Shown here: in pieces, positions 1-64,000 of the stretch
How the letters are laid out: each line of letters starts with the position of its first letter
Numbering within the stretch: position 1 is the first letter of the stretch
Virus record (IMG/VR): IMGVR_UViG_3300032286_000926
Span: 39,459-103,458 of that record
Source: a virus
Length of the DNA: 64,000 nucleotides
Strand: one strand, 5' to 3'
Translations under genes and position numbers: made by a program
The notes under the pieces: model-generated
What the model was told of the DNA's origin: nothing
Seen by the model: only the letters and a program-made list of their open reading frames with translations
The model's database searches: none

Positions 1-1035
1 GACAGACTTAATGCGAACCCATTAATTGGTCGTGGTGGTGGTGTCGCTTTGGCTGATGGAGACGTTTGTTCACCATATAGTATTTTCCCTAACATTATGA
101 CATGGGGTGCAACTCCGGTCACACACAATGGTATTGGTTATTGTGCCAAAAACGGTGGATTAATTAATGCGGTTAATGCCGTTAGTATGTGGTGTCATCG
201 TCATTTCTATGCAATCGGTGGCGGTCAAATTATTCTTTCAAGTTGTTCTACACAATTTGGTGATTACACAATGGTATCAAATGGTTACAGAGAATTGGTT
301 AATCCAACTGAAAGTGGAATTACAATTACACCTTCACCAGCTAATGCAAATACAATTCGAAGTGCAGCCAATACAATGATTGACGGCATGTGGGCAAATT
401 TAGTAAGTAGTAATTTAACATTTGGATGGGATGCAACCGATGAAGCTTACACTCGTAGAGATGCTGGCACATTATTGCAATCACTAAGTTGGGTTATTGA
501 AACCGGTAATGAAAAACCAATGTTAGATTTTGCAAAAGGTCTTTATACTGTTCAAGCCAATACGGCTAATACAACTAATGCTGTTCCTGTTTTTAGTAAT
601 GATAAATTGCCAGCATTTACACGTTCATTTAATAATTTAAAAGACCAAATTATTGCTCTTCAGTATGACAATTTACCTGCCAATACACCTAGTGCGGTAA
701 CTGCTTTAATTACCGCTCTAAATACAACAATAACTACACCAACAAAAACAATACAACCATCAACAATTACTGCAATCGGTCACACATGGACGGCTGTTAT
801 GGCTGGAGTTGCTTTGACAAAAATACCTCCGGTATTAAACGAAGCAAAAATACAAGATAGTATTTTGGAAATAAACCAAGGTCTTGTAATCGCCAGCGGA
901 CAAGACGACCAAGGTTCCGCTTTATTTGTGGGGGGAATGTCCATTGACTCCGATACCGGAGAATTATCGGGACCTCCATTCACATCAGCCGTTAACCGTA
1001 TTGCTACTAAAACAGTCATCTCAAGGAGCTTTTAA
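1..1035 (+). CDS. 5'-truncated virion protein with pectin-lyase-like beta-helix region; paralog of 25337..26668
   Basis: Frame is open from base 1 (DRLNANPLIGRGGGVALADG...). It aligns by eye with 25337..26668 (NGIGYCAKNGG...GGQIILSSCSTQFG vs GGIGVHILNSG...GGQCSITNSNSSFG; AIGHTW vs GSGHTF). Confidence 0.65.
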   Translation, partial: DRLNANPLIGRGGGVALADGDVCSPYSIFPNIMTWGATPVTHNGIGYCAKNGGLINAVNAVSMWCHRHFYAIGGGQIILSSCSTQFGDYTMVSNGYRELVNPTESGITITPSPANANTIRSAANTMIDGMWANLVSSNLTFGWDATDEAYTRRDAGTLLQSLSWVIETGNEKPMLDFAKGLYTVQANTANTTNAVPVFSNDKLPAFTRSFNNLKDQIIALQYDNLPANTPSAVTALITALNTTITTPTKTIQPSTITAIGHTWTAVMAGVALTKIPPVLNEAKIQDSILEINQGLVIASGQDDQGSALFVGGMSIDSDTGELSGPPFTSAVNRIATKTVISRSF

Positions 1036-1037
1036 CA

Positions 1038-1502
1038 ATGTCTAGAATAAAATGTCGTACACCTTCGACAGGCAAACCATTAAGAATTTCATTAGTAAAT
1101 GTTAGTACATCATATACTACTGTTTCAGAAGCTTCTGATTTTTCTGTTCCCGATGCTTCATATGTATTTTCACCAAGAGACCCGGCAGATAATACTAGAG
1201 CTATTAAACCGGGCGAAGTGTTTTTCTTAACACCTCTTGCTGCTAAAAACAAAACAGCAAGTTTAGCATATATCGAAACTTCTTTATATACAGAAAATAA
1301 TGTTAGAATAGCATTTGCAAACGTTGCTGTACCTGCATATGATACTGCATTTATTCCATTACAAGGCCGCAGTTTATTTAAAAGAAGTGTAAATACCGCA
1401 AACGGTGATATACTTCAAGTTAAATCAACAGTCAATAATGCATTTGATGTATGGGCATCTGCTGAAGAAAAATTATCAAGTGAACACTCTGGAGTAGAAT
1501 AA
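1038..1502 (+). CDS. Small beta-rich virion protein; paralog of 26675..27010
   Basis: Clean ORF coupled to the next gene (TAATG). Similar motifs to 26675..27010 (VAVPAYDTAF vs FEIPRNDAIS; GDILQVKS vs GNSVRGYA). Confidence 0.6.
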   Translation: MSRIKCRTPSTGKPLRISLVNVSTSYTTVSEASDFSVPDASYVFSPRDPADNTRAIKPGEVFFLTPLAAKNKTASLAYIETSLYTENNVRIAFANVAVPAYDTAFIPLQGRSLFKRSVNTANGDILQVKSTVNNAFDVWASAEEKLSSEHSGVE

Positions 1503-3928
1503 TGTCTATTTTACTTTCCGGTAAAGGTATACTTGTAGGTTTTGGTGTTCCACAAGAAGTACCAATTTTATTAGATCCGGCTAGTTACGCAGGTGCGATA
1601 GCCTATGGTAGCGATAATAAGATGTGGTACTGTGATGGACTAACATGGATTTGTATGGATGGATTGTCCGGTTACTCTGGATATAGTGGATATAGTGGTT
1701 ACTCCGGATATAGTGGTTACTCCGGTTATTCAGGATATTCTGGTTACTCTGGATATTCCGGTTACTCTGGATATAGTGGTTACTCCGGATATTCTGGTAT
1801 TTCTGGCTATTCCGGTTACTCTGGTTACTCTGGTGATTCTGGAATAAGTGGATACTCAGGATATTCTGGTATTTCTGGTTACTCTGGTATTTCTGGATAT
1901 TCTGGATATTCTGGATATTCTGGACCATCAGGTTATTCCGGTTATTCTGGAATTTCGGGCTATTCCGGTTACTCAGGATATTCCGGCTCTGGTATAAGTG
2001 GTTATTCCGGATATTCCGGATATTCCGGTCGCTCTGGTTACTCTGGATACTCTGGTTACTCTGGATATTCTGGACCATCAGGTTACTCTGGATACTCTGG
2101 ATATTCCGGATATTCCGGTCGCTCTGGTTACTCTGGTTACTCTGGATATTCTGGATACTCTGGATATTCCGGTTATTCCGGTATCTCCGGTTGGTCTGGA
2201 TTACCTGGAACAGGATTACAAATTGATGGCGTTGCCAATAATTATACAGATTTAACTACAAAAACTCCTGCGGTTAACGATGTTTGGTATGTACTAGATA
2301 CAGATGTATTATACTATCGCACAGCACAATCGACCTGGATTAATTTAGGACCACTCCAAGGTGCTTCTGGTTACTCCGGTTGGTCTGGTATAAGCGGTTG
2401 GTCAGGTACCTCAGGTTATTCTGGTTACTCAGGAATCTCTGGCTGGTCTGGTATAAGTGGTTACTCCGGTGAATCTGGTATTAGTGGTTACTCAGGATAT
2501 TCTGGTATAAGTGGTTGGTCTGGTATTTCTGGATACTCAGGATATAGTGGTATTTCAGGTTGGTCTGGTATTTCTGGATATTCTGGTTATAGTGGTATTT
2601 CAGGTTGGTCTGGTATCTCAGGATATTCTGGTTACTCAGGATTGTCTGGTTCTGGAGTTTCAGGTTATTCTGGTTATTCTGGTTATTCTGGATCCGGTCT
2701 TTCCGGTCTTTCCGGTTACTCTGGTTACTCAGGCATATCAGGTTGGTCTGGTCGTTCCGGTTACTCCGGATATTCTGGTTATTCTGGTTCAGGAATTTCT
2801 GGATATTCTGGTTATTCCGGTCAGTCTGGTTCTGGTTCTTCTGGTATCTCAGGTTATTCTGGTTATTCAGGCATATCAGGTTGGTCTGGTCGTTCCGGTT
2901 ACTCAGGATATTCTGGTTATTCTGGAACTTCAGGATTCTCTGGTTATTCTGGTACCTCTGGATTCTCAGGATATTCTGGTTGGTCTGGAGATAATCCAGG
3001 TTCTTCAGGTTATTCCGGTTATTCTGGAATTTCTGGTTATTCTGGTTGGTCTGGTCGTTCCGGTTATTCGGGTTGGTCTGGCATCTCAGGTTCTGGTGCT
3101 TCTGGTGCTTCTGGATATTCAGGATATTCAGGTTGGTCTGGAGATAATCAAGGTTCTTCAGGTTATTCCGGTCGTTCTGGTTACTCTGGTTACTCAGGAT
3201 ATTCTGGTTGGTCTGGCCGTTCTGGCCAGAATGGTATTGATGGTGATTCTGGATATTCTGGTTACTCTGGATTGTCTGGATTAGGTATTAGTGGTTATTC
3301 TGGTTATTCCGGTCGTTCTGGTTATTCTGGTTACTCTGGATATGTTCCATCTTATTGGTATGGAATTGCGGTTTCTGGACAAACAACTGTTATACCAGAC
3401 GCTAGTGCCGACACATTAAATTTTGCTGCTGGTGCTAATGCAACAATTACATTAAATAATACAACCAATACAATTACAATTGATTCTAAAGCTTCTGCTG
3501 GTGGTATGGCTTCTAGTGGTAATACTATTTTAGTTGTAAATGATACATCATCAACTACTTTGTATCCAACATTATCTGATGCAACAAGTGGTTATGCTAA
3601 TGTAAAAATAACAAGTAGTAAATTAACTTTTGATGCTTCAACAGGAACATTATCATCAACCAACTTTAATTCATTATCTGATGCCACATTAAAAGAAAAT
3701 TTTAATGAGATTGGTGGTGCATTAAGTTTATTGGATAAATTGGATGCATTAAGTTTTACTTGGAAAGATAACGGTCTTAAATCTTATGGCTTTAAAGCGC
3801 AAGATGTTGAGAAAGTTATACCAGAAATTGTTGGTAAAACCGAACAGTATAAAACAATCTCATATATACAATTGATACCTATTTTAGTACAAGCCATTAA
3901 AGAACTTAAAGAAGAATTAAAGAAATGA
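1502..3928 (+). CDS. Fibre protein with (Ser-Gly-Tyr)n repeats and C-terminal peptidase S74-type intramolecular chaperone
   Basis: SG[Y/I/W] tracts at ~1661-2205 and ~2360-3345. C-terminus SDATLKENF...FTWK...YGFKAQDVEKVIPEIV...Y...LVQAIKEL is typical of the S74 autocleaving chaperone. Confidence 0.8.
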   Translation: MSILLSGKGILVGFGVPQEVPILLDPASYAGAIAYGSDNKMWYCDGLTWICMDGLSGYSGYSGYSGYSGYSGYSGYSGYSGYSGYSGYSGYSGYSGYSGISGYSGYSGYSGDSGISGYSGYSGISGYSGISGYSGYSGYSGPSGYSGYSGISGYSGYSGYSGSGISGYSGYSGYSGRSGYSGYSGYSGYSGPSGYSGYSGYSGYSGRSGYSGYSGYSGYSGYSGYSGISGWSGLPGTGLQIDGVANNYTDLTTKTPAVNDVWYVLDTDVLYYRTAQSTWINLGPLQGASGYSGWSGISGWSGTSGYSGYSGISGWSGISGYSGESGISGYSGYSGISGWSGISGYSGYSGISGWSGISGYSGYSGISGWSGISGYSGYSGLSGSGVSGYSGYSGYSGSGLSGLSGYSGYSGISGWSGRSGYSGYSGYSGSGISGYSGYSGQSGSGSSGISGYSGYSGISGWSGRSGYSGYSGYSGTSGFSGYSGTSGFSGYSGWSGDNPGSSGYSGYSGISGYSGWSGRSGYSGWSGISGSGASGASGYSGYSGWSGDNQGSSGYSGRSGYSGYSGYSGWSGRSGQNGIDGDSGYSGYSGLSGLGISGYSGYSGRSGYSGYSGYVPSYWYGIAVSGQTTVIPDASADTLNFAAGANATITLNNTTNTITIDSKASAGGMASSGNTILVVNDTSSTTLYPTLSDATSGYANVKITSSKLTFDASTGTLSSTNFNSLSDATLKENFNEIGGALSLLDKLDALSFTWKDNGLKSYGFKAQDVEKVIPEIVGKTEQYKTISYIQLIPILVQAIKELKEELKK

Positions 3929-5538
3929 CAACAAATTACATTTCAAAAAAAATAAAAACCTTTAATGCAAAGGTTTTTAGAGATTCTTTTAAAGAAAGTA
4001 CACCTAAAAAAATAGGTTACATTTTTCTATCCAAATCAGCTCCATATGCAAATAATGATAATGTTGCAACTGATTTGGTGGATACTGTAAAACAAGAAAA
4101 AGAAATTTGGGACAACATGGTTCTTGGTAAAAGAATTGTACCTAAAGATATTGAACTTGTTATTCCTTTACACACATGGACTGTCAATACCGTATATAAA
4201 CAGTACGATGATACTGCTAATTTAGATAGCTTATTGACAGTATCGGGAAATGCATATCCAATGTATGTCCGTAATTCAGAAGGTAATGTTTATAAGTGTC
4301 TGTCTAATGTAGCACCATCAGGCCAAGGTTCTCAAACTGAACCTACTGGAACATATACCACAAATGATGGATTTATTCAAACTGAACTTACTGATACCTC
4401 AAATTATTTGTGGAAATACATGTTCAATGTTAAAAATTCTAATAAATTTTATACCAATGAATATTCTGATAAATGGATTCCAATTCCATATATTCAAGCT
4501 AATACCAATTTTAGTGATTACAATTACAATACATTAAATTTGGTTGATGGTTCTTTAAATAAAATTATTGTTACAAATTCTGGTTCTAATTATTATCATA
4601 CCGATATTAATGTTGCACCTTTTGCATCTGGTTCAAATACATTAACAATTTTAGATGATATTGATTTAACAACATCGAATATAATTGTAGAATATATGGC
4701 AGTTTCTGGTAATGGAATATATGCAAATAAAACATTTATTACACAAATTGATCCAGCACAACCAAAAACACTATATCTTTCACAACCAACTGTAGGTTCT
4801 GGTGGCGGTACATCAACACCAAATAGAATTAATATTAAAACTCGTATTGTAATTAATGGTGATGGTACTGATACTGTAGCTGATGTTCATTTATCAAACA
4901 CAGGAATATCAAGAATTGATGTTACTAGTGCAGGTAGTGGATTTGTTAAAGCCAATGTAGAAATTTATGGTTCAGGTTCTGGTGCAGCTGCAAGAGCAGT
5001 ATTGCCTCCTAAATTTGGTCATGGTGCCAATCCTGCTATGGAATTAGGCGTATCAAATGTAATGATTTTAAGTCGTATTGGTGAAATTGATTCTACGGAA
5101 AATAACACAATACCAACAGATATTTATTTTAGACAATACGGACTCTTGGTAAATCCATATAAATATGATGATGCGGATCCAATGACAGAAACAAATGCAA
5201 TAGATGTTATGTTGCAAACTTTGGATATTACATTACTTTCATCTTCAAATTTTAATATTAATGAAAAGGTTTATCAAGGCGACCCAAACAATCCAGACTT
5301 TATTGGTTATGTTGTTTCACAAAAATCTTTGGAAGTGAAATTAAATAACACATATAAACAACCAATAATAGGTAAGTTGCTTGTTGGAGCATCATCTGGT
5401 AACCAAAGTACCATCGTAAGTTATGAGAATCCAGACTTAAAACCATATGCTGGTGATATAATTTACGGAAAAAATATTTTAAAGATACAAAGATCCACCG
5501 CTCAAGCTGAAGAAGTAAAATTTGTATTTCAATTTTAA
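3925..5538 (+). CDS. gp8: Baseplate wedge subunit gp8-like (extended)
   Basis: IWDNMV..KRI, W...TVY.QYDD, VYKCLSN, YLWKYMF, GHGANPAMELG, FRQYGLLVNP, EEVKFVFQF motifs match gp8 of T4-like aquatic phages. Confidence 0.85.
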   Translation: MTTNYISKKIKTFNAKVFRDSFKESTPKKIGYIFLSKSAPYANNDNVATDLVDTVKQEKEIWDNMVLGKRIVPKDIELVIPLHTWTVNTVYKQYDDTANLDSLLTVSGNAYPMYVRNSEGNVYKCLSNVAPSGQGSQTEPTGTYTTNDGFIQTELTDTSNYLWKYMFNVKNSNKFYTNEYSDKWIPIPYIQANTNFSDYNYNTLNLVDGSLNKIIVTNSGSNYYHTDINVAPFASGSNTLTILDDIDLTTSNIIVEYMAVSGNGIYANKTFITQIDPAQPKTLYLSQPTVGSGGGTSTPNRINIKTRIVINGDGTDTVADVHLSNTGISRIDVTSAGSGFVKANVEIYGSGSGAAARAVLPPKFGHGANPAMELGVSNVMILSRIGEIDSTENNTIPTDIYFRQYGLLVNPYKYDDADPMTETNAIDVMLQTLDITLLSSSNFNINEKVYQGDPNNPDFIGYVVSQKSLEVKLNNTYKQPIIGKLLVGASSGNQSTIVSYENPDLKPYAGDIIYGKNILKIQRSTAQAEEVKFVFQF

Positions 5539-5547
5539 GGTTAATTC

Positions 5548-8500
5548 ATGTTAGAAAATTACAATTTAAATCCATATTATGACGATTATAACGATGATAA
5601 AAATTTTCATCGTCTATTATTTAAACCTTCTTATGCAGTTCAGGCAAGAGAATTAACTCAAATACAAACTATTCTTCAAAAACAAGTTGAAAGATTTGGT
5701 TCACATGTATTTAAAAACGGTTCTGTTGTTACTGGTGGACAATTTTTCTTTCAAGATAGTATTTCATTAAAAATTGATAATGATTATTCTAACACAACTG
5801 TTAGTGTATCTAATTTTGATAACAAAACTCTTTTATCAGCAAACACACTTTTAGCAGAAGATAAAACAAAACGTGCAGAAGTTATTAAGGTATATGATAC
5901 TAATTTTGGTACTGTTCCAAATGAGCCAAAAACAATTATTGTAAAACAACTTTATGGTGATGCTTTTATTCCTGGTGAAATTATTAAAACTAATGATGCT
6001 AGTCCATACTACGCAACTATTTCAGCCAATGGCGTTACAACATCTAAAACTTTTTCTGTAAATGAAGGCATCTTCTATTTTGAAGGTTTCTTTATCAAAA
6101 CATTACCACAAACTATTGCTATTAACAAATATACTAATGCAAATGTTTATTGTCGTATTGGTTTTGATGTGGTTGAAAGTGTAGTTAAAGCTTCTTCAGA
6201 CACATCATTATTAGACCCAGCATTGGGTTCTTCTAACTATCAAGCTCCTGGTGCCGACCGAGTTAAATTAGATTTAGTTTTGTCAATTAGAAGTTTGGAA
6301 TCTGCTGATGATGAAAAATTCATTGAATTGGTTCGAATTGAACAATCAGAAATCACAAAAGAAAACAAATACCCAATTTATTCTGTACTTGAAGATACTC
6401 TTGCTCGTAGAACTTATGATGAATCTGGCAATTATGTTGTAAAACCGTTTAAAATTTCACTTGAAGATAATGCAGCTAATACTGCACAGACCGATGTTAT
6501 TTTATCTCCAGGTAAAGCATATGTTTATGGTTATGAATTTGAGACAAGTTCACCAACAGTCATAACGGTTGATAAACCAAGAGAAACATTATTAATTCAA
6601 AATAGAAGAATTACTGGTGGATATGGTAATTTTTTATATACAATTAACCATTATAAATCTTTTCCAATTAATTCATTGGGAACTGTTGATATACATTGTG
6701 TTGCAAATGCTTCAATTAATACAACATCTACCGCAACCATTTCAAATACAAAAATTGGTTCGGCTAAAGTAAAAACCGTTGAATATGAATCGGCTTCAAA
6801 CTCATCAAATTCACAAACTTATGTTTATAGAACATTCTTATTTGATGTTGCAATAAATCAACAAATTACAGGTAATGTTGTAAGTGCTACGGGCACAAGT
6901 ATTACTATTGGTAATTATTCGAATGTTGAAAATGCATATCAAGGTGCTAGGTTGCGAATTTCTCAAGGTAAAGGTTCTGGTGAGCCAGCAAAAACAATTA
7001 CTGCTTCCAATGGTTCAACAAAAATATTAACAATCAATCAACCATTTTTAATTACACCGGATGCCAATTCTGTATTTGCAATCGACTTTGATATAAAGGA
7101 AGCCAAATCTTTGGCCACGCATAGTGGAACTAGTTGTTTAAATGCAGCTAATATTGATGATAGGTCTAAAGATTTTTCGCAACCTTACCATGATGTTTAT
7201 ATTTCTGATTCCAAATTAGAACCTATGTTGTTTCCATTGGGTGAAGCATATATTGCCAATAATACTATTGCTGATATGTCTTTTACATATAAACGATTAT
7301 ATACATCACAACAATTTGCCTCCTCTTCTTCACCGGCATTAGGACTTGGTACCAATGAAACATTATCTACTTCTGGTAGTTTAGACAACTATACTATTAC
7401 TGTAATTGACCATAAAACATCTCCATATGCAAATGGCCAAATTATTCCAATTGATAATTTTGAATTAGATATTCAAAATGCTCAAATCAAGGTTGATAAT
7501 GGTAATAATATGATTGCTGATATTGTAGCAACAATTAATGATTCTGGTGCAACAAGAAAAAATAAAACATATGTTGCCGCCAATACAACAATTCAAACTT
7601 CTGGTGGTGTTGATGTTTTTTCAAATACTGCGGTAATTACTTTTGGTGACCAAGGTCAAACACATATTGCTAGTACATATGTTAATAAAATTCCTAGTAC
7701 CGCACAATCTTTATTTGTTTCCGATATTAATAACATTATTTCTATTTTAGATTTTAAAGGCAATTCAATTACTCAAGCAAATACAACAAACGCTTCAGAA
7801 GTAATTACAAAATATGATTTGGATAATGGCCAACGAGATTCATACTATGACCATGGTTCTATTCGTCTCAAAGCTGGAGTAGTACCACCTGTTGGTCCTT
7901 TGGTTGTTTTTTATAACCGATTTAAATCAACTGGTCCTGGATTTTTTACCGTAGATTCTTATTCTGGTATTCCATATTCAAATATTCCAGTATATACTTC
8001 ACCAACAAATAATAATAATTACCAACTTCGTGATGTATTGGATTTTAGACCTGTTCGTTTAGATGCAACTTCTGTAATTCGTTCAAATGTTGTATTTGAT
8101 GTTAGTTCTTCAACAACAGGACCAAAAATTATTAAAAATAATTCGGATGCAATTCTTGATTATTCATTTTATTTACCTCGTATTGATAAAGTTGTTTTGG
8201 ATAAAACCAAAAAATTTGAAGTAATTAAAGGAAATGCAGAAATTGATCCTGTGGTTCCAAATGATACCGATACTACAATGACTTTGTATATTTTGCGTAA
8301 TGGTGCTTATGTTGCCAATACAGCTCAAATTCAAGTGGAATATAAAAACAATAGACGTTATACAATGCGTGATATTGGTACATTAGAAAAACGTATTGAA
8401 AATTTAGAATATTTTACTTCATTATCATTACTTGAACAAGATACTGTTACTAAACAAGATTTAACAATTAAAGATGCTAATGGTTTACAAAGATTTAAAA

Positions 8501-11496
8501 ACGGTATTCTTGTTGATGGATTTACAGGCTCTGGTGTTGCTGATGTAACTAATGAGGACTATACTGCTTCTATTGATCCACGCAGAAAAGAATTGCGACC
8601 ATCATTTAATATTAATTCATATTCATTAACATTTGATCCTGTAAATTCAACAAATTATTTACAAAGTGGTCCTTTTGTAACATCTAGTGCGGCTGCCGTA
8701 TCTTTAATCGACCAATCTAAAGCATCAAGATATATTAATGTTAATCCGTTTAACGTAATTAATTATCTTGGTAAAGTTACTTTGGATCCAGCTTCTGATA
8801 TTTGGACAGATACCACAACTAAACCTGATGTTTTGGTTAATATAACAGGTGATTTGGATGCATGGCAATATTTGACACAAAATGCTGGTGGCACAGAATG
8901 GGGTAACTGGGAAACACGATGGACTGGTACTTCAATTAATACTCCAGCTTATCAAGGTTGGTTAGGTGCGACAGGACATGTTGATTATGTTTACGCTCCA
9001 GAAACAAAAACCACAACAGAAAATCAAACAAGAACTGGTGTTGTAAACGCCGTAGTTCCTGAGACTATTACACAATCAATTGGTAATAGAGTTGTTGACG
9101 TGTCTGTTATTCCTTATATGCGTGAAAAAGGCGTGTTGTTTACTGGTACTGATTTTAAACCTGGTGTTTCATTATATCCATTTTTTGATAATGTTTCAGT
9201 AATTAATAATGTTGCTCGTGCAAACAAATTTACTTTTGCTACAAATGATTTAAATTATAGAACCGCAACTGGTAATCCAGAAGTTGTTACTATTAAAAAC
9301 ACCACAACTAATAGTTCTAATGGTACCGCTTTAATTATCAAAACAGCTAATAATGTTGGTTATGTAATTAATATGAATCCAACAACAACATATAATTTTG
9401 CAAATATGAGTGTTGTGGGTAATGATACATTGGAAACTCATGTTGTATCATCATATGAACATTATTCTGGCGTAGCAGCAAATGTTACATCAAATACTAT
9501 TATTTTATCTCTTGATGCTACAGGTGCAACAAATGCTTCGGAATATAATAATTCTCAAATTCATATTATTTCTGGCCAAGGTGCAGGCCAAAGTGCAACT
9601 ATACAATCTTACAATCCTACAACTAGAACAATAACAATTGATGGAACATGGGCAACAACACCATCCAATACTTCTGTATATTCAATTGGAACATTAAAAA
9701 CTTCCGATACTGGTGCTGTGGCTGGAGTATTTGTAATTCCTGCCGCAACTTTCCGTGTTGGTGAAAAACTATTCCGTTTAGTTGATAATAATTCTGGCGA
9801 TATTGGTTCATCATCAACAAACGGTGATGCTTCATTCTATGCACAAGGTGTTTTACAAACAACAGAAGGTACAGTTCTTTCTGCTACTGTACCAACTATT
9901 CAAAGAACATCGGTTACCGATTCTAGGGTTGTTACATCAACAGTTGTTACTCGTCAAGTTGTTGTTGGTTATTGGGATCCGTTGGCACAAACTTTCTTGG
10001 TTAGTCCGGCTCAATATCCACAAGGTGTGTTTATATCTAAAGTTCGTTTATGCTTTAAAGGTAAAGATGATAAGATTCCTGTTACACTACAACTTCGACC
10101 TACTGTAAACGGATACCCATCCAGTTCAGTTGTTTATCCACATGGTACAGTTTCATTGACACCAGATAAAGTTAAAGTTACTGAATCTCCTAGTTTAGAT
10201 GATCCAACAAAGTACACAGACTTTACCTTCGATGCTCCAATTTACATGCAACCGGGTGAACATTCATTTGTTGTTTTGGCTAACAGTAATAAATATGAAA
10301 CATATATTGCTGAAATAGGTAAAACCGATATGGTTTCCAACCGATTAATCTCAGAACAAGCTTATGGTGGTTCATTGTTCTTATCTCAAAATGGTTCAAC
10401 TTGGACAGCAGACCAAAACTCTGATATGATGTTTAGATTGTTTAGATATACTTTCTCCACATCACCAACTGTAGCGTCATTCTTGATTGATTATCCAAAA
10501 ACTAGTGCAACACCTTATGACTTAACACACCTTATAACAGGTGATGTTGTAATGGCTAATACATCATTAAACTACCAATTTGATTCCGAAACAATATCTG
10601 CTGGTGGGTATGTTGGTTATCAACCAATTGCACCGTTAACCGACTATGACATGAATGATGGTTATGGTACTCGTATTTTAAACCCAAATACAGGCGCTTC
10701 AACTTTCCAGTTAACTGCCGATTTAAACAATTTATCATCTGAAATATCACCGTTTATTGACACTTCAAGAATGGGATTTTTGGCCGTTAATAACAGAATT
10801 AACAATCTTCAATTATCAAACAATCTTATTGTTATGACAAATGTTGGTAGTGGTTATGTTAATCCCAATGATATTACTGTTGTAATTAGTGGCGGTAACG
10901 GTTCTGAGGCTCAAGCAAAAGCCAATGTTGCAAATGGCACCATTGATAAAATTTACTTTGAAAATTCTACTGAAAAATATGGTAAAAATTACACAGCAAC
11001 TCCAACCATCACAATTACAGGTGGTGGTGGCACAGGCGCTAGTGCAATTGTTATTGGTGAAACAAGTAAAAAAGGTGGACCTGCAGCTGCAAGATACGTT
11101 TCTCGTAGAGTAACATTGAATGATGGATTTGATTCTGGTGATATTCGTGTTTATTTAACCGCATATCGACCAAAAGAATCCAACATTTATGTTTATGTTA
11201 AATTGTTGTCAGCATCTGATCCTGATACTTTTGAAGATAGAGAATGGCAATTATTAACACAAATTGGAAATCCAAACTTTGTTTCAACCAATGCAAATGA
11301 TTATCGTGAAATTATTTTTGCTCCAGGTGAAAATGGTGTAGCAGATAATGCCATATCATATACTTCAAATGGCAGTTCTTATGATAAATTTAGAACTTTT
11401 GCTATTAAAATTGTTATGGCTGGAACAAATTCAGCTGATGTACCAAAAATTCGTGATATGCGAGCAATTGCTATACCATCAGTATCTCTTTTATAG
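5548..11496 (+). CDS. Large virion structural protein, VrlC/DUF4815-like
   Basis: PYYDDY...LFKP..AVQARELTQIQ, APGADR, LARRTYDESG, YTMRDIG.LEKRIENLEY, RFKNGILVDGF, DPLAQTF, P.IRDMRAIA motifs; located after gp8. Confidence 0.85.
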   Translation: MLENYNLNPYYDDYNDDKNFHRLLFKPSYAVQARELTQIQTILQKQVERFGSHVFKNGSVVTGGQFFFQDSISLKIDNDYSNTTVSVSNFDNKTLLSANTLLAEDKTKRAEVIKVYDTNFGTVPNEPKTIIVKQLYGDAFIPGEIIKTNDASPYYATISANGVTTSKTFSVNEGIFYFEGFFIKTLPQTIAINKYTNANVYCRIGFDVVESVVKASSDTSLLDPALGSSNYQAPGADRVKLDLVLSIRSLESADDEKFIELVRIEQSEITKENKYPIYSVLEDTLARRTYDESGNYVVKPFKISLEDNAANTAQTDVILSPGKAYVYGYEFETSSPTVITVDKPRETLLIQNRRITGGYGNFLYTINHYKSFPINSLGTVDIHCVANASINTTSTATISNTKIGSAKVKTVEYESASNSSNSQTYVYRTFLFDVAINQQITGNVVSATGTSITIGNYSNVENAYQGARLRISQGKGSGEPAKTITASNGSTKILTINQPFLITPDANSVFAIDFDIKEAKSLATHSGTSCLNAANIDDRSKDFSQPYHDVYISDSKLEPMLFPLGEAYIANNTIADMSFTYKRLYTSQQFASSSSPALGLGTNETLSTSGSLDNYTITVIDHKTSPYANGQIIPIDNFELDIQNAQIKVDNGNNMIADIVATINDSGATRKNKTYVAANTTIQTSGGVDVFSNTAVITFGDQGQTHIASTYVNKIPSTAQSLFVSDINNIISILDFKGNSITQANTTNASEVITKYDLDNGQRDSYYDHGSIRLKAGVVPPVGPLVVFYNRFKSTGPGFFTVDSYSGIPYSNIPVYTSPTNNNNYQLRDVLDFRPVRLDATSVIRSNVVFDVSSSTTGPKIIKNNSDAILDYSFYLPRIDKVVLDKTKKFEVIKGNAEIDPVVPNDTDTTMTLYILRNGAYVANTAQIQVEYKNNRRYTMRDIGTLEKRIENLEYFTSLSLLEQDTVTKQDLTIKDANGLQRFKNGILVDGFTGSGVADVTNEDYTASIDPRRKELRPSFNINSYSLTFDPVNSTNYLQSGPFVTSSAAAVSLIDQSKASRYINVNPFNVINYLGKVTLDPASDIWTDTTTKPDVLVNITGDLDAWQYLTQNAGGTEWGNWETRWTGTSINTPAYQGWLGATGHVDYVYAPETKTTTENQTRTGVVNAVVPETITQSIGNRVVDVSVIPYMREKGVLFTGTDFKPGVSLYPFFDNVSVINNVARANKFTFATNDLNYRTATGNPEVVTIKNTTTNSSNGTALIIKTANNVGYVINMNPTTTYNFANMSVVGNDTLETHVVSSYEHYSGVAANVTSNTIILSLDATGATNASEYNNSQIHIISGQGAGQSATIQSYNPTTRTITIDGTWATTPSNTSVYSIGTLKTSDTGAVAGVFVIPAATFRVGEKLFRLVDNNSGDIGSSSTNGDASFYAQGVLQTTEGTVLSATVPTIQRTSVTDSRVVTSTVVTRQVVVGYWDPLAQTFLVSPAQYPQGVFISKVRLCFKGKDDKIPVTLQLRPTVNGYPSSSVVYPHGTVSLTPDKVKVTESPSLDDPTKYTDFTFDAPIYMQPGEHSFVVLANSNKYETYIAEIGKTDMVSNRLISEQAYGGSLFLSQNGSTWTADQNSDMMFRLFRYTFSTSPTVASFLIDYPKTSATPYDLTHLITGDVVMANTSLNYQFDSETISAGGYVGYQPIAPLTDYDMNDGYGTRILNPNTGASTFQLTADLNNLSSEISPFIDTSRMGFLAVNNRINNLQLSNNLIVMTNVGSGYVNPNDITVVISGGNGSEAQAKANVANGTIDKIYFENSTEKYGKNYTATPTITITGGGGTGASAIVIGETSKKGGPAAARYVSRRVTLNDGFDSGDIRVYLTAYRPKESNIYVYVKLLSASDPDTFEDREWQLLTQIGNPNFVSTNANDYREIIFAPGENGVADNAISYTSNGSSYDKFRTFAIKIVMAGTNSADVPKIRDMRAIAIPSVSLL

Positions 11497-11505
11497 GATT
11501 AAATA

Positions 11506-11742
11506 ATGTCATTAGTTCGAATTAAAGAAAATCCTGGTTTAGTCCGTGATACTCATTCTAAAGCTCTTCTAAATACTGATAAGAGAGCCTTGGATGAGTA
11601 TTTAATAAAAGTTGAAATGGCAAAAAAACAAAACGCAGAGAAAGAAGAATCTAAAATGCGTTTACAAAATTTGGAAAAAGAAATGTCGGAAATTAAATCT
11701 TTATTAATGGAAATTGTACAATTAAGGAAATCACATGATTAA
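11506..11742 (+). CDS. Small coiled-coil protein commonly downstream of VrlC-like genes
   Basis: LVRD..SKALLNTD...EMSEIKSLL pattern; overlaps next gene. Confidence 0.65.
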   Translation: MSLVRIKENPGLVRDTHSKALLNTDKRALDEYLIKVEMAKKQNAEKEESKMRLQNLEKEMSEIKSLLMEIVQLRKSHD

Positions 11743-12631
11743 CCGAATAACTACCGCAAATACTTTTTCGGATTGGTTAATCTCAACTCAAGGTTTGATT
11801 GAACACGCCAATTACTTTTCTAATACCGCAAATTTAGTTTATTTAACTGCAAACAATACAGTTAATGTAGCATCAAATACAGTCAATGTTTACTCAAATA
11901 CTGTAAGTGTATATTCTAATACAGTAAACGTTTATAATACTACTGTAACTGCAAACACAAATGCTTTTGCGGCTAGAGATGCGGCCATTACTGCTAACAC
12001 TAATGCAAATTCAGCAAATGCAAGTGCTTGGATTGCGGTATCTTCTGCTAGTTCAAGTTCATCATCTGGTTCTGTATATGCTGGTTATGCAGCTGCCAAT
12101 GCTATACTTGCTAATACATCAAGTACCAATGCTAATACGGCCAATACTAATGCATGGACTGCTCGTGGTGCTGCTATTACTGCTAATACTAATGCATGGA
12201 CTGCTCGTGCTGATGCTATTACAGCAAATACAAATGCGGCTTCTTACGCAAATTTAGCTGACGGTTTTGCAACTAATGCCGGAGTATCTTTGGCAAATGC
12301 TCAAACAGCCAATACTAATGCTAATTTGGCCAAAGTGGATGCACAGACTGCTAATACTAATGCTCAAACTGCTAATACAAATGCTAATCTAGCTAAAGTG
12401 GATGCACAGACGGCCAACACTAACGCACAAACAGCTAATACCAATGCATGGAATGCCGTAGTCAATAATTTGATAATGGTTTCTACCGCACCAACAACCA
12501 ATAAAGGTCAAGCTGGTGACAAAAAAGGATGGATTTATTTGGGCAATACCGAATTGTATTACTGTACTTCCAACTATATTAGTGGAACTGCTAATATTTG
12601 GAGTAAAATTGTTTCATCTAATACTTGGTAA
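11735..12631 (+). CDS. Fibre/whisker-like protein with heptad TANTNA repeats
   Basis: N-terminal TFSDW motif, repeated AQTANTN/AITANTN heptads, C-terminal G..GDKKG...YYCT..Y...ANIW fibre-type knob. Confidence 0.65.
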   Translation: MINRITTANTFSDWLISTQGLIEHANYFSNTANLVYLTANNTVNVASNTVNVYSNTVSVYSNTVNVYNTTVTANTNAFAARDAAITANTNANSANASAWIAVSSASSSSSSGSVYAGYAAANAILANTSSTNANTANTNAWTARGAAITANTNAWTARADAITANTNAASYANLADGFATNAGVSLANAQTANTNANLAKVDAQTANTNAQTANTNANLAKVDAQTANTNAQTANTNAWNAVVNNLIMVSTAPTTNKGQAGDKKGWIYLGNTELYYCTSNYISGTANIWSKIVSSNTW

Positions 12632-12642
12632 TAGGATAATCA

Positions 12643-14631
12643 ATGTCTCTTATTAGTCAAGTTGAAGGCGATTTAACAGAATATTTTGTTACTGATTCCG
12701 CAATCATAGACCAATACGCAAAAACTGGTACTTTGTGGTCATTTGGTTATAACACCAATCGCCAATTAGGTGACAATACAACCCTAAGCAGGTCATCTCC
12801 GGTTCAAACTGTTGTGGGGGGTACTAATTGGAAATTTATTGCAAATGGTGGCCAATTTCATACGATGGCTCTCAAAACCGATGGTAGATTATGGGGTTGG
12901 GGTGATAATACTTATGGCCAAAACGGTTCTGGATCTATACTAAAACAAACCCCATCTGAAGTTGTTGGTTACACATCAAATTGGAAAACTGTTTCTTGCG
13001 GTAATTATTTTTCACAAGGTATAAAAACTGATGGAACACTATGGATATGGGGTAGAACTGCATTTGATTCTACTGATACTTTAACTTATACAACAACACC
13101 AACTCAATTGTTTTCCGGAACAAATTGGAAAGAAATTGCTTGTGGTGCATATAACGCTGGTGCCATTAAAACCGATGGAACATTATGGACTTGGGGTGAC
13201 AATCTTTATGGACAATTAGGTAGAAATTCGGCAACCACTATTGATTTATCACCAGCTCAAGTCGGAAGTGGCACCAATTGGAAACAAATTTCTTTTGGTA
13301 CAAGTTTTGCAATTGGTATAAAAACTGATGGAACAATGTGGGCGTGGGGACTTAATTCGTTATTCCAATTGGGTTTGGGTACTAACACAACTATATCGAC
13401 ACCTGTTCAAATTGGAACCGGCACAACTTGGAAACAAGTATCCTGCGGGATCGTTCATTCTGGTGCCATTAAAACCGATGGTACTTTGTGGATGTTTGGA
13501 AATGGAAGTAATGGTGCTTTAGGTGCATACTTGGGAACAACACCAACACAAACTTATCTTGGCGGCACAAACTGGAAACAAGTGGCTTGTAAATCTTATA
13601 CTACAGCTGCAATTAAAACTGATGGTACATTATGGACCTGGGGATTTAATAATGTAGGTCAGTTAGGTACGGGCAAAACATTTGATGAATATACTCCCGT
13701 TCAAACTATTGCAGGTGGTAATAATTGGAAACAAGTGTCTTGTGGAACATATTTTACAAATGCAATTCATTTTTATGATTCTGATAATTTATATCCATCA
13801 CAAAATCCGCCATATAAAGTATTATATACTTTTTCAACTAATACTGAAAATGCTTCTTTAAATATTTCAACAATTTCGGGTTATGTTGCAGGTAAAACTG
13901 AAGTTACGGTTTATGTAAATTCTGGAGTATATTTGTGGTCATCCAGCACTTCTATTGCAGGTTTAACTTTTACTGGTGCTACAACCGGCGATACTGTTGT
14001 TTTGATTAATAGAGGTTACATTATGGGTATGGGTGGTAATGGAGGAAATCTTGTTAGTGAAGGAAATTTTGCAGGTAATAACGGTGGTCCAGCAATATCT
14101 CTATGTTGCAATACCAAAATAGATAATTCTGGTGCTAGTGCATATATTGGAGGCGGTGGTGGTGGCGGCGGTTCAAGCACATCTGCAACTGGTGGTGGTG
14201 GAGCTGGCGGTGGCAATGGAGGTGGTCTTTCTGGAGGTGGAACTGGAGGTAGTATAGGATCATCGGGAACTGATGGATCACCTAGTCGTGGTGGCGGTGG
14301 CGGAAGAATATTTCCTGGTGTTGGTGGTGCCGGAGGTACTACGACAGCAGGAGACACTAATGGTAAAGGTGGCGGCGCAGGTGGTGGTGGCGGCGCCTAT
14401 GGCAGCATCGCTGGCGGCACCGGCGGTTCTGGTAATTCATTCGGCACCAGTGGTGTGTCTCCAGGACCATATGTTGGTGGAGGCGGAGGAGGTTGGGGTG
14501 CCGTTTCTGGTTGGTCTGTTGGTACTAGTGGATCGAATCCCGGTCTTGGTGGTAAAGCCGTTGCACTTAACGGATATACAGTCATTTGGCATTACGGAAA
14601 TACAGATAGAGTATATGGTAGTGTAACATGA
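12643..14631 (+). CDS. RCC1/BLIP-II beta-propeller fused to gp38-like glycine-rich adhesin domain
   Basis: Six KTDG.LW.WG repeats plus an N-terminal blade; C-terminal GMGGNGG, IGGGGGGGG, GGGGGRIF, GGGGGGWG, GGKAV...W...VYG motifs. Confidence 0.8.
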   Translation: MSLISQVEGDLTEYFVTDSAIIDQYAKTGTLWSFGYNTNRQLGDNTTLSRSSPVQTVVGGTNWKFIANGGQFHTMALKTDGRLWGWGDNTYGQNGSGSILKQTPSEVVGYTSNWKTVSCGNYFSQGIKTDGTLWIWGRTAFDSTDTLTYTTTPTQLFSGTNWKEIACGAYNAGAIKTDGTLWTWGDNLYGQLGRNSATTIDLSPAQVGSGTNWKQISFGTSFAIGIKTDGTMWAWGLNSLFQLGLGTNTTISTPVQIGTGTTWKQVSCGIVHSGAIKTDGTLWMFGNGSNGALGAYLGTTPTQTYLGGTNWKQVACKSYTTAAIKTDGTLWTWGFNNVGQLGTGKTFDEYTPVQTIAGGNNWKQVSCGTYFTNAIHFYDSDNLYPSQNPPYKVLYTFSTNTENASLNISTISGYVAGKTEVTVYVNSGVYLWSSSTSIAGLTFTGATTGDTVVLINRGYIMGMGGNGGNLVSEGNFAGNNGGPAISLCCNTKIDNSGASAYIGGGGGGGGSSTSATGGGGAGGGNGGGLSGGGTGGSIGSSGTDGSPSRGGGGGRIFPGVGGAGGTTTAGDTNGKGGGAGGGGGAYGSIAGGTGGSGNSFGTSGVSPGPYVGGGGGGWGAVSGWSVGTSGSNPGLGGKAVALNGYTVIWHYGNTDRVYGSVT

Positions 14632-15053
14632 TATACAAAATAAATAATTACAATTCTTTACCAAGTTATTACATGGTAGACCAAAATTCTTTGGAGTTAG
14701 CCAATACCATTAATCCAAATTTAAATTATGTTGTTGGTACATTTTCTGATGCTCAAAAAGCATTAGAGATACAACAACAAAATTGTTTAATGTATCAATC
14801 TGGAGCTTTTTCTATTTGTTCTAATATTGAAATTGATGATGGCGTAATGTGGAAAACTATGCGGAAAGAGGATCCAGAAAATGGTATATACCAAGTGTTT
14901 GATTGTTTTACAGGACAATATACACAATGTTCATCAAAAACAGAAGCCATTAATTTAAATGAACAAAAGAAACAACAATTTTTAATATCATGTGGTTTAG
15001 ATAAAGTTTATGAATTGAATGAAATACCACAACCAAATCAAGGAAATTTATAA
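14628..15053 (+). CDS. Hypothetical protein, possible fibre assembly chaperone
   Basis: ATGA-coupled ORF in the fibre operon; no recognised motif. Confidence 0.55.
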   Translation: MIYKINNYNSLPSYYMVDQNSLELANTINPNLNYVVGTFSDAQKALEIQQQNCLMYQSGAFSICSNIEIDDGVMWKTMRKEDPENGIYQVFDCFTGQYTQCSSKTEAINLNEQKKQQFLISCGLDKVYELNEIPQPNQGNL

Positions 15054-15701
15054 ATGTTTGTAATCGTACATAACAATAATGTAATTTTGGGTCCAATGAA
15101 GTGGAGTAAAATTCGCTTTGAAAATGAAATTAAGGATGAATTGGATATTGATGTTATTCTTAATACACGGAATGACGAAGAATTGCCGGTAATTATTAAT
15201 GATGAATTGAAAATATTGTCAACTCAAGGCACACCAGATCCAGCGCATAATCCTAAAATAGAATTTTTACATGGTCCCTTTTGGCAATTTACTGATAGGG
15301 ATGCCATTTCATCATATCAAGTGGTACAGAAACCAGTTGAAGCTGTTCGCAATGAATTAAAAAATGTAATTGCTCAAGAACGCTGGATAAAACAAAATGC
15401 AACACTAGATATTGATATTGATGGTACAACATATCAATTTGATACTAGTGAAAAAACTAGAACTGCATTACAACAATCTCTTGTTTTGAATACATCATTA
15501 AATTGGAAACTAAACAACGGTGAATGGGTTAATTTAACTGTTGAAAATATTACAACAATTCTCTCCACGATTGCCACACATATTCAAAGTTGCTTTGATT
15601 GGGAATTTGCTAAAAATACCGAATTGTATGTTTGTTCTACTCTTGAAGAAATGGATGCTCTTGAAATTGTTACGCCTGTTGAGGTTCCAGGACTAATCTA
15701 A
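15054..15701 (+). CDS. DUF4376-like tail fibre assembly-associated protein
   Basis: C-terminal IAQERW...WKL.NG.WV.LT...I..HIQSCFDWE pattern. Confidence 0.65.
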   Translation: MFVIVHNNNVILGPMKWSKIRFENEIKDELDIDVILNTRNDEELPVIINDELKILSTQGTPDPAHNPKIEFLHGPFWQFTDRDAISSYQVVQKPVEAVRNELKNVIAQERWIKQNATLDIDIDGTTYQFDTSEKTRTALQQSLVLNTSLNWKLNNGEWVNLTVENITTILSTIATHIQSCFDWEFAKNTELYVCSTLEEMDALEIVTPVEVPGLI

Positions 15702-16909
15702 TGGGTATCACAACCAATTTTAAACTGAATGGTACTGATATAGGAAATATATTGGTAGAAAAGTCCTATATGTTGGATCGATATCCGGAACTTGCTGATA
15801 ATTTGAAACAATCTGTATTGTGGAGTGCCGGAAATAATTACTATGGCTCTTTGGGAAACAATGATGCTTCTGTAACTAGGGTTACTTCACCAACGTCAAT
15901 ATATGGTGGCGGAACAAATTGGAAATATCTTGCCAAAGGTACAGATGAAGCTAGTGGCACCTATGGTCACATGGCTGCAATTAAAACCGATGGTACACTA
16001 TGGTTATGGGGTTACAATATTAATGGCCAACTTGGTGATGGTACAACTGTTGATAAATCTTCTCCAGTTCAAATATCAGGTGGTGGCACCAACTGGGTAG
16101 GAGTAACACTTACTGATTCCTCAACTTTTGCTATAAAAACCGATGGTACATTATGGTCATGGGGCAACACCAATAATGGTCAATTGGGCATTGGAGCTGC
16201 AGGTGGAGTTAGGTCTGCACCTACTCAAATTGGCAGTTCAACAAATTGGAAACAAGTGTCTGGTGGATATGAATCTGGTTCTGCAATTAAAACCGATGGA
16301 ACTTTATGGGGATGGGGTCTTAATACCTATGGAACTTTGGGTGATGGAAATATTAATACGATAGTTTCCACACCTGTACAAACAATATTAACTGGTAACA
16401 ATTGGAAACAAGTGTCATGTGGTTTCTACTACACAATGGCAATTAAAACCGATGGAACACTATGGGGTTGGGGTGCTGGTGGCACCGGACAATTAGGTAA
16501 TGAAATTTTAGCTAATACGTCAACACCCGTTCAAATAGGTACAGCAACAACTTGGAAAATAATAGAATGTGGTCGCAACCATTCGGCCGGAATTAAAACG
16601 GATGGAACATTATGGTTGTGGGGTTCGAATACTAACGGAAAAATTGGTAATAACAGTAGTCTCACAGTATCCACTCCAGTACAAATATATGGTGCTGGAA
16701 CAAATTGGAAACAAGTTTCGTGCGGTAAAGAATCTACTGTTGCTATGAAAACTGATGGTACATTATGGGCCTGGGGTGTAATACAGCATTTTTATCCAAC
16801 AGCTACTTATGCCATTCTAACTCCTGTTCAAATTTCAGCAGACACGAATTGGAAAACTATATCCGGTATTGGTACTCGATATTATGCTATATTGGGAGAT
16901 TTAACATAA
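15701..16909 (+). CDS. RCC1/BLIP-II repeat beta-propeller protein
   Basis: Six A[I/M]KTDGTLW.WG and several TNWKQVS repeats. Confidence 0.85.
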   Translation: MGITTNFKLNGTDIGNILVEKSYMLDRYPELADNLKQSVLWSAGNNYYGSLGNNDASVTRVTSPTSIYGGGTNWKYLAKGTDEASGTYGHMAAIKTDGTLWLWGYNINGQLGDGTTVDKSSPVQISGGGTNWVGVTLTDSSTFAIKTDGTLWSWGNTNNGQLGIGAAGGVRSAPTQIGSSTNWKQVSGGYESGSAIKTDGTLWGWGLNTYGTLGDGNINTIVSTPVQTILTGNNWKQVSCGFYYTMAIKTDGTLWGWGAGGTGQLGNEILANTSTPVQIGTATTWKIIECGRNHSAGIKTDGTLWLWGSNTNGKIGNNSSLTVSTPVQIYGAGTNWKQVSCGKESTVAMKTDGTLWAWGVIQHFYPTATYAILTPVQISADTNWKTISGIGTRYYAILGDLT

Positions 16910-16917
16910 AATAAAAC

Positions 16918-18147
16918 ATGCCAACTAATTATACCTTTGTCAATTCATCATTAACAGGAACTTCTACACCAGTTGCTTTGGATGATTACTTTATTCCAAA
17001 AGCACCGTTCACTCAAGGTGGTTTATGGGCATGGGGTAAAAATCTTTATGCTTTTGGCCAAGGCGGCCAATTAGGTGATAATACTCTCATTGATAGGTCC
17101 TCACCTGTTCAAGTTACTAATGGCGGTACCAATTGGAAACAAGTATCCGCAAATGTTTATGGTACTGCTGCCATTAAAACCAATGGAACATTATGGATGT
17201 TTGGTTATTATATAGGAATTGCAGCTAATGTAAAAACACCAGTTCAAATTGGAACCGATAATAATTGGAAACAAATATCATTTTCTGGATATAATGGTAT
17301 AACTGTTGCTGGAATTAAAACCGATGGTACACTATGGACTTGGGGTAATCAAAATAGTGTAGGTCAGTTAGGTGATGGCACCATTGTTGGTAAATCTACA
17401 CCAGTTCAAATTGGAACCAATACTAATTGGAAACAAGTATCAGCTGGTAATAGTGTAATGGCAGCTATTAAAACCGATGGAACTTTATGGACTTGGGGAC
17501 ATAACTATTACGGAGAATTAGGTAATAATACTAATCGAGAAACGGATAATGTTCTTTCAGTTTCTTCACCAATACAAATATATGGTGGTGGTACCAATTG
17601 GAAACAAGTATCTACTGCACAAGGTATTTCCACATCCGTGTTTGCTATTAAAACCGATGGTACACTTTGGTCGTGGGGAGATAATAGTAACGGTGTATTG
17701 GGTCTAAATGATGCAATACCTCTTTCAGAAACATCTCGTTCAAGTCCTGTACAGATATATGGAGGCGGTACCAATTGGAAACAAGTATCATCTGGTTGGA
17801 TGACTGCGGCGGCTATTAAAACAGATGGCACATTATGGTTATGGGGACTTAATGCCGGTTACTATTCGGGATTAGGTGTTCCAGCTTCTCGGTCATCACC
17901 TGTTCAAATTGTTGGCGGTGGTACTAATTGGAAAGAAGTATCTGTTAGTGCTGGTGGAATGTCAGCAATTAAGACTGATGGTACTCTGTGGACTTGGGGT
18001 AGTAACCTATATGGCCAATTAGGAAATAATGTTTCTGATGGTATTTCATCTTCAACACCAATACAAATATATGGTGGCAATACAAATTGGAAACAAGTTT
18101 CACACGGTACTACACATGTGGCCGCAGTTCGAACTGACTATTATTAA
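16918..18147 (+). CDS. RCC1/BLIP-II repeat beta-propeller protein
   Basis: Six IKT[D/N]GTLW repeats; first 34 aa identical to the next gene. Confidence 0.85.
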   Translation: MPTNYTFVNSSLTGTSTPVALDDYFIPKAPFTQGGLWAWGKNLYAFGQGGQLGDNTLIDRSSPVQVTNGGTNWKQVSANVYGTAAIKTNGTLWMFGYYIGIAANVKTPVQIGTDNNWKQISFSGYNGITVAGIKTDGTLWTWGNQNSVGQLGDGTIVGKSTPVQIGTNTNWKQVSAGNSVMAAIKTDGTLWTWGHNYYGELGNNTNRETDNVLSVSSPIQIYGGGTNWKQVSTAQGISTSVFAIKTDGTLWSWGDNSNGVLGLNDAIPLSETSRSSPVQIYGGGTNWKQVSSGWMTAAAIKTDGTLWLWGLNAGYYSGLGVPASRSSPVQIVGGGTNWKEVSVSAGGMSAIKTDGTLWTWGSNLYGQLGNNVSDGISSSTPIQIYGGNTNWKQVSHGTTHVAAVRTDYY

Positions 18148-18161
18148 ATCAACTAAAGACA

Positions 18162-19301
18162 ATGCCAACTAATTACACATTTGTAAATTCATCTTTAACG
18201 GGTACTTCTACACCAGTTGCTTTGGATGATTACTTTATTCCAAAAGCACCGTTCACTCAAGGTAATTTATTTGCTTGGGGTAGTAATACTTACGGACAAT
18301 TAGGTGATAATACTACTGCAGCTAAATCATCTCCAGTCCAAACTATTGATACTGGAACAAATTGGAAACAAGTATCAGCAACTTTTGGAGAACAATCATC
18401 TTTTGGAATTAAAACCGATGGTACGTTGTGGGCATGGGGAATTAACACAAATCGTGGCTTAGGTATTGGAACTAATGTTAATCAATCTTCACCCGTTCAA
18501 ATAGGTACAGCAACAACTTGGAAACAAGTATCTGGTGATAGGGCTATTAAAACCGATGGTACGCTATGGGTTTGGGGATTTGATGGTAACGGTATTGGCG
18601 TTCCAAATATCTCCGGGGTATCAACACCAGTTCAAGTAGGTACTGAAACAAATTGGAAACAAGTTTCACGGGGGTATACTCATTCTCTAGCCGTTAAAAC
18701 CGATGGTACATTATGGTCGTGGGGTAGAAATCTTTATGGAGAATTAGGTGATGGAACATTCAGTAATTGGAATGGAGGAGCTGGACCAGGAAGTCCTGGC
18801 ACCCAATCAAAAAGCACTCCAGTTCAAGTTGTAGGTGGTGGAACAAATTGGAAAAAAGTATCTGCTGGATTTGTACACACTGCTGCAATAAAAACCGATG
18901 GAACATTATGGCATTGGGGTGAGATTGCTACCTACCAAATTAGCACTCCAGTTCAAGTTGTAGGTGGTGGAACAAATTGGAAAGAAGTTTTTTCTGGCAA
19001 TCAAATAATTTTTGCAATAAAAACCGATGGAACTTTATGGTATATAAATAATTCAATTAGTTCTCCAGTTCAAGTTGTATGGGGTGGAACAAATTGGAAA
19101 CAAGTTTCAACTGGATATCCAAGTACCACTACTGCTATTAAATCCGATGGAACATTATGGAGCTGGGGAAGTAATACTTTTGGCCAATTGGGTCTTGGTG
19201 ATACTACTTATAGAAGCACTCCTGTGCAATTAGGTATCGATACTAATTGGAAACAAGTATCAACTTCTGGTGCCCATGCGTTTGCAATTAAAGTATATTA
19301 A
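18162..19301 (+). CDS. RCC1/BLIP-II repeat beta-propeller protein
   Basis: Six K[T/S]DGTLW repeats. Confidence 0.85.
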   Translation: MPTNYTFVNSSLTGTSTPVALDDYFIPKAPFTQGNLFAWGSNTYGQLGDNTTAAKSSPVQTIDTGTNWKQVSATFGEQSSFGIKTDGTLWAWGINTNRGLGIGTNVNQSSPVQIGTATTWKQVSGDRAIKTDGTLWVWGFDGNGIGVPNISGVSTPVQVGTETNWKQVSRGYTHSLAVKTDGTLWSWGRNLYGELGDGTFSNWNGGAGPGSPGTQSKSTPVQVVGGGTNWKKVSAGFVHTAAIKTDGTLWHWGEIATYQISTPVQVVGGGTNWKEVFSGNQIIFAIKTDGTLWYINNSISSPVQVVWGGTNWKQVSTGYPSTTTAIKSDGTLWSWGSNTFGQLGLGDTTYRSTPVQLGIDTNWKQVSTSGAHAFAIKVY

Positions 19302-19305
19302 ATCA

Positions 19306-19313
19306 ACTAAATA
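19306..19313 (+). promoter_or_regulatory. Putative T4-type late promoter variant (ACTAAATA)
   Basis: Intergenic, upstream of SD GAGGTG and the methyltransferase ATG; the same variant precedes gp18. Confidence 0.5.
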
Positions 19314-19351
19314 AATTTAATTAGTGTGTTGTAATTTTAAAATGAGGTGTT

Positions 19352-19915
19352 ATGAAAATAAATTTAGGCTCAGGTTCCAAAAAAATACCTGATTATTTGA
19401 ATGTTGATATTGATGCTGGTTCCAATCCAGACTATGTTGTAAATCTTGAAACAGATAAACTTCCCTTTGAAGATAACTCTATTGATGCGGTAATTGCACA
19501 TCATGTACTAGAACATCTTGGTGAAGGATTTTTTAATTGTATTAAAGAACTCTACCGTGTATGTAAGCACGGCACAGTTATTGATATTAGAGTTCCTCAT
19601 CCTCGGCACGACACCTTCTTGATTGACCCAACACACAGAAGGCCAATATATCCACATACTTTGGATATGTTTTCAAAATCAAGAAATAAAAAACAAATAG
19701 ATTCTGGTGGAAATGAAACACCCATTGGATTTATCTATGATGTGGATTTCATGGTTATAGACCAGACTTATGTTCTTGATGAATATTGGCAAAGACAATT
19801 TCGGATGCTCACAGAAGAACAATGTGAACATGCCGTAAGGTCGTTTAATAATGTTATTGCAGAAATTAGTATTAAATTATTGGTGAATAAAGATGAATCC
19901 ATTAGCAACCGCTGA
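19352..19915 (+). CDS. Class I SAM-dependent methyltransferase (Methyltransf_11-like)
   Basis: KINLGSG (motif I), YLNVDI, LPFEDNSID, HVLEH, ELYRVCK, DPTH. Confidence 0.85.
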   Translation: MKINLGSGSKKIPDYLNVDIDAGSNPDYVVNLETDKLPFEDNSIDAVIAHHVLEHLGEGFFNCIKELYRVCKHGTVIDIRVPHPRHDTFLIDPTHRRPIYPHTLDMFSKSRNKKQIDSGGNETPIGFIYDVDFMVIDQTYVLDEYWQRQFRMLTEEQCEHAVRSFNNVIAEISIKLLVNKDESISNR

Positions 19916-21191
19916 ATTTTTAATTAGTATTAAAGAGAATGAAAAGGCCAAGATTGCACTTGACCTTATAAAACCTTATGCACAGACTATACCACAGATT
20001 GATGCCATAGGTAAACTATATGCTGAAATTAGAGAGTTTAATGATACTCTTGAATTGGCACACCGAGTATATAAAATTGTAGATACGGAAGAGAACAAAT
20101 TTGATGCTCGTGTCAACATTATTCGAGCTCATTTAAATTTGAATCAACCATATGAAGCTTTAGAACAGGTTATAATTAATGAAAAATTAAAGCCTGATGA
20201 CCATGCCAATCAAATGGATAAGGCGATGTGTTTCTTTTTACTTGATAGAAAAGATGAAGGTGAAAAGATACTCAGACACATATTGACCGAACCACACACC
20301 GAAGATATTGATATTCGTGTAAAGTTTAATTTAGGTACTTATGATTTACGAAACGGTAAATTTAAAGAAGGACTAAAACATGTATTGCTTGATGGCCGTA
20401 AGTTAAATATTTGGCAAGATTTTAATTTTTCAAAAACACAACTATGGACAGGCACTCCACAACCAGGTAAAACAATTGTTCTTTGTGCTGAAGGTGGTAT
20501 AGGTGATGAAATCATTTCAGTACGATTTATGAAACACTTTCAAGACCATGGAATGAAACCTCTTTGGTATACCAATAGAAAAGATGTTGCTGATATATTT
20601 GATAGATGTGGTTTTAAAACAATCTCAAATTTAAACAATGTTCCACCTGATTGGTTATGGACATATTCAATGGCCACTCCAACTTATCTAGAACTAGAAG
20701 AGAATGATGTGTGGTATGGTTCATATTTGACACCAATACACAGAGCACCATTATTACCAAACAACGGTAAAAAGAAAATTGGCATTAAGTGTATGGGCAA
20801 TCCAAAGTATGACCAAGACTTACACCGTACTATTCCGTTTGAAGAAATGATTGATTGTATTCCTGATGATTATGAAATCTATTCATTCCATATTGATGAA
20901 GATTTTCAACATCCAAGAGTGATACCACTTAAAGATAAAATCAAAACTTGGGACGACACACTTGATTACCTTGACCAAATGGATATTGTAGTTTCGAGTT
21001 GTACTTCATTGATTCATGCCACCGGTGCGATTGGTAAAAAGGCTATCGTTGTTGTTCCAATTCTTACCTATTATACATGGGCAAGACCTGATTATCACAC
21101 AAAATGGTATGATGAAAACCTAACTATTTTAAGACAAAAAGAATATGATAATTGGAAGTTACCTTTAAAAGAATTGAAAGAATTATTATGA
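19893..21191 (+). CDS. TPR-repeat protein with C-terminal GT-B (GT9-like, FlbA-like) glycosyltransferase domain
   Basis: Helical N-terminal half, then LWTG...GKTIVLCAEGGIGDEI...RF and MDIVVSSCTSLIHATGAIGK...YYTW...WY..LTILRQ...W. Confidence 0.75.
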   Translation: MNPLATAEFLISIKENEKAKIALDLIKPYAQTIPQIDAIGKLYAEIREFNDTLELAHRVYKIVDTEENKFDARVNIIRAHLNLNQPYEALEQVIINEKLKPDDHANQMDKAMCFFLLDRKDEGEKILRHILTEPHTEDIDIRVKFNLGTYDLRNGKFKEGLKHVLLDGRKLNIWQDFNFSKTQLWTGTPQPGKTIVLCAEGGIGDEIISVRFMKHFQDHGMKPLWYTNRKDVADIFDRCGFKTISNLNNVPPDWLWTYSMATPTYLELEENDVWYGSYLTPIHRAPLLPNNGKKKIGIKCMGNPKYDQDLHRTIPFEEMIDCIPDDYEIYSFHIDEDFQHPRVIPLKDKIKTWDDTLDYLDQMDIVVSSCTSLIHATGAIGKKAIVVVPILTYYTWARPDYHTKWYDENLTILRQKEYDNWKLPLKELKELL

Positions 21192-21559
21192 ATGTAAAAT
21201 ACCAGATTATCAATATCAATTTAACTTCAATTGGCTCTGATGAACCCATTGAAGATGTACCTTGCGGTTCATGTACAATGTGCTGTGAAAAATTGACTCC
21301 ACATTTGACACCAGAAGAAGTGGCTTCTGGTTTATACCCATTGAGTTTAATACAACCAACACTTGAACAGGTTGCTGACAAACCAGAAGTAGGTCCAATT
21401 GTTACTTTGTATCGAAAACGAGAAGGTGGTTGTGGTATGTTTGTAAATGGCCAATGTAGTATTTACGAGTATAGACCTTTATCCTGTAGGCAATTTGACT
21501 GTCGGAAAGGTCATCATCCAAATATACCTAATCAATTAGACAAGAAAATTGACTGGTAA
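21188..21559 (+). CDS. YkgJ/CxxCxxCC family Fe/Zn-chelating protein (FliB-related)
   Basis: CGSCTMCC ... C..F..GQCSIYEYRPLSCRQFDC. Start re-assigned to ATG 21188 (ATGA overlap with upstream stop). Confidence 0.8.
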   Translation: MNVKYQIININLTSIGSDEPIEDVPCGSCTMCCEKLTPHLTPEEVASGLYPLSLIQPTLEQVADKPEVGPIVTLYRKREGGCGMFVNGQCSIYEYRPLSCRQFDCRKGHHPNIPNQLDKKIDW

Positions 21560-21581
21560 TACAACCAAGAGAACCTTGTGG

Positions 21582-21589
21582 CATAAATA
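21582..21589 (+). promoter_or_regulatory. Putative late promoter (CATAAATA)
   Basis: One mismatch to TATAAATA, intergenic before 21612. Confidence 0.55.
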
Positions 21590-21611
21590 CAACATAACAT
21601 AAGGAACCTTT

Positions 21612-21953
21612 ATGGCAGCATATTCCGAACTTTTTCTTGAACAGTATGCGGATTTTTCGACATACATCAATGTAGATGATACCCAAGGTGATGCAATCAA
21701 CCTTGCTGGTTATTCGGCCTCTTCTCAAATGAGAAAATCATATTATTCTTCTACCGCATATAATTTTGTGGTACAAATTAGTGATGCCGCCAAAGGTGAA
21801 ATTACACTTTCCATGAATGCTGCCAATACTGCAAATATGAGTCCTGGAAGATATGTGTATGACCTAAACATTAAAGATACCGCAAATGTTATAACCCGTG
21901 TGGTGGAAGGTATTGTGGTTATATCACCTGGAGCAACACGAAATGGCGGTTAA
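21612..21953 (+). CDS. Small virion protein (Ig/BppU-like beta-sandwich)
   Basis: INLAGY...SQMRKSY.S...GEITLSM...T....GRYVYD...TRVVEG....PG pattern common in T4-like aquatic phages. Confidence 0.65.
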   Translation: MAAYSELFLEQYADFSTYINVDDTQGDAINLAGYSASSQMRKSYYSSTAYNFVVQISDAAKGEITLSMNAANTANMSPGRYVYDLNIKDTANVITRVVEGIVVISPGATRNGG

Positions 21954-22194
21954 TGTTCGAATCGGTCAAAGAAAGACCATTGGTTCTGTAAAAGTAGGAC
22001 AGACCCAACCAACATTAATTAGCAATCCAAATCATACAGTAAAAACTAATATTGCTATGGCTGATATTACTGATGTATCAACTGCTAATTTGGAAAATGG
22101 TTTTACATTAATATACAATTCTGTGACTGAAAAATATGAAGTTTCTTCAATTAAAAACTTATCACCTACCAATATTACTGGTGGTTTATTTTAA
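21943..22194 (+). CDS. Small fibre-associated protein ending in GGLF
   Basis: Start re-assigned to ATG 21943 (MAVNVRIG); DITDV...NG.TLIYN...KY fibre motif. Confidence 0.6.
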   Translation: MAVNVRIGQRKTIGSVKVGQTQPTLISNPNHTVKTNIAMADITDVSTANLENGFTLIYNSVTEKYEVSSIKNLSPTNITGGLF

Positions 22195-22195
22195 A

Positions 22196-22203
22196 CATAA
22201 ATA
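22196..22203 (+). promoter_or_regulatory. Putative late promoter (CATAAATA)
   Basis: Intergenic before 22233. Confidence 0.55.
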
Positions 22204-22232
22204 GACAAGAAAAATAACAATTAAAGGTTTCT

Positions 22233-23870
22233 ATGGCAAATACACTAATTCAACTAAAATATTCCACAGTAACGGATAAACCAGCCAGACTGAATATTGC
22301 TGAACCAGCATATTCATATACTAGTAATACGCTGTTTATTGGAACTCCTGATAGTCAAGGTACTATCAATATTGGTGGTCTATTTTATACTTCTCAAATA
22401 GATAATGCAACCAATCTTGCAACTGCTAATACGATTGTCAAACGAGACGCTACAGGAAATGTGGCTGTTAATGTACTTACTGCAAATAGTTTTGTTGGTG
22501 CAATTACTGGTAATGCATCTACCGCAACAAAACTTCAAACTGCTCGAGACATTGGTCTTGCTGGTGATGCCACAGGTAATGTTTCTTTTGATGGTTCGTC
22601 TAATGTAACCCTTACAGTTGATTTGTCTGATACTGGTGTTGCTGCTGGAACATACGGTGGTTCCGCAAATATTCCTTACTTTACAGTTGACGTAGAAGGT
22701 CGTCTTACTGCTGCTGGTAATACCGCAATTTCTACAAACTTAAACTTTGATGGTAACTCAGGAACAGGTTCATTAAACCTTATTAACGATACTTTAAGTA
22801 TTAAAGGCCAATCCGGTATTTCTACTGTCGGTGTTGATGCTAACAATACTGTTCTTGTTAGCGTAGATAATACAGTTATTCGTTCAACAGGTACACAGAC
22901 CATTACTGGTGACCTTACTGTTACTGGTAATATTGTTTTTAACGGTAATACATTTACACAAAATGTAACAACATTAACTGTTAAAGACCCAATAATTTAT
23001 TTGGCAGCAAATAATTATTCATCGGATATACTTGATATTGGTTTTGCTGGTAATTATTATGATGGTGCATCAAATGTACACGCTGGTGTTGTTCGTGTTC
23101 ATGGCACAAATGATTTTTACATGTTTACTGGTTACAATGAAGAATTTGATAACAATTTACTCAATATTGCAAACCCAACATTAATACTTGCCAATACACA
23201 TACTAACATAACTGGCGGCCGTGTTTCTGGACTATCACAAGCAATCAATGTAGTTGATGGTGGTACAGGTCGCAACACATTTACAACAGGTTCAATTGTA
23301 ATTGGTAACGGCACTGGTGGATTACTTCAACTTGCTAACACAGGTACCGCAGGCACTTATGGTAATGCAGCTACTGTTCCTGTTGTTACAACAGATGCCT
23401 ATGGTCGTGTAAGTGGTGTAACAAATACCGCTATTGCGATTGATACTTCTGCTATCACTTCAGGTACATTAGGATTCTCCCGTGGCGGTACAGGTGCAAC
23501 ATCGTACACAACCGGTAATTTAATTGTTTCTGATGGATCAAAATTAGTATCACTCGCCAATACTACATATACACAAACAGGTGTATTATCAAGCGCAAAT
23601 ACTGTTACTGCAATTAACATTGATGCTTATGGTCGTACAACTACTTTAACAGCTGCACCGATTGCAATTTCTGCCGACCAAGTTACATCAGGTACATTAC
23701 CTGTTGGCCGTGGCGGTACAGGTGCAACATCATTCACATTAAATGGTGTTCTGTTAGGAAATAACGGTAGTGCGGTACAGACTGCTTCATCTTCAACAGA
23801 AGGTCATATTTTGACTATCAATGCTTCAGGTGTTCCTACATTCAGTATGCTGTCTGGTGGAACATTCTAA
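22233..23870 (+). CDS. Tail fibre protein (Mtd_N-like N-terminus, fibre repeats)
   Basis: IQLKYS...P..L...E.AY N-terminus; GNASTATKLQTARDI, AGTYG...VD..GR.T, RGGTGATS repeats; ends SGGTF. Confidence 0.75.
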   Translation: MANTLIQLKYSTVTDKPARLNIAEPAYSYTSNTLFIGTPDSQGTINIGGLFYTSQIDNATNLATANTIVKRDATGNVAVNVLTANSFVGAITGNASTATKLQTARDIGLAGDATGNVSFDGSSNVTLTVDLSDTGVAAGTYGGSANIPYFTVDVEGRLTAAGNTAISTNLNFDGNSGTGSLNLINDTLSIKGQSGISTVGVDANNTVLVSVDNTVIRSTGTQTITGDLTVTGNIVFNGNTFTQNVTTLTVKDPIIYLAANNYSSDILDIGFAGNYYDGASNVHAGVVRVHGTNDFYMFTGYNEEFDNNLLNIANPTLILANTHTNITGGRVSGLSQAINVVDGGTGRNTFTTGSIVIGNGTGGLLQLANTGTAGTYGNAATVPVVTTDAYGRVSGVTNTAIAIDTSAITSGTLGFSRGGTGATSYTTGNLIVSDGSKLVSLANTTYTQTGVLSSANTVTAINIDAYGRTTTLTAAPIAISADQVTSGTLPVGRGGTGATSFTLNGVLLGNNGSAVQTASSSTEGHILTINASGVPTFSMLSGGTF

Positions 23871-23883
23871 ATAGTTGTGAATA

Positions 23884-23905
23884 AACTGCCTAGAAATAGG
23901 CAGTT
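23884..23905 (+). other. Perfect 9-bp hairpin with GAAA tetraloop (AACTGCCTA-GAAA-TAGGCAGTT)
   Basis: Seen directly; no immediate U-tract, so it is not a clear intrinsic terminator. Confidence 0.65.
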
Positions 23906-23941
23906 CCCTAATATAAAATTTTTTAGTGAAAAGGACTTATA

Positions 23942-24460
23942 ATGAGTGTAGAATTTACCAATATTTACCAAGAGATTCTGCTTGAGAACTTAGTTTCAAT
24001 TATCAAGCAGAATTTTGTTTTTCAAACTCAACTTAAATTGAATGAAAATCTTGGTCAACAAAATGCAGAGTTACAACAAAAAGTAAACGAATTACAAGGT
24101 GCCGCAAGTCAACTTGAAATTTATAAAAATAGAGCTGACCAAAATAATTCAGCACATGAAGAAAAAAGTCGAATTCAGGCTGCATTGAATGAAGAAATGA
24201 AAAACTCTTCATTGTACAAGCAAGAAATTGACACCAAAAATCAAACTATCATTAAACTTTCAAATGAAATGAAAATAATGATAGATGAATTAGAAACACT
24301 TAGAGAACTTGTACCTGCATCCAAATTGAAAAAATTGGAGAAACCAAAACCGGTAGAAAAACCAGTAGAAGCGGTAAAAAAAGAAGAACCAAAAATTCAG
24401 AAATTTATTAAACCGGTTAACATTCAGCCATTGAAGGTTGATTCTGGTGGAACATTTTAA
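23942..24460 (+). CDS. Coiled-coil protein ending in DSGGTF
   Basis: Q/E/K-rich heptads, SD AAGGA upstream. Confidence 0.7.
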   Translation: MSVEFTNIYQEILLENLVSIIKQNFVFQTQLKLNENLGQQNAELQQKVNELQGAASQLEIYKNRADQNNSAHEEKSRIQAALNEEMKNSSLYKQEIDTKNQTIIKLSNEMKIMIDELETLRELVPASKLKKLEKPKPVEKPVEAVKKEEPKIQKFIKPVNIQPLKVDSGGTF

Positions 24461-24475
24461 TAAAAAGAAAGTCTT

Positions 24476-25087
24476 GTGTCTAATACATTAATACGATTAA
24501 AATATTCAACCACAACTGGTAATACACCAAGTTCTCTAGCCAATGGAGAAATTGCTATCAATGGATTTGATGGTAAAATTTTCTATGCTGATCCTTCTGG
24601 TATTGTAAAACCTTTTGTGGCTGATGCTGGTCCATCCGGTTTAAATACAGAAATACAATTCAATGATGCCGGTACTATGGCCGGTTCTGCAAATTTAACC
24701 TTTAATAAAACATCTGGTCTATTAAGTGTTGAATCTGCAAAATCCAATTCTTATTATGATATTAAAAATGTAGTTCGTCAAATATCAGCAAATGTAACTA
24801 CCACATCGGTTGTACAAACTGTTTTGGTAAGCTTTTTAGCCAACAATTACGGTAGTGGAAAATTTTTAATTCAAGCCACCAGAGGTTCTTCTAGACAAGT
24901 AACAGAATTACTGGTAGTACATGATGGTACAAATGTTTATGCCACAGAATATGCAATTGTCAGAACAGGTAATAATTTATTTGATATAGAAGTAGATAAT
25001 TTAATGGGAATTATTGCAGTAACGGCCACAAGTACAAGTGCAAATTCAACCACATATAAGGTAATGTCAACACTACTTTCGGCATAA
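24476..25087 (+). CDS. Fibre-associated protein (Mtd_N-like N-terminus)
   Basis: GTG start; IRLKYS...TPSSLANGEIAIN..DGKIF; IQFNDAG; C-terminal KFLIQAT...ELLVVHDG..VYATEY domain. Confidence 0.7.
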   Translation: MSNTLIRLKYSTTTGNTPSSLANGEIAINGFDGKIFYADPSGIVKPFVADAGPSGLNTEIQFNDAGTMAGSANLTFNKTSGLLSVESAKSNSYYDIKNVVRQISANVTTTSVVQTVLVSFLANNYGSGKFLIQATRGSSRQVTELLVVHDGTNVYATEYAIVRTGNNLFDIEVDNLMGIIAVTATSTSANSTTYKVMSTLLSA

Positions 25088-25101
25088 ATAAGACATAAAT
25101 A
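25083..25101 (+). promoter_or_regulatory. Tandem putative late promoters (CATAAATA x2)
   Basis: CATAAATA at 25083-25090 and 25094-25101. Confidence 0.5.
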
Positions 25102-25139
25102 AACAAAGTCCATTGGGGATAGAGAACCAAGGAAGGTAA

Positions 25140-25337
25140 ATGTCGAATAACAAAAAATTTGTCGCCAAAAATGGTGTACAAACTCAAAATATATTATTTG
25201 TTTCCACAGATGAAGCCAATAATTCCAACTTAACAGTATTGAATTCTGGAGATATTTCCATTGATGGTAATGTCCAACTAGATATTATTACTGCCAATGT
25301 CGTACAAGGTTCTCTAATTGACGGGGGTTCCTATTAA
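25140..25337 (+). CDS. Small virion adaptor protein (KKFVAKNG N-terminus, IDGGSY C-terminus)
   Basis: SD GGAAGG; coupled to next gene (TAATG). Confidence 0.6.
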   Translation: MSNNKKFVAKNGVQTQNILFVSTDEANNSNLTVLNSGDISIDGNVQLDIITANVVQGSLIDGGSY

Positions 25338-26668
25338 TGTCGGCAAATAATACAATCATTCACAAAAGGTCTAGTGTTGCAGGTAGAGTACCTGTTACAG
25401 CAAACCTTGCACTCGGTGAAATCGCAATTAATACCCATGACGGTAAGATGTTTGTACGTCGTGAAGAAGGTTCAAATAACTATATCGTCCAGATTGGTCC
25501 AGGTGCAGTCTCCAATGTTTATTATGTTGCGAAGAGTGGGTCAGACACAAACGATGGATTATCTCTCTCCAGCCCTTTCCTTACAATCAAAGCTGCCCTT
25601 GCCGTAGCGACTTCTGGCAGTACCGTATTTGTTAAAAGTGGTGATTATACCGAAGCAAATCCGGTAACAATACCGGCAGGTGTATCTGTTGTTGGTGATA
25701 ACCTAAGAACAGTATCGGTTCGGCCAGCAAACCCAACTTCTGATATTTTCTATATGAACAATAAGTGTTATGTTACAGGCATGACATTTCGAGACCATGT
25801 ATCTCCAGCTGCCGCAGTTGCTTTTAATCCTAATGGTTCTGCCGGTAACATTACAACAAGTCCATATGTTCAAAACTGTTCATCAATCACAACAACCGGT
25901 ACAGGTATGCGTATTGATGGTTCACACGTAACCGGTGGTATTCGTTCCATGGTTCTTGATGCCTTCACACAATTTAATGAAGGTGGTATTGGTGTTCACA
26001 TTTTAAATTCTGGTTATGCACAGTTGGTGAGTTTGTTTACTATTTGTTGTGATGATGCGGTATTGTGTGAATCTGGTGGCCAATGTTCTATTACCAACTC
26101 AAATAGTTCTTTTGGTACAAGAGGATTAGTTGCTCGAGGAAAAAGTTCATTATTGTTTACAGGTTATACAAATGGTGCCAATCCTGATTTATCAAGGTCT
26201 AATGTTGTTGTTGATGGATTGTCAACTAACATTCCAGCAGTTAATGATGCTTTGACAATAGATGGTGGCAATACATATTATACAATTACTGCAACAACAC
26301 CTTTGGTTGCAGGCCAAACATCTATTACTATTGCAGAAACATTACCAACAAATATTGCTGATAATACTCCTGTTCAGTTTTATCATAGAAGTTTTATTTC
26401 CGGTTCAGGACACACATTTGAATATGTTGGTTCTGGCAACACTTTAGCAAACGCATTACCACAATTTGGTGCTGTACCTATTCAAGAGAATCAAGTAGTT
26501 GAAACTGACGGTGGTAAAGTTTATTATTCAAGTACAGACCAATTTGGTAATTTCAATATTGGCGCAGAATTATTTTTCAATAGTGCAGACGGTGTAATCC
26601 AAGGACGCACTTTCAACCGCAGTTTATTTGCGGTTATGACCCCATACATATTAGCACTAGAAGGATAA
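25337..26668 (+). CDS. Virion protein: Mtd_N-like domain plus pectin-lyase-like beta-helix
   Basis: IHKRS..AG.VP....LGEIAINTHDGK; YYVAKSGSD.NDG...PFLTIKAA...VFVKSGDY.E...VVGDNLR; SPYVQNCS. Confidence 0.75.
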   Translation: MSANNTIIHKRSSVAGRVPVTANLALGEIAINTHDGKMFVRREEGSNNYIVQIGPGAVSNVYYVAKSGSDTNDGLSLSSPFLTIKAALAVATSGSTVFVKSGDYTEANPVTIPAGVSVVGDNLRTVSVRPANPTSDIFYMNNKCYVTGMTFRDHVSPAAAVAFNPNGSAGNITTSPYVQNCSSITTTGTGMRIDGSHVTGGIRSMVLDAFTQFNEGGIGVHILNSGYAQLVSLFTICCDDAVLCESGGQCSITNSNSSFGTRGLVARGKSSLLFTGYTNGANPDLSRSNVVVDGLSTNIPAVNDALTIDGGNTYYTITATTPLVAGQTSITIAETLPTNIADNTPVQFYHRSFISGSGHTFEYVGSGNTLANALPQFGAVPIQENQVVETDGGKVYYSSTDQFGNFNIGAELFFNSADGVIQGRTFNRSLFAVMTPYILALEG

Positions 26669-26674
26669 AAAGAA

Positions 26675-27010
26675 ATGGCAACCGGCGCACTTAATGCTTT
26701 TAAAACTGTTACCTCACAATTGACAACAGTTAACCAAATTATATACACGGCTCCTGATGGTTATACTGGAGTTGTTTTGATGGCACAAATTAGTAATGTC
26801 TCAAATGTTACATCAAACGCAACATTTATTTTGGATGACGGTTCTGCCAATACAGAACTATTGAAGGGTTTTGAAATACCACGAAACGATGCAATCTCAG
26901 CAACAGTAGGAAAATTAGTTATTGAAACGGGTAACTCAGTTCGTGGTTACGCTAGTGCAAATGGACAACTAAAGATGGTACTAAGCGTTTTGGAATCAGC
27001 TAATGAGTAA
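26675..27010 (+). CDS. Small beta-rich virion protein
   Basis: NAFKT...IYTAP...AQISN...GKLVIETG...VLSVLE pattern. Confidence 0.65.
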   Translation: MATGALNAFKTVTSQLTTVNQIIYTAPDGYTGVVLMAQISNVSNVTSNATFILDDGSANTELLKGFEIPRNDAISATVGKLVIETGNSVRGYASANGQLKMVLSVLESANE

Positions 27011-30000
27011 CAATAGAATACACAGCGGTAAAACAAAAAAGATACCTTCAGCCAATGTAAGTGCTGAACGTTATGAATTTATATCTTTAGGTGAGACCGA
27101 ACCTGATTTAGGTGTGCCTGCTGGCAATTCTTATGTTTTATCTGCCAACACAAATGGTACAAGAGCTTGGGTTCATCCAACTGCTATTCAAGGTACTTCT
27201 GGTTACTCCGGATATTCTGGCACATCAGGTTATTCTGGTTACTCAGGTACTTCAGGTTGGTCTGGTATTTCTGGTTACTCTGGTTATTCTGGTACCTCAG
27301 GATATAGTGGCATATCAGGTTACTCAGGAATCTCCGGCTGGTCAGGTATTAGTGGATATTCTGGTTACTCAGGTATATCAGGATATTCCGGTTACTCAGG
27401 TATTAGTGGATATTCCGGTTACTCAGGAATATCCGGATATTCTGGCATTTCTGGTTACTCTGGTTATTCTGGTGTAACTCCCGAAACAACAACATACACG
27501 GCCAACTCAATTAGTCTTACCAATGGTGTTTATGTTTCTGGTAATGTTGGTAGTGTTCAAACATTCAATGATGGTAATCAATACATTTTAACTGACGGTA
27601 GTAATACTGGTCCAGCCTGGATTGTTGATGTTGGTTTTACTGGTGTTACATCATTCAATCAAGTTGACCTGAACATTCAGTACACGCAAAATTCTGGTCA
27701 TACAGTTTACATTCAACTTTATAATAATAACACAACAACTTGGGACAATATTGGAAGTTATAATGGTCTTTCTGGTTATGTACAATTTCAATTAGGTGTT
27801 ATTGACTATGCGGCCTACATTAATGCTGGTGCCGTATCAGTAAGATTGTATCATAGCAATACAGGTAATCCAGCACATCAATCAAATATTGATTATGTTG
27901 CGATTGTTGATTCTATTTCAGGTGGCCAAGGTCCTAGAGGACTTTCTGGTACTTCAGGTTATTCTGGTTACTCTGGTAAATCTGGTTACTCCGGATATTC
28001 CGGTCAAGCCGGTTCTGCGATTGCAATTAAAGGATCGGTTGCAACATTTACAAGTTTACCTTCAACAGGAAATAATGTTGGTGATATTTACTATGTTACA
28101 GATGTAGGTTCTTTATATGTTTGGAATGGCGCAAGTTGGGATTTGATTGGCCAAATTGCAGGTGCTTCTGGTATCTCAGGTTATTCTGGTTACTCAGGTA
28201 CTTCAGGTTGGTCTGGTATTTCTGGATATTCTGGTTACTCCGGTATTTCAGGTTGGTCTGGTACTTCTGGTTTTTCTGGTAAAGAAGGCCAATTTGGTGG
28301 CGCATCATTCTATAACATCTTTACAACAGGTACTCCAGCTGCCAACGGCCAAATTGCTTTAAATAATGCTAGTGTATCTTTAGCAACAACTTTAACATAT
28401 GACTTTGAAGATAGATTTAGCACCAACGCTTATAGTTTCATACAAACTATCGATGATTCAACATCGTCAATCAAAGGTTCCGTTAAAATTACGGAACAAG
28501 CTAATACATTAAACTTTGTAATTTATGCTATTACAGGTAATCACACTCATGGTGTTACATCTTTTGATATACCAGTTTCTTATCTTTCCGGTCCAACAAC
28601 AGGATTTGCAAATAATGCCAATGTAATAACATCATTCCTTGTAACCGGTGATAGAGGTGATTCTGGTACTTCTGGATTCTCTGGTATCTCCGGATATTCT
28701 GGTTACTCAGGAATCTCCGGTTGGTCTGGTAGATCCGGTTACTCAGGATATTCTGGTATTAGTGGTTACTCCGGTTATTCTGGTATAAGTGGTTGGTCTG
28801 GTATTAGTGGATACTCAGGTTATTCTGGTATTTCTGGTTGGTCTGGTATTTCTGGTTATTCCGGTTACTCCGGCATTTCAGGTTGGTCAGGTATTAGCGG
28901 TTACTCCGGTTATTCTGGAATCTCCGGCTGGTCTGGTATTTCTGGTTATTCCGGATATTCTGGTACTTCAGGCTGGTCTGGCATCTCCGGATATTCTGGT
29001 ACTTCAGGCTGGTCTGGTATAAGTGGTTACTCTGGTTACTCAGGTACTTCAGGCTGGTCTGGTATAAGTGGTTACTCCGGTTACTCAGGTATCTCAGGTT
29101 ATTCTGGTTACTCAGGAATCTCCGGATATTCTGGTTACTCAGGAATCTCCGGCTGGTCTGGTATCTCTGGTTACTCCGGTTATTCTGGTATAAGTGGTTG
29201 GTCTGGTATTAGTGGATACTCAGGTTATTCTGGTATATCAGGTTGGTCAGGTATTAGCGGTTACTCCGGTTACTCAGGCATAAGTGGTTGGTCTGGTATT
29301 TCTGGTTATTCTGGTTATTCTGGAATCTCCGGCTGGTCAGGAATCTCGGGATATTCTGGTTACTCCGGTTATTCTGGAGATTCTGGAATATCAGGTTACT
29401 CCGGATATTCTGGCAGATCCGGTTACTCAGGATATTCTGGTACTTCAGGCTGGTCTGGTATTAGCGGTTACTCCGGTTATTCTGGAATCTCCGGCTGGTC
29501 TGGTATTTCTGGATATTCCGGTTACTCAGGTATATCAGGTTGGTCAGGTATTAGTGGATACTCAGGTTATTCTGGTATCTCAGGTTGGTCAGGTATCTCT
29601 GGTTACTCCGGTTATTCTGGTACCTCAGGCTGGTCTGGTATTTCTGGTTACTCCGGTTATTCTGGTATCTCCGGCTGGTCTGGTATTTCTGGTTATTCCG
29701 GTTACTCAGGCATTTCTGGTTGGTCTGGCATTAGCGGTTACTCCGGTTACTCAGGCATTTCTGGTTGGTCAGGTATCTCTGGTTACTCAGGATATTCTGG
29801 TACCTCAGGCTGGTCTGGTATTTCTGGTTATTCTGGTTATAGTGGTACCTCAGGCTGGTCTGGTATTTCTGGTTACTCCGGTTATTCTGGTATAAGTGGT
29901 TGGTCTGGTATCTCAGGTTATTCTGGTTATTCTGGTATTTCTGGATATTCTGGTTACTCAGGAATCTCTGGCTGGTCTGGTATAAGTGGTTACTCCGGTT

Positions 30001-33000
30001 ATTCTGGTTACTCAGGTATAAGTGGTTGGTCTGGTATTAGTGGATATTCCGGTTATTCTGGTTACTCAGGTGCTTCTGGCCAATCAGGTTTCTCTGGTAA
30101 AGAAGGCCAATTTGGTGGTGCCTCATTCTATAATATATTTGTAACTGGTGCTCCGTCTGGCAATGGCCAAATTGCTTTAAACAATTCCAATTTATCTTTA
30201 GCAACAACATTATCTTACGATTTTGAAGATAGATTCAATTCAAATGTATTTTCATTCATACAAACTATTGATGATTCAACTTCATCAATCAAAGGTTCTG
30301 TTAAAATTACAGAACAAGCAAACAATATAAATTTTGTAATTTATGCTATTACTGGAACTTCAACACAACAAGCAAATGCTTTCATTATACCAGTTTCGTA
30401 TCTTTCTGGTGTAACAACACAATTTGCTATCAATTCAAATGTAATATCATCCTTCATCGTTACTGGTGATAAGGGTGATATTGGTACTTCAGGATACTCT
30501 GGTTATTCTGGTAAATCAGGTTACTCCGGTTATTCTGGAGATTCTGGAATATCAGGTTACTCCGGTTATTCTGGTAGATCCGGTTATTCGGGATATTCTG
30601 GTACCTCAGGCTGGTCAGGTATAAGTGGTTACTCCGGTTACTCTGGCATTTCTGGCTGGTCTGGTATTAGTGGTTATAGTGGATATTCTGGTATTTCAGG
30701 TTGGTCTGGTATTTCTGGATACTCAGGATATAGTGGCATTTCAGGTTGGTCTGGTATTAGTGGATACTCTGGTTACTCAGGTATTTCTGGCTGGTCTGGT
30801 ATTAGTGGATACTCTGGTTACTCAGGTATTTCTGGCTGGTCTGGCATTAGTGGTTATAGTGGATATTCTGGTACTTCAGGTTGGTCTGGTACTTCAGGTT
30901 ACTCAGGTTATAGTGGCACCTCTGGCTGGTCTGGTATTAGTGGATATTCTGGTTACTCCGGCATTTCAGGTTGGTCTGGTATCTCAGGTTATTCTGGTTA
31001 CTCAGGAATCTCCGGCTGGTCTGGTATCTCAGGTTACTCAGGATATTCTGGTACTTCAGGCTGGTCTGGTATTTCTGGTTACTCAGGATATTCTGGTTCT
31101 GGTATCTCAGGTTATTCTGGTTACTCAGGAATCTCCGGCTGGTCTGGTATTAGTGGATATTCTGGTTATTCTGGCATTTCTGGCTGGTCTGGTATTAGTG
31201 GATATTCTGGTTATTCTGGTATCTCAGGTTGGTCTGGCATTAGCGGTTACTCCGGTTATTCTGGAATCTCCGGCTGGTCAGGAATCTCAGGTTATTCTGG
31301 TTACTCAGGAATCTCCGGCTGGTCAGGCATTTCCGGATATTCTGGTTATTCTGGTACTTCAGGTTGGTCTGGTATTTCAGGTTATTCTGGTTATAGTGGT
31401 ATTTCAGGATTCTCAGCTTATTCTGGATATTCCGGTTACTCTGGCCGTTCTGGTTATAGTGGTTACTCTGGTTACTCTGGCCAAGATGGTGGTATGCTTA
31501 CACCAAGCACCTATGTTATGCGTGCCGTTAAAAACGGATCACCACAAACAATTACTTCTAATTCTGATACCGTTGTTACGCTTATAGATGATTTTGATCC
31601 ACAAGGTTGGTTTACATCTAATCAATTTAAACCTACAGTTGCTGGTTATTATAGCCTTAATGCAATGGTTTGGTGGAATGCTGCTTCTGTTACAAATAAC
31701 CAAACCAATATTCAATTTAGAAAAAATGGCAGTACGCAACTTGCAATTGACCAAACACAAACATTAACTGGTTCAGGTTATGCACAGTTATTAGCTACAA
31801 TAACTTATTTTAACGGTACAACTGATTATGTTGAAATTACAGCATACACCGGTAATACAACATCACAAGACATTAATGGTTCAACAAACGGTACATACTT
31901 TACTGCTTCGTTAATTGCGTATGGCCAATCAGGTTGGTCTGGTTATAGTGGATATTCCGGTTATTCTGGTTTGTCTGGTATTTCAGGTTATAGTGGATAT
32001 TCCGGTTCAGGTATTAGTGGTTACTCTGGATATTCTGGTTCAGGTATTAGTGGTTACTCTGGATATTCTGGTTCTGGTATAAGTGGTTATTCTGGTTACT
32101 CAGGAATATCAGGTTGGTCTGGTATTTCTGGTTACTCTGGTTATAGTGGACTTGGATACGCAGGATTAACTTCTTCATCAAATATTACGATTGGCACCGG
32201 TTCAAAAACATTCACAACAAATTTAACTGTTACTCAAACGGCATTTACTGTTGGTAATCGTGTAAGAATTACATACCCAACAAATCCAGTCAATTTCATG
32301 GAAGGTGTTATTACTGGATTTACCACCAATCAATTAGTAGTCAATGTGGACTACACAGGTGGTTCCGGATTATTAACATTATGGAATATTGTTGATGCTG
32401 GTGCAGTAGGAACTTCTGGTTACTCCGGTTATTCTGGTACCTCAGGTGCCTCAGGTATCTCAGGATATTCTGGTTACTCTGGTTCTGGTATTTCAGGATA
32501 TTCTGGTTACTCTGGTTCTGGTATTTCAGGATACTCTGGTTATTCTGGCTCAGGCATTAGTGGTTACTCCGGTTATTCTGGTTCTGGAGTTTCTGGATAT
32601 TCTGGTTATTCTGGTTCAGGAATTTCAGGATACTCCGGTTATTCTGGATCAGGTATCTCTGGTTACTCTGGATATTCCGGTTCAGGTATCTCTGGTTACT
32701 CCGGTTATTCTGGATCAGGCATCTCTGGTTACTCCGGTTACTCTGGTTCTGGTATCTCTGGTTATTCTGGTTATAGTGGTACTTCTGGTATCTCTGGCTA
32801 TTCTGGTTATAGTGGTACTTCTGGTTTCTCTGGTAAAGAAGGCCAGTTTGGTGGCGCATCATTCTACAATACTTTCAGCACAGGTACACCATCTGCCAAC
32901 GGACAAATTGCTTTAAATAACACAAACTTATCTTTAGCAACAACTTTAACATATGACTTTGAAGATAGATTTGGTTCTAATGCTTATAGCTTTATTCAAA

Positions 33001-34295
33001 CAATTGATGATTCAACATCTTCAGTTAAAGGTTCTGTTAAAATTACGGAACAAGCTAATAATATAAACTTTGTAATTTATGCTATTACAGGTAATCACAC
33101 TCATGGTGCCACATCTTTTGATATACCAGTTTCATACTTGTCGGGTGTAACAACACAATTTGCTAATAATGCGAATGTAATAACATCATTCCTTGTAACC
33201 GGTGATAGAGGTGATTCTGGTATTTCCGGTTGGTCTGGTCGTTCTGGTTATTCTGGTTACTCCGGCATCTCTGGTATTTCTGGATATTCTGGATATTCTG
33301 GTTCTGGTATTTCTGGATATTCTGGATATTCTGGTTCTGGTATTTCTGGTTATTCTGGTTATTCTGGATCAGGCATTAGTGGTTACTCCGGTTATTCTGG
33401 TTCAGGTATAAGTGGTTACTCCGGTTATTCTGGTTCTGGTATCTCTGGTTATTCTGGTTACTCTGGTTCGTCTGGTATTTCTGGTTACTCCGGTTATTCT
33501 GGTTCAGGAGTTTCTGGTTACTCTGGTTACTCTGGCTCTGGTATTTCAGGTTATAGTGGATACTCCGGTTCAGGCATTAGTGGATATTCTGGTTACTCTG
33601 GTTCGTCTGGTATTTCAGGTTATAGTGGATATTCTGGTATAAATGGCACAGGTTCTTCAGGAATATCCGGTTATTCTGGTTACTCTGGTACCAATGGTAC
33701 CAATGGCAGTAACGGCAATTCTGGTATTTCTGGTTACTCCGGTTATTCTGGTACCTCAGGTACCTCAGGTATCTCAGGATATTCAGGATATTCTGGTTGG
33801 TCTGGTACAGCTGGACCATCAACTTCGATTAATGCCACAGATGATTCATCAACAACTACATTATATCCAGTCATGGTGGGTGCTGCTGGTTCTGCACAAA
33901 CACCTAAAGTATCAACAACTAAGATTTATTTTAATGCGTCCACAGGAACAATTTACGCAACTGCTAAGTCATTCTTAATTCCTCACCCAACAATTGAAGG
34001 TAAGAAATTAGTATATGGCTCGTTAGAGGGACCTGAGAACGGTGTTTATGTTCGTGGTACTTTAAATGGTGAAAACACAATTGAGTTGCCTGATTATTGG
34101 ACTAAGTTGGTTGATAAAAATACTATTACAGTAAATCTTACCGCAATTGGTAAACCACAAAATCTTTATGTTCAAAACATTACAGACAATGTAATCACTA
34201 TTGCAAACGGTAATTGGTTTAATAAAGATATTAACTGTTACTTTACTGTATATGCAGAACGTATTGATATTGCAAAACTTGTGGTAGAACAATAA
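27003..34295 (+). CDS. Giant (2430 aa) Ser-Gly-Tyr/Ile/Trp repeat fibre with interspersed globular domains, including a C1q/TNF-like domain
   Basis: Eight SGX tracts; three copies of a ~125-aa domain; C1q-like domain at ~31485-31925; C-terminal KSFLIPHP...LEGPENGVYVRG fibre domain. Confidence 0.8.
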   Translation: MSNNRIHSGKTKKIPSANVSAERYEFISLGETEPDLGVPAGNSYVLSANTNGTRAWVHPTAIQGTSGYSGYSGTSGYSGYSGTSGWSGISGYSGYSGTSGYSGISGYSGISGWSGISGYSGYSGISGYSGYSGISGYSGYSGISGYSGISGYSGYSGVTPETTTYTANSISLTNGVYVSGNVGSVQTFNDGNQYILTDGSNTGPAWIVDVGFTGVTSFNQVDLNIQYTQNSGHTVYIQLYNNNTTTWDNIGSYNGLSGYVQFQLGVIDYAAYINAGAVSVRLYHSNTGNPAHQSNIDYVAIVDSISGGQGPRGLSGTSGYSGYSGKSGYSGYSGQAGSAIAIKGSVATFTSLPSTGNNVGDIYYVTDVGSLYVWNGASWDLIGQIAGASGISGYSGYSGTSGWSGISGYSGYSGISGWSGTSGFSGKEGQFGGASFYNIFTTGTPAANGQIALNNASVSLATTLTYDFEDRFSTNAYSFIQTIDDSTSSIKGSVKITEQANTLNFVIYAITGNHTHGVTSFDIPVSYLSGPTTGFANNANVITSFLVTGDRGDSGTSGFSGISGYSGYSGISGWSGRSGYSGYSGISGYSGYSGISGWSGISGYSGYSGISGWSGISGYSGYSGISGWSGISGYSGYSGISGWSGISGYSGYSGTSGWSGISGYSGTSGWSGISGYSGYSGTSGWSGISGYSGYSGISGYSGYSGISGYSGYSGISGWSGISGYSGYSGISGWSGISGYSGYSGISGWSGISGYSGYSGISGWSGISGYSGYSGISGWSGISGYSGYSGYSGDSGISGYSGYSGRSGYSGYSGTSGWSGISGYSGYSGISGWSGISGYSGYSGISGWSGISGYSGYSGISGWSGISGYSGYSGTSGWSGISGYSGYSGISGWSGISGYSGYSGISGWSGISGYSGYSGISGWSGISGYSGYSGTSGWSGISGYSGYSGTSGWSGISGYSGYSGISGWSGISGYSGYSGISGYSGYSGISGWSGISGYSGYSGYSGISGWSGISGYSGYSGYSGASGQSGFSGKEGQFGGASFYNIFVTGAPSGNGQIALNNSNLSLATTLSYDFEDRFNSNVFSFIQTIDDSTSSIKGSVKITEQANNINFVIYAITGTSTQQANAFIIPVSYLSGVTTQFAINSNVISSFIVTGDKGDIGTSGYSGYSGKSGYSGYSGDSGISGYSGYSGRSGYSGYSGTSGWSGISGYSGYSGISGWSGISGYSGYSGISGWSGISGYSGYSGISGWSGISGYSGYSGISGWSGISGYSGYSGISGWSGISGYSGYSGTSGWSGTSGYSGYSGTSGWSGISGYSGYSGISGWSGISGYSGYSGISGWSGISGYSGYSGTSGWSGISGYSGYSGSGISGYSGYSGISGWSGISGYSGYSGISGWSGISGYSGYSGISGWSGISGYSGYSGISGWSGISGYSGYSGISGWSGISGYSGYSGTSGWSGISGYSGYSGISGFSAYSGYSGYSGRSGYSGYSGYSGQDGGMLTPSTYVMRAVKNGSPQTITSNSDTVVTLIDDFDPQGWFTSNQFKPTVAGYYSLNAMVWWNAASVTNNQTNIQFRKNGSTQLAIDQTQTLTGSGYAQLLATITYFNGTTDYVEITAYTGNTTSQDINGSTNGTYFTASLIAYGQSGWSGYSGYSGYSGLSGISGYSGYSGSGISGYSGYSGSGISGYSGYSGSGISGYSGYSGISGWSGISGYSGYSGLGYAGLTSSSNITIGTGSKTFTTNLTVTQTAFTVGNRVRITYPTNPVNFMEGVITGFTTNQLVVNVDYTGGSGLLTLWNIVDAGAVGTSGYSGYSGTSGASGISGYSGYSGSGISGYSGYSGSGISGYSGYSGSGISGYSGYSGSGVSGYSGYSGSGISGYSGYSGSGISGYSGYSGSGISGYSGYSGSGISGYSGYSGSGISGYSGYSGTSGISGYSGYSGTSGFSGKEGQFGGASFYNTFSTGTPSANGQIALNNTNLSLATTLTYDFEDRFGSNAYSFIQTIDDSTSSVKGSVKITEQANNINFVIYAITGNHTHGATSFDIPVSYLSGVTTQFANNANVITSFLVTGDRGDSGISGWSGRSGYSGYSGISGISGYSGYSGSGISGYSGYSGSGISGYSGYSGSGISGYSGYSGSGISGYSGYSGSGISGYSGYSGSSGISGYSGYSGSGVSGYSGYSGSGISGYSGYSGSGISGYSGYSGSSGISGYSGYSGINGTGSSGISGYSGYSGTNGTNGSNGNSGISGYSGYSGTSGTSGISGYSGYSGWSGTAGPSTSINATDDSSTTTLYPVMVGAAGSAQTPKVSTTKIYFNASTGTIYATAKSFLIPHPTIEGKKLVYGSLEGPENGVYVRGTLNGENTIELPDYWTKLVDKNTITVNLTAIGKPQNLYVQNITDNVITIANGNWFNKDINCYFTVYAERIDIAKLVVEQ

Positions 34296-34972
34296 TGGGT
34301 GTAAATTATAATCCTCAAATTGTTACTAGCGGATTAACATTAGCTTTAGATGCAGCCAATCCAAAAAGTTATCCTGGTACAGGTACAACTTGGTCTGATT
34401 TAAGTGGTAATAGTAACAATGGTACATTAACTAATGGTCCAACTTATACTACTAATAACGCCGGAGCTTTAATTTTTGATGGTTCAAATGACCATATTGC
34501 TTCTTTTGCAACCCAATTATCTGGTACAGGAAGCAAATCAATAGGAGTTTGGTTTTTAACAACATCAGCAATCCGTCAAGGTTTATGTGGAACAAGAGTA
34601 GATGCAGTTTCAAACCAAGGTTGGGTATTTTTAATTAATAGAACTACAGCCGGTAATTTAACATATTTTGTTACTGGCGGTAGTGAGATAGAATTAGCCG
34701 CCGGAATAACAACAAATACATGGTATTATGCGGTAGTAACTTATGCTTCTTCTGTTGCAAGATTATATATTAATGGTAAATTTCTTGGGTCTGTATCGGG
34801 ATTTACGGCACCATCATCATCAACATATAATGGTACTATTGGTGGTGAAGGACAATCCAGTTTGGGTGGATTTGCTGGAAGAATATCAAATCTTCAAATT
34901 TACAATCGTCTTATAACTGCTGAAGAAGTTTTAGAAAATTTCAATGCTCAACGAGGAAGGTATGGCATATAA
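34295..34972 (+). CDS. LamG/concanavalin A-like lectin domain protein
   Basis: IVTSGL.LALDAANPKSYPG.G..W.DLSGN; FDG; WYY.VVTY...LYING; GRISN.QIYNR. Confidence 0.85.
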   Translation: MGVNYNPQIVTSGLTLALDAANPKSYPGTGTTWSDLSGNSNNGTLTNGPTYTTNNAGALIFDGSNDHIASFATQLSGTGSKSIGVWFLTTSAIRQGLCGTRVDAVSNQGWVFLINRTTAGNLTYFVTGGSEIELAAGITTNTWYYAVVTYASSVARLYINGKFLGSVSGFTAPSSSTYNGTIGGEGQSSLGGFAGRISNLQIYNRLITAEEVLENFNAQRGRYGI

Positions 34973-35220
34973 TGTATGAACAAAGACAATACTTAATTAT
35001 ACCAACAACAGAATTATTCAAAGTTGATTTTTTACAAATTGAAGAAACTTCTATTGACACGGTAAGAAAATCGGTTGACAACACAAAAACATTTATTAAA
35101 TGGAATGGTGAAGAACCAACTTTTATTTCTGAAATTTTAAATTCAGAAGGACCATATAACCACGATGAAATTTTAGATATTCTTTCTACGGAAGAATGGA
35201 ATTTTATGGAAACTATTTAA
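34972..35220 (+). CDS. Small acidic hypothetical protein associated with LamG genes
   Basis: VDF.QI.ETS..TVRKSVD.TKTFIKW...Y.H.EIL.IL...EW; coupled on both sides. Confidence 0.65.
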   Translation: MYEQRQYLIIPTTELFKVDFLQIEETSIDTVRKSVDNTKTFIKWNGEEPTFISEILNSEGPYNHDEILDILSTEEWNFMETI

Positions 35221-35885
35221 TGGCACTTAACCATTCACCATCTATTGTTACAAATGGACTAACCATTTGTTTGGATGCAGCCAATTCCAAATCATATTCT
35301 GGTTCTGGTACTGCATGGAATGATATTAGTGGTAATGGAAATAATGCAATTTTAGAAGGCACACCAACATATAGTGCTGCAAATAATGGTAGTTTTGTGT
35401 TTAATGGAACATCACAATCTGCCAATTTAGGAAATGTAATTGTATCTACAACTGCATTTTCAGCATCAGCTTGGGTTTATGATACTGATACTGCTGGTGG
35501 TTATAGACATATAATAGCAAAAGATGGTCAATTTTTATTTAGAATTGATAGCACTGCTGAAGGTGGTAATTTAAGTGCTTTTGTTTACATAGCAGGAACT
35601 CCAGAACCTAGGTTGTCAACTGCTTGGACAAAAAACGTTTGGGCTAATGTATGTTTTGTATGGAACACAGATGGTACTCTTAGATTGTTTATTAATGGTG
35701 TGTTAAAAAATTCTTCATCTACTCGTACTGGAATTTCAAGTACAAATACAATTTTTAGAGTTGGTGGATACACTAGCAATTATTTTAAAGGCAATATTTC
35801 TAATTCTATGTTTTACAATAGAACACTTACTAATGAAGAAGTATTACAAAACTTTAATGCCCTCAAAGGAAGGTACGGTATATGA
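35220..35885 (+). CDS. LamG/concanavalin A-like lectin domain protein
   Basis: Paralog of 34295. Start re-assigned to ATG 35220 (TAATG). Confidence 0.85.
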   Translation: MALNHSPSIVTNGLTICLDAANSKSYSGSGTAWNDISGNGNNAILEGTPTYSAANNGSFVFNGTSQSANLGNVIVSTTAFSASAWVYDTDTAGGYRHIIAKDGQFLFRIDSTAEGGNLSAFVYIAGTPEPRLSTAWTKNVWANVCFVWNTDGTLRLFINGVLKNSSSTRTGISSTNTIFRVGGYTSNYFKGNISNSMFYNRTLTNEEVLQNFNALKGRYGI

Positions 35886-36568
35886 GTGTTTATAGTGGAC
35901 CTGAAGTTGTAAATGATGGATTAGTTTTATCTTTTGATGCAGCTAGTTTAAAAAGTTATTCTGGTTCTGGTAACGTTTGGTATGATATTAGTGTTAATAA
36001 TTCTTCAGCAACATTAAATAACTCACCATCTTTTAGTGGTTCTAATAATGGTTATTTGCAATTCAATGGCACTAATCAAAATGGAAATTTGGTTACTCCA
36101 TCTTTAATACCTACTGGTAATTTGATTTCTATTGGAGTTTGGTGTTATGGTATCGTATCAAAAGCACAAACATTATTATTTGGTATTAATGCTTCTGGTA
36201 GTAGAACTATAAATTTACACTTACCATATTCAAGTAATATTGCTTATTGGGATGCCGGTGGAACAACAGTATATGATAGAATTGCAGTAAGTGTTGATAC
36301 TGGTTATCAAGGATGGCATTATTGGGCTGCTACTAAAAATGCAACTAGTGGTGTAATGAACTTGTATAAAGATGGTGTATTAATAGCTACAGGAACTGGT
36401 AAAACAATACCACTAGATACAACTACGCAAGTTAATATATGTAGTTATAATAATCAAGTTGATTATCATCAAGGTTATATTTCTAAAATAGAAATTTATA
36501 ATAAAGAATTAACAGCTGAAGAAATAAGAAATAATTTTAATGCCCACCGTGGTCGTTTTAACATCTAA
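35882..36568 (+). CDS. LamG/concanavalin A-like lectin domain protein
   Basis: Paralog of 34295 and 35220. Confidence 0.85.
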   Translation: MSVYSGPEVVNDGLVLSFDAASLKSYSGSGNVWYDISVNNSSATLNNSPSFSGSNNGYLQFNGTNQNGNLVTPSLIPTGNLISIGVWCYGIVSKAQTLLFGINASGSRTINLHLPYSSNIAYWDAGGTTVYDRIAVSVDTGYQGWHYWAATKNATSGVMNLYKDGVLIATGTGKTIPLDTTTQVNICSYNNQVDYHQGYISKIEIYNKELTAEEIRNNFNAHRGRFNI

Positions 36569-36579
36569 TAAATAGAACT

Positions 36580-38250
36580 ATGGCAAATACATATAAAAAT
36601 ATAGTAATCACACCAAATAGTGGATCCACAACAGATGATCCAAAGATTGTCTTTTCTGGTGCAAACACTTCGGTAAATACTGATATTACTCTCAGAGTAT
36701 ATCCTACATCCAATGGAACCGTATCACTTGAAGGTTCGGCTGGTCAATTATTTTCTATTACCAATCAATTAACAGGAACAATATATTCTGTTAATGATAT
36801 TTCTGGTATTCCTAGTATTGAAGTTCTTGATAATGGTGATGTGAAACTTGCACAATATAATGGTAATGTTCTTATCGGAACAGGCACAGATAATAATGTA
36901 GATAAATTTCAAATTGTTGGTTCTGCAAATGCAACATCGCTTAGTGTTCGAGGATATGGTCCAGTCATTAATACTAGTGGTTATTGGATTGGTGCCGGTT
37001 CTACTGGTACATCTGGTTACTCCGGTTATTCTGGTTCGTCTGGTATCTCTGGTTATAGTGGATATTCAGGTAAAGGTTATGATGGTTTAACATCTACAAC
37101 ATCTACAACTATTGCAACAGGTTCTAAAGCATTTACAGTAAACCAAACACAAGGAACAAATGCATATGTTGTAGGTGCAAGAGTTCGAGTTGCAAGTTCA
37201 GCATCACCAGCCAACTTTATGGAAGGTTCAATAACTGCTTACACTACAACAACATTAACAGTTAACGTAGATTTAATTGGCGGTTCAGGAACTATAGCTT
37301 CTTGGAATATTAGTATAACTGGTAGTGCTGGAACTTCAGGATATTCTGGTTATTCTGGTTCTGGTATTTCTGGTTACTCCGGTTATTCCGGTTCTGGTAT
37401 CTCTGGTTACTCCGGTTATTCCGGTTCAGGAGTTTCTGGTTATTCTGGTTATTCCGGTTCTGGTATCTCAGGTTATAGTGGATATTCCGGTTCTGGTATT
37501 TCAGGATACTCTGGTTACTCCGGAACTTCTGGTATCTCCGGTTACTCCGGTTATTCTGGATCAGGCATCTCTGGTTACTCCGGTTACTCTGGTTCAGGAA
37601 TTTCTGGTTATTCTGGATATTCCGGTTCAGGTATTAGTGGTTACTCTGGATATTCCGGTTCTGGTATCTCTGGTTACTCCGGTTATTCCGGTTCAGGAGT
37701 TTCTGGCTATTCTGGATATTCCGGTTCTGGTATCTCTGGTTACTCCGGTTATTCCGGTTCAGGAGTTTCTGGCTATTCTGGATATTCCGGTTCTGGTATC
37801 TCTGGTTATAGTGGATATTCTGGTTCTGGAGTTTCTGGCTATTCTGGTTACTCAGGTTGGTCTGGTCCTACTGGTACTGGCACATCTGGTTATTCCGGTT
37901 ATTCTGGTGCAGCTGGTTATGGAACACTAAGAATACTCTCACAAACAACCACCGCAACTTTGGCAATTAATAGTGATAGTTATGATGCCGCTTTTGTTAC
38001 TGCATTGGCTGGAACTATGGCCGTATCTGCACCAACAGGTTCACCATCAAATGGTCAAAAAATAATTATTAGAATTAAAGATAACGGTACAATTAGGTCT
38101 ATTTCATGGACAACTACATCAGGTGGTTGGAGACCGGTTGCTACTGTATTACCAACAGTTACTATTGCCAATAAAACACTTTATGTTGCTGCTCTATATA
38201 ATACTGAAGAAACTTATTGGGATGTAATTGCAGTTGCACAACAAGCTTAA
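36580..38250 (+). CDS. Fibre protein with 11-residue (SGISGYSGYSG)n repeats
   Basis: SLEGSAGQLFSITN...YSVNDISGIPSIEV N-terminal domain; repeat tract ~37330-37910; C-terminal APTGSPSNGQKIIIRIKDNGT...WDVIAV domain. Confidence 0.75.
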   Translation: MANTYKNIVITPNSGSTTDDPKIVFSGANTSVNTDITLRVYPTSNGTVSLEGSAGQLFSITNQLTGTIYSVNDISGIPSIEVLDNGDVKLAQYNGNVLIGTGTDNNVDKFQIVGSANATSLSVRGYGPVINTSGYWIGAGSTGTSGYSGYSGSSGISGYSGYSGKGYDGLTSTTSTTIATGSKAFTVNQTQGTNAYVVGARVRVASSASPANFMEGSITAYTTTTLTVNVDLIGGSGTIASWNISITGSAGTSGYSGYSGSGISGYSGYSGSGISGYSGYSGSGVSGYSGYSGSGISGYSGYSGSGISGYSGYSGTSGISGYSGYSGSGISGYSGYSGSGISGYSGYSGSGISGYSGYSGSGISGYSGYSGSGVSGYSGYSGSGISGYSGYSGSGVSGYSGYSGSGISGYSGYSGSGVSGYSGYSGWSGPTGTGTSGYSGYSGAAGYGTLRILSQTTTATLAINSDSYDAAFVTALAGTMAVSAPTGSPSNGQKIIIRIKDNGTIRSISWTTTSGGWRPVATVLPTVTIANKTLYVAALYNTEETYWDVIAVAQQA

Positions 38251-38261
38251 TAGAGGGAAAT

Positions 38262-38546
38262 ATGATTAGAATTACTTTTGAAAAAACATTAAATGGTTAT
38301 ACTTTGCGTGATGCTCTTGTGTTACCTGATGACCACAATTTAACAGAAGAAGAACTTGAAGCGATGAAACAACAACGCTTTGATAATTGGTATGCAATTA
38401 TTACCGCACCTCCAGTTGAGGATCCTCCTGCGGATGTACCTTCTGATATTATTGATGTTCCACCAACAGACATTACTCCGGTTGAAACTCCAATTGTGGA
38501 TCCTGTTCCTGAGGATGTTCCACCAACAGACATTACTCCAGTATAA
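38262..38546 (+). CDS. Small hypothetical protein with Pro/Asp-rich tail
   Basis: Start re-assigned to ATG 38262 after SD GAGGG; 26-bp direct repeat at 38454-38479 and 38514-38539. Confidence 0.6.
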   Translation: MIRITFEKTLNGYTLRDALVLPDDHNLTEEELEAMKQQRFDNWYAIITAPPVEDPPADVPSDIIDVPPTDITPVETPIVDPVPEDVPPTDITPV

Positions 38547-38549
38547 CAC

Positions 38550-41500
38550 ATGGCAATTTCGTACATAGGCGCCGGTGCTTTTGCTTCAGGCACATTAACA
38601 GGATCAACCGCAGCTACGTTACCTGCCGGTACTACTGCTGGTGACCTGTTACTTCTTGTTACAAGTGGTGCTGCAACACCAACGACACCTACAGGATATA
38701 CATTAGTAAGTGCTCAAGGTGCTGGACAATTCATTTCTATTTACCAAAAAATAGCAGTACCAGGTGAAACAGCTCCATCTATTACAATATCAGGTAGTTC
38801 ATCTAGAGCTGTCATATTGTTGTATAGAGGAACAGGTGGTACATATGATGTCGTAAGTGCTTATACAACCTCTTCATTAATTTCATCAACAACCGCTTCA
38901 CAAACAACAAAATTTAATAACGACCATGTGTTAAGTATTTACGCTATTGCACAAGGTACAGTACGTGCATTTAGTACGGCTCCAACAGGTACAACATTAT
39001 GTACCAGTTCTCCAAATACTGCTTCTGTTAAAGGTATGGCTTTATATGAAGAAACAAAAGCTACTGCTGGTGCCACTACTGCAAGGACGGCTTCAGTAAC
39101 ATCAGGTACCGCAACTTGGTCAGCCGTTTCGGTTTCTGTTCGTGAGCCTCAAGATTTATATTGGACTGGTACAGGTAACTGGTCAAGTACAACATTATGG
39201 AAAGTAGGTTCAACTGGTGGTGTTTCTATGGGTGCGCCACCAACTCAAAATGATAACGCAGTTTTTGCTAATGCCACAGGAACATGTACTATCAATGCTG
39301 CTTCTGTTTGTAATGATTTTACAATGACTAGTACATTTGCTGGAACAATTGCCGGTACATCAACTTTGGCAATTTACGGAAGTTATGCTGAAAATTCTTC
39401 GTTGGGTTTTGTTTGGTCATATTCAGGTACAATAACATTTGCAGCTACCACAACAGGTAAAACAATTTCATCTGTAAATGGTTATATTATGGGTCAAGGA
39501 AATAATAGTATTACTTTTAATGGCACCGGTGGAGGATGGACTTTAAGTGGTGGTGATTTTGGTAATGCTGCTACCGCCACACAGGGTGCTACAGCAACAT
39601 TTACTTTAACTGCTGGTTCACTTAACATGAATAGTTGTAGTATATACGCTGGTATTTGGGTCAATACTGGAACCGCAACTAGAAGTTTACAATCTGCCGG
39701 CGGATATATTTGGGTTAATAGTGTAAACACAACAATTGTTAATACAACTTCAACAGGATTTACAGCTGTTGATACTGTTGGATATTACGCACAACCAATA
39801 TCAAGTTCTGCTGGAACAAGAACAATAACTTTAGGTACAGGATATACAGAAAGTAATGCACCATATCTTCTTATACAAAATGCTGGTGATACCGTTACTG
39901 TAACCGCAACCAGTCTTACAAAATATTATTTGTGGAATACTCCAGCATATGGTGTAAGCACTTTAACAAATACAGCGTTAACAATTTATGGTGCCGCCGG
40001 TGGTGGAATTGCTTTTCAAAATGATGGTACATCTATAGGTTCTGGAGATTATTTTAATTTTACTGCTGGAACCAATGCATGGACTTTTGCTGGTACACAA
40101 GGATTGTACAGCATACTTACTAATGCTCAAACTTTAGATTTTCCAATTATATTTAACGGTGTTGGTGGAACATGGCAGCTTCAAGATGCTTTAACCGTAG
40201 GTACATCTAGAACAGTTACATTAACCAACGGCACAATAAATTTAAACAACCTTAGTTTAACTTGTGGTCTTTTTAGTTCTGCCGTAACAAACACAAGAGC
40301 TATTGCATTTGGTACTTCTGGATTAATTTCAACCGTTAGTTCAGGAACAGTATTCAACCTTACAGGTACAGGTTTTACATATACTGGTACATCCAAAATT
40401 AATATTAGCAATAACTCGGCTACGGCTACCACAGTTACTTTAAATACCGGTTTTACTGAATCAAATGCACTTAATGTCAACTTCACTACAGGTTCTTATA
40501 CATTAACAGAAACAGCTACAACACCAACATACAATACTATTGATTTTACTGGATTTAGTGGAACATTACCAAACGTTGCTAGGGTATTGTATGGTGGTAT
40601 AACAACATCAACCGGTATGACATTAACGGCTGGTACTAATGCTACCTCAATAAGAGGAACTTCTGGTATTGATGTAATTAAATCTAATGCCAAAACATTT
40701 GATTTTCCTCTTATTCTTGATGGTGTTGGTGGAACATTTCAATTATTTGATGATTTAACGGTTGGTGCCACTCGTTCTGTTACACTTACATCTGGTACAT
40801 TAGATTTAAATAATAAGGCATTGAGTTCTGGAACTTTTGTTTCAAGTACCACAAATATTAGAACTATTGCTTTTGGAACATCCGGCAGTTTTGGATGTAG
40901 TTCAGGTAATCCAGGTGGAACAATTTTAGACCTTACAACTTCCACAAATTTAACAATAACAGGAACTTCCTCTTTTAGTGCTTATTCTGCTGCCACAACT
41001 ACAACATATCAATTTGGAACTTCTGGATTAAACGCATCAATAATTCTTGCTGGAACTTCAAATATCAATGGAACTGTGGGTAATTTAGAATTTCAAAGAT
41101 TGTCTGGTTCTCCAACAATAGGCAATAATAATTTAACAATTCTTGGAAATTTTACTGGTACAACTTTAACAACATATACTGCTGGTACTAATACTTGGAC
41201 TTTTGCAGCCACATCAGGCACAAAAACAATTGATAGTAAAAATATAACTTTAGATTTTCCTATTACTTTTAATGGCGTTGGTGGTACTTGGCAATTAGTA
41301 GGAAATTTAACTGTTGGTGATACTCGTACTGTAACGCTAACCAATGGTGCATTAAACCTTAATAATAATAATTTTTATTGTGGAATATTTTCTTCCAATA
41401 ATTCAAATACTCGGTCAATTGCTTTTGGTACGGGACAATTTTATTTAACAGGAAATAGCACTACTGTATTAGCTATGGGTACTGTTACGGGATATTCATA

Positions 41501-43568
41501 TACCGGTACTCCTACTTTTAATGCTAACTATAATGGTGGAACAGGCACAAGAATTATTAGCTTTGGTGGTTCTGGTGGCAGCGAAACAAACGCTCCAAAT
41601 ATTAATGTTACCGCAGGAACAGACGGTGTAAGTCTAGCTACAGGCGCAAACTATAACAATATAAATTTTACTGGGTATGCTGGAGCATTAGGTAATTTTG
41701 CAGTTACTATTTTTGGAGATTTAACTATATCAACTGGTATGTCATTAACTGCTGGCTCCGCTACATGGACTTTTGGTGGTACAAGTGGAACAAGTTTAAT
41801 AACTTCCAATGCAAAAACATTTGATTTTCCAGTTACATTCAACGGTGTTGGTGGTACTTGGCAATTAGTAGGAAATTTAACTGTTGGTGATACTCGTACT
41901 GTAACGCTAACCAATGGTGCATTAAACCTTAATAATAATAATTTTTATTGTGGTTTCTTTTCTTCAAGCAACTCAAATACTCGGTCAATTGCTTGGGGTA
42001 CTGGACAATTTTATATAACTGGAAGTAACGGTGGTGCATGGAGAACAGATAATGGTATTGGTTTAACTTTTACAGGAACACCAACAGTAAACCTTACATA
42101 TTCTGGTGCAACGGGTACACGTAGCGTTATTAATGCTAGCGGATCTGGAACTTATAATACCGCAATCAATTTAAATGTAACAGCTGGTACAGATATTATT
42201 ACTGCTGCTGGTAATCCAGGAATGTATAATAATGTAAACTTTACTGGTTTTAGTAACAACTCTACTTGGTTTGGAAATATATTAGGTAATTTAACTTTAT
42301 CTAATACAATGACACAAGTAACAACAAGTTCTTTAAATTTATTTGATTATACTGGTACTCAAAATGTTACAACCAACGGTATTACAGTAGATTCTCCAGT
42401 TACCATTGGCCAAAGAAATACTGTAAGTGGTGCTTCTGGTGATGGAACAACTGCAACAGTAACTTTCGCTAGTTCAATAAATTTTGTTTATCCTGTTGGT
42501 TCAACTGTTGAAATTGTTGGTATAACTCCTGTTGAATATAATGGAACATATACAGTAACCGCATCTACATTAACTTCTGTATCATTTTTAAATTCAACCA
42601 CTACCGCATATACATCAGGTGGAAGTGTTTATTCGGGTTCAACTGTTAATTTGTTGGATGCTTTAACTGTTGGTTCGACAAAAACACTTACATTTAACAG
42701 AGGCACTTTTAATTTAAACAATAACAATGTAACAACTGGACTTTTTAGTAGCAATAACCCCGGCACTCGCACTTTTGCTTTTGGAACCGGCCAATTTTAT
42801 CTTACCGGCACCAATGCAACCATTTGGAATACTAACAATATAACAAATGCTACTATTACCGGTACTCCTATAATTAATGCAACTGGTGCTGGTACGGCAG
42901 GACAAACTAGAGTATTTGCAAACGGTGCAGCTGGAGGTGGTAGTGAAGCCACTTCTTTCGCACTCAATGTTACAGCAGGTTCAGATGCACTAAACATTGG
43001 TAATCCATTTTATTCTAGAGGATATAATTTTACTGGATTTAGTGGAACATTAGGTACAGCTGCAGCTAGTTATTACGTGTTTGGAGACCTTGTTTTTTCT
43101 CCAACTATGTCGTTCTTTGGTGGCAACAATTGGTACATTTGGTCAACTACAACAAATGCCGTTATTAATGTAACAACAAATGGAGTAACATTAACAGATA
43201 ATATTCGTTGTGGTGGAACATCTCCTGTTACCAATACACTTACAGTTAATTTTGTGGACGCTTTAAATTGTACTGTGAATCTTTGGTTTAACAGCGGCAC
43301 AGTTAAATTCTTAGCCGGATCTACAAACACAGTTGGTGGTGTTGTTACAAACGGAACAACACTTAAATACCTAAGAAGTAGCACACCAGGTACCCGTGCT
43401 TTTCTTAGTGATGCTAGTGGTACAAATTATGTGTCTTATTTGGATGTGCAAGATTCATATGCTACCGGTGGTGGTGTATTTGATGCTATTAACCCATCTA
43501 ATGTGGATAGCGGTAACAACCTAGGATGGGGATTCTCTTCCGAACAACCTTTCTTATTTTTCTACTAA
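38550..43568 (+). CDS. Large Thr/Gly/Asn-rich repeat (beta-solenoid-like) adhesin/virion protein
   Basis: ~185-190-aa repeats (WTF...T.DFP..FNGVGGTWQL...LTVG..RTVTLTNG.LNLNN); ends DSGNNLGW.F. Confidence 0.7.
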   Translation: MAISYIGAGAFASGTLTGSTAATLPAGTTAGDLLLLVTSGAATPTTPTGYTLVSAQGAGQFISIYQKIAVPGETAPSITISGSSSRAVILLYRGTGGTYDVVSAYTTSSLISSTTASQTTKFNNDHVLSIYAIAQGTVRAFSTAPTGTTLCTSSPNTASVKGMALYEETKATAGATTARTASVTSGTATWSAVSVSVREPQDLYWTGTGNWSSTTLWKVGSTGGVSMGAPPTQNDNAVFANATGTCTINAASVCNDFTMTSTFAGTIAGTSTLAIYGSYAENSSLGFVWSYSGTITFAATTTGKTISSVNGYIMGQGNNSITFNGTGGGWTLSGGDFGNAATATQGATATFTLTAGSLNMNSCSIYAGIWVNTGTATRSLQSAGGYIWVNSVNTTIVNTTSTGFTAVDTVGYYAQPISSSAGTRTITLGTGYTESNAPYLLIQNAGDTVTVTATSLTKYYLWNTPAYGVSTLTNTALTIYGAAGGGIAFQNDGTSIGSGDYFNFTAGTNAWTFAGTQGLYSILTNAQTLDFPIIFNGVGGTWQLQDALTVGTSRTVTLTNGTINLNNLSLTCGLFSSAVTNTRAIAFGTSGLISTVSSGTVFNLTGTGFTYTGTSKINISNNSATATTVTLNTGFTESNALNVNFTTGSYTLTETATTPTYNTIDFTGFSGTLPNVARVLYGGITTSTGMTLTAGTNATSIRGTSGIDVIKSNAKTFDFPLILDGVGGTFQLFDDLTVGATRSVTLTSGTLDLNNKALSSGTFVSSTTNIRTIAFGTSGSFGCSSGNPGGTILDLTTSTNLTITGTSSFSAYSAATTTTYQFGTSGLNASIILAGTSNINGTVGNLEFQRLSGSPTIGNNNLTILGNFTGTTLTTYTAGTNTWTFAATSGTKTIDSKNITLDFPITFNGVGGTWQLVGNLTVGDTRTVTLTNGALNLNNNNFYCGIFSSNNSNTRSIAFGTGQFYLTGNSTTVLAMGTVTGYSYTGTPTFNANYNGGTGTRIISFGGSGGSETNAPNINVTAGTDGVSLATGANYNNINFTGYAGALGNFAVTIFGDLTISTGMSLTAGSATWTFGGTSGTSLITSNAKTFDFPVTFNGVGGTWQLVGNLTVGDTRTVTLTNGALNLNNNNFYCGFFSSSNSNTRSIAWGTGQFYITGSNGGAWRTDNGIGLTFTGTPTVNLTYSGATGTRSVINASGSGTYNTAINLNVTAGTDIITAAGNPGMYNNVNFTGFSNNSTWFGNILGNLTLSNTMTQVTTSSLNLFDYTGTQNVTTNGITVDSPVTIGQRNTVSGASGDGTTATVTFASSINFVYPVGSTVEIVGITPVEYNGTYTVTASTLTSVSFLNSTTTAYTSGGSVYSGSTVNLLDALTVGSTKTLTFNRGTFNLNNNNVTTGLFSSNNPGTRTFAFGTGQFYLTGTNATIWNTNNITNATITGTPIINATGAGTAGQTRVFANGAAGGGSEATSFALNVTAGSDALNIGNPFYSRGYNFTGFSGTLGTAAASYYVFGDLVFSPTMSFFGGNNWYIWSTTTNAVINVTTNGVTLTDNIRCGGTSPVTNTLTVNFVDALNCTVNLWFNSGTVKFLAGSTNTVGGVVTNGTTLKYLRSSTPGTRAFLSDASGTNYVSYLDVQDSYATGGGVFDAINPSNVDSGNNLGWGFSSEQPFLFFY
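41277..41953 (+). repeat. 107-bp exact direct repeat (41277-41383 and 41847-41953)
   Basis: Identical sequence 570 bp (190 codons) apart. Confidence 0.85.
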
Positions 43569-43614
43569 AATAATTTGCATATATAATAGTATATAATTCT
43601 TTTTTGAGGTGAGT

Positions 43615-45546
43615 ATGAAATATAGTATTGTTATTCCAACATATAATCATTGTGATGATTTATTAAAACCATGTATTGAGTCCATTATTGAACATACCGA
43701 TTTGGCTGATATTGAATTAATCATATCGGCAAACGGATGTAAAGATGGCACATCACAATACCTTGATGAACTAAGGTACAAATTCAATGGATTAAATCTT
43801 GCCAGTAACTTTAAAGTTGCTTGGTCAGACACACCATCAGGTTACCCAAAAGCCACTAACGATGGTATCAAACTTGCAACCACCGATAAAATTGTTCTAT
43901 TAAATAATGACTGTGTTTTGCAAAAACAATCAAAAAATGATTGGTTGAAATTATTAGATAAACCATTTACCGATTTTAAAAAATGCGGTATTTCTTGTGT
44001 AGTTAAAGATTACTCACCTGTAATTAAAATGGATTTTGCCATTTTCTTTTGTGTAATGGTGCATAAAAAACTTTTTGATGAACTTGGTTATCTCAATGAA
44101 GAATATGGAATGGGTTCAAGTGAGGACATTGAATTCTGTTTATTGGCTCAACAAAAAGGTTATGAAATACATCAAGTATTTGAAACACAATTAGGTAAAG
44201 ATTTTTTTGTAGGCAACTTTCCAATTTACCACAAAGGTGAAGGAACAGTACATGATAAAGAATTGGTTCATGGATGGGAAGAACATTTCCAAAATAACAA
44301 ATTAAAATTAGCCAATAAAATTAATACAGAATGGAATAAAATGAATAATGATAAAAAAGTTGGTGTAATTACCACGATATATAATGATGTTGAACACATA
44401 TTGAAAGCTATTGATAGTGTAAAATCTCAAACTTTGAAAAATGTGGTACATTACATTTATGATGATGCTTCTACTGATGGTTTAAATGAAACATTATATA
44501 AATTTAAGAATGATTCAACCGTTAATGTTTTATATGGTGCAGTTAATAAAGGCCAAAGTCATGGTCGTAATGAATTAATCAAAATGGCAATTGCCGATGG
44601 TTGTGAGTATATTGCATTTTTAGATTCTGATGATGTTTGGATTTCACCAACACATTTGCAAGATAGTATAAAACTATTATCTGATGCTGATATTGTTTAT
44701 TCCAAACCAAATTTTGTTAATGAAAATGGTGATATTGTTGATCCAATAAACACTCCAGTACCGCAAATTTTTATTGGTAAACAATTATACCATAATAATT
44801 TTATTTCAATTTCTTCGGTTGTTTGTAAAAAAGATGTTTTAATTGTTAATCAATTTGATGGTGAATTAAATAGCCTTGAAGATTGGGATTTATGGATTCG
44901 ATTGTATGAAAAAGGTTGCAAATTTAAATTTAAAGATACCGTATCAGTTCAATACCTAGTTCGAAACAGTAAACAAGCTTTATTAGGTAATACTAAAATG
45001 CCAATGTTTAACATAAAACATAAACGGTTGCCACAATTAAAATTACATTTGGCTTGCGGATATGATTACAATGATTCATATATTAATGTGGACTTGTATG
45101 CACCAGATGATGCTCGTTGTGATGTTCGTTTTGATGTTGCCAAACTTCCATATGATGATAATTCAGTAGATGAAATTAAAGCATTTCATATTATTGAACA
45201 TTTTCATTTCTTTGAAATTAAAGCAATATTAAATGAATGGTATCGTGTATTAAAACCAGGTGGCCGTTTATACTTAGAAACACCAGATTTCTTAGAAACT
45301 TGCCGTTCATTTGTTGAGGGCAGTCCAACGATGCCACTTGAAGATTGGCGTGTGTTGTTATACGGACAGTTTTTTGCTCATCCATGGATACCAGGTCAAA
45401 CACATAAGTTTTTGTTTACAGAAAATCAATTGAGAGCTAATTTAGAATGGGCAGAATTTAAAACAATTAACCGCCTACCACCAGCATCTAACTATGTGAT
45501 GAATGAAACTGTACATTTATTTTTAAATGTTGAGGCTTTTAAATGA
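43615..45546 (+). CDS. GT2-GT2-methyltransferase fusion
   Basis: SIVIPTYN...LLNND; second GT2 VITTIYN..YDDASTD...GRN...FLDSDD...EDWDLW; C-terminal LHLACG..YINVD..HIIEH..EWYRVLKPGG. The ATG at 43615 is the likely start. Confidence 0.85.
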   Translation: MKYSIVIPTYNHCDDLLKPCIESIIEHTDLADIELIISANGCKDGTSQYLDELRYKFNGLNLASNFKVAWSDTPSGYPKATNDGIKLATTDKIVLLNNDCVLQKQSKNDWLKLLDKPFTDFKKCGISCVVKDYSPVIKMDFAIFFCVMVHKKLFDELGYLNEEYGMGSSEDIEFCLLAQQKGYEIHQVFETQLGKDFFVGNFPIYHKGEGTVHDKELVHGWEEHFQNNKLKLANKINTEWNKMNNDKKVGVITTIYNDVEHILKAIDSVKSQTLKNVVHYIYDDASTDGLNETLYKFKNDSTVNVLYGAVNKGQSHGRNELIKMAIADGCEYIAFLDSDDVWISPTHLQDSIKLLSDADIVYSKPNFVNENGDIVDPINTPVPQIFIGKQLYHNNFISISSVVCKKDVLIVNQFDGELNSLEDWDLWIRLYEKGCKFKFKDTVSVQYLVRNSKQALLGNTKMPMFNIKHKRLPQLKLHLACGYDYNDSYINVDLYAPDDARCDVRFDVAKLPYDDNSVDEIKAFHIIEHFHFFEIKAILNEWYRVLKPGGRLYLETPDFLETCRSFVEGSPTMPLEDWRVLLYGQFFAHPWIPGQTHKFLFTENQLRANLEWAEFKTINRLPPASNYVMNETVHLFLNVEAFK

Positions 45547-46757
45547 AATATAGTATTGTTATTCCAACATATAATCATTGTGATGATTTATTAAAACCAT
45601 GTATTGAATCTATTTTTAAATACACTACATTACAAAATATTGAATTAATTATATCTGCCAATGGTTGTACCGACAATACTAAAGAGTATTTGAAAACATT
45701 AGAACAACAATTTATAAATCTTGGTTTAGAAAATAATTTTAAATTTGCTTGGTCTGATACACCATTAGGTTACCCAAAGGCCACTAATGCTGGTATTAAA
45801 TTGGCAACTACCAATAAGATTGTTTTATTAAATAATGATATTGTTCTATTAGACCAAAAACCAAATCAATGGTTAGATATGTTGGAGTTTTCATTCAATG
45901 ATAATGCCAAGTGTGGTATTTCATGTCCAGTAATTACTTATTTGCCAGAAATTAGAAGAAATTTTGCCATCTTTTTCTGTGTGATGATTGATAGAAAAGT
46001 GTTTGATGCCATTGGATTACTCAACGAAGAATATGGCACCGGTACAGGTGAAGATGTTGAATTTTCTATTGAAGCTGAAAGAGCTGGTTTTGAGATAGTT
46101 GAATGTACCGCAAGTCATACTGCAAAACCTGGACAGCATGGTGGATTATTTCCAATATATCACATTGGCCAAAGAACTTTATATGATGAAAAATTGGTAA
46201 AAAATAGTTCAGAAACAATTAAAGAAAACCATAAAAAAATAGTAGAAAAATATGGTAGTTTGGTTGATGATAGTGAAATTAAATTAAATTTAGGTTGTGG
46301 TTCAAAACTTATGCCAGGATTTGTTAATGTAGACCTTTATAATCCTGATGCTGAATTAAAAATGGATGTTAGAAAACTTAATTTAAAAGATAATACGGCA
46401 CAAGAAGTACATGCATATCATGTATTGGAACATTTTAGTCCTTTTGAAGTTAATGATGTTTTGACCGAATGGTGTAGAGTATTAAAACCTGGCGGCAAAT
46501 TGGTTATGGAGGTGCCTGACATTCTAGAAATGTGTAAACGATTTGAAGAATCGGATAAAAATGAAAGGTACAAATTGTTAAATTGTATCTATGGAACTAC
46601 AATGCCTAAAGGTGTTCCTGGTCATTTGTTTGGATGGTATGATGAAATTTTATCAGACCATTTATATTTAAATGGTTTTGTTAATGTGAATATATATTCT
46701 ATTGAAAGTAACCATTGGGGTTATAATTTACGAGCAGAGGCTATGAAACCGTTATGA
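45543..46757 (+). CDS. GT2-methyltransferase fusion
   Basis: SIVIPTYN, LLNND, GEDVEF; LNLGCG..FVNVD..HVLEH..EWCRVLKPGG. Confidence 0.85.
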   Translation: MKYSIVIPTYNHCDDLLKPCIESIFKYTTLQNIELIISANGCTDNTKEYLKTLEQQFINLGLENNFKFAWSDTPLGYPKATNAGIKLATTNKIVLLNNDIVLLDQKPNQWLDMLEFSFNDNAKCGISCPVITYLPEIRRNFAIFFCVMIDRKVFDAIGLLNEEYGTGTGEDVEFSIEAERAGFEIVECTASHTAKPGQHGGLFPIYHIGQRTLYDEKLVKNSSETIKENHKKIVEKYGSLVDDSEIKLNLGCGSKLMPGFVNVDLYNPDAELKMDVRKLNLKDNTAQEVHAYHVLEHFSPFEVNDVLTEWCRVLKPGGKLVMEVPDILEMCKRFEESDKNERYKLLNCIYGTTMPKGVPGHLFGWYDEILSDHLYLNGFVNVNIYSIESNHWGYNLRAEAMKPL

Positions 46758-47728
46758 GTATATTGTGTTCCATTTCAACTAAAGGTAGATACGACACATA
46801 CTTACCTTTAGCAATTAGTGCAGTAATAAATCAAACTAGACAAGTTGATAAGTTGGTTATTTTTGATGATAATGATGAACCTATTGATTTAAGAGATAAA
46901 CCAATATATAAATTTTTATTTGGAATGTTGGACTCAAAAGGCATATCTTGGGAAGTTTTATATGGTCAAAAAAAAGGACAACATTATAATCACCAAATGG
47001 CCAACCAAATGGGATATGATTGGGTATGGAGAGTTGATGATGATAATATTCCAGAATCAGGTGTATTAGAACAGTTAGCCGCATACATTCAACCAGGCCT
47101 TGGTGCCATTGGTGGACCTGTTTTATTTTCAGATAGAATTATAGATGTTTCTAACTCTACAGGTAAAATAGAAGATATTGATAATGAACCAAATCTTCAA
47201 TGGGGTCATTTTGATTCTTTTAAAACAGTTGACCATTTACATTGTTCATTTTTGTATCGAGCTGGAATAGTAGATTATAATTTAGGTTTATCTAAAGTGG
47301 CTCACCGTGAAGAAACTTTGTTTACTTACCAAATGAAGCAGAAAGGATATAAAATATTTTTAATACCTAATGTAATTACTTGGCATGGTAAAAGTTTGAC
47401 TGGTGGTATTCGTTCAGATGATAATGCTGAATTGTATATGCGTGATGAGTTTATTTTTAGAAACCATCTTAAATATAAAGACAAAACGATTGTGGTTTTA
47501 GATTCAGGTATGGGTGACCATATTGTATTTAAACATGTTTTACCGCATATTAAAAATGCTGAAGTTTTTAGTTGTTATCCAGACATTATTCCAGGTCGCA
47601 GTATTGCTGAAGCTCACTATCTTTTTGGTGACCTTGACACATATAATGTATATGGATATATGAGTAAAAAAAAATGGACAGGTTCATTAGAAAGTGCTTA
47701 TCGTAAAATGTATGGAGTAGATAAATGA
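46754..47728 (+). CDS. GT2-like glycosyltransferase with C-terminal GT9-like N-half (GMGD motif)
   Basis: AVINQT..VIFDD..WRVDDD..REET; then SGMGDHIVF. Confidence 0.75.
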   Translation: MSILCSISTKGRYDTYLPLAISAVINQTRQVDKLVIFDDNDEPIDLRDKPIYKFLFGMLDSKGISWEVLYGQKKGQHYNHQMANQMGYDWVWRVDDDNIPESGVLEQLAAYIQPGLGAIGGPVLFSDRIIDVSNSTGKIEDIDNEPNLQWGHFDSFKTVDHLHCSFLYRAGIVDYNLGLSKVAHREETLFTYQMKQKGYKIFLIPNVITWHGKSLTGGIRSDDNAELYMRDEFIFRNHLKYKDKTIVVLDSGMGDHIVFKHVLPHIKNAEVFSCYPDIIPGRSIAEAHYLFGDLDTYNVYGYMSKKKWTGSLESAYRKMYGVDK

Positions 47729-48159
47729 TTATTATATCACCGTTTTCTAAAAAATTAAGAACAGAAGAACCAAGAGAAAACCCTAAAAACTATCCACATT
47801 GGAAAGAATTAATACCACTCATTAATGAACCAATTATTCAAGTGGGTATTGAAGGTGAAGAACAATTGGTGCCTGATTTTAGAAAGAATTTATCTTTAGA
47901 TGAACTATCAGCACTAATTAAAGAATGTCGTACATGGATTGGGGTAGATAGTTTCTTTCAACACCTCTGTTGGGACCTAAATAAACCAGGTATTGTACTA
48001 TGGGGTCAATCGGATCCTAACATTTACGGCCATCCAGAAAACACTAACCTTCTAAAAGGCAGAGAATATCTAATGGAAAACCAGTTTTTGATGTGGGAGA
48101 TGGTATCTTACAGAAAAGATTGTTTCGTTAGCCCTCAAGAGGTAATCCAGTTCTTATAA
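47725..48159 (+). CDS. GT9 (heptosyltransferase-like) C-terminal domain protein
   Basis: KNYPHW.ELI...IIQVG...LSL.EL..LI....WIGVDSFFQH......PGIVLWG. Confidence 0.75.
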   Translation: MIIISPFSKKLRTEEPRENPKNYPHWKELIPLINEPIIQVGIEGEEQLVPDFRKNLSLDELSALIKECRTWIGVDSFFQHLCWDLNKPGIVLWGQSDPNIYGHPENTNLLKGREYLMENQFLMWEMVSYRKDCFVSPQEVIQFL

Positions 48160-48162
48160 ATA
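48155..48162 (+). promoter_or_regulatory. T4-type late promoter TATAAATA
   Basis: Exact consensus upstream of gp13. Confidence 0.8.
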
Positions 48163-48198
48163 GAGTAATATTTCTCTAATCTTCTTTACGGGCAAGAA

Positions 48199-49152
48199 AT
48201 GGCAAAACCAACTACAAGAAAACTATTTAAAGAATACTGCCTTCGCAGGTTGGGATGGCCAGTTATCGACATTAACGTTGATGACGACCAAGTAGAGGAC
48301 CGAATTGATGATGCTTTGAGTTACTATTACGACTATCATTTTGATGGTACCGAAAAGATATACATGAAGCATCGTATCACTCAAGAAGATATTAATCGTA
48401 GGTGGATTTACTGTCCAGATGCCGTTATATTTGTAACAGGCATGATACCGTTTGACCAATCATCATCTTCAGTCAATATGTTTGACTTGAGATATCAATT
48501 GCGTTTGCATGACCTTTATGACTTTACATCGGTATCGTATGTGTCATATGAAATCACCATGCAACATCTCCGTACCTTGAACCTATTGTTCTCAGGTACT
48601 CCACAATACCGATTTAACCGACACCAAAACAAGCTGATGCTTGATATTGACTGGTCTAAGAATGTCAATGTAGGTGAATATGTTATTATGGAATGTTATC
48701 GTAAATTGAATCCAGACACCATCACTTTGTCTGGTACAGTCAGTATGAATACCACATCCAATACTGTTATTGGTGCTGGTACATTGTTTGACCAAGAAAT
48801 TTTAGAGAATGATATGGTAACTTTTGGTGAGAATATTTACCAAGTGCGATATATCAAATCTCCAACAGAAATTGTATTGGCTACCACACCAGCAGCAAAT
48901 GCTAGCGGTGTTGTTATGACTGTTGCCGGTATTTCAGATGTTTGGAATGACCGATTCTTAAAAGCCTATACCACACAAAAAATTAAATATCAATGGGGTT
49001 CTAACCTAAGTAAATTTGCCGGTGTTCAATTACCTGGTGGAGTTACTTTAGATGGACCTCGAATTATGGAAGAAGCTCGTTTAGAAATTGAAAAATTAGA
49101 AGAAGAAATGCACTCACTCAATGTTCTACCATCTGATATGTTCATGGGTTAA
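48199..49152 (+). CDS. gp13: Neck protein gp13
   Basis: YCLRRLG.PVI.INVDDDQVEDRIDDAL..YHFDG; QWGSNLSKFAGVQLPGGVTLDG. Confidence 0.95.
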   Translation: MAKPTTRKLFKEYCLRRLGWPVIDINVDDDQVEDRIDDALSYYYDYHFDGTEKIYMKHRITQEDINRRWIYCPDAVIFVTGMIPFDQSSSSVNMFDLRYQLRLHDLYDFTSVSYVSYEITMQHLRTLNLLFSGTPQYRFNRHQNKLMLDIDWSKNVNVGEYVIMECYRKLNPDTITLSGTVSMNTTSNTVIGAGTLFDQEILENDMVTFGENIYQVRYIKSPTEIVLATTPAANASGVVMTVAGISDVWNDRFLKAYTTQKIKYQWGSNLSKFAGVQLPGGVTLDGPRIMEEARLEIEKLEEEMHSLNVLPSDMFMG

Positions 49153-49154
49153 AA

Positions 49155-50042
49155 GTGTCAACTAATTTCTATTTTAATAATTTTCCTGCCAATCAAGTAA
49201 CATCTGAACAACTCCTTATTGAGGATTTGGTTATAGAGTCCATGCAAATTAACGGCATGGACATTTTCTATATGCCTCGTCAAACAGGTGATAGTGTTGA
49301 TTATCTGTATGGTGAAGATACCGCAAAAAAATATACTCAAGCATTTCCACTTGAAATGTACCTTGAGAATGTTACTGGTATGGATGGTGAACAAGATTTT
49401 ATATCCAAGTTTGGTCTTGAAATTCGGGACGAAGTAAAGTTTCTTGTTGCTCGCCGTAGATTTAAAGCCACCGTTGGTCAACTTAGACCTAATGAAGGCG
49501 ATTTAATTTATGTTCCATTGGTGCAAAATTTCTTTGAAATTACTTTTGTTGAACATGAAAATGACCAAGCAATGTTTTATACATTAGGCCGTGGTCGTGG
49601 TGGTAATGTATATGTGTTTGCTTTAAAATTAAAACAATATGTATTCTCCAACGAAGTTATTGAAACTGGTATTCCACAAATAGATGAACAAATAAGAGAA
49701 GCTTATCCAAGAACACGACTTAGTTTAGATGATAATGTCGAAGGTAAGTTCTTAAATGATGAAATTGTTTATCAAGGTACAGACTTGGCCAATGCAACCG
49801 CACAGGCTGTTGTTTATGATTTTACACCAGACACCAAAGTTGTTGTATACCGTACACAAGGTGTATTCACAACAGGTTTATTAAAAGGTGCATCATCAAA
49901 TACCGAAGCACAAATACTTGTTGCAAATGATACGGTTGAAATGGACAATGCATTTGAAGATATTATAGATAATAACCGTATTCAAGAAGAAGGTCTAAGT
50001 GTAATTGACTGGACAGAAAAAAACCCATTTGGTGAAACTTAA
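49155..50042 (+). CDS. gp14: Neck protein gp14
   Basis: EQLLIEDLVIES...G.D.FYMPR, SKFGLEIRD, RPNEGDLIY.P, FEI.FVEHE, NPFGE. Confidence 0.95.
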   Translation: MSTNFYFNNFPANQVTSEQLLIEDLVIESMQINGMDIFYMPRQTGDSVDYLYGEDTAKKYTQAFPLEMYLENVTGMDGEQDFISKFGLEIRDEVKFLVARRRFKATVGQLRPNEGDLIYVPLVQNFFEITFVEHENDQAMFYTLGRGRGGNVYVFALKLKQYVFSNEVIETGIPQIDEQIREAYPRTRLSLDDNVEGKFLNDEIVYQGTDLANATAQAVVYDFTPDTKVVVYRTQGVFTTGLLKGASSNTEAQILVANDTVEMDNAFEDIIDNNRIQEEGLSVIDWTEKNPFGET

Positions 50043-51418
50043 TGCTATCTAATCCACATTTTTATAATCGTACCATTCGCAAAATTGTTGTTGCATTTGG
50101 GTCAATGTTTAATGACATTGAGGTTGTTCGTTTTCTTAAAGACGGTACACCAACAGAAAGATTCAAAGTTCCTTTGTCGTATGGAGCCAAAGAAAAATAC
50201 ATAACTCGTATTACATCGGATCCATCACTCACCAAATCTATTGCTACTGTTGTCCCTAGAATATCATTTAATCTTGAAGGTTTAAGTTATGATGCTTCTA
50301 GAAAACAAGTAACCACATTAAAAAATTTTGGTAACGGTGGTGGTACATTTTCATCTCAATATGCACCTGTACCATATGATTTTAATTTTACCATGTCTTT
50401 GTATGTTCGTAATACAGAAGATGGTACACAAATTCTAGAACAAATATTACCGTTTTTTACACCAGATTTTACTGTAACTATTGATTTTATTCCATCAATG
50501 AATCAAAAATATGACATGCCTGTTATATTAAATTCAGTAAGTTCTAGTGTAGATTATGAAGGTGATATGATGTCCACTAGATTAATTTTGTGGGACTTAG
50601 ATTTTACTGCAAAAGGATATATTTGGCCTGCCGTTAGGTCCGATTCAACTAATGGTAAAATTATTCGTTATGTAAATACAAATTTATATAATATGGCCAA
50701 TACAAAATTGGTAAACATATTAACAACACCGGATCCAATTGATGCTAATGTGGATGATGAGTACGGATTTAATGAAGAGATTACTGAATATTTTGAAGGT
50801 AAAGACAATATAGTTGTAAATCCAAATCCATTACCAGGTGATGGTGCTTTCTTGTACGACACTCCAAATCCAATGACACTAGGTCTTTTAGGAACACCAT
50901 TTACTGCCAATAGTAATCCAAATATTACAACTTCAGCATTAACATTAGGTTTAAGTCGTAAAAAATATAAAGGTTATTATGAAGAAAATCCAAATTATTT
51001 TGATAGTAAAACACCTATTGATATTAAAAATGATAATATTTTAAGTTTTAATTATAGTGATATGGATGATAACTTTAGTATGACTTGGACTGGTTACTTC
51101 AAACCAGAAACAACAGGCAATTACAATTTCTGGTTGGTATCAGATAATTCAAACTACTTGTGGATTGGTGATACCGCATTGAATGGTTATACTAATCAAA
51201 ACGCATTTGTTAATAATGGTACAGACCACAGTAATGAGTGGAATAATAATGTGAATTCTGTTACACTACAGGCCAATAAATATTACCCAATTAGAATACA
51301 TTTTGGTGATAGAACTGGATATGAAACCATGCAGGTGTTTTATGCATTAACAGGCCAAAGAGGTACAAGAAATTTCACCAATAAACTATATTACAATTCA
51401 ATAACTAATGGTTTTTAA
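50042..51418 (+). CDS. gp15: Tail sheath stabiliser/terminator gp15 with C-terminal PA14-like domain
   Basis: IRK.VVAFG.MFNDI, VPL.YG.KEK, PRISF, PVPY, QILEQILPFF.P; extra ~200 aa with WTGYFKP..TG.Y.F...SD...LWIG...L....YYPIRI.FG. Confidence 0.9.
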   Translation: MLSNPHFYNRTIRKIVVAFGSMFNDIEVVRFLKDGTPTERFKVPLSYGAKEKYITRITSDPSLTKSIATVVPRISFNLEGLSYDASRKQVTTLKNFGNGGGTFSSQYAPVPYDFNFTMSLYVRNTEDGTQILEQILPFFTPDFTVTIDFIPSMNQKYDMPVILNSVSSSVDYEGDMMSTRLILWDLDFTAKGYIWPAVRSDSTNGKIIRYVNTNLYNMANTKLVNILTTPDPIDANVDDEYGFNEEITEYFEGKDNIVVNPNPLPGDGAFLYDTPNPMTLGLLGTPFTANSNPNITTSALTLGLSRKKYKGYYEENPNYFDSKTPIDIKNDNILSFNYSDMDDNFSMTWTGYFKPETTGNYNFWLVSDNSNYLWIGDTALNGYTNQNAFVNNGTDHSNEWNNNVNSVTLQANKYYPIRIHFGDRTGYETMQVFYALTGQRGTRNFTNKLYYNSITNGF

Positions 51419-51832
51419 ATGAAAAAAATTAATGAAAAGTTATCTGAGATACTTGATGTTGAACCAATTACCATAGAACAACCAGTTGTTAAATCAAATG
51501 AAATAATTGAAATAACAACACCAAATAATGTTGTTGAAACTGATGCTGATTATGCTAGAAACAACATCAAAAGTCTTATAGATAAAGGTGCAGGTGCTAT
51601 CGAAGAACTTGCCGTAGTTGCAAGAGATTCGCAACACCCACGAGCATATGAAGTTATGGCCGGTATGTTAAAAAATCTTACCGACATGAATAAAGATTTA
51701 CTAGAAATACAAAAACGCAAACAAGATTTAACTGGTGTAAAAGAATCCGGTTCAAAAGATGTTAATATTGATAAGGCTGTTTTTGTAGGTTCTACCGCAG
51801 AATTAATGAAGTTACTTAAATCGGAAAAATAA
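51419..51832 (+). CDS. gp16: Terminase small subunit gp16
   Basis: DADYARNNI, HPRAYEV, AVFVGSTAELMK. Confidence 0.93.
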   Translation: MKKINEKLSEILDVEPITIEQPVVKSNEIIEITTPNNVVETDADYARNNIKSLIDKGAGAIEELAVVARDSQHPRAYEVMAGMLKNLTDMNKDLLEIQKRKQDLTGVKESGSKDVNIDKAVFVGSTAELMKLLKSEK

Positions 51833-51833
51833 T

Positions 51834-52268
51834 ATGGAACAACTCATTCAACAATTAAAAGTAATTTTAGGTACAAACTTTGCTTTGTATTTGAAGGCAC
51901 ACAATTTTCATTGGAATATTGAAGGTTCCAATTTTCCACAATATCATAATTTTTTAGATGGTCTTTATAATTCTATTTGGGAACAGAATGATGATATTGC
52001 GGAACACATTCGTCAACTAGATTCTTATGCACCAGGTTCTTTTAGTAGATTCTTGGAGTTGTCGGCAATTGAAGAAGAGTTGAATATACCACAAGCATTA
52101 GAAATGATGAGTATTCTTAAAAACGATAACGACAAATTTATCATTCAATTACGTGCCGGTATTGTTGTTGCTGAACAAGCCAATGAACCAGCTGTTGGTA
52201 ACTTTTTACAAGACCTATTAGCTGCTCATCAAAAACACGCATGGATGTTACGCAGTATTATTAAATAA
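51834..52268 (+). CDS. dps: Dps-family ferritin (DNA protection during starvation protein)
   Basis: KAHNFHWNIEG..F...H...D.LY......DDIAEHIRQL...A.GS; K.AWML. Confidence 0.9.
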   Translation: MEQLIQQLKVILGTNFALYLKAHNFHWNIEGSNFPQYHNFLDGLYNSIWEQNDDIAEHIRQLDSYAPGSFSRFLELSAIEEELNIPQALEMMSILKNDNDKFIIQLRAGIVVAEQANEPAVGNFLQDLLAAHQKHAWMLRSIIK

Positions 52269-53968
52269 TGGCTGAAAATTCTTTTAGTGGTAATCCCAAT
52301 CTCAAAAAGATTGGTATCAATATATCATTTACGGAAGAACAAATTCTGGAGTACCAGAAATGTTCTAAGGATCCCGTTTATTTTATTGATAACTACTGTT
52401 ACATTATTACTCTTGACCATGGTATTCAACCATTCAAACTCTATGATTGTCAAAAAGAAAAGATAAAAGTAATCCATGAGAACCGCAAGGTCATTCTTAT
52501 GGAAGGTCGTCAGCAAGGTAAGACACAAAGTTCTGTAGCCTATATTCTTTGGTACACATTGTTTCAAGAGGCAAAGAATGTGGCTATTCTTGCAAACAAA
52601 GAAACGGCTGCTCGTGAGGCCATGTCTCGTTACCAGATGATGTATGAAAACTTACCAATCTGGATGCAACAAGGTGTCAAAGTATGGAACAAAGGTGACA
52701 TTGAACTAGAAAACGGTTCAAAGGTATTTACATCAGCAACTACCGCATCTGGTATTCGTGGTAAGTCTGTAAACATGTTGTACATTGACGAGGCTGCAAT
52801 TATTCCAAATAATATTGCAGAGGCTTTCTTCACATCTGTATATCCAGTTATTTCTGCCGGTGTAACAACAAAGATTCTAATCACATCTACACCACTTGGT
52901 TATAACCATTTTTGGAAGTTTTGGAATGATGCCGAAAATAAACGAAATGACTTTGTGCCTTTACAGATTCCTTATTGGAGAATACCTGGTAGAGACGAGA
53001 AGTGGGCAGACGAACAGAAAAGGCTTCTAGGTGAACTAAAGTACAATCAGGAAGTTCTCTGTACATTCTTAGGTTCAGCTTTGACACTCATACGTGGTGA
53101 TATCATCGGTCAACTGTCCTACGATGATCCAATACTTTCTGACAATGGTTTGGACTTGTATCAGTATCCAATCCAAGGAGAACGGAACGAACACGGTCTA
53201 ATTACCTCAAAACCGCATGTCTATGTAATTGTTGCCGATACGGCCAAAGGTGTTGGTGGAGACTATTCGGCATTTGTAATTATGGATGTTACCACAGTAC
53301 CATATCGTATGGTTGGTAAGTATCGTAATAATACAATCGCACCGATGCTCTATCCATCCGTTATACATAAGCTGGCAAAGCAATATAATAATGCTTATAT
53401 CTTGACTGAGGTTAACTCCTCAGAACAGGTTGCACATATTCTATACAATGATTATGAATATGAGAATATTCTGTTTGTCCACAGAGATACCAAAGGACAA
53501 AGAATTACAGGTGGTTTTGCTGGTGCTGGCAAGACCCAACTCGGTGTAAATACCGATAAACGAGTAAAAAGAATTGGTTGTTTTAACTTTAAGTCTTTGG
53601 TGGAAGAGAAGAAATTACTCATACCAGATGCTGATGTTATTTCAGAAATATCAACCTTTATTGAAAAAAGAAACTCATATGAGGCCGATGAGGGTTACCA
53701 TGATGACTTAGTAATGGGTCTGGTACTGTTTTCTTGGTTGGTAACTAATCCATATTTCAAAGAGATTACCGATGTTAATCTCCGAGAAGCAATATACCAG
53801 AATAAAATTAAACAAATTGAAGAAGAAATGTTGCCGTTAGGGTTCATAAATGATGGGCAACATGATGAAGTTTACTTAGAGAGTGGAGACCTTTGGGGTA
53901 AAAAAGATGACAATGAATCATCTCGATTACCAGCTGGTTACATGTCCTCTAACTTATGGAAATACTAA
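52268..53968 (+). CDS. gp17: Terminase large subunit gp17
   Basis: Walker A RQQGKT, Walker B LYIDE, ITSTPLGYNHF, DTAKGVGGDYSAF, GYHDDLVM. Confidence 0.97.
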   Translation: MAENSFSGNPNLKKIGINISFTEEQILEYQKCSKDPVYFIDNYCYIITLDHGIQPFKLYDCQKEKIKVIHENRKVILMEGRQQGKTQSSVAYILWYTLFQEAKNVAILANKETAAREAMSRYQMMYENLPIWMQQGVKVWNKGDIELENGSKVFTSATTASGIRGKSVNMLYIDEAAIIPNNIAEAFFTSVYPVISAGVTTKILITSTPLGYNHFWKFWNDAENKRNDFVPLQIPYWRIPGRDEKWADEQKRLLGELKYNQEVLCTFLGSALTLIRGDIIGQLSYDDPILSDNGLDLYQYPIQGERNEHGLITSKPHVYVIVADTAKGVGGDYSAFVIMDVTTVPYRMVGKYRNNTIAPMLYPSVIHKLAKQYNNAYILTEVNSSEQVAHILYNDYEYENILFVHRDTKGQRITGGFAGAGKTQLGVNTDKRVKRIGCFNFKSLVEEKKLLIPDADVISEISTFIEKRNSYEADEGYHDDLVMGLVLFSWLVTNPYFKEITDVNLREAIYQNKIKQIEEEMLPLGFINDGQHDEVYLESGDLWGKKDDNESSRLPAGYMSSNLWKY

Positions 53969-53971
53969 ATA
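53964..53971 (+). promoter_or_regulatory. Putative late promoter (ACTAAATA) for gp18
   Basis: Overlaps the gp17 stop; SD AAGGAG downstream. Confidence 0.6.
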
Positions 53972-54016
53972 GAGAATCAAAGAAAAAGATTCCCACTATA
54001 ATTAAAGGAGAAATCC

Positions 54017-55792
54017 ATGGCGTTTCAACTATCCGCAGGCGTAAATGTGTCAGAAATCGATTTGACCACAGTAGTGCCTTCTGTATCCAGTTCTACTGGT
54101 GCTTTTGCTGGAAAGTTTTCTTGGGGTCCAGTTAATGAAGTAGTCACCATTTCAGACGAAGTTCGTCTTGCACAAAGATTTGGTCGACCAACAGATACAA
54201 ATTATGAATACTGGTTTTCCGCAGCAAACTTTTTAGCGTATTCTAACAACCTTAAAGTAGTTCGTGCCGCTGGCACAGGTACTACAAATGCATTTGACCG
54301 AGCAACAGCCAATACCGTTGCTAATAGTCTTCCTGTTCAAAATCAAACCATTTTAATCAAAAACAGTACCGATTATGAACTCAACTATAGCAGTCTTACT
54401 GCCAGTACATCAAATATTGCCAATGTTCTAACTAGTATAAACAATTACGGTTCATTTGCCGCTAAGTTTGCTGGTGAATTAGGTAATTCAATTAAAATTG
54501 TGATTGCTGATGGTGTTGTTGCTGATAATGCAAGTGCAAATTGGTCGAGTTATCAAAGTCAATTTACTGATAAACCAAGAACCTCTGATTATGTAAGAGC
54601 TGCTGGTGGTGCAAATGACGAAATGCACATTTTAGTCATTGATAGTGCTGGTAAGTTTACAGGTGCAAACAATACTGTTCTTGAAAAATTTGCTTTTGTA
54701 TCTAAAGCATCTGATGCCAAAAATTACGATGGTACAAGTAACTATTACAAAGATGTTTTAAATAGTCGTTCAAACTATGTTTGGTGGTTAAGTCATAATG
54801 GTTTAGTTGCTAACACACAAACTACCAATTGGGGTTCTACTGCTGCTAACACTTCATTTACTAATGCAAAAGCAAATGTTGAAATTCAATTATCTACTGG
54901 TGCAGATGGTACTATTGCAAATTCTAATATTGTAAATGCTTATAACCAAATTGCAAGTCCAGATTCAACCGATATTTCATTAATTGTTACTGGTCCTGCC
55001 GATAACACAATCTCTAGTGCGGTAATTACTATTGCAGAAACTCGTAAAGATTGCGTAGTGTTTATTTCTCCGTTAAAATCCAATGTTGTTGACAAATACG
55101 GTAATGAATCTACCAATGTTCTTGATTATCGTGCAAATTTAACATCATCATCATATGCTGTTATGGATTCTGGTTGGAAATATCAGTACGACAAATATAA
55201 CGACACATATCGTTGGGTACCACTAAACGGTGACGTTGCAGGTTTATGTGCAAGAACAGACTTAGAACGTGACCCTTGGTTCTCACCAGCTGGTGCAAAT
55301 CGTGGTATCATTAAGAATGTTATTAAATTAGCATGGAATCCAACTAAGGCAGAACGTGATAATTTATATACTAAAGGTGTAAATCCTGTTGTAACTTTTG
55401 CGGGTGAAGGTACAATGTTGTTTGGTGACAAGACTATGTTAAGTCGTCCATCTGCATTTGACCATATCAATGTACGCCGTCTGTTTATTGTATTGGAAAA
55501 ATCTGTTGCTCGTGCAGCTCGTTCTTCATTGTTTGAGTTTAACGACCAATTTACCCGTGCAGCTTTTGTTAACTTAGTAGAACCGTATTTGCGTGATGTC
55601 CAAGGTCGCCGTGGTATTACTGACTTCCGTGTTGTTTGTGATGAGACAAATAATACCGCAGAAGTAATTGACCGCAACGAATTTATTGGTGACATTTATA
55701 TCAAACCAGCACGTTCAATCAACTACATTCAACTTAACTTTGTGGCAGTTCGCACAGGTGTAAGATTTGAAGAGATTGTTGGTCGATTCTAA
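54017..55792 (+). CDS. gp18: Tail sheath protein gp18
   Basis: SAGVNVSEIDLT, FSWGP, PWFSPAG.NRG, FGDKT..PSAFD.INVRRLF, FEFND, IKPARSIN.I.LNFVA. Confidence 0.97.
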   Translation: MAFQLSAGVNVSEIDLTTVVPSVSSSTGAFAGKFSWGPVNEVVTISDEVRLAQRFGRPTDTNYEYWFSAANFLAYSNNLKVVRAAGTGTTNAFDRATANTVANSLPVQNQTILIKNSTDYELNYSSLTASTSNIANVLTSINNYGSFAAKFAGELGNSIKIVIADGVVADNASANWSSYQSQFTDKPRTSDYVRAAGGANDEMHILVIDSAGKFTGANNTVLEKFAFVSKASDAKNYDGTSNYYKDVLNSRSNYVWWLSHNGLVANTQTTNWGSTAANTSFTNAKANVEIQLSTGADGTIANSNIVNAYNQIASPDSTDISLIVTGPADNTISSAVITIAETRKDCVVFISPLKSNVVDKYGNESTNVLDYRANLTSSSYAVMDSGWKYQYDKYNDTYRWVPLNGDVAGLCARTDLERDPWFSPAGANRGIIKNVIKLAWNPTKAERDNLYTKGVNPVVTFAGEGTMLFGDKTMLSRPSAFDHINVRRLFIVLEKSVARAARSSLFEFNDQFTRAAFVNLVEPYLRDVQGRRGITDFRVVCDETNNTAEVIDRNEFIGDIYIKPARSINYIQLNFVAVRTGVRFEEIVGRF

Positions 55793-55795
55793 ATA
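55788..55795 (+). promoter_or_regulatory. Putative late promoter (TCTAAATA) for gp19
   Basis: Overlaps the gp18 stop; SD AGGAG downstream. Confidence 0.55.
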
Positions 55796-55814
55796 GAGAA
55801 ACAGGAGAAAAAAC

Positions 55815-56360
55815 ATGGCATTTAATGTAAATCAATTTAGAAGTCAAATGACAGGTGATGGCGCAAGGCCAAACCTGTTTGAGGTTTCTATGCCTTTCCC
55901 TTCGTTCTCTAATCCGGGAAATGCACAACAAAAACTAACCTTTATGTGTAAGACTGCACAGTTACCAGGTTCAACTATTAACACAGTACCAGTTCAATAC
56001 TTTGGTCGTGAGTTAAAGTTTGCTGGTAACCGCACTTTTGCTGACTGGACAATTACGATTATTAACGATGAAGATTTTGTTATTCGTAATGCTTTTGAGC
56101 GTTGGATGGCAGGTCTAAATAACCATAGTCTCAACGTAAGAAATCCAGCTGCATTAACACCAGTTGGTTATTCTGTTGACGGTGATGTTACCCAATACGG
56201 AAAAAACGGCAATACACTTAAACAATATAAATTTATTGGTATGTTCCCAACGGACTTAACTCCGATTGATGTATCTTGGGATGCAAATGACCAAATTGAA
56301 GAATTTACAGTAACTCTATCATATCAATGGTGGGAGTCTGTTGATTCTGGTGTGGTATAA
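55815..56360 (+). CDS. gp19: Tail tube protein gp19
   Basis: GARPNLFEV, CKTAQLPGS, FGRELKFAGNRTF.DWTITIINDEDF, IEEFTVT..YQWW. Confidence 0.97.
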   Translation: MAFNVNQFRSQMTGDGARPNLFEVSMPFPSFSNPGNAQQKLTFMCKTAQLPGSTINTVPVQYFGRELKFAGNRTFADWTITIINDEDFVIRNAFERWMAGLNNHSLNVRNPAALTPVGYSVDGDVTQYGKNGNTLKQYKFIGMFPTDLTPIDVSWDANDQIEEFTVTLSYQWWESVDSGVV

Positions 56361-56361
56361 A

Positions 56362-56391
56362 GAGAAGGGCTTCGGCCTTTCTCAATTTTTT
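56362..56391 (+). terminator. Intrinsic terminator after gp19 with C(UUCG)G loop
   Basis: GAGAAGGGC-TTCG-GCCTTTCTC followed by AATTTTTT. Confidence 0.8.
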
Positions 56392-56405
56392 AGGATGATT
56401 ATTTA

Positions 56406-58061
56406 ATGGCTATAAATTTATTTGGTTTTACTTTAGGTAAAAAGGACATCGTTCAGGTTGCAAAACCTGAAGAGTCCTCTTTTGCTCTTCCTACATCCGC
56501 ACTTGATGATGGTGCGGTCACTATTACTCAAAATGCTCACTACGGTACATATGTTGACTTAGAGGGTTCTGTACGTAACGAACTAGAATTAATCACTCGT
56601 TACCGTGAAATGTCCAACCACCCAGAGCTTGAATCTGCAATTGATGAAATTGTTAATGAGGCAATTACACACTCAGAAGATGGTTCTGTTGTTGATATTA
56701 ATTTAGATAATTTAAAACAACCAGAATCTATTAAGAAAAAAATTATAGAAGAGTTTGATAATATTCAAAAATTATTAAACTTTAAAAACCTGGCCGATGA
56801 TTTGTTTAGGCGTTGGTACATTGACGGTAGAATATACTTTCAAGTTGTGGTCAATGACAAAAATCCAAAAGAGGGTATTCAAGAGCTTCGTTATATTGAC
56901 CCACGAAAGATTCGTAAAGTTCGTGAAATTAATAAAGACAAAGACCCAAAAACAGGCGCAATGATTATTAAATCTATTGCCGAATATTATGTTTATAATG
57001 ACAAAGGTACAACAACACAGACTTATACAGCTGGTGTAAACCAAGGTATTCGTATTGCACCAGATTCAGTAGTTAATATTAACTCTGGTATGATGGATGC
57101 AAAAAATACTTTTGTTATTTCATATCTACATAAAGCAATTAAAGCTCTCAATCAATTAAGAATGATTGAAGATGCGGTTGTTATTTACCGTTTATCTAGA
57201 GCACCAGAACGCCGTGTTTTTTATATTGACGTAGGTAACTTACCAAAAGGTAAGGCTGAACAATATCTCCGTGATATTATGGTCAAGTATAAGAACAAGA
57301 TGGTTTATGATGCCAACACAGGTGAACTCCGTGATGACCGTAAACATCTTTCGATGCTTGAAGATTTTTGGTTACCTCGCCGTGAAGGTGGAAAAGGTAC
57401 AGAGATTACTACATTACCTGCTGGTCAGAACCTTGGTCAGATTGAAGATGTACAATACTTTCAAAAGAAATTGTTACAGTCTCTTAATGTGCCGTATTCT
57501 AGAATCGAACCACAAGGCGGTGGATTTGCATCACTTGGCCGTTCAACAGAAGTTACCCGTGATGAGTTGAAGTTTGCAAAATTCATTACTCGTTTGCGTA
57601 ATAAGTTTTCTCAAATTTTTGATAATGCACTTAGAACACAACTTGCCTTAAAAGGTATTTGTTCACAAGATGAATGGGACAAATTTAGAGAAGATATTTT
57701 TTATGATTTTCGTAAAGACAATAACTTTACAGAGTTGCGTGAAGCTGAACTTTGGAGAGAACGTCTAACATCTTTAAGTATGATTGATCCATACATTGGT
57801 AAATATTTCTCACAAACATGGGCAAAGAAAACAATCTTGCGTATGTCTGAAGAAGAAATTCAAGAGATGGAAAAAGAGATGGAAAAAGACGGTTCAACCG
57901 AAATTTTTGACCAAATGATGACTGCACAAACTGGTGGCCAACCTGCTGGTGACCAACCACAACCTGTAGATAACACTTATGATAATGCTCCTACTGAATC
58001 AGAAACTCCTCAATTAGATTCTGAGGTAGATAAGTATTCAATGGGTATAAATAAGAAATAA
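56406..58061 (+). CDS. gp20: Portal protein gp20
   Basis: YREM..HPE...AIDEIVNEAI, WYIDGRI, LRMIEDAVVIYRLSRAPERRVFYIDVGNLPK, EDFWLPRREGGKGTEITTLP. Confidence 0.97.
   Translation: MAINLFGFTLGKKDIVQVAKPEESSFALPTSALDDGAVTITQNAHYGTYVDLEGSVRNELELITRYREMSNHPELESAIDEIVNEAITHSEDGSVVDINLDNLKQPESIKKKIIEEFDNIQKLLNFKNLADDLFRRWYIDGRIYFQVVVNDKNPKEGIQELRYIDPRKIRKVREINKDKDPKTGAMIIKSIAEYYVYNDKGTTTQTYTAGVNQGIRIAPDSVVNINSGMMDAKNTFVISYLHKAIKALNQLRMIEDAVVIYRLSRAPERRVFYIDVGNLPKGKAEQYLRDIMVKYKNKMVYDANTGELRDDRKHLSMLEDFWLPRREGGKGTEITTLPAGQNLGQIEDVQYFQKKLLQSLNVPYSRIEPQGGGFASLGRSTEVTRDELKFAKFITRLRNKFSQIFDNALRTQLALKGICSQDEWDKFREDIFYDFRKDNNFTELREAELWRERLTSLSMIDPYIGKYFSQTWAKKTILRMSEEEIQEMEKEMEKDGSTEIFDQMMTAQTGGQPAGDQPQPVDNTYDNAPTESETPQLDSEVDKYSMGINKK
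58046..58053 (+). promoter_or_regulatory. T4-type late promoter TATAAATA
   Basis: Exact consensus at the end of gp20, before the gp67-like gene. Confidence 0.75.
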
Positions 58062-58082
58062 ATAATATAAAGGAACATTGAT

Positions 58083-58283
58083 ATGTCGCAAACTAGACAA
58101 TTTATTGACCAACTTGCTGCTGGTGAATCTTCAGCTGCTAAAGAGTCGTTAGAAAATATGATTTCAACCAAAGCATTTGAAGCCCTTGATTCTTATAAAA
58201 AAGAAATGGCATCTTCAATTTTTGGTGGTCAAAAAGAAACACCAGAAGTACAAACTTCTGAAGAAGATACACAAGAAGCTTAA
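58083..58283 (+). CDS. Prohead core protein gp67-like
   Basis: Position after portal, small size, FIDQL..GE...A...L...K..EAL...K.E.A pattern with an acidic tail. Confidence 0.65.
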   Translation: MSQTRQFIDQLAAGESSAAKESLENMISTKAFEALDSYKKEMASSIFGGQKETPEVQTSEEDTQEA

Positions 58284-59107
58284 TGAAATCATTAAACGAA
58301 TTTAAGCAAGAACCAACATTGGTTGAAGAGGAAAAGTCTGACTATTCCAAATTTGATGCGTTGGTTCGTGCTGGTCTTGCTAATAAGGCACAACTGCAAC
58401 GTATTCACCGCATACTTGATAAGATGCAAGAAGAGCGTCCACAGTTTAATAATGCCGATAAAATGATTATGCAAAACCTGTTTAATAAAATGGCTGATTT
58501 AATCACCAATAATAAACAGATTTATCAGAAATCAAGGCAAGTGGTTCGTGAAGGTTTAGAATTATCCGAAGATATTATGGATACTTCTGATTTTAAACTA
58601 TCACCAAGTGGTAGAAAAATTAGAGCTCACCGAGTTAAAGTTGGTGATACTAATCCTGATATGCGTGATGCTGAAAAAGATAATATTAAAGAAGCAGTAA
58701 ATCCAGATAAAGAACCACCTTTTGTATTGGTACTTAAAAGAACAGGTATTCGTTTGTATCCAAATGGTCTAAGAGTTGCCATTTATTACAACCAAAAGTT
58801 AGATAAGTATTTCTCGGTACCATATGGCCAAGGTGTAGATGCAACGATTCAAGCAGAAGAAATTGAACTAGAAGAAGCCGTAGATGTTGTTGGTAAGTTA
58901 CAGAAGATTAAAGATACACACCAACATGCCACAATTAACCACAAAGATGGTTCGGCAAGTAAAATTGATGTTCAAACTGCCCATGCATTATTGTCAGTAC
59001 ATAAAGCACTCAACGATGAGAATAAGAAAAAGTTCTCTGATATGATGGCAAGGTCTAATCACCATATGAAGAAGGCTGCCGATTTTGCTTGGAATAAAGT
59101 AAAATGA
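58283..59107 (+). CDS. Hypothetical prohead core/internal head protein
   Basis: Lies between gp67-like and gp21; several [I/L]-x-E motifs; PP.VLVLKR..IR.YP.G..VA.YY...L..YFSVPY block. Confidence 0.6.
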   Translation: MKSLNEFKQEPTLVEEEKSDYSKFDALVRAGLANKAQLQRIHRILDKMQEERPQFNNADKMIMQNLFNKMADLITNNKQIYQKSRQVVREGLELSEDIMDTSDFKLSPSGRKIRAHRVKVGDTNPDMRDAEKDNIKEAVNPDKEPPFVLVLKRTGIRLYPNGLRVAIYYNQKLDKYFSVPYGQGVDATIQAEEIELEEAVDVVGKLQKIKDTHQHATINHKDGSASKIDVQTAHALLSVHKALNDENKKKFSDMMARSNHHMKKAADFAWNKVK

Positions 59108-59517
59108 ACTTTCTAGAAAAGTTAATTGAAAACAAATTAGAAGAGGCGAAACAAAGTTTATTTGACCGTCTTGATGAGATTGCCGCCAATAAGTTAAAAG
59201 AACTTAAATTGGATGAAGCGGCTGGTAAGAATACCAACATCATCAAAATGGGTAGAGTACAAAAGATTCGCAGAAGAATTCGCAGAAATGCAAAAGGTAA
59301 AATTGTAGTTCAGAAGAATCGCAGGCGTTCCGCTATTAAAGGTTATAGAGTTTCACCTAAAGGGAATGTAGTTAGAAGAATACCTGCAACTGAAAGAATA
59401 CATAAACAAAGATTATTAAAACGTTCATGGAAAACAACTAGAAGAGCAAAGCTTCGTAGGACACTCATTAAGAGAAAAATGTCTATGCGTAGAAGAGCCG
59501 GATTAGGACTAAAGTAA
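59104..59517 (+). CDS. Arg/Lys-rich prohead core protein (gp68-like)
   Basis: Acidic N-terminus then highly basic C-terminus ending KRKMSMRRRAGLGLK. Confidence 0.65.
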   Translation: MNFLEKLIENKLEEAKQSLFDRLDEIAANKLKELKLDEAAGKNTNIIKMGRVQKIRRRIRRNAKGKIVVQKNRRRSAIKGYRVSPKGNVVRRIPATERIHKQRLLKRSWKTTRRAKLRRTLIKRKMSMRRRAGLGLK

Positions 59518-59518
59518 A

Positions 59519-59884
59519 ATGGCAAGCAAAATTACAAATTCAACAAGAGGTTCATCAGTTATTCAGGTAACTGGTGCCGACACGTTAACAGTTAATGTTA
59601 GAAACAATTTAGCAACATCTAATACAGAAATTGTTACCGATGCACATCTTAAAAGAGCTCTTTGGTCTACCAATGGTAGTATTACCATTACTCGTAACTC
59701 AGAGAAAGTCCTTGAGTTGTTTGGTTCAGGTGATATGCGTTTATCAGATTATGGGTATAGCATTACATCTAATTCAACATCGGACATTGTAATTACCGTT
59801 GCATCAGGTGGTACACTAGTATTAGAAGTGGCCAAGGTTGCAACCTATACAGTCGATCCAGATACAGGAAGAACACTAGTATGA
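59519..59884 (+). CDS. Hypothetical head-associated protein
   Basis: Clean ORF coupled (ATGA) to gp21. Confidence 0.6.
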   Translation: MASKITNSTRGSSVIQVTGADTLTVNVRNNLATSNTEIVTDAHLKRALWSTNGSITITRNSEKVLELFGSGDMRLSDYGYSITSNSTSDIVITVASGGTLVLEVAKVATYTVDPDTGRTLV

Positions 59885-60531
59885 AACTAATTAGAGAAAC
59901 CGTAGAGAATGTCAAGTATTTGACAGAAACTTCCGAACAAGGAAAAAAGAATCTGTACATTGAAGGTACATTCTTAGTCGGTGATACAGTTAACCGCAAT
60001 AATCGTATGTACAAAATGGACACACTTCGCCGTGAAGTTGACCGTTATAATGAAGAGTACATCAAAACAAATCGTGCTTTGGGTGAATTAGGTCATCCAG
60101 ACACACCATCTTTAAACCTTGAAAGAGTATCTCACAAGATTGTCTCTTTGGTAGAAGATGGTAACATATTTTATGGTCGTGCCTTAATTTTAGACACACC
60201 ATATGGACAAATCGTTAAGAATTTCATCGACAACGATGTTAGTATTGGAGTGTCTTCCAGAGCCTTAGGTTCGGTAGCCATGACAAGAGAAGGTTACAAC
60301 CTAGTACAGGATGACCTCAGATTAGCTACTGCTGCTGATATTGTTGCGGATCCGTCCGCTCCTGGTGCCTTTGTACAAGGTATTATGGAAAACAAAGAAT
60401 GGATGTTAGTTGATGGTAAGTTTGTTGAAGCAGACTTTGACCAGGCTAAAAAACAAATAAAACAGGCAACTTCTATGCAAATAGAACAAGTTGCATTAAA
60501 ACTGTTTGAAAATTACCTCAGAAAACTTTAA
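59881..60531 (+). CDS. gp21: Prohead protease gp21
   Basis: MKLIRE, YIEG.F, NRNNRMY, RALGELGHP, GVSSRALGS, ADIVADPSAPGAFV.GIME. Confidence 0.97.
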   Translation: MKLIRETVENVKYLTETSEQGKKNLYIEGTFLVGDTVNRNNRMYKMDTLRREVDRYNEEYIKTNRALGELGHPDTPSLNLERVSHKIVSLVEDGNIFYGRALILDTPYGQIVKNFIDNDVSIGVSSRALGSVAMTREGYNLVQDDLRLATAADIVADPSAPGAFVQGIMENKEWMLVDGKFVEADFDQAKKQIKQATSMQIEQVALKLFENYLRKL

Positions 60532-60534
60532 TTT

Positions 60535-60542
60535 TATAAATA
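60535..60542 (+). promoter_or_regulatory. T4-type late promoter TATAAATA for gp22-gp23
   Basis: Exact consensus, SD AAGGAG downstream. Confidence 0.85.
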
Positions 60543-60565
60543 AGAAATCATAAGGAGAATACCTA

Positions 60566-61594
60566 ATGGCATCAAATAAACTCATGGAAGCAGCATCTGA
60601 TATTTTGTCCGGTAGTAAGGCAAAAGCAGCTGGCATGCCTCCGCAAAAACTAGACGGTGAAGTTGTCGATATTGGCGGCCCAACACCACAGAATTACAAA
60701 CAAGACGATGACTCAGCAAAGTTGGATACAACTAAAGCTGCTAAATCAGCAACCGCACCAACAACAAAACCATCAAATGCATCTTCTGACACGCAGAATA
60801 AACCTGCTGGCGGCAAGAAAACATTAGGTGAAGAAGAAGCTTCTGATTCAGAAGTTATCGCCGAAGAGAACTTCAAGTCTGACATTGAAGCTTTGTTTGC
60901 TGATGATTCCACTATTTCAGAAGATTTCAAATCTAAAGCAACTACAATCTTTGAAGCTCGTGTACTTGACCGTATTCAACAAATCCAAGAACAAATGGAA
61001 ACTGAATATGCTGGTATGTTGGAAGAAGCTGTTGAAGAAATCAAATCCGATTTAACTGCAAAAGTTGATGATTACCTCAACTATGTTGTTGAACAATGGT
61101 TAGAACAAAACGAAATTGCAATCGAATCTGGTCTCCGCTCTGAGTTGACCGAAGAATTCATTTCTGGTTTACGCAACTTGTTTGCAGAACATTATATCGA
61201 TGTTCCATCAGAAAAAGTTGACCTCGTTGACGAATTGGCAAGTAAAGTTGAAGAACTTGAAAGCAAATTAGATGAAGAGATTGAGCGTAGTATTGAACTA
61301 AAGAAATCTTTGGTTGAATCACGCAAAGTAGAAGTTACTCATGCTGTATGTGAAGGTCTTACCGATACACAAGTTGAAAAAATCAAATCACTCGCAGAGA
61401 GTGTTGAGTTCTCCACAGAGGAAGAATACCAAGAAAAACTTGAAACAATTCGTGAGAATTATTTCCCATCAGGTGTAAAAAAGGCTGCACAAGAACAATT
61501 GCATGAACAAATGGAAGAAGCTAACGACAAACCAGTTATTAATGACCCGTTTGTTGCCATGGTTTCCCAAGCAATTTCAAAAACAAATAAGTAA
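60566..61594 (+). CDS. gp22: Prohead core scaffold gp22
   Basis: SEDFK.KATTIFEA, VDDYLNYVVEQW..NEIAIE.GLR.E, LF.EHYIDVP, KLETIRENYF. Confidence 0.95.
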   Translation: MASNKLMEAASDILSGSKAKAAGMPPQKLDGEVVDIGGPTPQNYKQDDDSAKLDTTKAAKSATAPTTKPSNASSDTQNKPAGGKKTLGEEEASDSEVIAEENFKSDIEALFADDSTISEDFKSKATTIFEARVLDRIQQIQEQMETEYAGMLEEAVEEIKSDLTAKVDDYLNYVVEQWLEQNEIAIESGLRSELTEEFISGLRNLFAEHYIDVPSEKVDLVDELASKVEELESKLDEEIERSIELKKSLVESRKVEVTHAVCEGLTDTQVEKIKSLAESVEFSTEEEYQEKLETIRENYFPSGVKKAAQEQLHEQMEEANDKPVINDPFVAMVSQAISKTNK

Positions 61595-61624
61595 AATTTA
61601 ATAAAAAAACTAAGGAGAACCTTA

Positions 61625-62974
61625 ATGTATCTATCAGAACAATTACAAACGAAGTGGGATGGTGTTCTTAATCATCCAGAACTTCCACAAATTACAGACC
61701 CGTACCGTAAAGCCGTTACTGCTGTAATTCTAGAGAATCAAGCAATCGAAATGCAAAAAGCTTCTGGCATTTTGCACGAAGCAGGTCCAACTTCACAAGT
61801 TGGTACAGGCGGTTTCGGTGGTGGTGCTGCCGCAGGTGGTCCAGTAGCCGGTTTCGACCCAATCTTGATTTCTTTGGTACGCCGTTCATTACCTAACTTA
61901 ATCGCTTATGATGTTTGCGGTGTACAACCGATGACTGGACCTACTGGTCTGATTTTCGCTATGCGTTCATCATACAACGCACAAAACGTTACTACTGGTG
62001 CTGCTGGTACTGAAGCTTTCTATAACGAAGCTAACACAGTATTCTCTGGTGCTGGTACTGCTCAAACTGATTTGGCTCTTGCAGCTAACACAGCAACGGG
62101 TAACGTATTCACTCAAGCTTCAGTTACTCCAGGTACCGGTATGGCTACTTCAGTTGCAGAAGCTTTGGGTGATGGTACAGACTTTAACGAAATGGCTTTC
62201 TCAATCGAAAAAGTAACTGTAACTGCTAAGACCCGTGCTTTGAAGGCAGAATACTCAATGGAATTGGCACAAGACTTGAAAGCTGTTCATGGTCTTGACG
62301 CTGAAACTGAATTAGCAAACATTCTTTCTTCAGAAATTCTTGCTGAAATTAACCGTGAAGTTATCCGTACTATCTACCAAACTGCTAAGATTGGTGCTCA
62401 AGTTGGTACAACTCAGCAAGGTTCTTTCAACCTTGACACAGACTCAAACGGTCGTTGGATGGTTGAAAAGATTAAAGGTTTGGCATTCCAAATCGAACGT
62501 GAAGCTAATACAATTGCCAAGTTAACACGTCGTGGCAAAGGTAATGTATTGATTTGTTCTTCAGATGTAGCTTCTGCTCTTGCAATGGCTGGCATCCTTG
62601 ACTATCAATCAGCACTTGCTTCACAAGTTAACCTTACAGTTGACGATACTGGCAATACATTTGCTGGTACAATCTTTGGTCGTATCAAAGTGTACATTGA
62701 CCCATACTTCCCTGCTAGCTCTACAGCAGAGTTTGCAGTTGTTGGTTACAAAGGTACAAATGCATATGACGCTGGCTTGTTCTACTGCCCATACGTTCCA
62801 TTGCAAATGGTTCGTGCTGTTGACACAGGTACTTTCCAACCTAAGATTGGTTTCAAAACTCGTTACGGTTTAGTTGCTAACCCATTTGCTCAAGGTACAG
62901 CTCAAGGTTTAGGCGCTTTGACCGCAATTAGTAACAACTACTATCGTTCATTCAAGATTGCTAATTTGATGTAA
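61625..62974 (+). CDS. gp23: Major capsid protein gp23
   Basis: ILENQ, FDPILISLVRR..PNLIAYDVCGVQPMTGPTGLIFAMR, RALKAEYSMELAQDLKAVHGLDAE, FQPKIGFKTRYG. Confidence 0.98.
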   Translation: MYLSEQLQTKWDGVLNHPELPQITDPYRKAVTAVILENQAIEMQKASGILHEAGPTSQVGTGGFGGGAAAGGPVAGFDPILISLVRRSLPNLIAYDVCGVQPMTGPTGLIFAMRSSYNAQNVTTGAAGTEAFYNEANTVFSGAGTAQTDLALAANTATGNVFTQASVTPGTGMATSVAEALGDGTDFNEMAFSIEKVTVTAKTRALKAEYSMELAQDLKAVHGLDAETELANILSSEILAEINREVIRTIYQTAKIGAQVGTTQQGSFNLDTDSNGRWMVEKIKGLAFQIEREANTIAKLTRRGKGNVLICSSDVASALAMAGILDYQSALASQVNLTVDDTGNTFAGTIFGRIKVYIDPYFPASSTAEFAVVGYKGTNAYDAGLFYCPYVPLQMVRAVDTGTFQPKIGFKTRYGLVANPFAQGTAQGLGALTAISNNYYRSFKIANLM

Positions 62975-63025
62975 TCGAGATAAGGTTATCATATAATAAA
63001 ACATACAGATAACCTTAAAAAACTT

Positions 63026-63057
63026 AAAAGAGGACTCCTAGGGGTCCTCTTTTTTTT
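63026..63057 (+). terminator. Intrinsic terminator after gp23
   Basis: AAAAGAGGACTC-CTAG-GGGTCCTCTTTTTTTT. Confidence 0.9.
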
Positions 63058-63058
63058 A

Positions 63059-63066
63059 TATAAATA
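63059..63066 (+). promoter_or_regulatory. T4-type late promoter TATAAATA for gp3
   Basis: Exact consensus, 5 nt before the ATG at 63072. Confidence 0.8.
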
Positions 63067-63071
63067 CTAAT

Positions 63072-63602
63072 ATGACTGCACTCACTAGAAACCCACTAAA
63101 TCCAAACTTTCTCCATGCGAATAAGTTCCAGTTGAATTTTGGTAGAACTCCAAATACACAATACTTTTGCCAATCGGTAACTGTTCCAGGTATCTCTATG
63201 TCTGAGATACAATCACCTACACCGTTTAGTGACCTGTATTTACCTGGCGAAAAACCAATTTATGATTTATTGAATGTAACATTTTTAGTTGATGAAGAAA
63301 TGAAGTCTTGGCTGGAGATACACGATTGGATTCGTGCATTAACCTTTCCAGAAAATTACCAAGAGTACCAATCATTAGGTACTTTAAATCCCAATTCACT
63401 TAATAAAAAACCACAGTATTCCGATTGTACAATTACCGTATTAACGGCTGCAAATAATCCTATTGTGCGTTTTCATTATTACGATGTTTTCCCAACTTCC
63501 ATATCTACGGTGATAATGAATGCTTCTGATTCACCAGACAATGTGGTTACCGCAGATGCTACATTTCGGTTTTCTAGATTTGATGTAGAAAAAATAGCTT
63601 GA
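63072..63602 (+). CDS. gp3: Tail tube terminator/completion protein gp3
   Basis: NFL..NKF....R.P...YFCQ...VPGIS, FLVDE....W.EIHDW, SDCT, FPTSIS; position after gp23. Confidence 0.88.
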   Translation: MTALTRNPLNPNFLHANKFQLNFGRTPNTQYFCQSVTVPGISMSEIQSPTPFSDLYLPGEKPIYDLLNVTFLVDEEMKSWLEIHDWIRALTFPENYQEYQSLGTLNPNSLNKKPQYSDCTITVLTAANNPIVRFHYYDVFPTSISTVIMNASDSPDNVVTADATFRFSRFDVEKIA

Positions 63603-63627
63603 TTTTAACCTTTTGATGTGATATACT
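63599..63627 (+). promoter_or_regulatory. Sigma70-type early/middle promoter for uvsY
   Basis: TTGATT (63599-63604), 17-bp spacer, TG-n-TATACT extended -10 (hexamer 63622-63627). Confidence 0.7.
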
Positions 63628-63649
63628 CCTAATAGGAGGATTATAATTT

Positions 63650-64000
63650 ATGAGTAAACTTGACGATTTATTATTGATGTGGGCTAAGGATGCGGAAATT
63701 GACCGCACAGAACCAGGTAAAGCACTTCTTGACATACCCAAACTCCATAGTAAATATCTTAACATACTTTCATCACACCGTCTATTGATTCGTGATGCCG
63801 AGTTCAAATATAACCGCATGAAAAAAATTAAGTGGGAATATTATACTGGCAAACTAGATGATGATGATTTGAAGAAGTATGGATGGGAACCTTTTCCTTT
63901 TGTACTCAAGTCCGACATTACTACATATTTGGAGAGTGATGAAGATTTAGCAAAATACATGGCACAAAGACGGTTACACGAAGAAGTTGTAGAAGTTTGC
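63650..64000 (+). CDS. uvsY: Recombination mediator UvsY (3'-truncated; absent from the ORF track)
   Basis: Own translation: MSKLDDLLLMWAKDAEIDRTEPGKALLDIPKLHSKYLN...KWEYYTGK...PFPFVLKSDI..YLESDED. SD AGGAGG; position after gp3. Confidence 0.9.
   Translation, partial: MSKLDDLLLMWAKDAEIDRTEPGKALLDIPKLHSKYLNILSSHRLLIRDAEFKYNRMKKIKWEYYTGKLDDDDLKKYGWEPFPFVLKSDITTYLESDEDLAKYMAQRRLHEEVVEVC

Follow-up and report, generated by a model that had tools for sequence, protein, structure and literature searches.

Only three Ser-Gly-X tract ORFs, P0001, P0002, and P0003, are carried on a 103-kb viral contig, all on the + strand and all inside the window (the whole stretch of DNA analyzed, 64,000 nucleotides). 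Baseplate wedge, tail-fiber, neck, gp15, and portal genes surround them, and from this context we infer that the three products are virion proteins. The portal is closest to cyanomyovirus portals, at only about 50% identity, which suggests a T4-like myovirus distantly related to the cyanomyoviruses. An earlier note on this DNA had described a repeat spanning 1661-37910; within that span, ~25 kb between the repeat ORFs is occupied by other structural genes. The features are as follows, with the basis for each in parentheses.

1502-3928, + strand: P0001, 808-aa fiber protein (ORF; Collagen 5e-62, Peptidase_S74 6e-11, PHROG tail fiber families)
1661-2215, + strand: P0001 tract 1, aa 54-238, mostly pure Ser-Gly-Tyr (triplet scan)
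2216-2359, + strand: P0001 small module, LPGTG...VWYVLDTDVLYY...WINLGPLQG (read from translation)
2360-3346, + strand: P0001 tract 2, aa 287-615, with several G-x-G breaks and a 15-mer array (triplet scan)
2501-2635, + strand: P0001 15-mer array, three units (pattern match)
3677-3832, + strand: Peptidase_S74 intramolecular chaperone, P0001 C terminus (Pfam)
27003-34295, + strand: P0002, 2430-aa beaded fiber (ORF, Pfam Collagen)
28020-28160, + strand: P0002 small module, ..SLPSTGNNVGDIYYVTDVGSLYVWNGASWDLIGQI.. (read from translation; homology search)
28305-28646, + strand: domain A copy 1, about 114 aa (translation, homologues)
28647-30122, + strand: longest tract, 164 Gly-X-Ser triplets, X string (IWIYY)n (triplet scan, TRF)
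28779-28958, 28995-29084, 29139-29363, 29436-29930, 30597-31091, and 31125-31394, + strand: P0002 15-mer arrays (pattern match)
30123-30464 and 32859-33200, + strand: domain A copies 2 and 3 (translation)
30465-31496, + strand: second 15-mer tract, aa 1155-1498 (one G-x-G break, one Gly-to-Ala)
31497-31922, + strand: C1q/TNF-like jelly roll between tracts (predicted fold)
31923-32156, + strand: first P0002 11-mer tract, aa 1641-1718 (AF2 pLDDT 41-56, no secondary structure)
32001-32099, 32478-32774, 33297-33461, and 33498-33596, + strand: P0002 11-mer arrays (pattern match)
32157-32399, + strand: "Mid" beta domain, about 81 aa (AF2 pLDDT >90)
32400-32858, + strand: 11-mer tract, aa 1800-1952 (nine SGSG-I/V-SGYSGY units in succession, 32478-32774)
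33201-33821, + strand: 11-mer and irregular tract, aa 2067-2273 (pattern match, TRF)
33822-34292, + strand: P0002 C-terminal domain (sequence comparison)
36580-38250, + strand: P0003, 556-aa fiber protein (ORF; Collagen 25.2 bits)
37354-37518 and 37555-37851, + strand: P0003 11-mer arrays (pattern match)
43609-47728, + strand: three glycosyltransferase-family-2 (GT2) genes, two fused to methyltransferase domains (annotation)

The Ser-Gly-Tyr repeat with a regular grammar reported in the earlier note is real: the tracts, the 15-mer, and the 11-mer were all recovered from the translations. Its description as proline free is borne out as well, with Pro at just 0 to 0.4% of tract residues (3 positions in P0001 tracts and 2 in P0002 tracts); Gly accounts for 33.5 to 34.7%, Asp/Glu/Lys/Arg for 0.6 to 2.6%, and Thr for 0.6 to 2%. 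In P0001 and P0002, counts over Gly-X-Y tracts five or more triplets long showed Tyr, Ile, or Trp at X, and Ser at Y in >90% of triplets (148/160 in P0001, 391/424 in P0002). No tract of the three proteins contains a KGE or KGD triplet, and by residue counts the known collagen-stabilizing chemistry (Pro/Hyp, Lys-Gly-Glu/Asp salt bridges, Thr-rich triplets) is absent from the tracts. Long triplet runs reach 37, 33, and 24 triplets in P0001, where tract 1 includes 14 consecutive SGY units at 1667-1792, and 164, 71, and 34 in P0002, while the longest in P0003 is only 9. Throughout the 164-triplet run, the longest unbroken one (aa 549-1040), Gly occupies each third residue without exception. Pfam Collagen (PF01391; gathering threshold, 27.2 bits) matched P0001 with 206 bits and P0002 with 490 bits (9e-151), and P0003 fell just under the cut-off. 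The ESM Atlas clusters nearest an 11-mer tract were collagen repeat clusters, with scores at lead level only.

Two superperiods overlie the triplets. The 15-mer is SG-x-SGW-SG-x-SGYSGY, with the X string IWIYY, and the 11-mer, SGSG-I/V-SGYSGY, was matched as SGSG-x-SGYSGY. Arrays were matched in the regions where they had been noted earlier (the 15-mer mostly at 28660-31480 and 2360-2640, the 11-mer with its broken triplet register at 31980-33640 and 37330-37860), and TRF agreed: repeats with periods of 45/90/180 and 33/66/99 nt coincided with the peptide arrays. Removing four residues from the 15-mer gives the 11-mer, which passes gradually into plain triplet runs within one tract. Its break is of the G-x-G ("G1G") type, one residue being missing after each third triplet, and returns at 11-residue intervals through as many as nine or ten successive units. 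At the DNA level, the 32 15-mer peptides of identical sequence come in 31 versions (mean nucleotide identity, 80%), and the 19 identical 11-mers of P0002 come in 19. Such divergent coding of one and the same peptide unit means that the protein is what selection acts on, and the repeat is more than a DNA-level one; the tract register is kept by purifying selection. Among other, unrelated phages, chosen without regard to this feature, a three-triplet break interval followed by an aliphatic X accounted for 146 of 382 intervals and was the mode in 16 proteins. Recurrence of the G-x-G break at three-triplet intervals is seen across the fiber class; a Trp at every fifth triplet is particular to this phage.

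Globular domains alternate with the tracts. P0001 consists of an N-terminal domain, an (SGY)n tract, the small module, a mixed tract, a tip region, and the S74 chaperone; P0002 has 8 repeat tracts (1324 residues) with 7 globular domains between them and more at the N and C termini; and P0003 has an N domain, a mid domain, an 11-mer tract (37321-37881), and a C-terminal domain. The LP..GD.Y.V..LYVW modules that the earlier note placed at ~2205-2360 and ~28005-28160 were read at 2216-2359 and 28020-28160, and homologues of the small module gave 31 tblastn matches in 30 fetched loci. The S74 chaperone that it named was matched by Pfam above threshold (PF13884; E value of 6.6e-12, 46 bits versus a cut-off of 22), and the translation carries ..NSLSDATLKEN.., the Ser-Asp...Lys cleavage motif, at the start of the domain. 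Its C1q-like domain has a predicted gC1q/TNF jelly-roll fold: AF2 gave a pLDDT of >90 over about 133 residues, and Foldseek matched the model to the gC1q of C1QL1/2/3 (TMt, 0.80 to 0.85; rmsd, 2.2 to 2.8 Å; E value of ~1e-7) and also to TNF ligands and phage fiber knobs. The resemblance is one of fold only, at 12 to 16% identity; Pfam C1q (PF00386) gave no match to the inserted domain at E values up to 1, and the PDB gave none by sequence. Domain A had no match in Pfam or the PDB. The mid domain of P0002 is 53% identical to that of P0003 (37072-37320) and gave only weak, small-barrel matches in the PDB, and the C-terminal domain of P0002 is common to small genes beside gp5 in cyanomyoviruses and to tail-fiber-like proteins of Flavobacterium phages. 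Gly-X-Y sequence flanks both sides of 16/18 homologues of domain A, 22/23 of the mid domain, and 38/69 of the C1q-like domain. The same beads occur in other orders in other phages, indicating modular shuffling.

We think that the three genes probably specify beaded, homotrimeric, collagen-like virion fibers of a T4-like myovirus. The Pfam Collagen matches, the gC1q/TNF fold, the S74 domain, and the tail-fiber/baseplate context favor the unusual, probably trimeric, collagen-like fiber that was among the proposals of the earlier note. A Gly content of one-third places the tracts in the collagen regime rather than that of polyglycine-II (PPII) bundles. A trimerization/registration domain (C1q/TNF-like fold, Peptidase_S74) is present next to the tracts and points to a trimer, since solved gC1q/TNF relatives, phage fiber knobs included, are trimers. 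The (Gly-X-Ser)n tracts, with Tyr, Trp, or Ile at X, would fold as collagen-type triple helices started and held in register by trimeric globular domains; the jelly roll and S74 would act as clamps, as would probably the small module and other beads. At 0.286 nm per residue, the resulting beads-on-a-rod shafts would measure ~380 nm in P0002, 134 nm in P0001, and 49 nm in P0003, and the 164-triplet tract, if triple-helical, ~140 nm. The 15-mer would be a five-triplet super-unit amplified in this lineage. In the 11-mer, the triple helix would lack one residue after every third triplet; this form occupies P0003 and the distal third of P0002, where it would most likely make the shaft more flexible or regularly kinked. 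The periodic Tyr/Trp ladder could, as the earlier note proposed, stack on sugars, cross-link as dityrosine, or self-associate.

The stabilizers described for non-animal collagens are Pro, salt bridges of the KGE/KGD type, and glycosylated Thr (PMC11923368). As Pro, charge pairs, and Thr are practically lacking here, stability must come from other sources, which could be the repeated trimeric clamps, packing of the alternating aliphatic and aromatic X side chains, and possibly hydration of the Y-position Ser or its O-glycosylation via the nearby GT2-methyltransferase genes. These genes are candidate modifiers of the fiber serines, and their homologues adjoin SGY-fiber genes in 23 to 31 fetched loci. 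Aromatic residues at X and Ser at Y were reportedly among the least favorable in the host-guest peptides of Persikov and coworkers in 2000, which counts against a triple helix. The 11-mer tracts have just three triplets between breaks, too few for stability alone, and this also counts against it. In the gC1q fold both termini lie at the base, and it is hard to see a straight shaft running through an inserted copy.

AF2 monomer runs gave both tract types a pLDDT of 30 to 60 and no secondary structure; a missing monomeric fold is as expected for an obligate oligomer, and a disordered chain would look alike. That the tracts are flexible, largely disordered, FUS-like sticky tethers between trimeric beads, serving as entropic springs or adhesive polymers, is unlikely, even though the low pLDDT, a Ser/Gly/Tyr composition resembling [G/S]Y[G/S] low-complexity domains, and the absence of every known collagen stabilizer would suit it. 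Linkers are selected for composition, whereas here Gly never leaves its register in 164 triplets and identical 15-mers are maintained despite 20% synonymous divergence; three identical parallel chains with trimeric domains at both ends are, moreover, the best case for a triple helix. It is more doubtful still that the 11-mer tracts alone adopt a regular non-collagen fold or another new trimeric fiber fold, for example, a narrow solenoid that encloses the aliphatic residue and displays two Tyr ladders on its surface. An 11-residue period that breaks the triplet register, the subthreshold Collagen score of P0003, and an exact three-triplet interval in unrelated phages, suggestive of a quantized structural unit, would fit such a fold. 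However, AF2 sees no compact monomer, though regular solenoids are usually recognized; the 11-mer, four residues short of the 15-mer, grades into ordinary triplets; and a triple helix can accommodate a single Gly-X-Gly break, according to the crystal structure of Bella et al. (2006) as outlined in PMC11923368.

Two other folds proposed in the earlier note fared poorly. A PPII bundle, like those of the snow-flea antifreeze protein, the gp38 tip of phage S16, and the ALK glycine-rich domain, is highly improbable: helices with two or more PPII neighbors contain about two-thirds Gly or more (bioRxiv 10.1101/2023.11.25.568672), roughly twice the share found in the tracts, each third residue is a bulky Tyr, Trp, or Ile, and the (SGY)14 and 164-triplet runs lack turn positions, although the three-residue Gly period fits PPII geometry and the 11-mer, read as nine residues and a short turn, approaches the length of the helices in such bundles. 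The AF2 monomer runs yielded neither a compact monomeric fold nor a PPII bundle, a negative prediction that is weak evidence. We give the least credence of all to LARKS-type or cross-beta reversible amyloid built from SYSGYS-like segments. Local SGYSGY strings do resemble the FUS LARKS segment, but the tracts are bounded by folded trimeric domains within a virion protein and hold an exact 3-, 11-, or 15-residue register under purifying selection, and LARKS require neither strict register nor superperiods.

The collagen-like fiber type favored here is widespread in IMG/VR environmental phages. The newness claimed in the earlier note stands only in part, since viral metagenomes contain the repeat type in abundance and a cultured phage in GenBank has it too; our literature and structure search found no paper on the fiber type and no solved structure of it. 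The cultured example is gene P19250A_0023 (KX815270.1, 1201 aa) of Methylophilaceae phage P19250A, a siphovirus of a freshwater methylotroph rather than a T4-like myovirus. Like P0001 to P0003, its product has SG-Y/F/W/I tracts with almost no Pro, and it carries the small module (..DLPPSGNLNDAYIVQSNGDLYVWDGSAW..) and a P0003-like C-terminal domain; the gene directly follows host-specificity J and tail-fiber genes. Its tracts differ in that they contain more Phe, their X positions are more often acidic, and both a regular IWIYY 15-mer and a long 11-mer array are missing. It is annotated as a "tail length tape-measure protein" and not recognized as a fiber, and we found no paper discussing it.

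Among characterized systems, the tail-fiber proteins EPclA and EPclB of E. coli O157:H7 prophages are experimentally trimeric triple helices with capping trimerization domains (PMC3368898). They share with the present proteins Gly-X-Y tracts, capping trimerization domains, and internal globular beads (Ghosh et al. 2012). Their collagen domains, unlike the tracts here, are short, spanning 322 residues at most, and their stability is ascribed to an abundance of Pro and charged residues. The EPcl domains PfN, PCoil, Pf2, and PfC differ from those here, and none has aromatic X with Ser at Y.

In BclA of Bacillus anthracis and proteins of the C1q/collectin type, a collagen-like stalk carries a trimeric C1q/TNF jelly roll, a likeness that holds here by predicted fold, and in the BclA repeat the hydroxy-amino acid at Y is O-glycosylated. 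Those proteins have a terminal head, a Gly-Pro-Thr or Pro/Hyp-rich repeat, and a stalk of tens of triplets, whereas the present fibers have an internal jelly roll, tracts of up to 164 triplets, and practically no Pro. Glycosylated Gly-Pro-Thr peptides are treated in PMC11923368. The cyanomyoviruses, also T4-like, have large fiber ORFs that are about half Gly-X-Y, among them P-SSM2 orf028, a tail-fiber candidate (Sullivan et al. 2005, PMC1079782); X and Y in these are often Pro, Ser, or Thr, and no superperiod is reported there. The G1G interruption of type IV and other non-fibrillar collagens (Bella et al. 2006) is the same kind of break, with one residue missing between two glycines; other collagens are known to have it only sporadically, whereas here it falls every 11 residues and does so in many phages. 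Set beside these systems, the Gly-(Tyr/Trp/Ile)-Ser shaft would be a collagen-type repeat that dispenses with every known collagen stabilizer.

The 64-kb window is the right-hand part of a 103-kb contig, and all of its large open reading frames (ORFs) lie on the + strand. Three of them encode fiber proteins with Ser-Gly-X repeats, which confirms the repeats described in the earlier note:

1502-3928, + strand, P0001, 808 aa, Ser-Gly-X repeats
27003-34295, + strand, P0002, 2,430 aa, Ser-Gly-X repeats
36580-38250, + strand, P0003, 556 aa, Ser-Gly-X repeats

A six-frame search of the whole contig revealed no Ser-Gly-X ORF beyond these three. The span 1661-37910, to which the repeat had been assigned, is therefore made up of three genes and ~25 kb of other structural genes. 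Residues at the X and Y positions were counted in tracts of ≥5 Gly-X-Y triplets. The X position was occupied in the order Tyr > Ile > Trp, and Y was Ser in 148/160 triplets of P0001 and 391/424 triplets of P0002; Pro occurred at 3 and 2 tract positions, respectively. Across the SG tracts, which total 469 (P0001), 1,324 (P0002), and 173 (P0003) residues, Gly accounted for 33.5 to 34.7%, Pro for 0 to 0.4%, and Asp, Glu, Lys, and Arg combined for 0.6 to 2.6%. No Lys-Gly-Glu or Lys-Gly-Asp triplet was present in any SG tract of the three proteins. The longest gap-free run comprised 164 triplets (P0002 aa 549 to 1040).

Two higher-order periods, of 15 and 11 residues, had been noted within the tracts. 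Both the 15-mer, SG(I/T)SGWSG(I/T)SGYSGY, and the 11-mer, SGSG(I/V)SGYSGY, are real and lie where they had been placed, as judged from TRF periods (45/90/180 nt for the 15-mer and 33/66/99 nt for the 11-mer) and from pattern matches, which gave the following arrays:

28779-29930 and 30597-31394, + strand, 15-mer arrays in P0002
2501-2635, + strand, 15-mer array in P0001
32001-32099, 32478-32774, and 33297-33596, + strand, 11-mer arrays in P0002
37354-37851, + strand, 11-mer array in P0003

Reduced to their X residues, the P0002 tracts give the string (IWIYY)n, with a Trp-to-Trp distance of exactly five triplets in 35 of 42 spacings. At P0002 aa 1472 (~31416-31418), a natural Gly-to-Ala substitution (SGFSAYSGY) lies within a 15-mer tract whose register is otherwise perfect. 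In the 11-mer tracts, Gly residues are spaced 2-3-3-3, i.e., one residue short after each third triplet, with Ser within the break and then Ile or Val at X; exactly three triplets separate the breaks in 16/19 intervals of P0002 and 12/16 intervals of P0003. The three-triplet interval between G-x-G breaks was also the mode in P0001 homologs (146/382 intervals; modal in 16 proteins), although these homologs were not chosen for it; the 11-mer is therefore a recurrent unit of the fiber class. Trp at every fifth triplet was not general, its spacing varying in other members; what members of the class share is the recurrence of an aliphatic X at intervals of two to three triplets, with one or two aromatic X residues in between. 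The 11-mer is class-wide and the 15-mer local.

The DNA encoding the repeats is far more varied than the peptides. In P0002, 31 DNA versions (mean identity, 80%) underlie 32 identical 15-mer peptides and 19 versions underlie 19 identical 11-mers, while 17 identical SGYSGYSGY units of P0001 have 17 versions; the coding draws on each of the six Ser codons and on three Gly codons. The repeats do not reflect recent DNA slippage. What is conserved is protein sequence and register, and the perfect Gly register is clearly kept under purifying selection.

Pfam collagen matched P0001 (5e-62) and P0002 (9e-151), and P0003 scored 25.2 bits, slightly below the 27.2-bit cutoff. The S74 chaperone proposed in the earlier note was borne out by a Peptidase_S74 intramolecular chaperone match at the end of P0001 (46 bits against a cutoff of 22), with an LSDATLKEN motif. 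The remaining inserted domains had no Pfam match (E value up to 1) and no PDB sequence match. With an alignment of 56 homologous IMG/VR domains as AF2 input for P0002 aa 1470 to 1730, the inserted domain was predicted to be a ten-stranded β sandwich (pLDDT of >90). It can be superposed on C1QL1/2/3 gC1q domains (TMt, 0.80 to 0.85; rmsd, 2.2 to 2.8 Å) and also on TNF-family ligands; among phage fiber knobs, the fold matched the phi812 central spike, the cyanophage A4 tail, and the A-1(L) short tail fiber. Because of this superposition, the description of the domain as C1q-like is correct at the level of fold, but not as a sequence family. The 81-residue "mid" domain, common to P0002 and P0003, was confidently modeled as a small β domain; no clear structural relative was found, a Foldseek search of the P0003 model returning weak small-barrel matches. 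Domain A, another globular insertion, is present in three copies in P0002, and a small module with the pattern LP..GD.Y.V..LYVW interrupts the tracts of P0001 and P0002. A tblastn search of cultured phages with the whole of P0002 matched the C-terminal domain only, in proteins without repeats.

Around P0001 to P0003 are genes for baseplate wedge, tail-fiber, fiber-connector, neck (gp13/14-like), and gp15-like proteins, and the best cultured matches of the portal are marine cyanomyovirus portals (~50% identity). From the genes alone, this is a late structural module, and virion fibers are therefore the natural reading of P0001 to P0003. The T4 late-promoter motif TATAAATA was not enriched, and none lay upstream of the three genes. 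Other features of the module are as follows:

26675-27010, + strand, 111-codon ORF overlapping the start of the 2,430-codon P0002 gene by 8 nt
34295-34972, 35196-35885, and 35882-36568, three tandem paralogs of ~225 aa between P0002 and P0003
43609-47728, + strand, three GT2 glycosyltransferase genes, two fused to methyltransferase

The 8-nt overlap suggests translational coupling. The three paralogs, the first with a Concanavalin A-like/Laminin_G_3 fold, all match PHROG "virion structural protein" families and are candidate sugar-binding fiber-tip proteins. In 23 to 31 of the fetched IMG/VR loci, homologs of the GT2-methyltransferase genes are found no more than 3 kb from SGY-type fiber genes. 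The gp15-like tail-sheath stabilizer (50042-51418) carries a C-terminal PA14/GLEYA carbohydrate-binding domain, unusual for such a tail-completion protein, and the tail-fiber region contains a row of four RCC1-repeat (β-propeller) genes (12643-19301) with PHROG "regulator of chromosome condensation" matches.

A word-seeded HMMER search with P0001 recovered 544 metagenomic proteins (E value of <1e-10), most of them nearly Pro free, with an aromatic residue at X and Ser at Y. Exact back-translated patterns were found in 11 (11-mer) and 7 (15-mer) IMG/VR contigs with G+C contents of 0.34 to 0.57, and IMG/VR also yielded >120 relatives of the C1q-like domain and >440 P0003-like matches. The fetched loci contained 153 distinct ORFs with ≥30 triplets, 104 of them proline free with aromatic X and Ser at Y; the longest gap-free run was 332 triplets, in a related contig. 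The same beads are reused in different orders between contigs, and the mid and A domains are nearly always flanked by tracts on either side. The C1q-like domain also has relatives in pelagiphages and OM43 phages; those examined (two pelagiphages) are small stand-alone proteins without tracts. When 185,579 species genomes were scanned for (SGY)5, most matches were short runs or in other reading frames, and long tracts occurred in only two contigs; the class is thus essentially viral and belongs mainly to lytic phages. Such genes are very rare in cellular genome bins; one is a 1,101-aa ORF (948 residues in Gly-X-Y, 181 SG-aromatic triplets) at 2839-6141 of the Nitrospirae MAG contig JADFXO010000033.1, possibly a contig of phage origin that was binned with the MAG.

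A beaded homotrimeric collagen-like fiber is the best-supported reading of P0001 to P0003, because Gly makes up one-third of tract residues, as in the collagen regime, the register is selected, and collagen-like phage fibers have precedents. Such proteins with capping trimerization domains have been shown experimentally to be trimeric triple helices (PMC3368898), and Gly-X-Y fiber candidates are known from T4-like cyanophages (PMC1079782). The earlier note had proposed a collagen-like, polyglycine-II, or LARKS-type fiber; the collagen-like, probably trimeric part of this is supported, but the other two readings are not. PPII bundles require about two-thirds Gly or more (bioRxiv 10.1101/2023.11.25.568672), and polyglycine-II is disfavored by a Gly content of one-third, by bulky X residues, and by the absence of turns from runs of 14 to 164 triplets. 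LARKS, or compositional low complexity, does not fit a strict register under purifying selection. As AF2 monomers, the end of the 15-mer tract with the first 11-mer tract (pLDDT of 41 to 60) and the long 11-mer tract of P0003 (pLDDT of ~30) had no secondary structure. These predictions are weak evidence against a solenoid or PPII bundle that folds on its own and are compatible with an obligate trimer or disorder.

A lone G-x-G break is tolerated by the triple helix, according to Bella et al. 2006 as cited in PMC11923368, and no precedent for an array of such breaks every 11 residues was found in the literature. The 11-mer tracts are most likely a regularly interrupted, more flexible helix; that they instead adopt a distinct fold is a live alternative.

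In host-guest peptides, aromatic residues at X are unfavorable, as is Ser at Y. Non-animal collagens are stabilized by proline, KGE/KGD salt bridges, and glycosylated threonine (PMC11923368), and the tracts of P0001 to P0003 have none of the three; what is unusual about them is chemical. Stability of a beaded trimeric helix could come from repeated trimeric clamps, from surface packing of aliphatic and aromatic side chains, and from Ser O-glycosylation by the products of the adjacent GT2-methyltransferase genes. A bolder proposal, which we consider possible but unlikely, is that aromatic-serine Gly-X-Ser constitutes a fourth, undescribed route to a stable triple helix (an aliphatic/aromatic zipper and/or phage-encoded Ser O-glycosylation) and that the 11-mer, [G-x][G-aliphatic-S][G-aromatic-S]2, is a new regular fiber form (one-residue slip per three triplets, or another fold) providing a mechanically distinct distal shaft.

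Genes of this class probably encode very long adsorption fibers of uncultured aquatic phages. They are of real interest both to research on collagen and to phage structural biology. Should the tracts prove to be triple helices, they would widen the sequence rules of collagen and offer an uncharged, tyrosine-rich biomaterial scaffold without hydroxyproline; if not, they represent an abundant undescribed fibrous fold. By regularly dropping one residue in every 11, the 11-mer tracts provide a natural experiment on interruptions of collagen. No description of SGYSGY, Gly-Tyr-Ser, or proline-free collagen-like phage proteins was found in the literature covered, which takes in a minority of subscription journals. 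A cultured Methylophilaceae phage, P19250A, does carry a member, P19250A_0023 (1,201 aa; L255:5056-8661, KX815270.1), located after the J and tail-fiber genes; its annotation as "tail length tape-measure protein" is probably wrong. It is a proline-poor Gly-(Tyr/Phe/Trp/Ile)-Ser fiber protein with the small module of P0001 and P0002, and it was reached through the one weak match obtained when the repeat arrays were compared by BLAST with cultured phages under a low-complexity filter. P0001 to P0003 thus belong to a known kind, the collagen-like phage fiber, as a variant of it. Current accounts of how non-animal collagen helices form and persist rest on proline, Lys-Glu/Asp salt bridges, and glycosylated threonine (PMC11923368), yet fibers of this class, found in hundreds of environmental phages, hold a perfect Gly register over as many as 164 triplets (P0002) or 332 triplets (a related contig) despite the missing stabilizers.

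What the first reader, a model, noticed from the sequence alone, without database searches (positions are those of the whole stretch)
27003..48159. Candidate phage-encoded fibre glycosylation system: serine-lined (Gly-Tyr-Ser)n fibres sit beside a GT2/GT9/methyltransferase cluster
Seen: three genes (1502, 27003, 36580) encode hundreds of Ser-Gly-X triplets (X mostly Tyr, Ile or Trp). Read as Gly-X-Y, Ser is almost invariant at Y and Pro is nearly absent. The fibre block is followed directly by four coupled genes carrying four GT2 domains, two SAM-methyltransferase domains and a split GT9-like enzyme, all inside the late virion module before gp13. Established: Pro-poor collagens can be stabilised by glycosylation at the Y position (glycosylated Thr in Riftia cuticle collagen), B. 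anthracis BclA collagen carries O-methylated glycans, and giant viruses glycosylate their own fibres. Inference: the phage builds methylated O-glycans on the Y-position serines, giving glycan-coated fibres for stability, adhesion or shielding. No nucleotide-sugar synthesis genes are in this window, so donors would come from the host or elsewhere in the genome.
Basis: partly seen in the sequence, partly recalled or inferred. Interest (0 to 1): 0.9.

Follow-up and report, generated by a model that had tools for sequence, protein, structure and literature searches.

The report
Phage serine-collagen fibres with glycosylation cassette
An uncultured T4-like freshwater phage has three proline-free Gly-Tyr/Ile/Trp-Ser collagen-like fibre genes and a phage-only set of sugar-adding and methylating enzymes that accompanies such fibres in many other phages, so it probably sugar-coats its fibres, though no chemistry shows this.

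Summary
Observation confirmed. Three genes (1502, 27003, 36580) hold 672 Gly-X-Y triplets. Y is Ser in 72-92% of them, X is mostly Tyr, Ile or Trp, and Pro makes up 1-2% of residues. Genes 43615-48159 encode GT2-GT2-methyltransferase, GT2-methyltransferase, a GT-A enzyme with a short GT9 N-lobe stub, and a 144-aa GT9 C-lobe. The two GT9 pieces are predicted to dock, and they keep the heptosyltransferase key residues.

Of 56 cassette loci found through the enzyme, 37 have a Gly-X-Ser/Thr collagen gene within 6 kb upstream and 32 have it directly adjacent. Downstream the figure is 5 of 59. None of 79 related T4-like loci lacking the cassette has such a gene. X varies between lineages (Tyr, Phe, Trp, Ile, Thr, Glu, Pro), but Y is always Ser or Thr. 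The cassette is almost absent from 185,579 cellular genomes.

Against: within this T4-like lineage the trait changed only 2-3 times, and some SGY contigs show no cassette. A 1672-aa non-collagen gene lies between fibre and cassette here. The 19352-21559 trio does not travel with SGY fibres. No TibC-family match was found.

This scan has reported the same pairing on at least 32 other genomes. I rate it a new variant of a known kind.

The parts
1502..3928 (+). SGY collagen-like fibre 1 (808 aa). It has 166 Gly-X-Ser triplets and a C-terminal Peptidase_S74 intramolecular chaperone.
25337..27010 (+). Tail-fibre-type protein (443 aa) and a small 111-aa protein that precede the giant SGY fibre. The same pair precedes SGY fibres in other phage loci (L020, L113, L114, L105).
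27003..34295 (+). Giant SGY collagen-like fibre 2 (2430 aa). It has 452 Gly-X-Ser triplets interrupted by three copies of a ~110-aa globular domain and other non-repeat domains.
34295..36568 (+). Three paralogous Laminin_G_3 (concanavalin-A-like lectin fold) proteins of 225-229 aa between the SGY fibre genes.
   Evidence: Seven such genes precede the cassette in locus L116.
36580..38250 (+). SGY fibre 3 (556 aa), built mostly of the 11-residue unit SGISGYSGYSG.
38550..43568 (+). 1672-aa Thr/Ser/Gly/Asn-rich protein (29% Ser+Thr) with ~190-aa internal repeats and no Pfam family. It is the gene directly upstream of the cassette and a second candidate acceptor.
43615..45546 (+). GT2 - GT2 - class I SAM methyltransferase fusion (643 aa), soluble.
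45543..46757 (+). GT2 - class I SAM methyltransferase fusion (404 aa).
46754..47728 (+). 'GTc': a GT-A glycosyltransferase (invariant DDD at residues 95-97) fused to an ~80-aa stub that starts like a GT9 N-lobe (VVLDxGxGDHxVF, invariant D255).
47725..48159 (+). 'GT9f': a 144-aa stand-alone GT9 C-lobe. Invariant K21, E45, D75 and H80 align with WaaC K192, E222, D261 and H266. It is predicted to dock on residues 252-312 of GTc.
48199..50042 (+). gp13- and gp14-like neck proteins. They mark the downstream border of the cassette. A TATAAATA late-promoter motif lies at 48155.
19352..21559 (+). Separate trio: methyltransferase, TPR + GT9-fold glycosyltransferase, CxxCxxCC protein. It is not linked to SGY fibres by co-occurrence.

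Best explanation
Genes 43615-48159 form a phage-specific, cytoplasmic protein O-glycosylation cassette. Its preferred acceptors are the Y-position Ser (Thr in other lineages) hydroxyls of proline-free collagen-like virion fibres.

Inferred mechanism. During late infection the soluble enzymes act on newly made fibre chains, using host nucleotide sugars and SAM. One enzyme starts the glycan on Ser. The best candidate is the two-piece GT9-like enzyme (GTc C-terminal stub plus GT9f), which keeps the ADP-heptose-binding and catalytic residues of heptosyltransferase I. The GT-A domain of GTc is the alternative. The three GT2 domains then extend the glycan, and the fused methyltransferases O-methylate a sugar. 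The result would be trimeric rods whose exposed Tyr/Ile/Trp side chains alternate with short methylated glycans.

What is shown: the repeat chemistry, the domain content, the predicted docking of the GT9 halves, and the gene association across phages. What is inferred: the acceptor, the donor, the order of steps and any effect on stability or adsorption.
For: (1) Directional linkage. Among 80 loci found through the GT2-GT2-MT protein, 56 have at least 1.5 kb of upstream sequence. Of these, 37 carry a Gly-X-Ser/Thr collagen gene (at least 10 triplets) within 6 kb upstream and 32 within 300 bp. Downstream the count is 5 of 59.
(2) The pairing recurs in at least 7 of 14 different downstream gene contexts: gp13/gp14, nrdA-type and others.
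(3) Joint absence. 79 loci of the closest gp13 relatives (751 kb of fibre and neck region) have neither cassette nor such collagen. Neither do the five longest of those contigs, 312 kb in total.
(4) Genome-level co-occurrence. Two cassette genomes without an adjacent collagen gene carry Gly-X-Ser/Thr genes elsewhere: G036 (335 kb, 95% complete) and G026. The one complete SGY genome, G017, has the cassette 6.6 kb beyond its SGY genes. GT9f is present in 20 of 34 SGY-ascertained records and in 7 of the 9 that are at least 55% complete.
(5) X varies between lineages (Tyr, Phe, Trp, Ile, Val, Thr, Glu, Pro) while Y stays Ser or Thr.
(6) GTc was found in only 7 short MAG contigs, of inconsistent taxonomy and phage-like content, among 185,579 species genomes. 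One of them again shows a collagen gene followed by the cassette.
(7) The enzymes have no transmembrane segment, and the genes are translationally coupled inside the virion module.
(8) GT9f with GTc: ipSAE 0.83 against a best control of 0.01. That mark was reached by 58 of 80 solved complexes and 2 of 110 mismatched pairs. The runs agree in 100% of contacts and the partner's pLDDT is 92. The pass may reflect likeness to the two lobes of solved GT9 enzymes. Invariant K21, E45, D75 and H80 align with WaaC K192, E222, D261 and H266 (residue roles from PMC3559599).
(9) The GT2-methyltransferase fusion is kept although the methyltransferase family is swapped (class I versus FkbM/RfbT-like) in distant cassettes.
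(10) Precedents. SgtA, encoded next to bclA3, puts O-GlcNAc on Thr/Ser of collagen repeats (PMC7157674). Chlorovirus A064R is a 638-aa GT-GT-methyltransferase that builds the methylated end of the capsid glycan (PMC9614988).
Against: There is no chemical or expression evidence.

In the gp13 tree the cassette-bearing T4-like loci form one clade of 12. That allows only 2-3 independent changes, and the sign test cannot reach significance. Much of the association could therefore be shared descent, or joint carriage in a mobile host-range block.

19 of the 56 cassette loci show no collagen gene within 6 kb upstream. Some of these follow the major capsid gene or LamG genes instead.

Some SGY contigs have no cassette in up to 141 kb of sequence: G001, G007, G025 and G033, all incomplete.

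In this window a 1672-aa non-collagen protein separates the SGY genes from the cassette.

No T4-type late promoter motif lies directly upstream of 43615.

The GT9f domain also occurs fused to methyl- and pyruvyl-transferases that lack an N-lobe. It may therefore be a docking module and not half of an active site.

A published reading of glycosyltransferases in the fibre region of related aquatic myophages is host O-antigen modification (PMC7029224).
Confidence: 0.55

Rival explanations
1. The cassette modifies the host cell envelope (LPS core, O-antigen or capsule) during infection. That could block superinfection or stop progeny from sticking to debris. It sits among fibre genes only because host-recognition functions cluster there.
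For: This is the published reading for glycosyltransferases in the host recognition cluster of pelagimyophages (PMC7029224). The nearest named relatives of the GT2 and GT9 domains are polysaccharide and LPS enzymes such as TuaG, EpsD, PglI and WaaC, all far below family cut-offs. The FkbM domain in distant cassettes weakly resembles the O-antigen methyltransferase RfbT.
Against: The cassette is nearly absent from cellular genomes. It tracks one fibre shaft chemistry, Gly-X-Ser/Thr, and is absent from related phages with other fibres. It lies in the virion gene block, and no flippase, polymerase or initiating phosphoglycosyl transferase was seen in the window ORFs scanned.
Confidence: 0.15
2. 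There is no enzyme-substrate relation. Fibre genes and cassette are simply co-inherited and co-transferred in a hypervariable block. The cassette's real target is another virion protein (capsid, or the 1672-aa Thr-rich protein), a small molecule or a free glycan. The Ser at Y then serves triple-helix hydration or packing without modification.
For: Few independent changes occur within the T4-like lineage. Some cassettes sit next to the major capsid gene or to LamG genes with no collagen nearby. Here a Thr-rich beta-helix-like protein is the direct neighbour. Some SGY contigs lack the cassette.
Against: The collagen gene lies upstream in 37 of 56 loci but downstream in only 5 of 59. The pairing persists across at least 7 downstream contexts. 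Collagen genes are found elsewhere in the genome where they are not adjacent.
Confidence: 0.22
3. The enzymes glycosylate or methylate phage DNA to evade restriction.
For: T-even phages glucosylate DNA, and virus glycosyltransferases that hypermodify DNA are known (cited in PMC12619734).
Against: The cassette lies in the virion block and is linked to fibre genes, not to replication genes. The families are GT-A/GT2 and GT9-like, and no base-hydroxymethylase domain was seen in the scanned ORFs.
Confidence: 0.03

Closest known systems
SgtA / BclA3 of Clostridioides difficile, and BclA of Bacillus anthracis with its rhamnose-anthrose glycans
   Same: A collagen-like surface fibre has a hydroxyl residue at the Y position. 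A GT-A/GT2-type glycosyltransferase gene lies next to the fibre gene. SgtA adds beta-O-GlcNAc to Thr, and to Ser in variant peptides, of the collagen repeats (PMC7157674). BclA glycans carry O-methylated sugars (Daubenspeck 2004, cited in PMC11923368).
   Different: That host is a spore-forming bacterium, not a phage. SgtA carries TPR repeats and the cassette enzymes do not. The triplets there are Pro-containing GPT-type, whereas here X is Tyr, Ile or Trp and Pro is almost absent. The cassette adds a split GT9-like enzyme and fused methyltransferases.
Chlorovirus PBCV-1 A064R (638 aa: GT - GT - methyltransferase)
   Same: A virus-encoded, soluble, three-domain enzyme of the same order and size as the 643-aa protein here. 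It builds and 2-O-methylates the end of the glycan on a virion structural protein (PMC9614988).
   Different: No sequence relation was detected. A064R extends an N-glycan on the capsid of a eukaryotic virus and has different GT families (GT-A subfamily 34-like and a new family).
Bacterial autotransporter heptosyltransferases TibC/Aah (BAHT, TIGR04414) and LPS heptosyltransferases WaaC/WaaF (GT9)
   Same: GT9f aligns with the whole C-lobe of WaaC (E 1.6e-4) and keeps its K192, E222, D261 and H266 equivalents. From my own knowledge of the family, BAHT enzymes are the known GT9-type enzymes that O-glycosylate Ser in repetitive surface proteins in the cytoplasm. They are therefore the nearest mechanistic model for an initiating step.
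   Different: There is no TIGR04414 match in this contig or in 34 SGY records. The enzyme is in two polypeptides with a much shortened N-lobe fused to a GT-A enzyme. All NCBIfam heptosyltransferase scores are far below cut-off.
Mycobacteriophage virion glycosylation (Freeman et al. 2023, as cited in PMC12619734)
   Same: Phage-encoded glycosyltransferases decorate the phage's own virion proteins with O-glycans.
   Different: The acceptors there are C-terminal tails of the capsid and tail-tube subunits of actinobacteriophages. There is no collagen-like fibre, no GT9-like part and no fused methyltransferase. I could not read the primary paper.
Glycosyltransferases in the 'host recognition cluster' of pelagimyophages and cyanomyophages (PMC7029224)
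   Same: Aquatic T4-like phages have glycosyltransferase genes interspersed with tail-fibre genes, including proteins with collagen triple-helix repeats and concanavalin-A domains.
   Different: That paper reads them as host O-antigen modifiers and does not link them to the collagen-like proteins. The commonest family there is GT8.

Membership tests
Collagen triple-helix repeat proteins (PF01391) | Gly at every third residue over long uninterrupted runs | tested here: met
   Runs reach 164 triplets in the 27003 protein, and there are 672 triplets in all. The 36580 protein and the C-terminal third of the 27003 protein break register every 11 residues at G-S-G.
Collagen triple-helix repeat proteins (PF01391) | Pfam model above its gathering score | tested here: met
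   490 bits (27003 protein) and 206 bits (1502 protein) against a cut-off of 27.2. The 36580 protein is just below at 25.2 bits.
Collagen triple-helix repeat proteins (PF01391) | Imino-acid (Pro/Hyp) content in X and Y that stabilises the helix | tested here: not met
   Pro is 1.2-2% of residues, and at most 2 Pro occur at X in any protein.
Collagen triple-helix repeat proteins (PF01391) | Trimerisation and actual triple-helix formation | not testable with these tools
   The only indirect evidence is a Peptidase_S74 trimerising chaperone at the C-terminus of the 1502 protein. No trimer was folded.
Glycosyltransferase family 2 (PF00535, GT-A fold) | Pfam match above cut-off, plus a DxD motif | tested here: met
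   Two domains in 43615-45546 (116.7 bits) and one in 45543-46757 (57.4 bits). The 46754-47728 protein scores 21.9 bits against 23.3, but it has an invariant DDD and a GT-A fold model.
Glycosyltransferase family 9 (PF01075, heptosyltransferases) | Sequence match to the family model | tested here: met
   32.7 bits against a cut-off of 22, covering profile positions 172-218 only. The family profile built here matches WaaC residues 180-292 at E 1.6e-4.
Glycosyltransferase family 9 (PF01075, heptosyltransferases) | Two Rossmann lobes (GT-B) in one chain of about 320-350 aa | tested here: not met
   The C-lobe is a separate 144-aa protein. The N-lobe is only an ~80-aa stub at the end of the GT-A protein. 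The two are predicted to dock in trans.
Glycosyltransferase family 9 (PF01075, heptosyltransferases) | Key residues D13, K192, E222, D261 and H266 of WaaC, and the signature D(T/S)(G/A)xxH | tested here: met
   K21, E45, D75 and H80 are invariant in 57 sequences and align with K192, E222, D261 and H266. The signature reads DSFxQH, with Phe in place of Gly/Ala. The D13 equivalent (D255 of GTc, GxGDH) rests on motif likeness only.
Glycosyltransferase family 9 (PF01075, heptosyltransferases) | NCBIfam heptosyltransferase I/II/III equivalog cut-offs | tested here: not met
   At best 26.9 bits against a cut-off of 185.
BAHT protein heptosyltransferases (TibC/Aah, TIGR04414) | Match to the family model | tested here: not met
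   No hit at E up to 0.1 for the cassette proteins, none in the 103-kb contig at E up to 1, and none in 34 SGY records.
BAHT protein heptosyltransferases (TibC/Aah, TIGR04414) | Transfer of heptose to Ser of a repetitive surface protein | not testable with these tools
   This needs biochemistry.
SgtA-type collagen O-GlcNAc transferase | GT-A catalytic domain followed by TPR repeats | tested here: not met
   No TPR was found in the four cassette proteins. The only TPR enzyme in the window (19893-21191) has a GT9 fold and does not co-occur with SGY fibres.
SgtA-type collagen O-GlcNAc transferase | Glycosyltransferase gene adjacent to a collagen-like gene with Thr/Ser at Y | tested here: met
   32 of 56 loci are directly adjacent, and Y is Ser or Thr in all lineages examined. 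In this window the two are 5.4 kb apart.
A064R-type GT-GT-methyltransferase | Three-domain order in one ~640-aa soluble protein | tested here: met
   no transmembrane segment.
A064R-type GT-GT-methyltransferase | Sequence homology to A064R | tested here: inconclusive
   The A064R domain-1 structure is not among the PDB sequence matches at E up to 0.01. No direct comparison was possible.

The most novel reading that the evidence does not exclude
A widespread, phage-only 'glyco-collagen' system. A heptosyltransferase-like enzyme split into two polypeptides starts O-glycans on the Y-position Ser/Thr of proline-free collagen-like fibres. GT2-methyltransferase fusions then finish them with methylated sugars. 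The glycans take over the stabilising and solubilising role of hydroxyproline, possibly by stacking on the neighbouring Tyr, Trp or Phe. This would give sugar-coated fibres in many aquatic T4-like and jumbo phages.
Probability: 0.35. Interest if true: 0.85.

Novelty: new variant of a known kind. Interest (0 to 1): 0.7.

Why it matters
In the papers I could search or cite, phage-made virion glycosylation has been shown experimentally only for mycobacteriophages. Glycosyltransferases among the fibre genes of aquatic myophages have been read as host-surface modifiers.

If this cassette decorates the fibres, three things follow. Many uncultured freshwater and marine phages would carry glycan-coated adsorption organelles. 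A large class of 'auxiliary metabolic' glycosyltransferase annotations would need re-reading. And proline-free Gly-aromatic-Ser collagen would become a new model for how glycans can replace hydroxyproline.

The hypothesis is directly testable by co-expression and mass spectrometry.

Tried and rejected
- Megablast of 43609-53968 against isolate phages gave no match. tblastn of the GT2-GT2-MT protein found only weak partial GT2 hits in isolates. No cultured relative is therefore available.
- TATAAATA late-promoter scan: 6 sites, fewer than the 10 expected by chance. One lies upstream of gp13 and none directly upstream of 43615, so expression timing is unresolved.
- gp13 tree with independent pairs: only 2-3 pairs, median p = 0.5. 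It cannot prove correlated evolution inside the T4-like lineage.
- TibC/Aah family search was negative in the cassette proteins, the contig and 34 SGY records.
- Profile-profile comparison of GTc and GT9f with the TPR-GT9 protein was colinear but weak: probability 4%, E about 0.01.
- I looked for a natural GTc-GT9f fusion. GT9f is fused to other enzymes (FkbM methyltransferase, pyruvyl transferase, other GT2), but P0140 is not a GTc fusion.
- The PDB sequence search with the GTc profile gave only SpsA at E 0.47.
- The Freeman 2023 paper is not held.
- I considered Tyr as the acceptor, as in S-layer Tyr O-glycans. I rejected it as the common acceptor because many cassette-linked fibres have Phe, Ile, Thr, Glu or Pro at X and no Tyr.
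- No fibre trimer was folded, because the single complex job went to the GT9 halves.

Full report
**Context.** The window is bases 39459-103458 of a 103,458-bp IMG/VR viral contig estimated to be 61% complete. Its genes are those of a T4-like myovirus: gp13, gp14, gp15, terminase, sheath, tube, portal, prohead protease, scaffold and major capsid protein, with gp5, gp6 and gp32 further upstream. The large terminase is only 48% identical to that of Synechococcus myophages. Nothing similar exists among isolate phages at the DNA level. The lineage is therefore uncultured, and its relatives come from metagenome samples.

- The three proteins contain 166, 452 and 54 Gly-X-Y triplets in runs of at least four.
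- Ser occupies Y in 92%, 91% and 72% of them. Tyr, then Ile, then Trp occupy X.
- Pro is 1-2% of all residues.
- Ser is encoded by six codons, including 11% AGY. The repeat is thus old and kept by selection on the protein.
- Pfam's Collagen model matches strongly, and the 1502 protein ends in the Peptidase_S74 chaperone typical of trimeric fibres.
- The 36580 protein and the C-terminal third of the 27003 protein use an 11-residue unit, SGISGYSGYSG. Its G-S-G breaks the Gly-X-Y register at each unit, so a canonical uninterrupted triple helix is not certain for those parts.

**The enzyme genes are as described.** They encode GT2-GT2-methyltransferase, GT2-methyltransferase, a weak GT2 and a GT9 fragment, with overlapping start and stop codons.
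- The weak GT2 ('GTc') gives a confident GT-A fold model with pLDDT 94.
- All four proteins lack hydrophobic segments.
- One correction: the immediate upstream neighbour is a 1672-aa Thr/Ser-rich repeat protein without Gly-X-Y repeats, so 5.4 kb separates the last SGY gene from the enzymes.

**The split GT9 enzyme.**
- The last ~80 residues of GTc begin with VVLDxGxGDHxVF, which resembles the start of the GT9 N-lobe.
- A profile of the 144-aa protein ('GT9f') aligns with the complete C-lobe of heptosyltransferase I, residues 180-292, at E 1.6e-4.
- Its invariant K21, E45, D75 and H80 fall on K192, E222, D261 and H266. Together with D13, these are the residues reported to bind ADP-heptose and catalyse transfer (PMC3559599).
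- The complex predictor places GT9f on GTc residues 252-312. The ipSAE is 0.83 against 0.01 for the best of three controls. That mark was reached by 58 of 80 solved complexes and 2 of 110 mismatched pairs. The three runs agree in 100% of contacts and the partner's pLDDT is 92.
- Because the interface mimics the two lobes of solved GT9 enzymes, the pass may reflect that likeness.
- GT9f-like domains are also fused to FkbM methyltransferases, pyruvyl transferases and other GT2 enzymes in other metagenome proteins. A docking role cannot be excluded.
- No TibC/Aah (BAHT) family match exists in the cassette proteins, the contig or 34 related records.

**Test of co-occurrence, starting from the enzyme.** Relatives of the GT2-GT2-methyltransferase protein in IMG/VR gave 80 loci. 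All carry a conserved cassette: one or two GT2-methyltransferase proteins, then GTc, then GT9f.
- Of the 56 loci with at least 1.5 kb of upstream sequence, 37 have a Gly-X-Ser/Thr collagen gene of at least 10 triplets within 6 kb upstream, and 32 within 300 bp.
- Only 5 of 59 have one downstream.
- The pairing is seen in at least 7 of 14 classes defined by the first downstream gene. These include T4-like neck genes and, in large phages, a boundary with a gene that starts like the ATP-cone of ribonucleotide reductase (my reading of its N-terminal sequence).
- In distant cassettes the methyltransferase fused to GT2 is of another family (FkbM/RfbT-like), yet the fusion is retained.

**Test starting from the fibre.** A DNA pattern for GYSGYSGISGYSGY found 60 loci on about 50 viral contigs.
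- GT9f is present in 20 of the 34 longer records and in 7 of the 9 that are at least 55% complete.
- One exception, G022, ends inside its SGY gene. Its complete relative G017 has the cassette 6.6 kb further on.

**Negative control.** The 79 closest relatives of this phage's gp13 (65-79% identity; 751 kb of fibre and neck region) contain neither the cassette nor any Gly-X-Ser/Thr run. The same holds for the whole of the five longest of those contigs.

Conversely, two cassette genomes without an adjacent collagen gene carry large Gly-X-Ser/Thr genes elsewhere. These are G036 (335 kb, 95% complete) and G026.

**Repeat chemistry across lineages.** X differs widely: Tyr/Ile/Trp here, Phe/Ile in L099, Thr/Ile/Phe/Val/Trp in L140, Phe/Glu/Thr in L106, and Pro in L148. 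Y is Ser, or Thr in L148 (138 of 172 triplets) and for 10-20% of triplets in L118-L141. L148 is a GPT-type collagen with an S74 domain directly upstream of the cassette.

**Distribution.** GTc was found in only 7 contigs among one genome each of 185,579 prokaryote species. All seven are MAG contigs (1.8-39 kb) assigned to unrelated phyla. They carry the same cassette, and one has a 967-aa Gly-X-Ser gene directly upstream. The cassette is thus effectively phage-specific. That fits poorly with a recently borrowed host LPS function.

**Limits.**
- In the gp13 tree the cassette-bearing T4-like loci form one clade of 12 with a single cassette-free, collagen-free member. There are only 2-3 independent changes, all concordant but too few for a test.
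- 19 of 56 cassette loci have no collagen gene nearby. Some follow the major capsid gene or a run of LamG genes.
- Incomplete SGY contigs of 43-141 kb lack the cassette.
- No late-promoter motif sits in front of 43615, and no expression data could be obtained.
- A published interpretation of such glycosyltransferases is modification of the host O-chain (PMC7029224).

**The 19352-21559 trio.** The 432-aa protein is a TPR domain joined to a GT9-fold domain.
- VIA-align gives Z 15.1, rmsd 3.5 Å over 226-231 aligned residues to 3tov and 1psw. TibC 4rap scores Z 14.1 (rmsd 3.3 Å, 233 aligned) and WaaC Z 13.5 (rmsd 3.8 Å, 221 aligned).
- The whole-chain Foldseek hits are TPR + GT-B protein O-glycosyltransferases, SPY and OGT.
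- It looks like a protein glycosyltransferase and has 719 relatives at E ≤ 1e-5; the 120 best listed are 71-95% identical.
- It occurs in only 2 of 34 SGY records and is absent from the complete SGY genome. It is therefore a separate matter.

**Conclusion.** I put the probability at about 0.55 that the cassette O-glycosylates the Ser/Thr of these fibres in the cytoplasm and methylates the glycan.
- The closest known mechanisms are SgtA/BclA3 and BclA for the acceptor type (PMC7157674), A064R for the GT-GT-methyltransferase design in a virus (PMC9614988), and GT9/BAHT enzymes for the possible initiating step.
- The cassette is not a demonstrable member of the BAHT or SgtA families.
- The same pairing has been reported by this scan on at least 32 other genomes. 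Those notes gave me the TibC and SgtA leads, both of which I tested here.

Noticed in passing
window 19893-21191 (with 19352-19915 and 21152-21559): A TPR + GT9-fold glycosyltransferase with an OGT/SPY-like layout, flanked by a methyltransferase and a CxxCxxCC protein. It has 719 relatives at E ≤ 1e-5 (the 120 best listed are 71-95% identical) but occurs in only 2 of 34 SGY-fibre records. It may be a second, independent protein-glycosylation system with an unknown acceptor, perhaps the RCC1 proteins just upstream.
   Followed up: partly
window 36580-38250 and 27003-34295 (protein residues ~1800-2220): A strict 11-residue period, SGISGYSGYSG. The G-S-G removes one residue from the Gly-X-Y register at every unit. 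A regular interruption this frequent is unusual for a collagen helix and may mean a different or kinked structure.
   Followed up: no
window 38550-43568: A 1672-aa protein with 19% Thr, 29% Ser+Thr, ~190-aa internal repeats (…FDFPxxFNGVGGTWQL…LTNGxLNLNN…) and no Pfam family. It lies directly upstream of the cassette and may be a beta-helical fibre and an alternative glycan acceptor.
   Followed up: partly
window 34295-36568; locus L116: Three tandem Laminin_G_3 (ConA-like lectin) genes lie between the SGY fibres. In L116 seven such genes directly precede the cassette in place of a collagen gene.
   Followed up: no
proteins P0125-P0150: The 145-aa GT9 C-lobe domain occurs fused to FkbM methyltransferases, polysaccharide pyruvyl transferases, Methyltransf_24 and various GT2 enzymes. 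It behaves as a portable module that may recruit tailoring enzymes.
   Followed up: partly
loci L148, L099, L140: The methyltransferase fused behind GT2 is class I (Methyltransf_11/23) in some cassettes, FkbM/RfbT-like in others, and both are present in L140. The domain has been swapped while the fusion is kept.
   Followed up: partly
window 12643-19301: Four RCC1-propeller proteins in a row. The first carries a weak gp38-adhesin-like C-terminal region (PF05268, E 1.5e-4).
   Followed up: no
window 51834-52268: A ferritin/Dps-like gene (PF00210, E 8.8e-24) sits between the small and large terminase genes.
   Followed up: no
contig C1:4008-11185 (loci L007): The upstream non-structural region holds further glycosyltransferases (two GT2 and a GT17-like), plus a DUF6445 protein and a ClpP protease. 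The phage carries at least nine GT domains in 103 kb.
   Followed up: no
loci L019, L023, L027, L028, L031, L049, L058, L067: A second class of SGY fibre genes lies two genes from the large terminase gene in other, probably smaller, phages. No cassette is present in the sequenced part.
   Followed up: no
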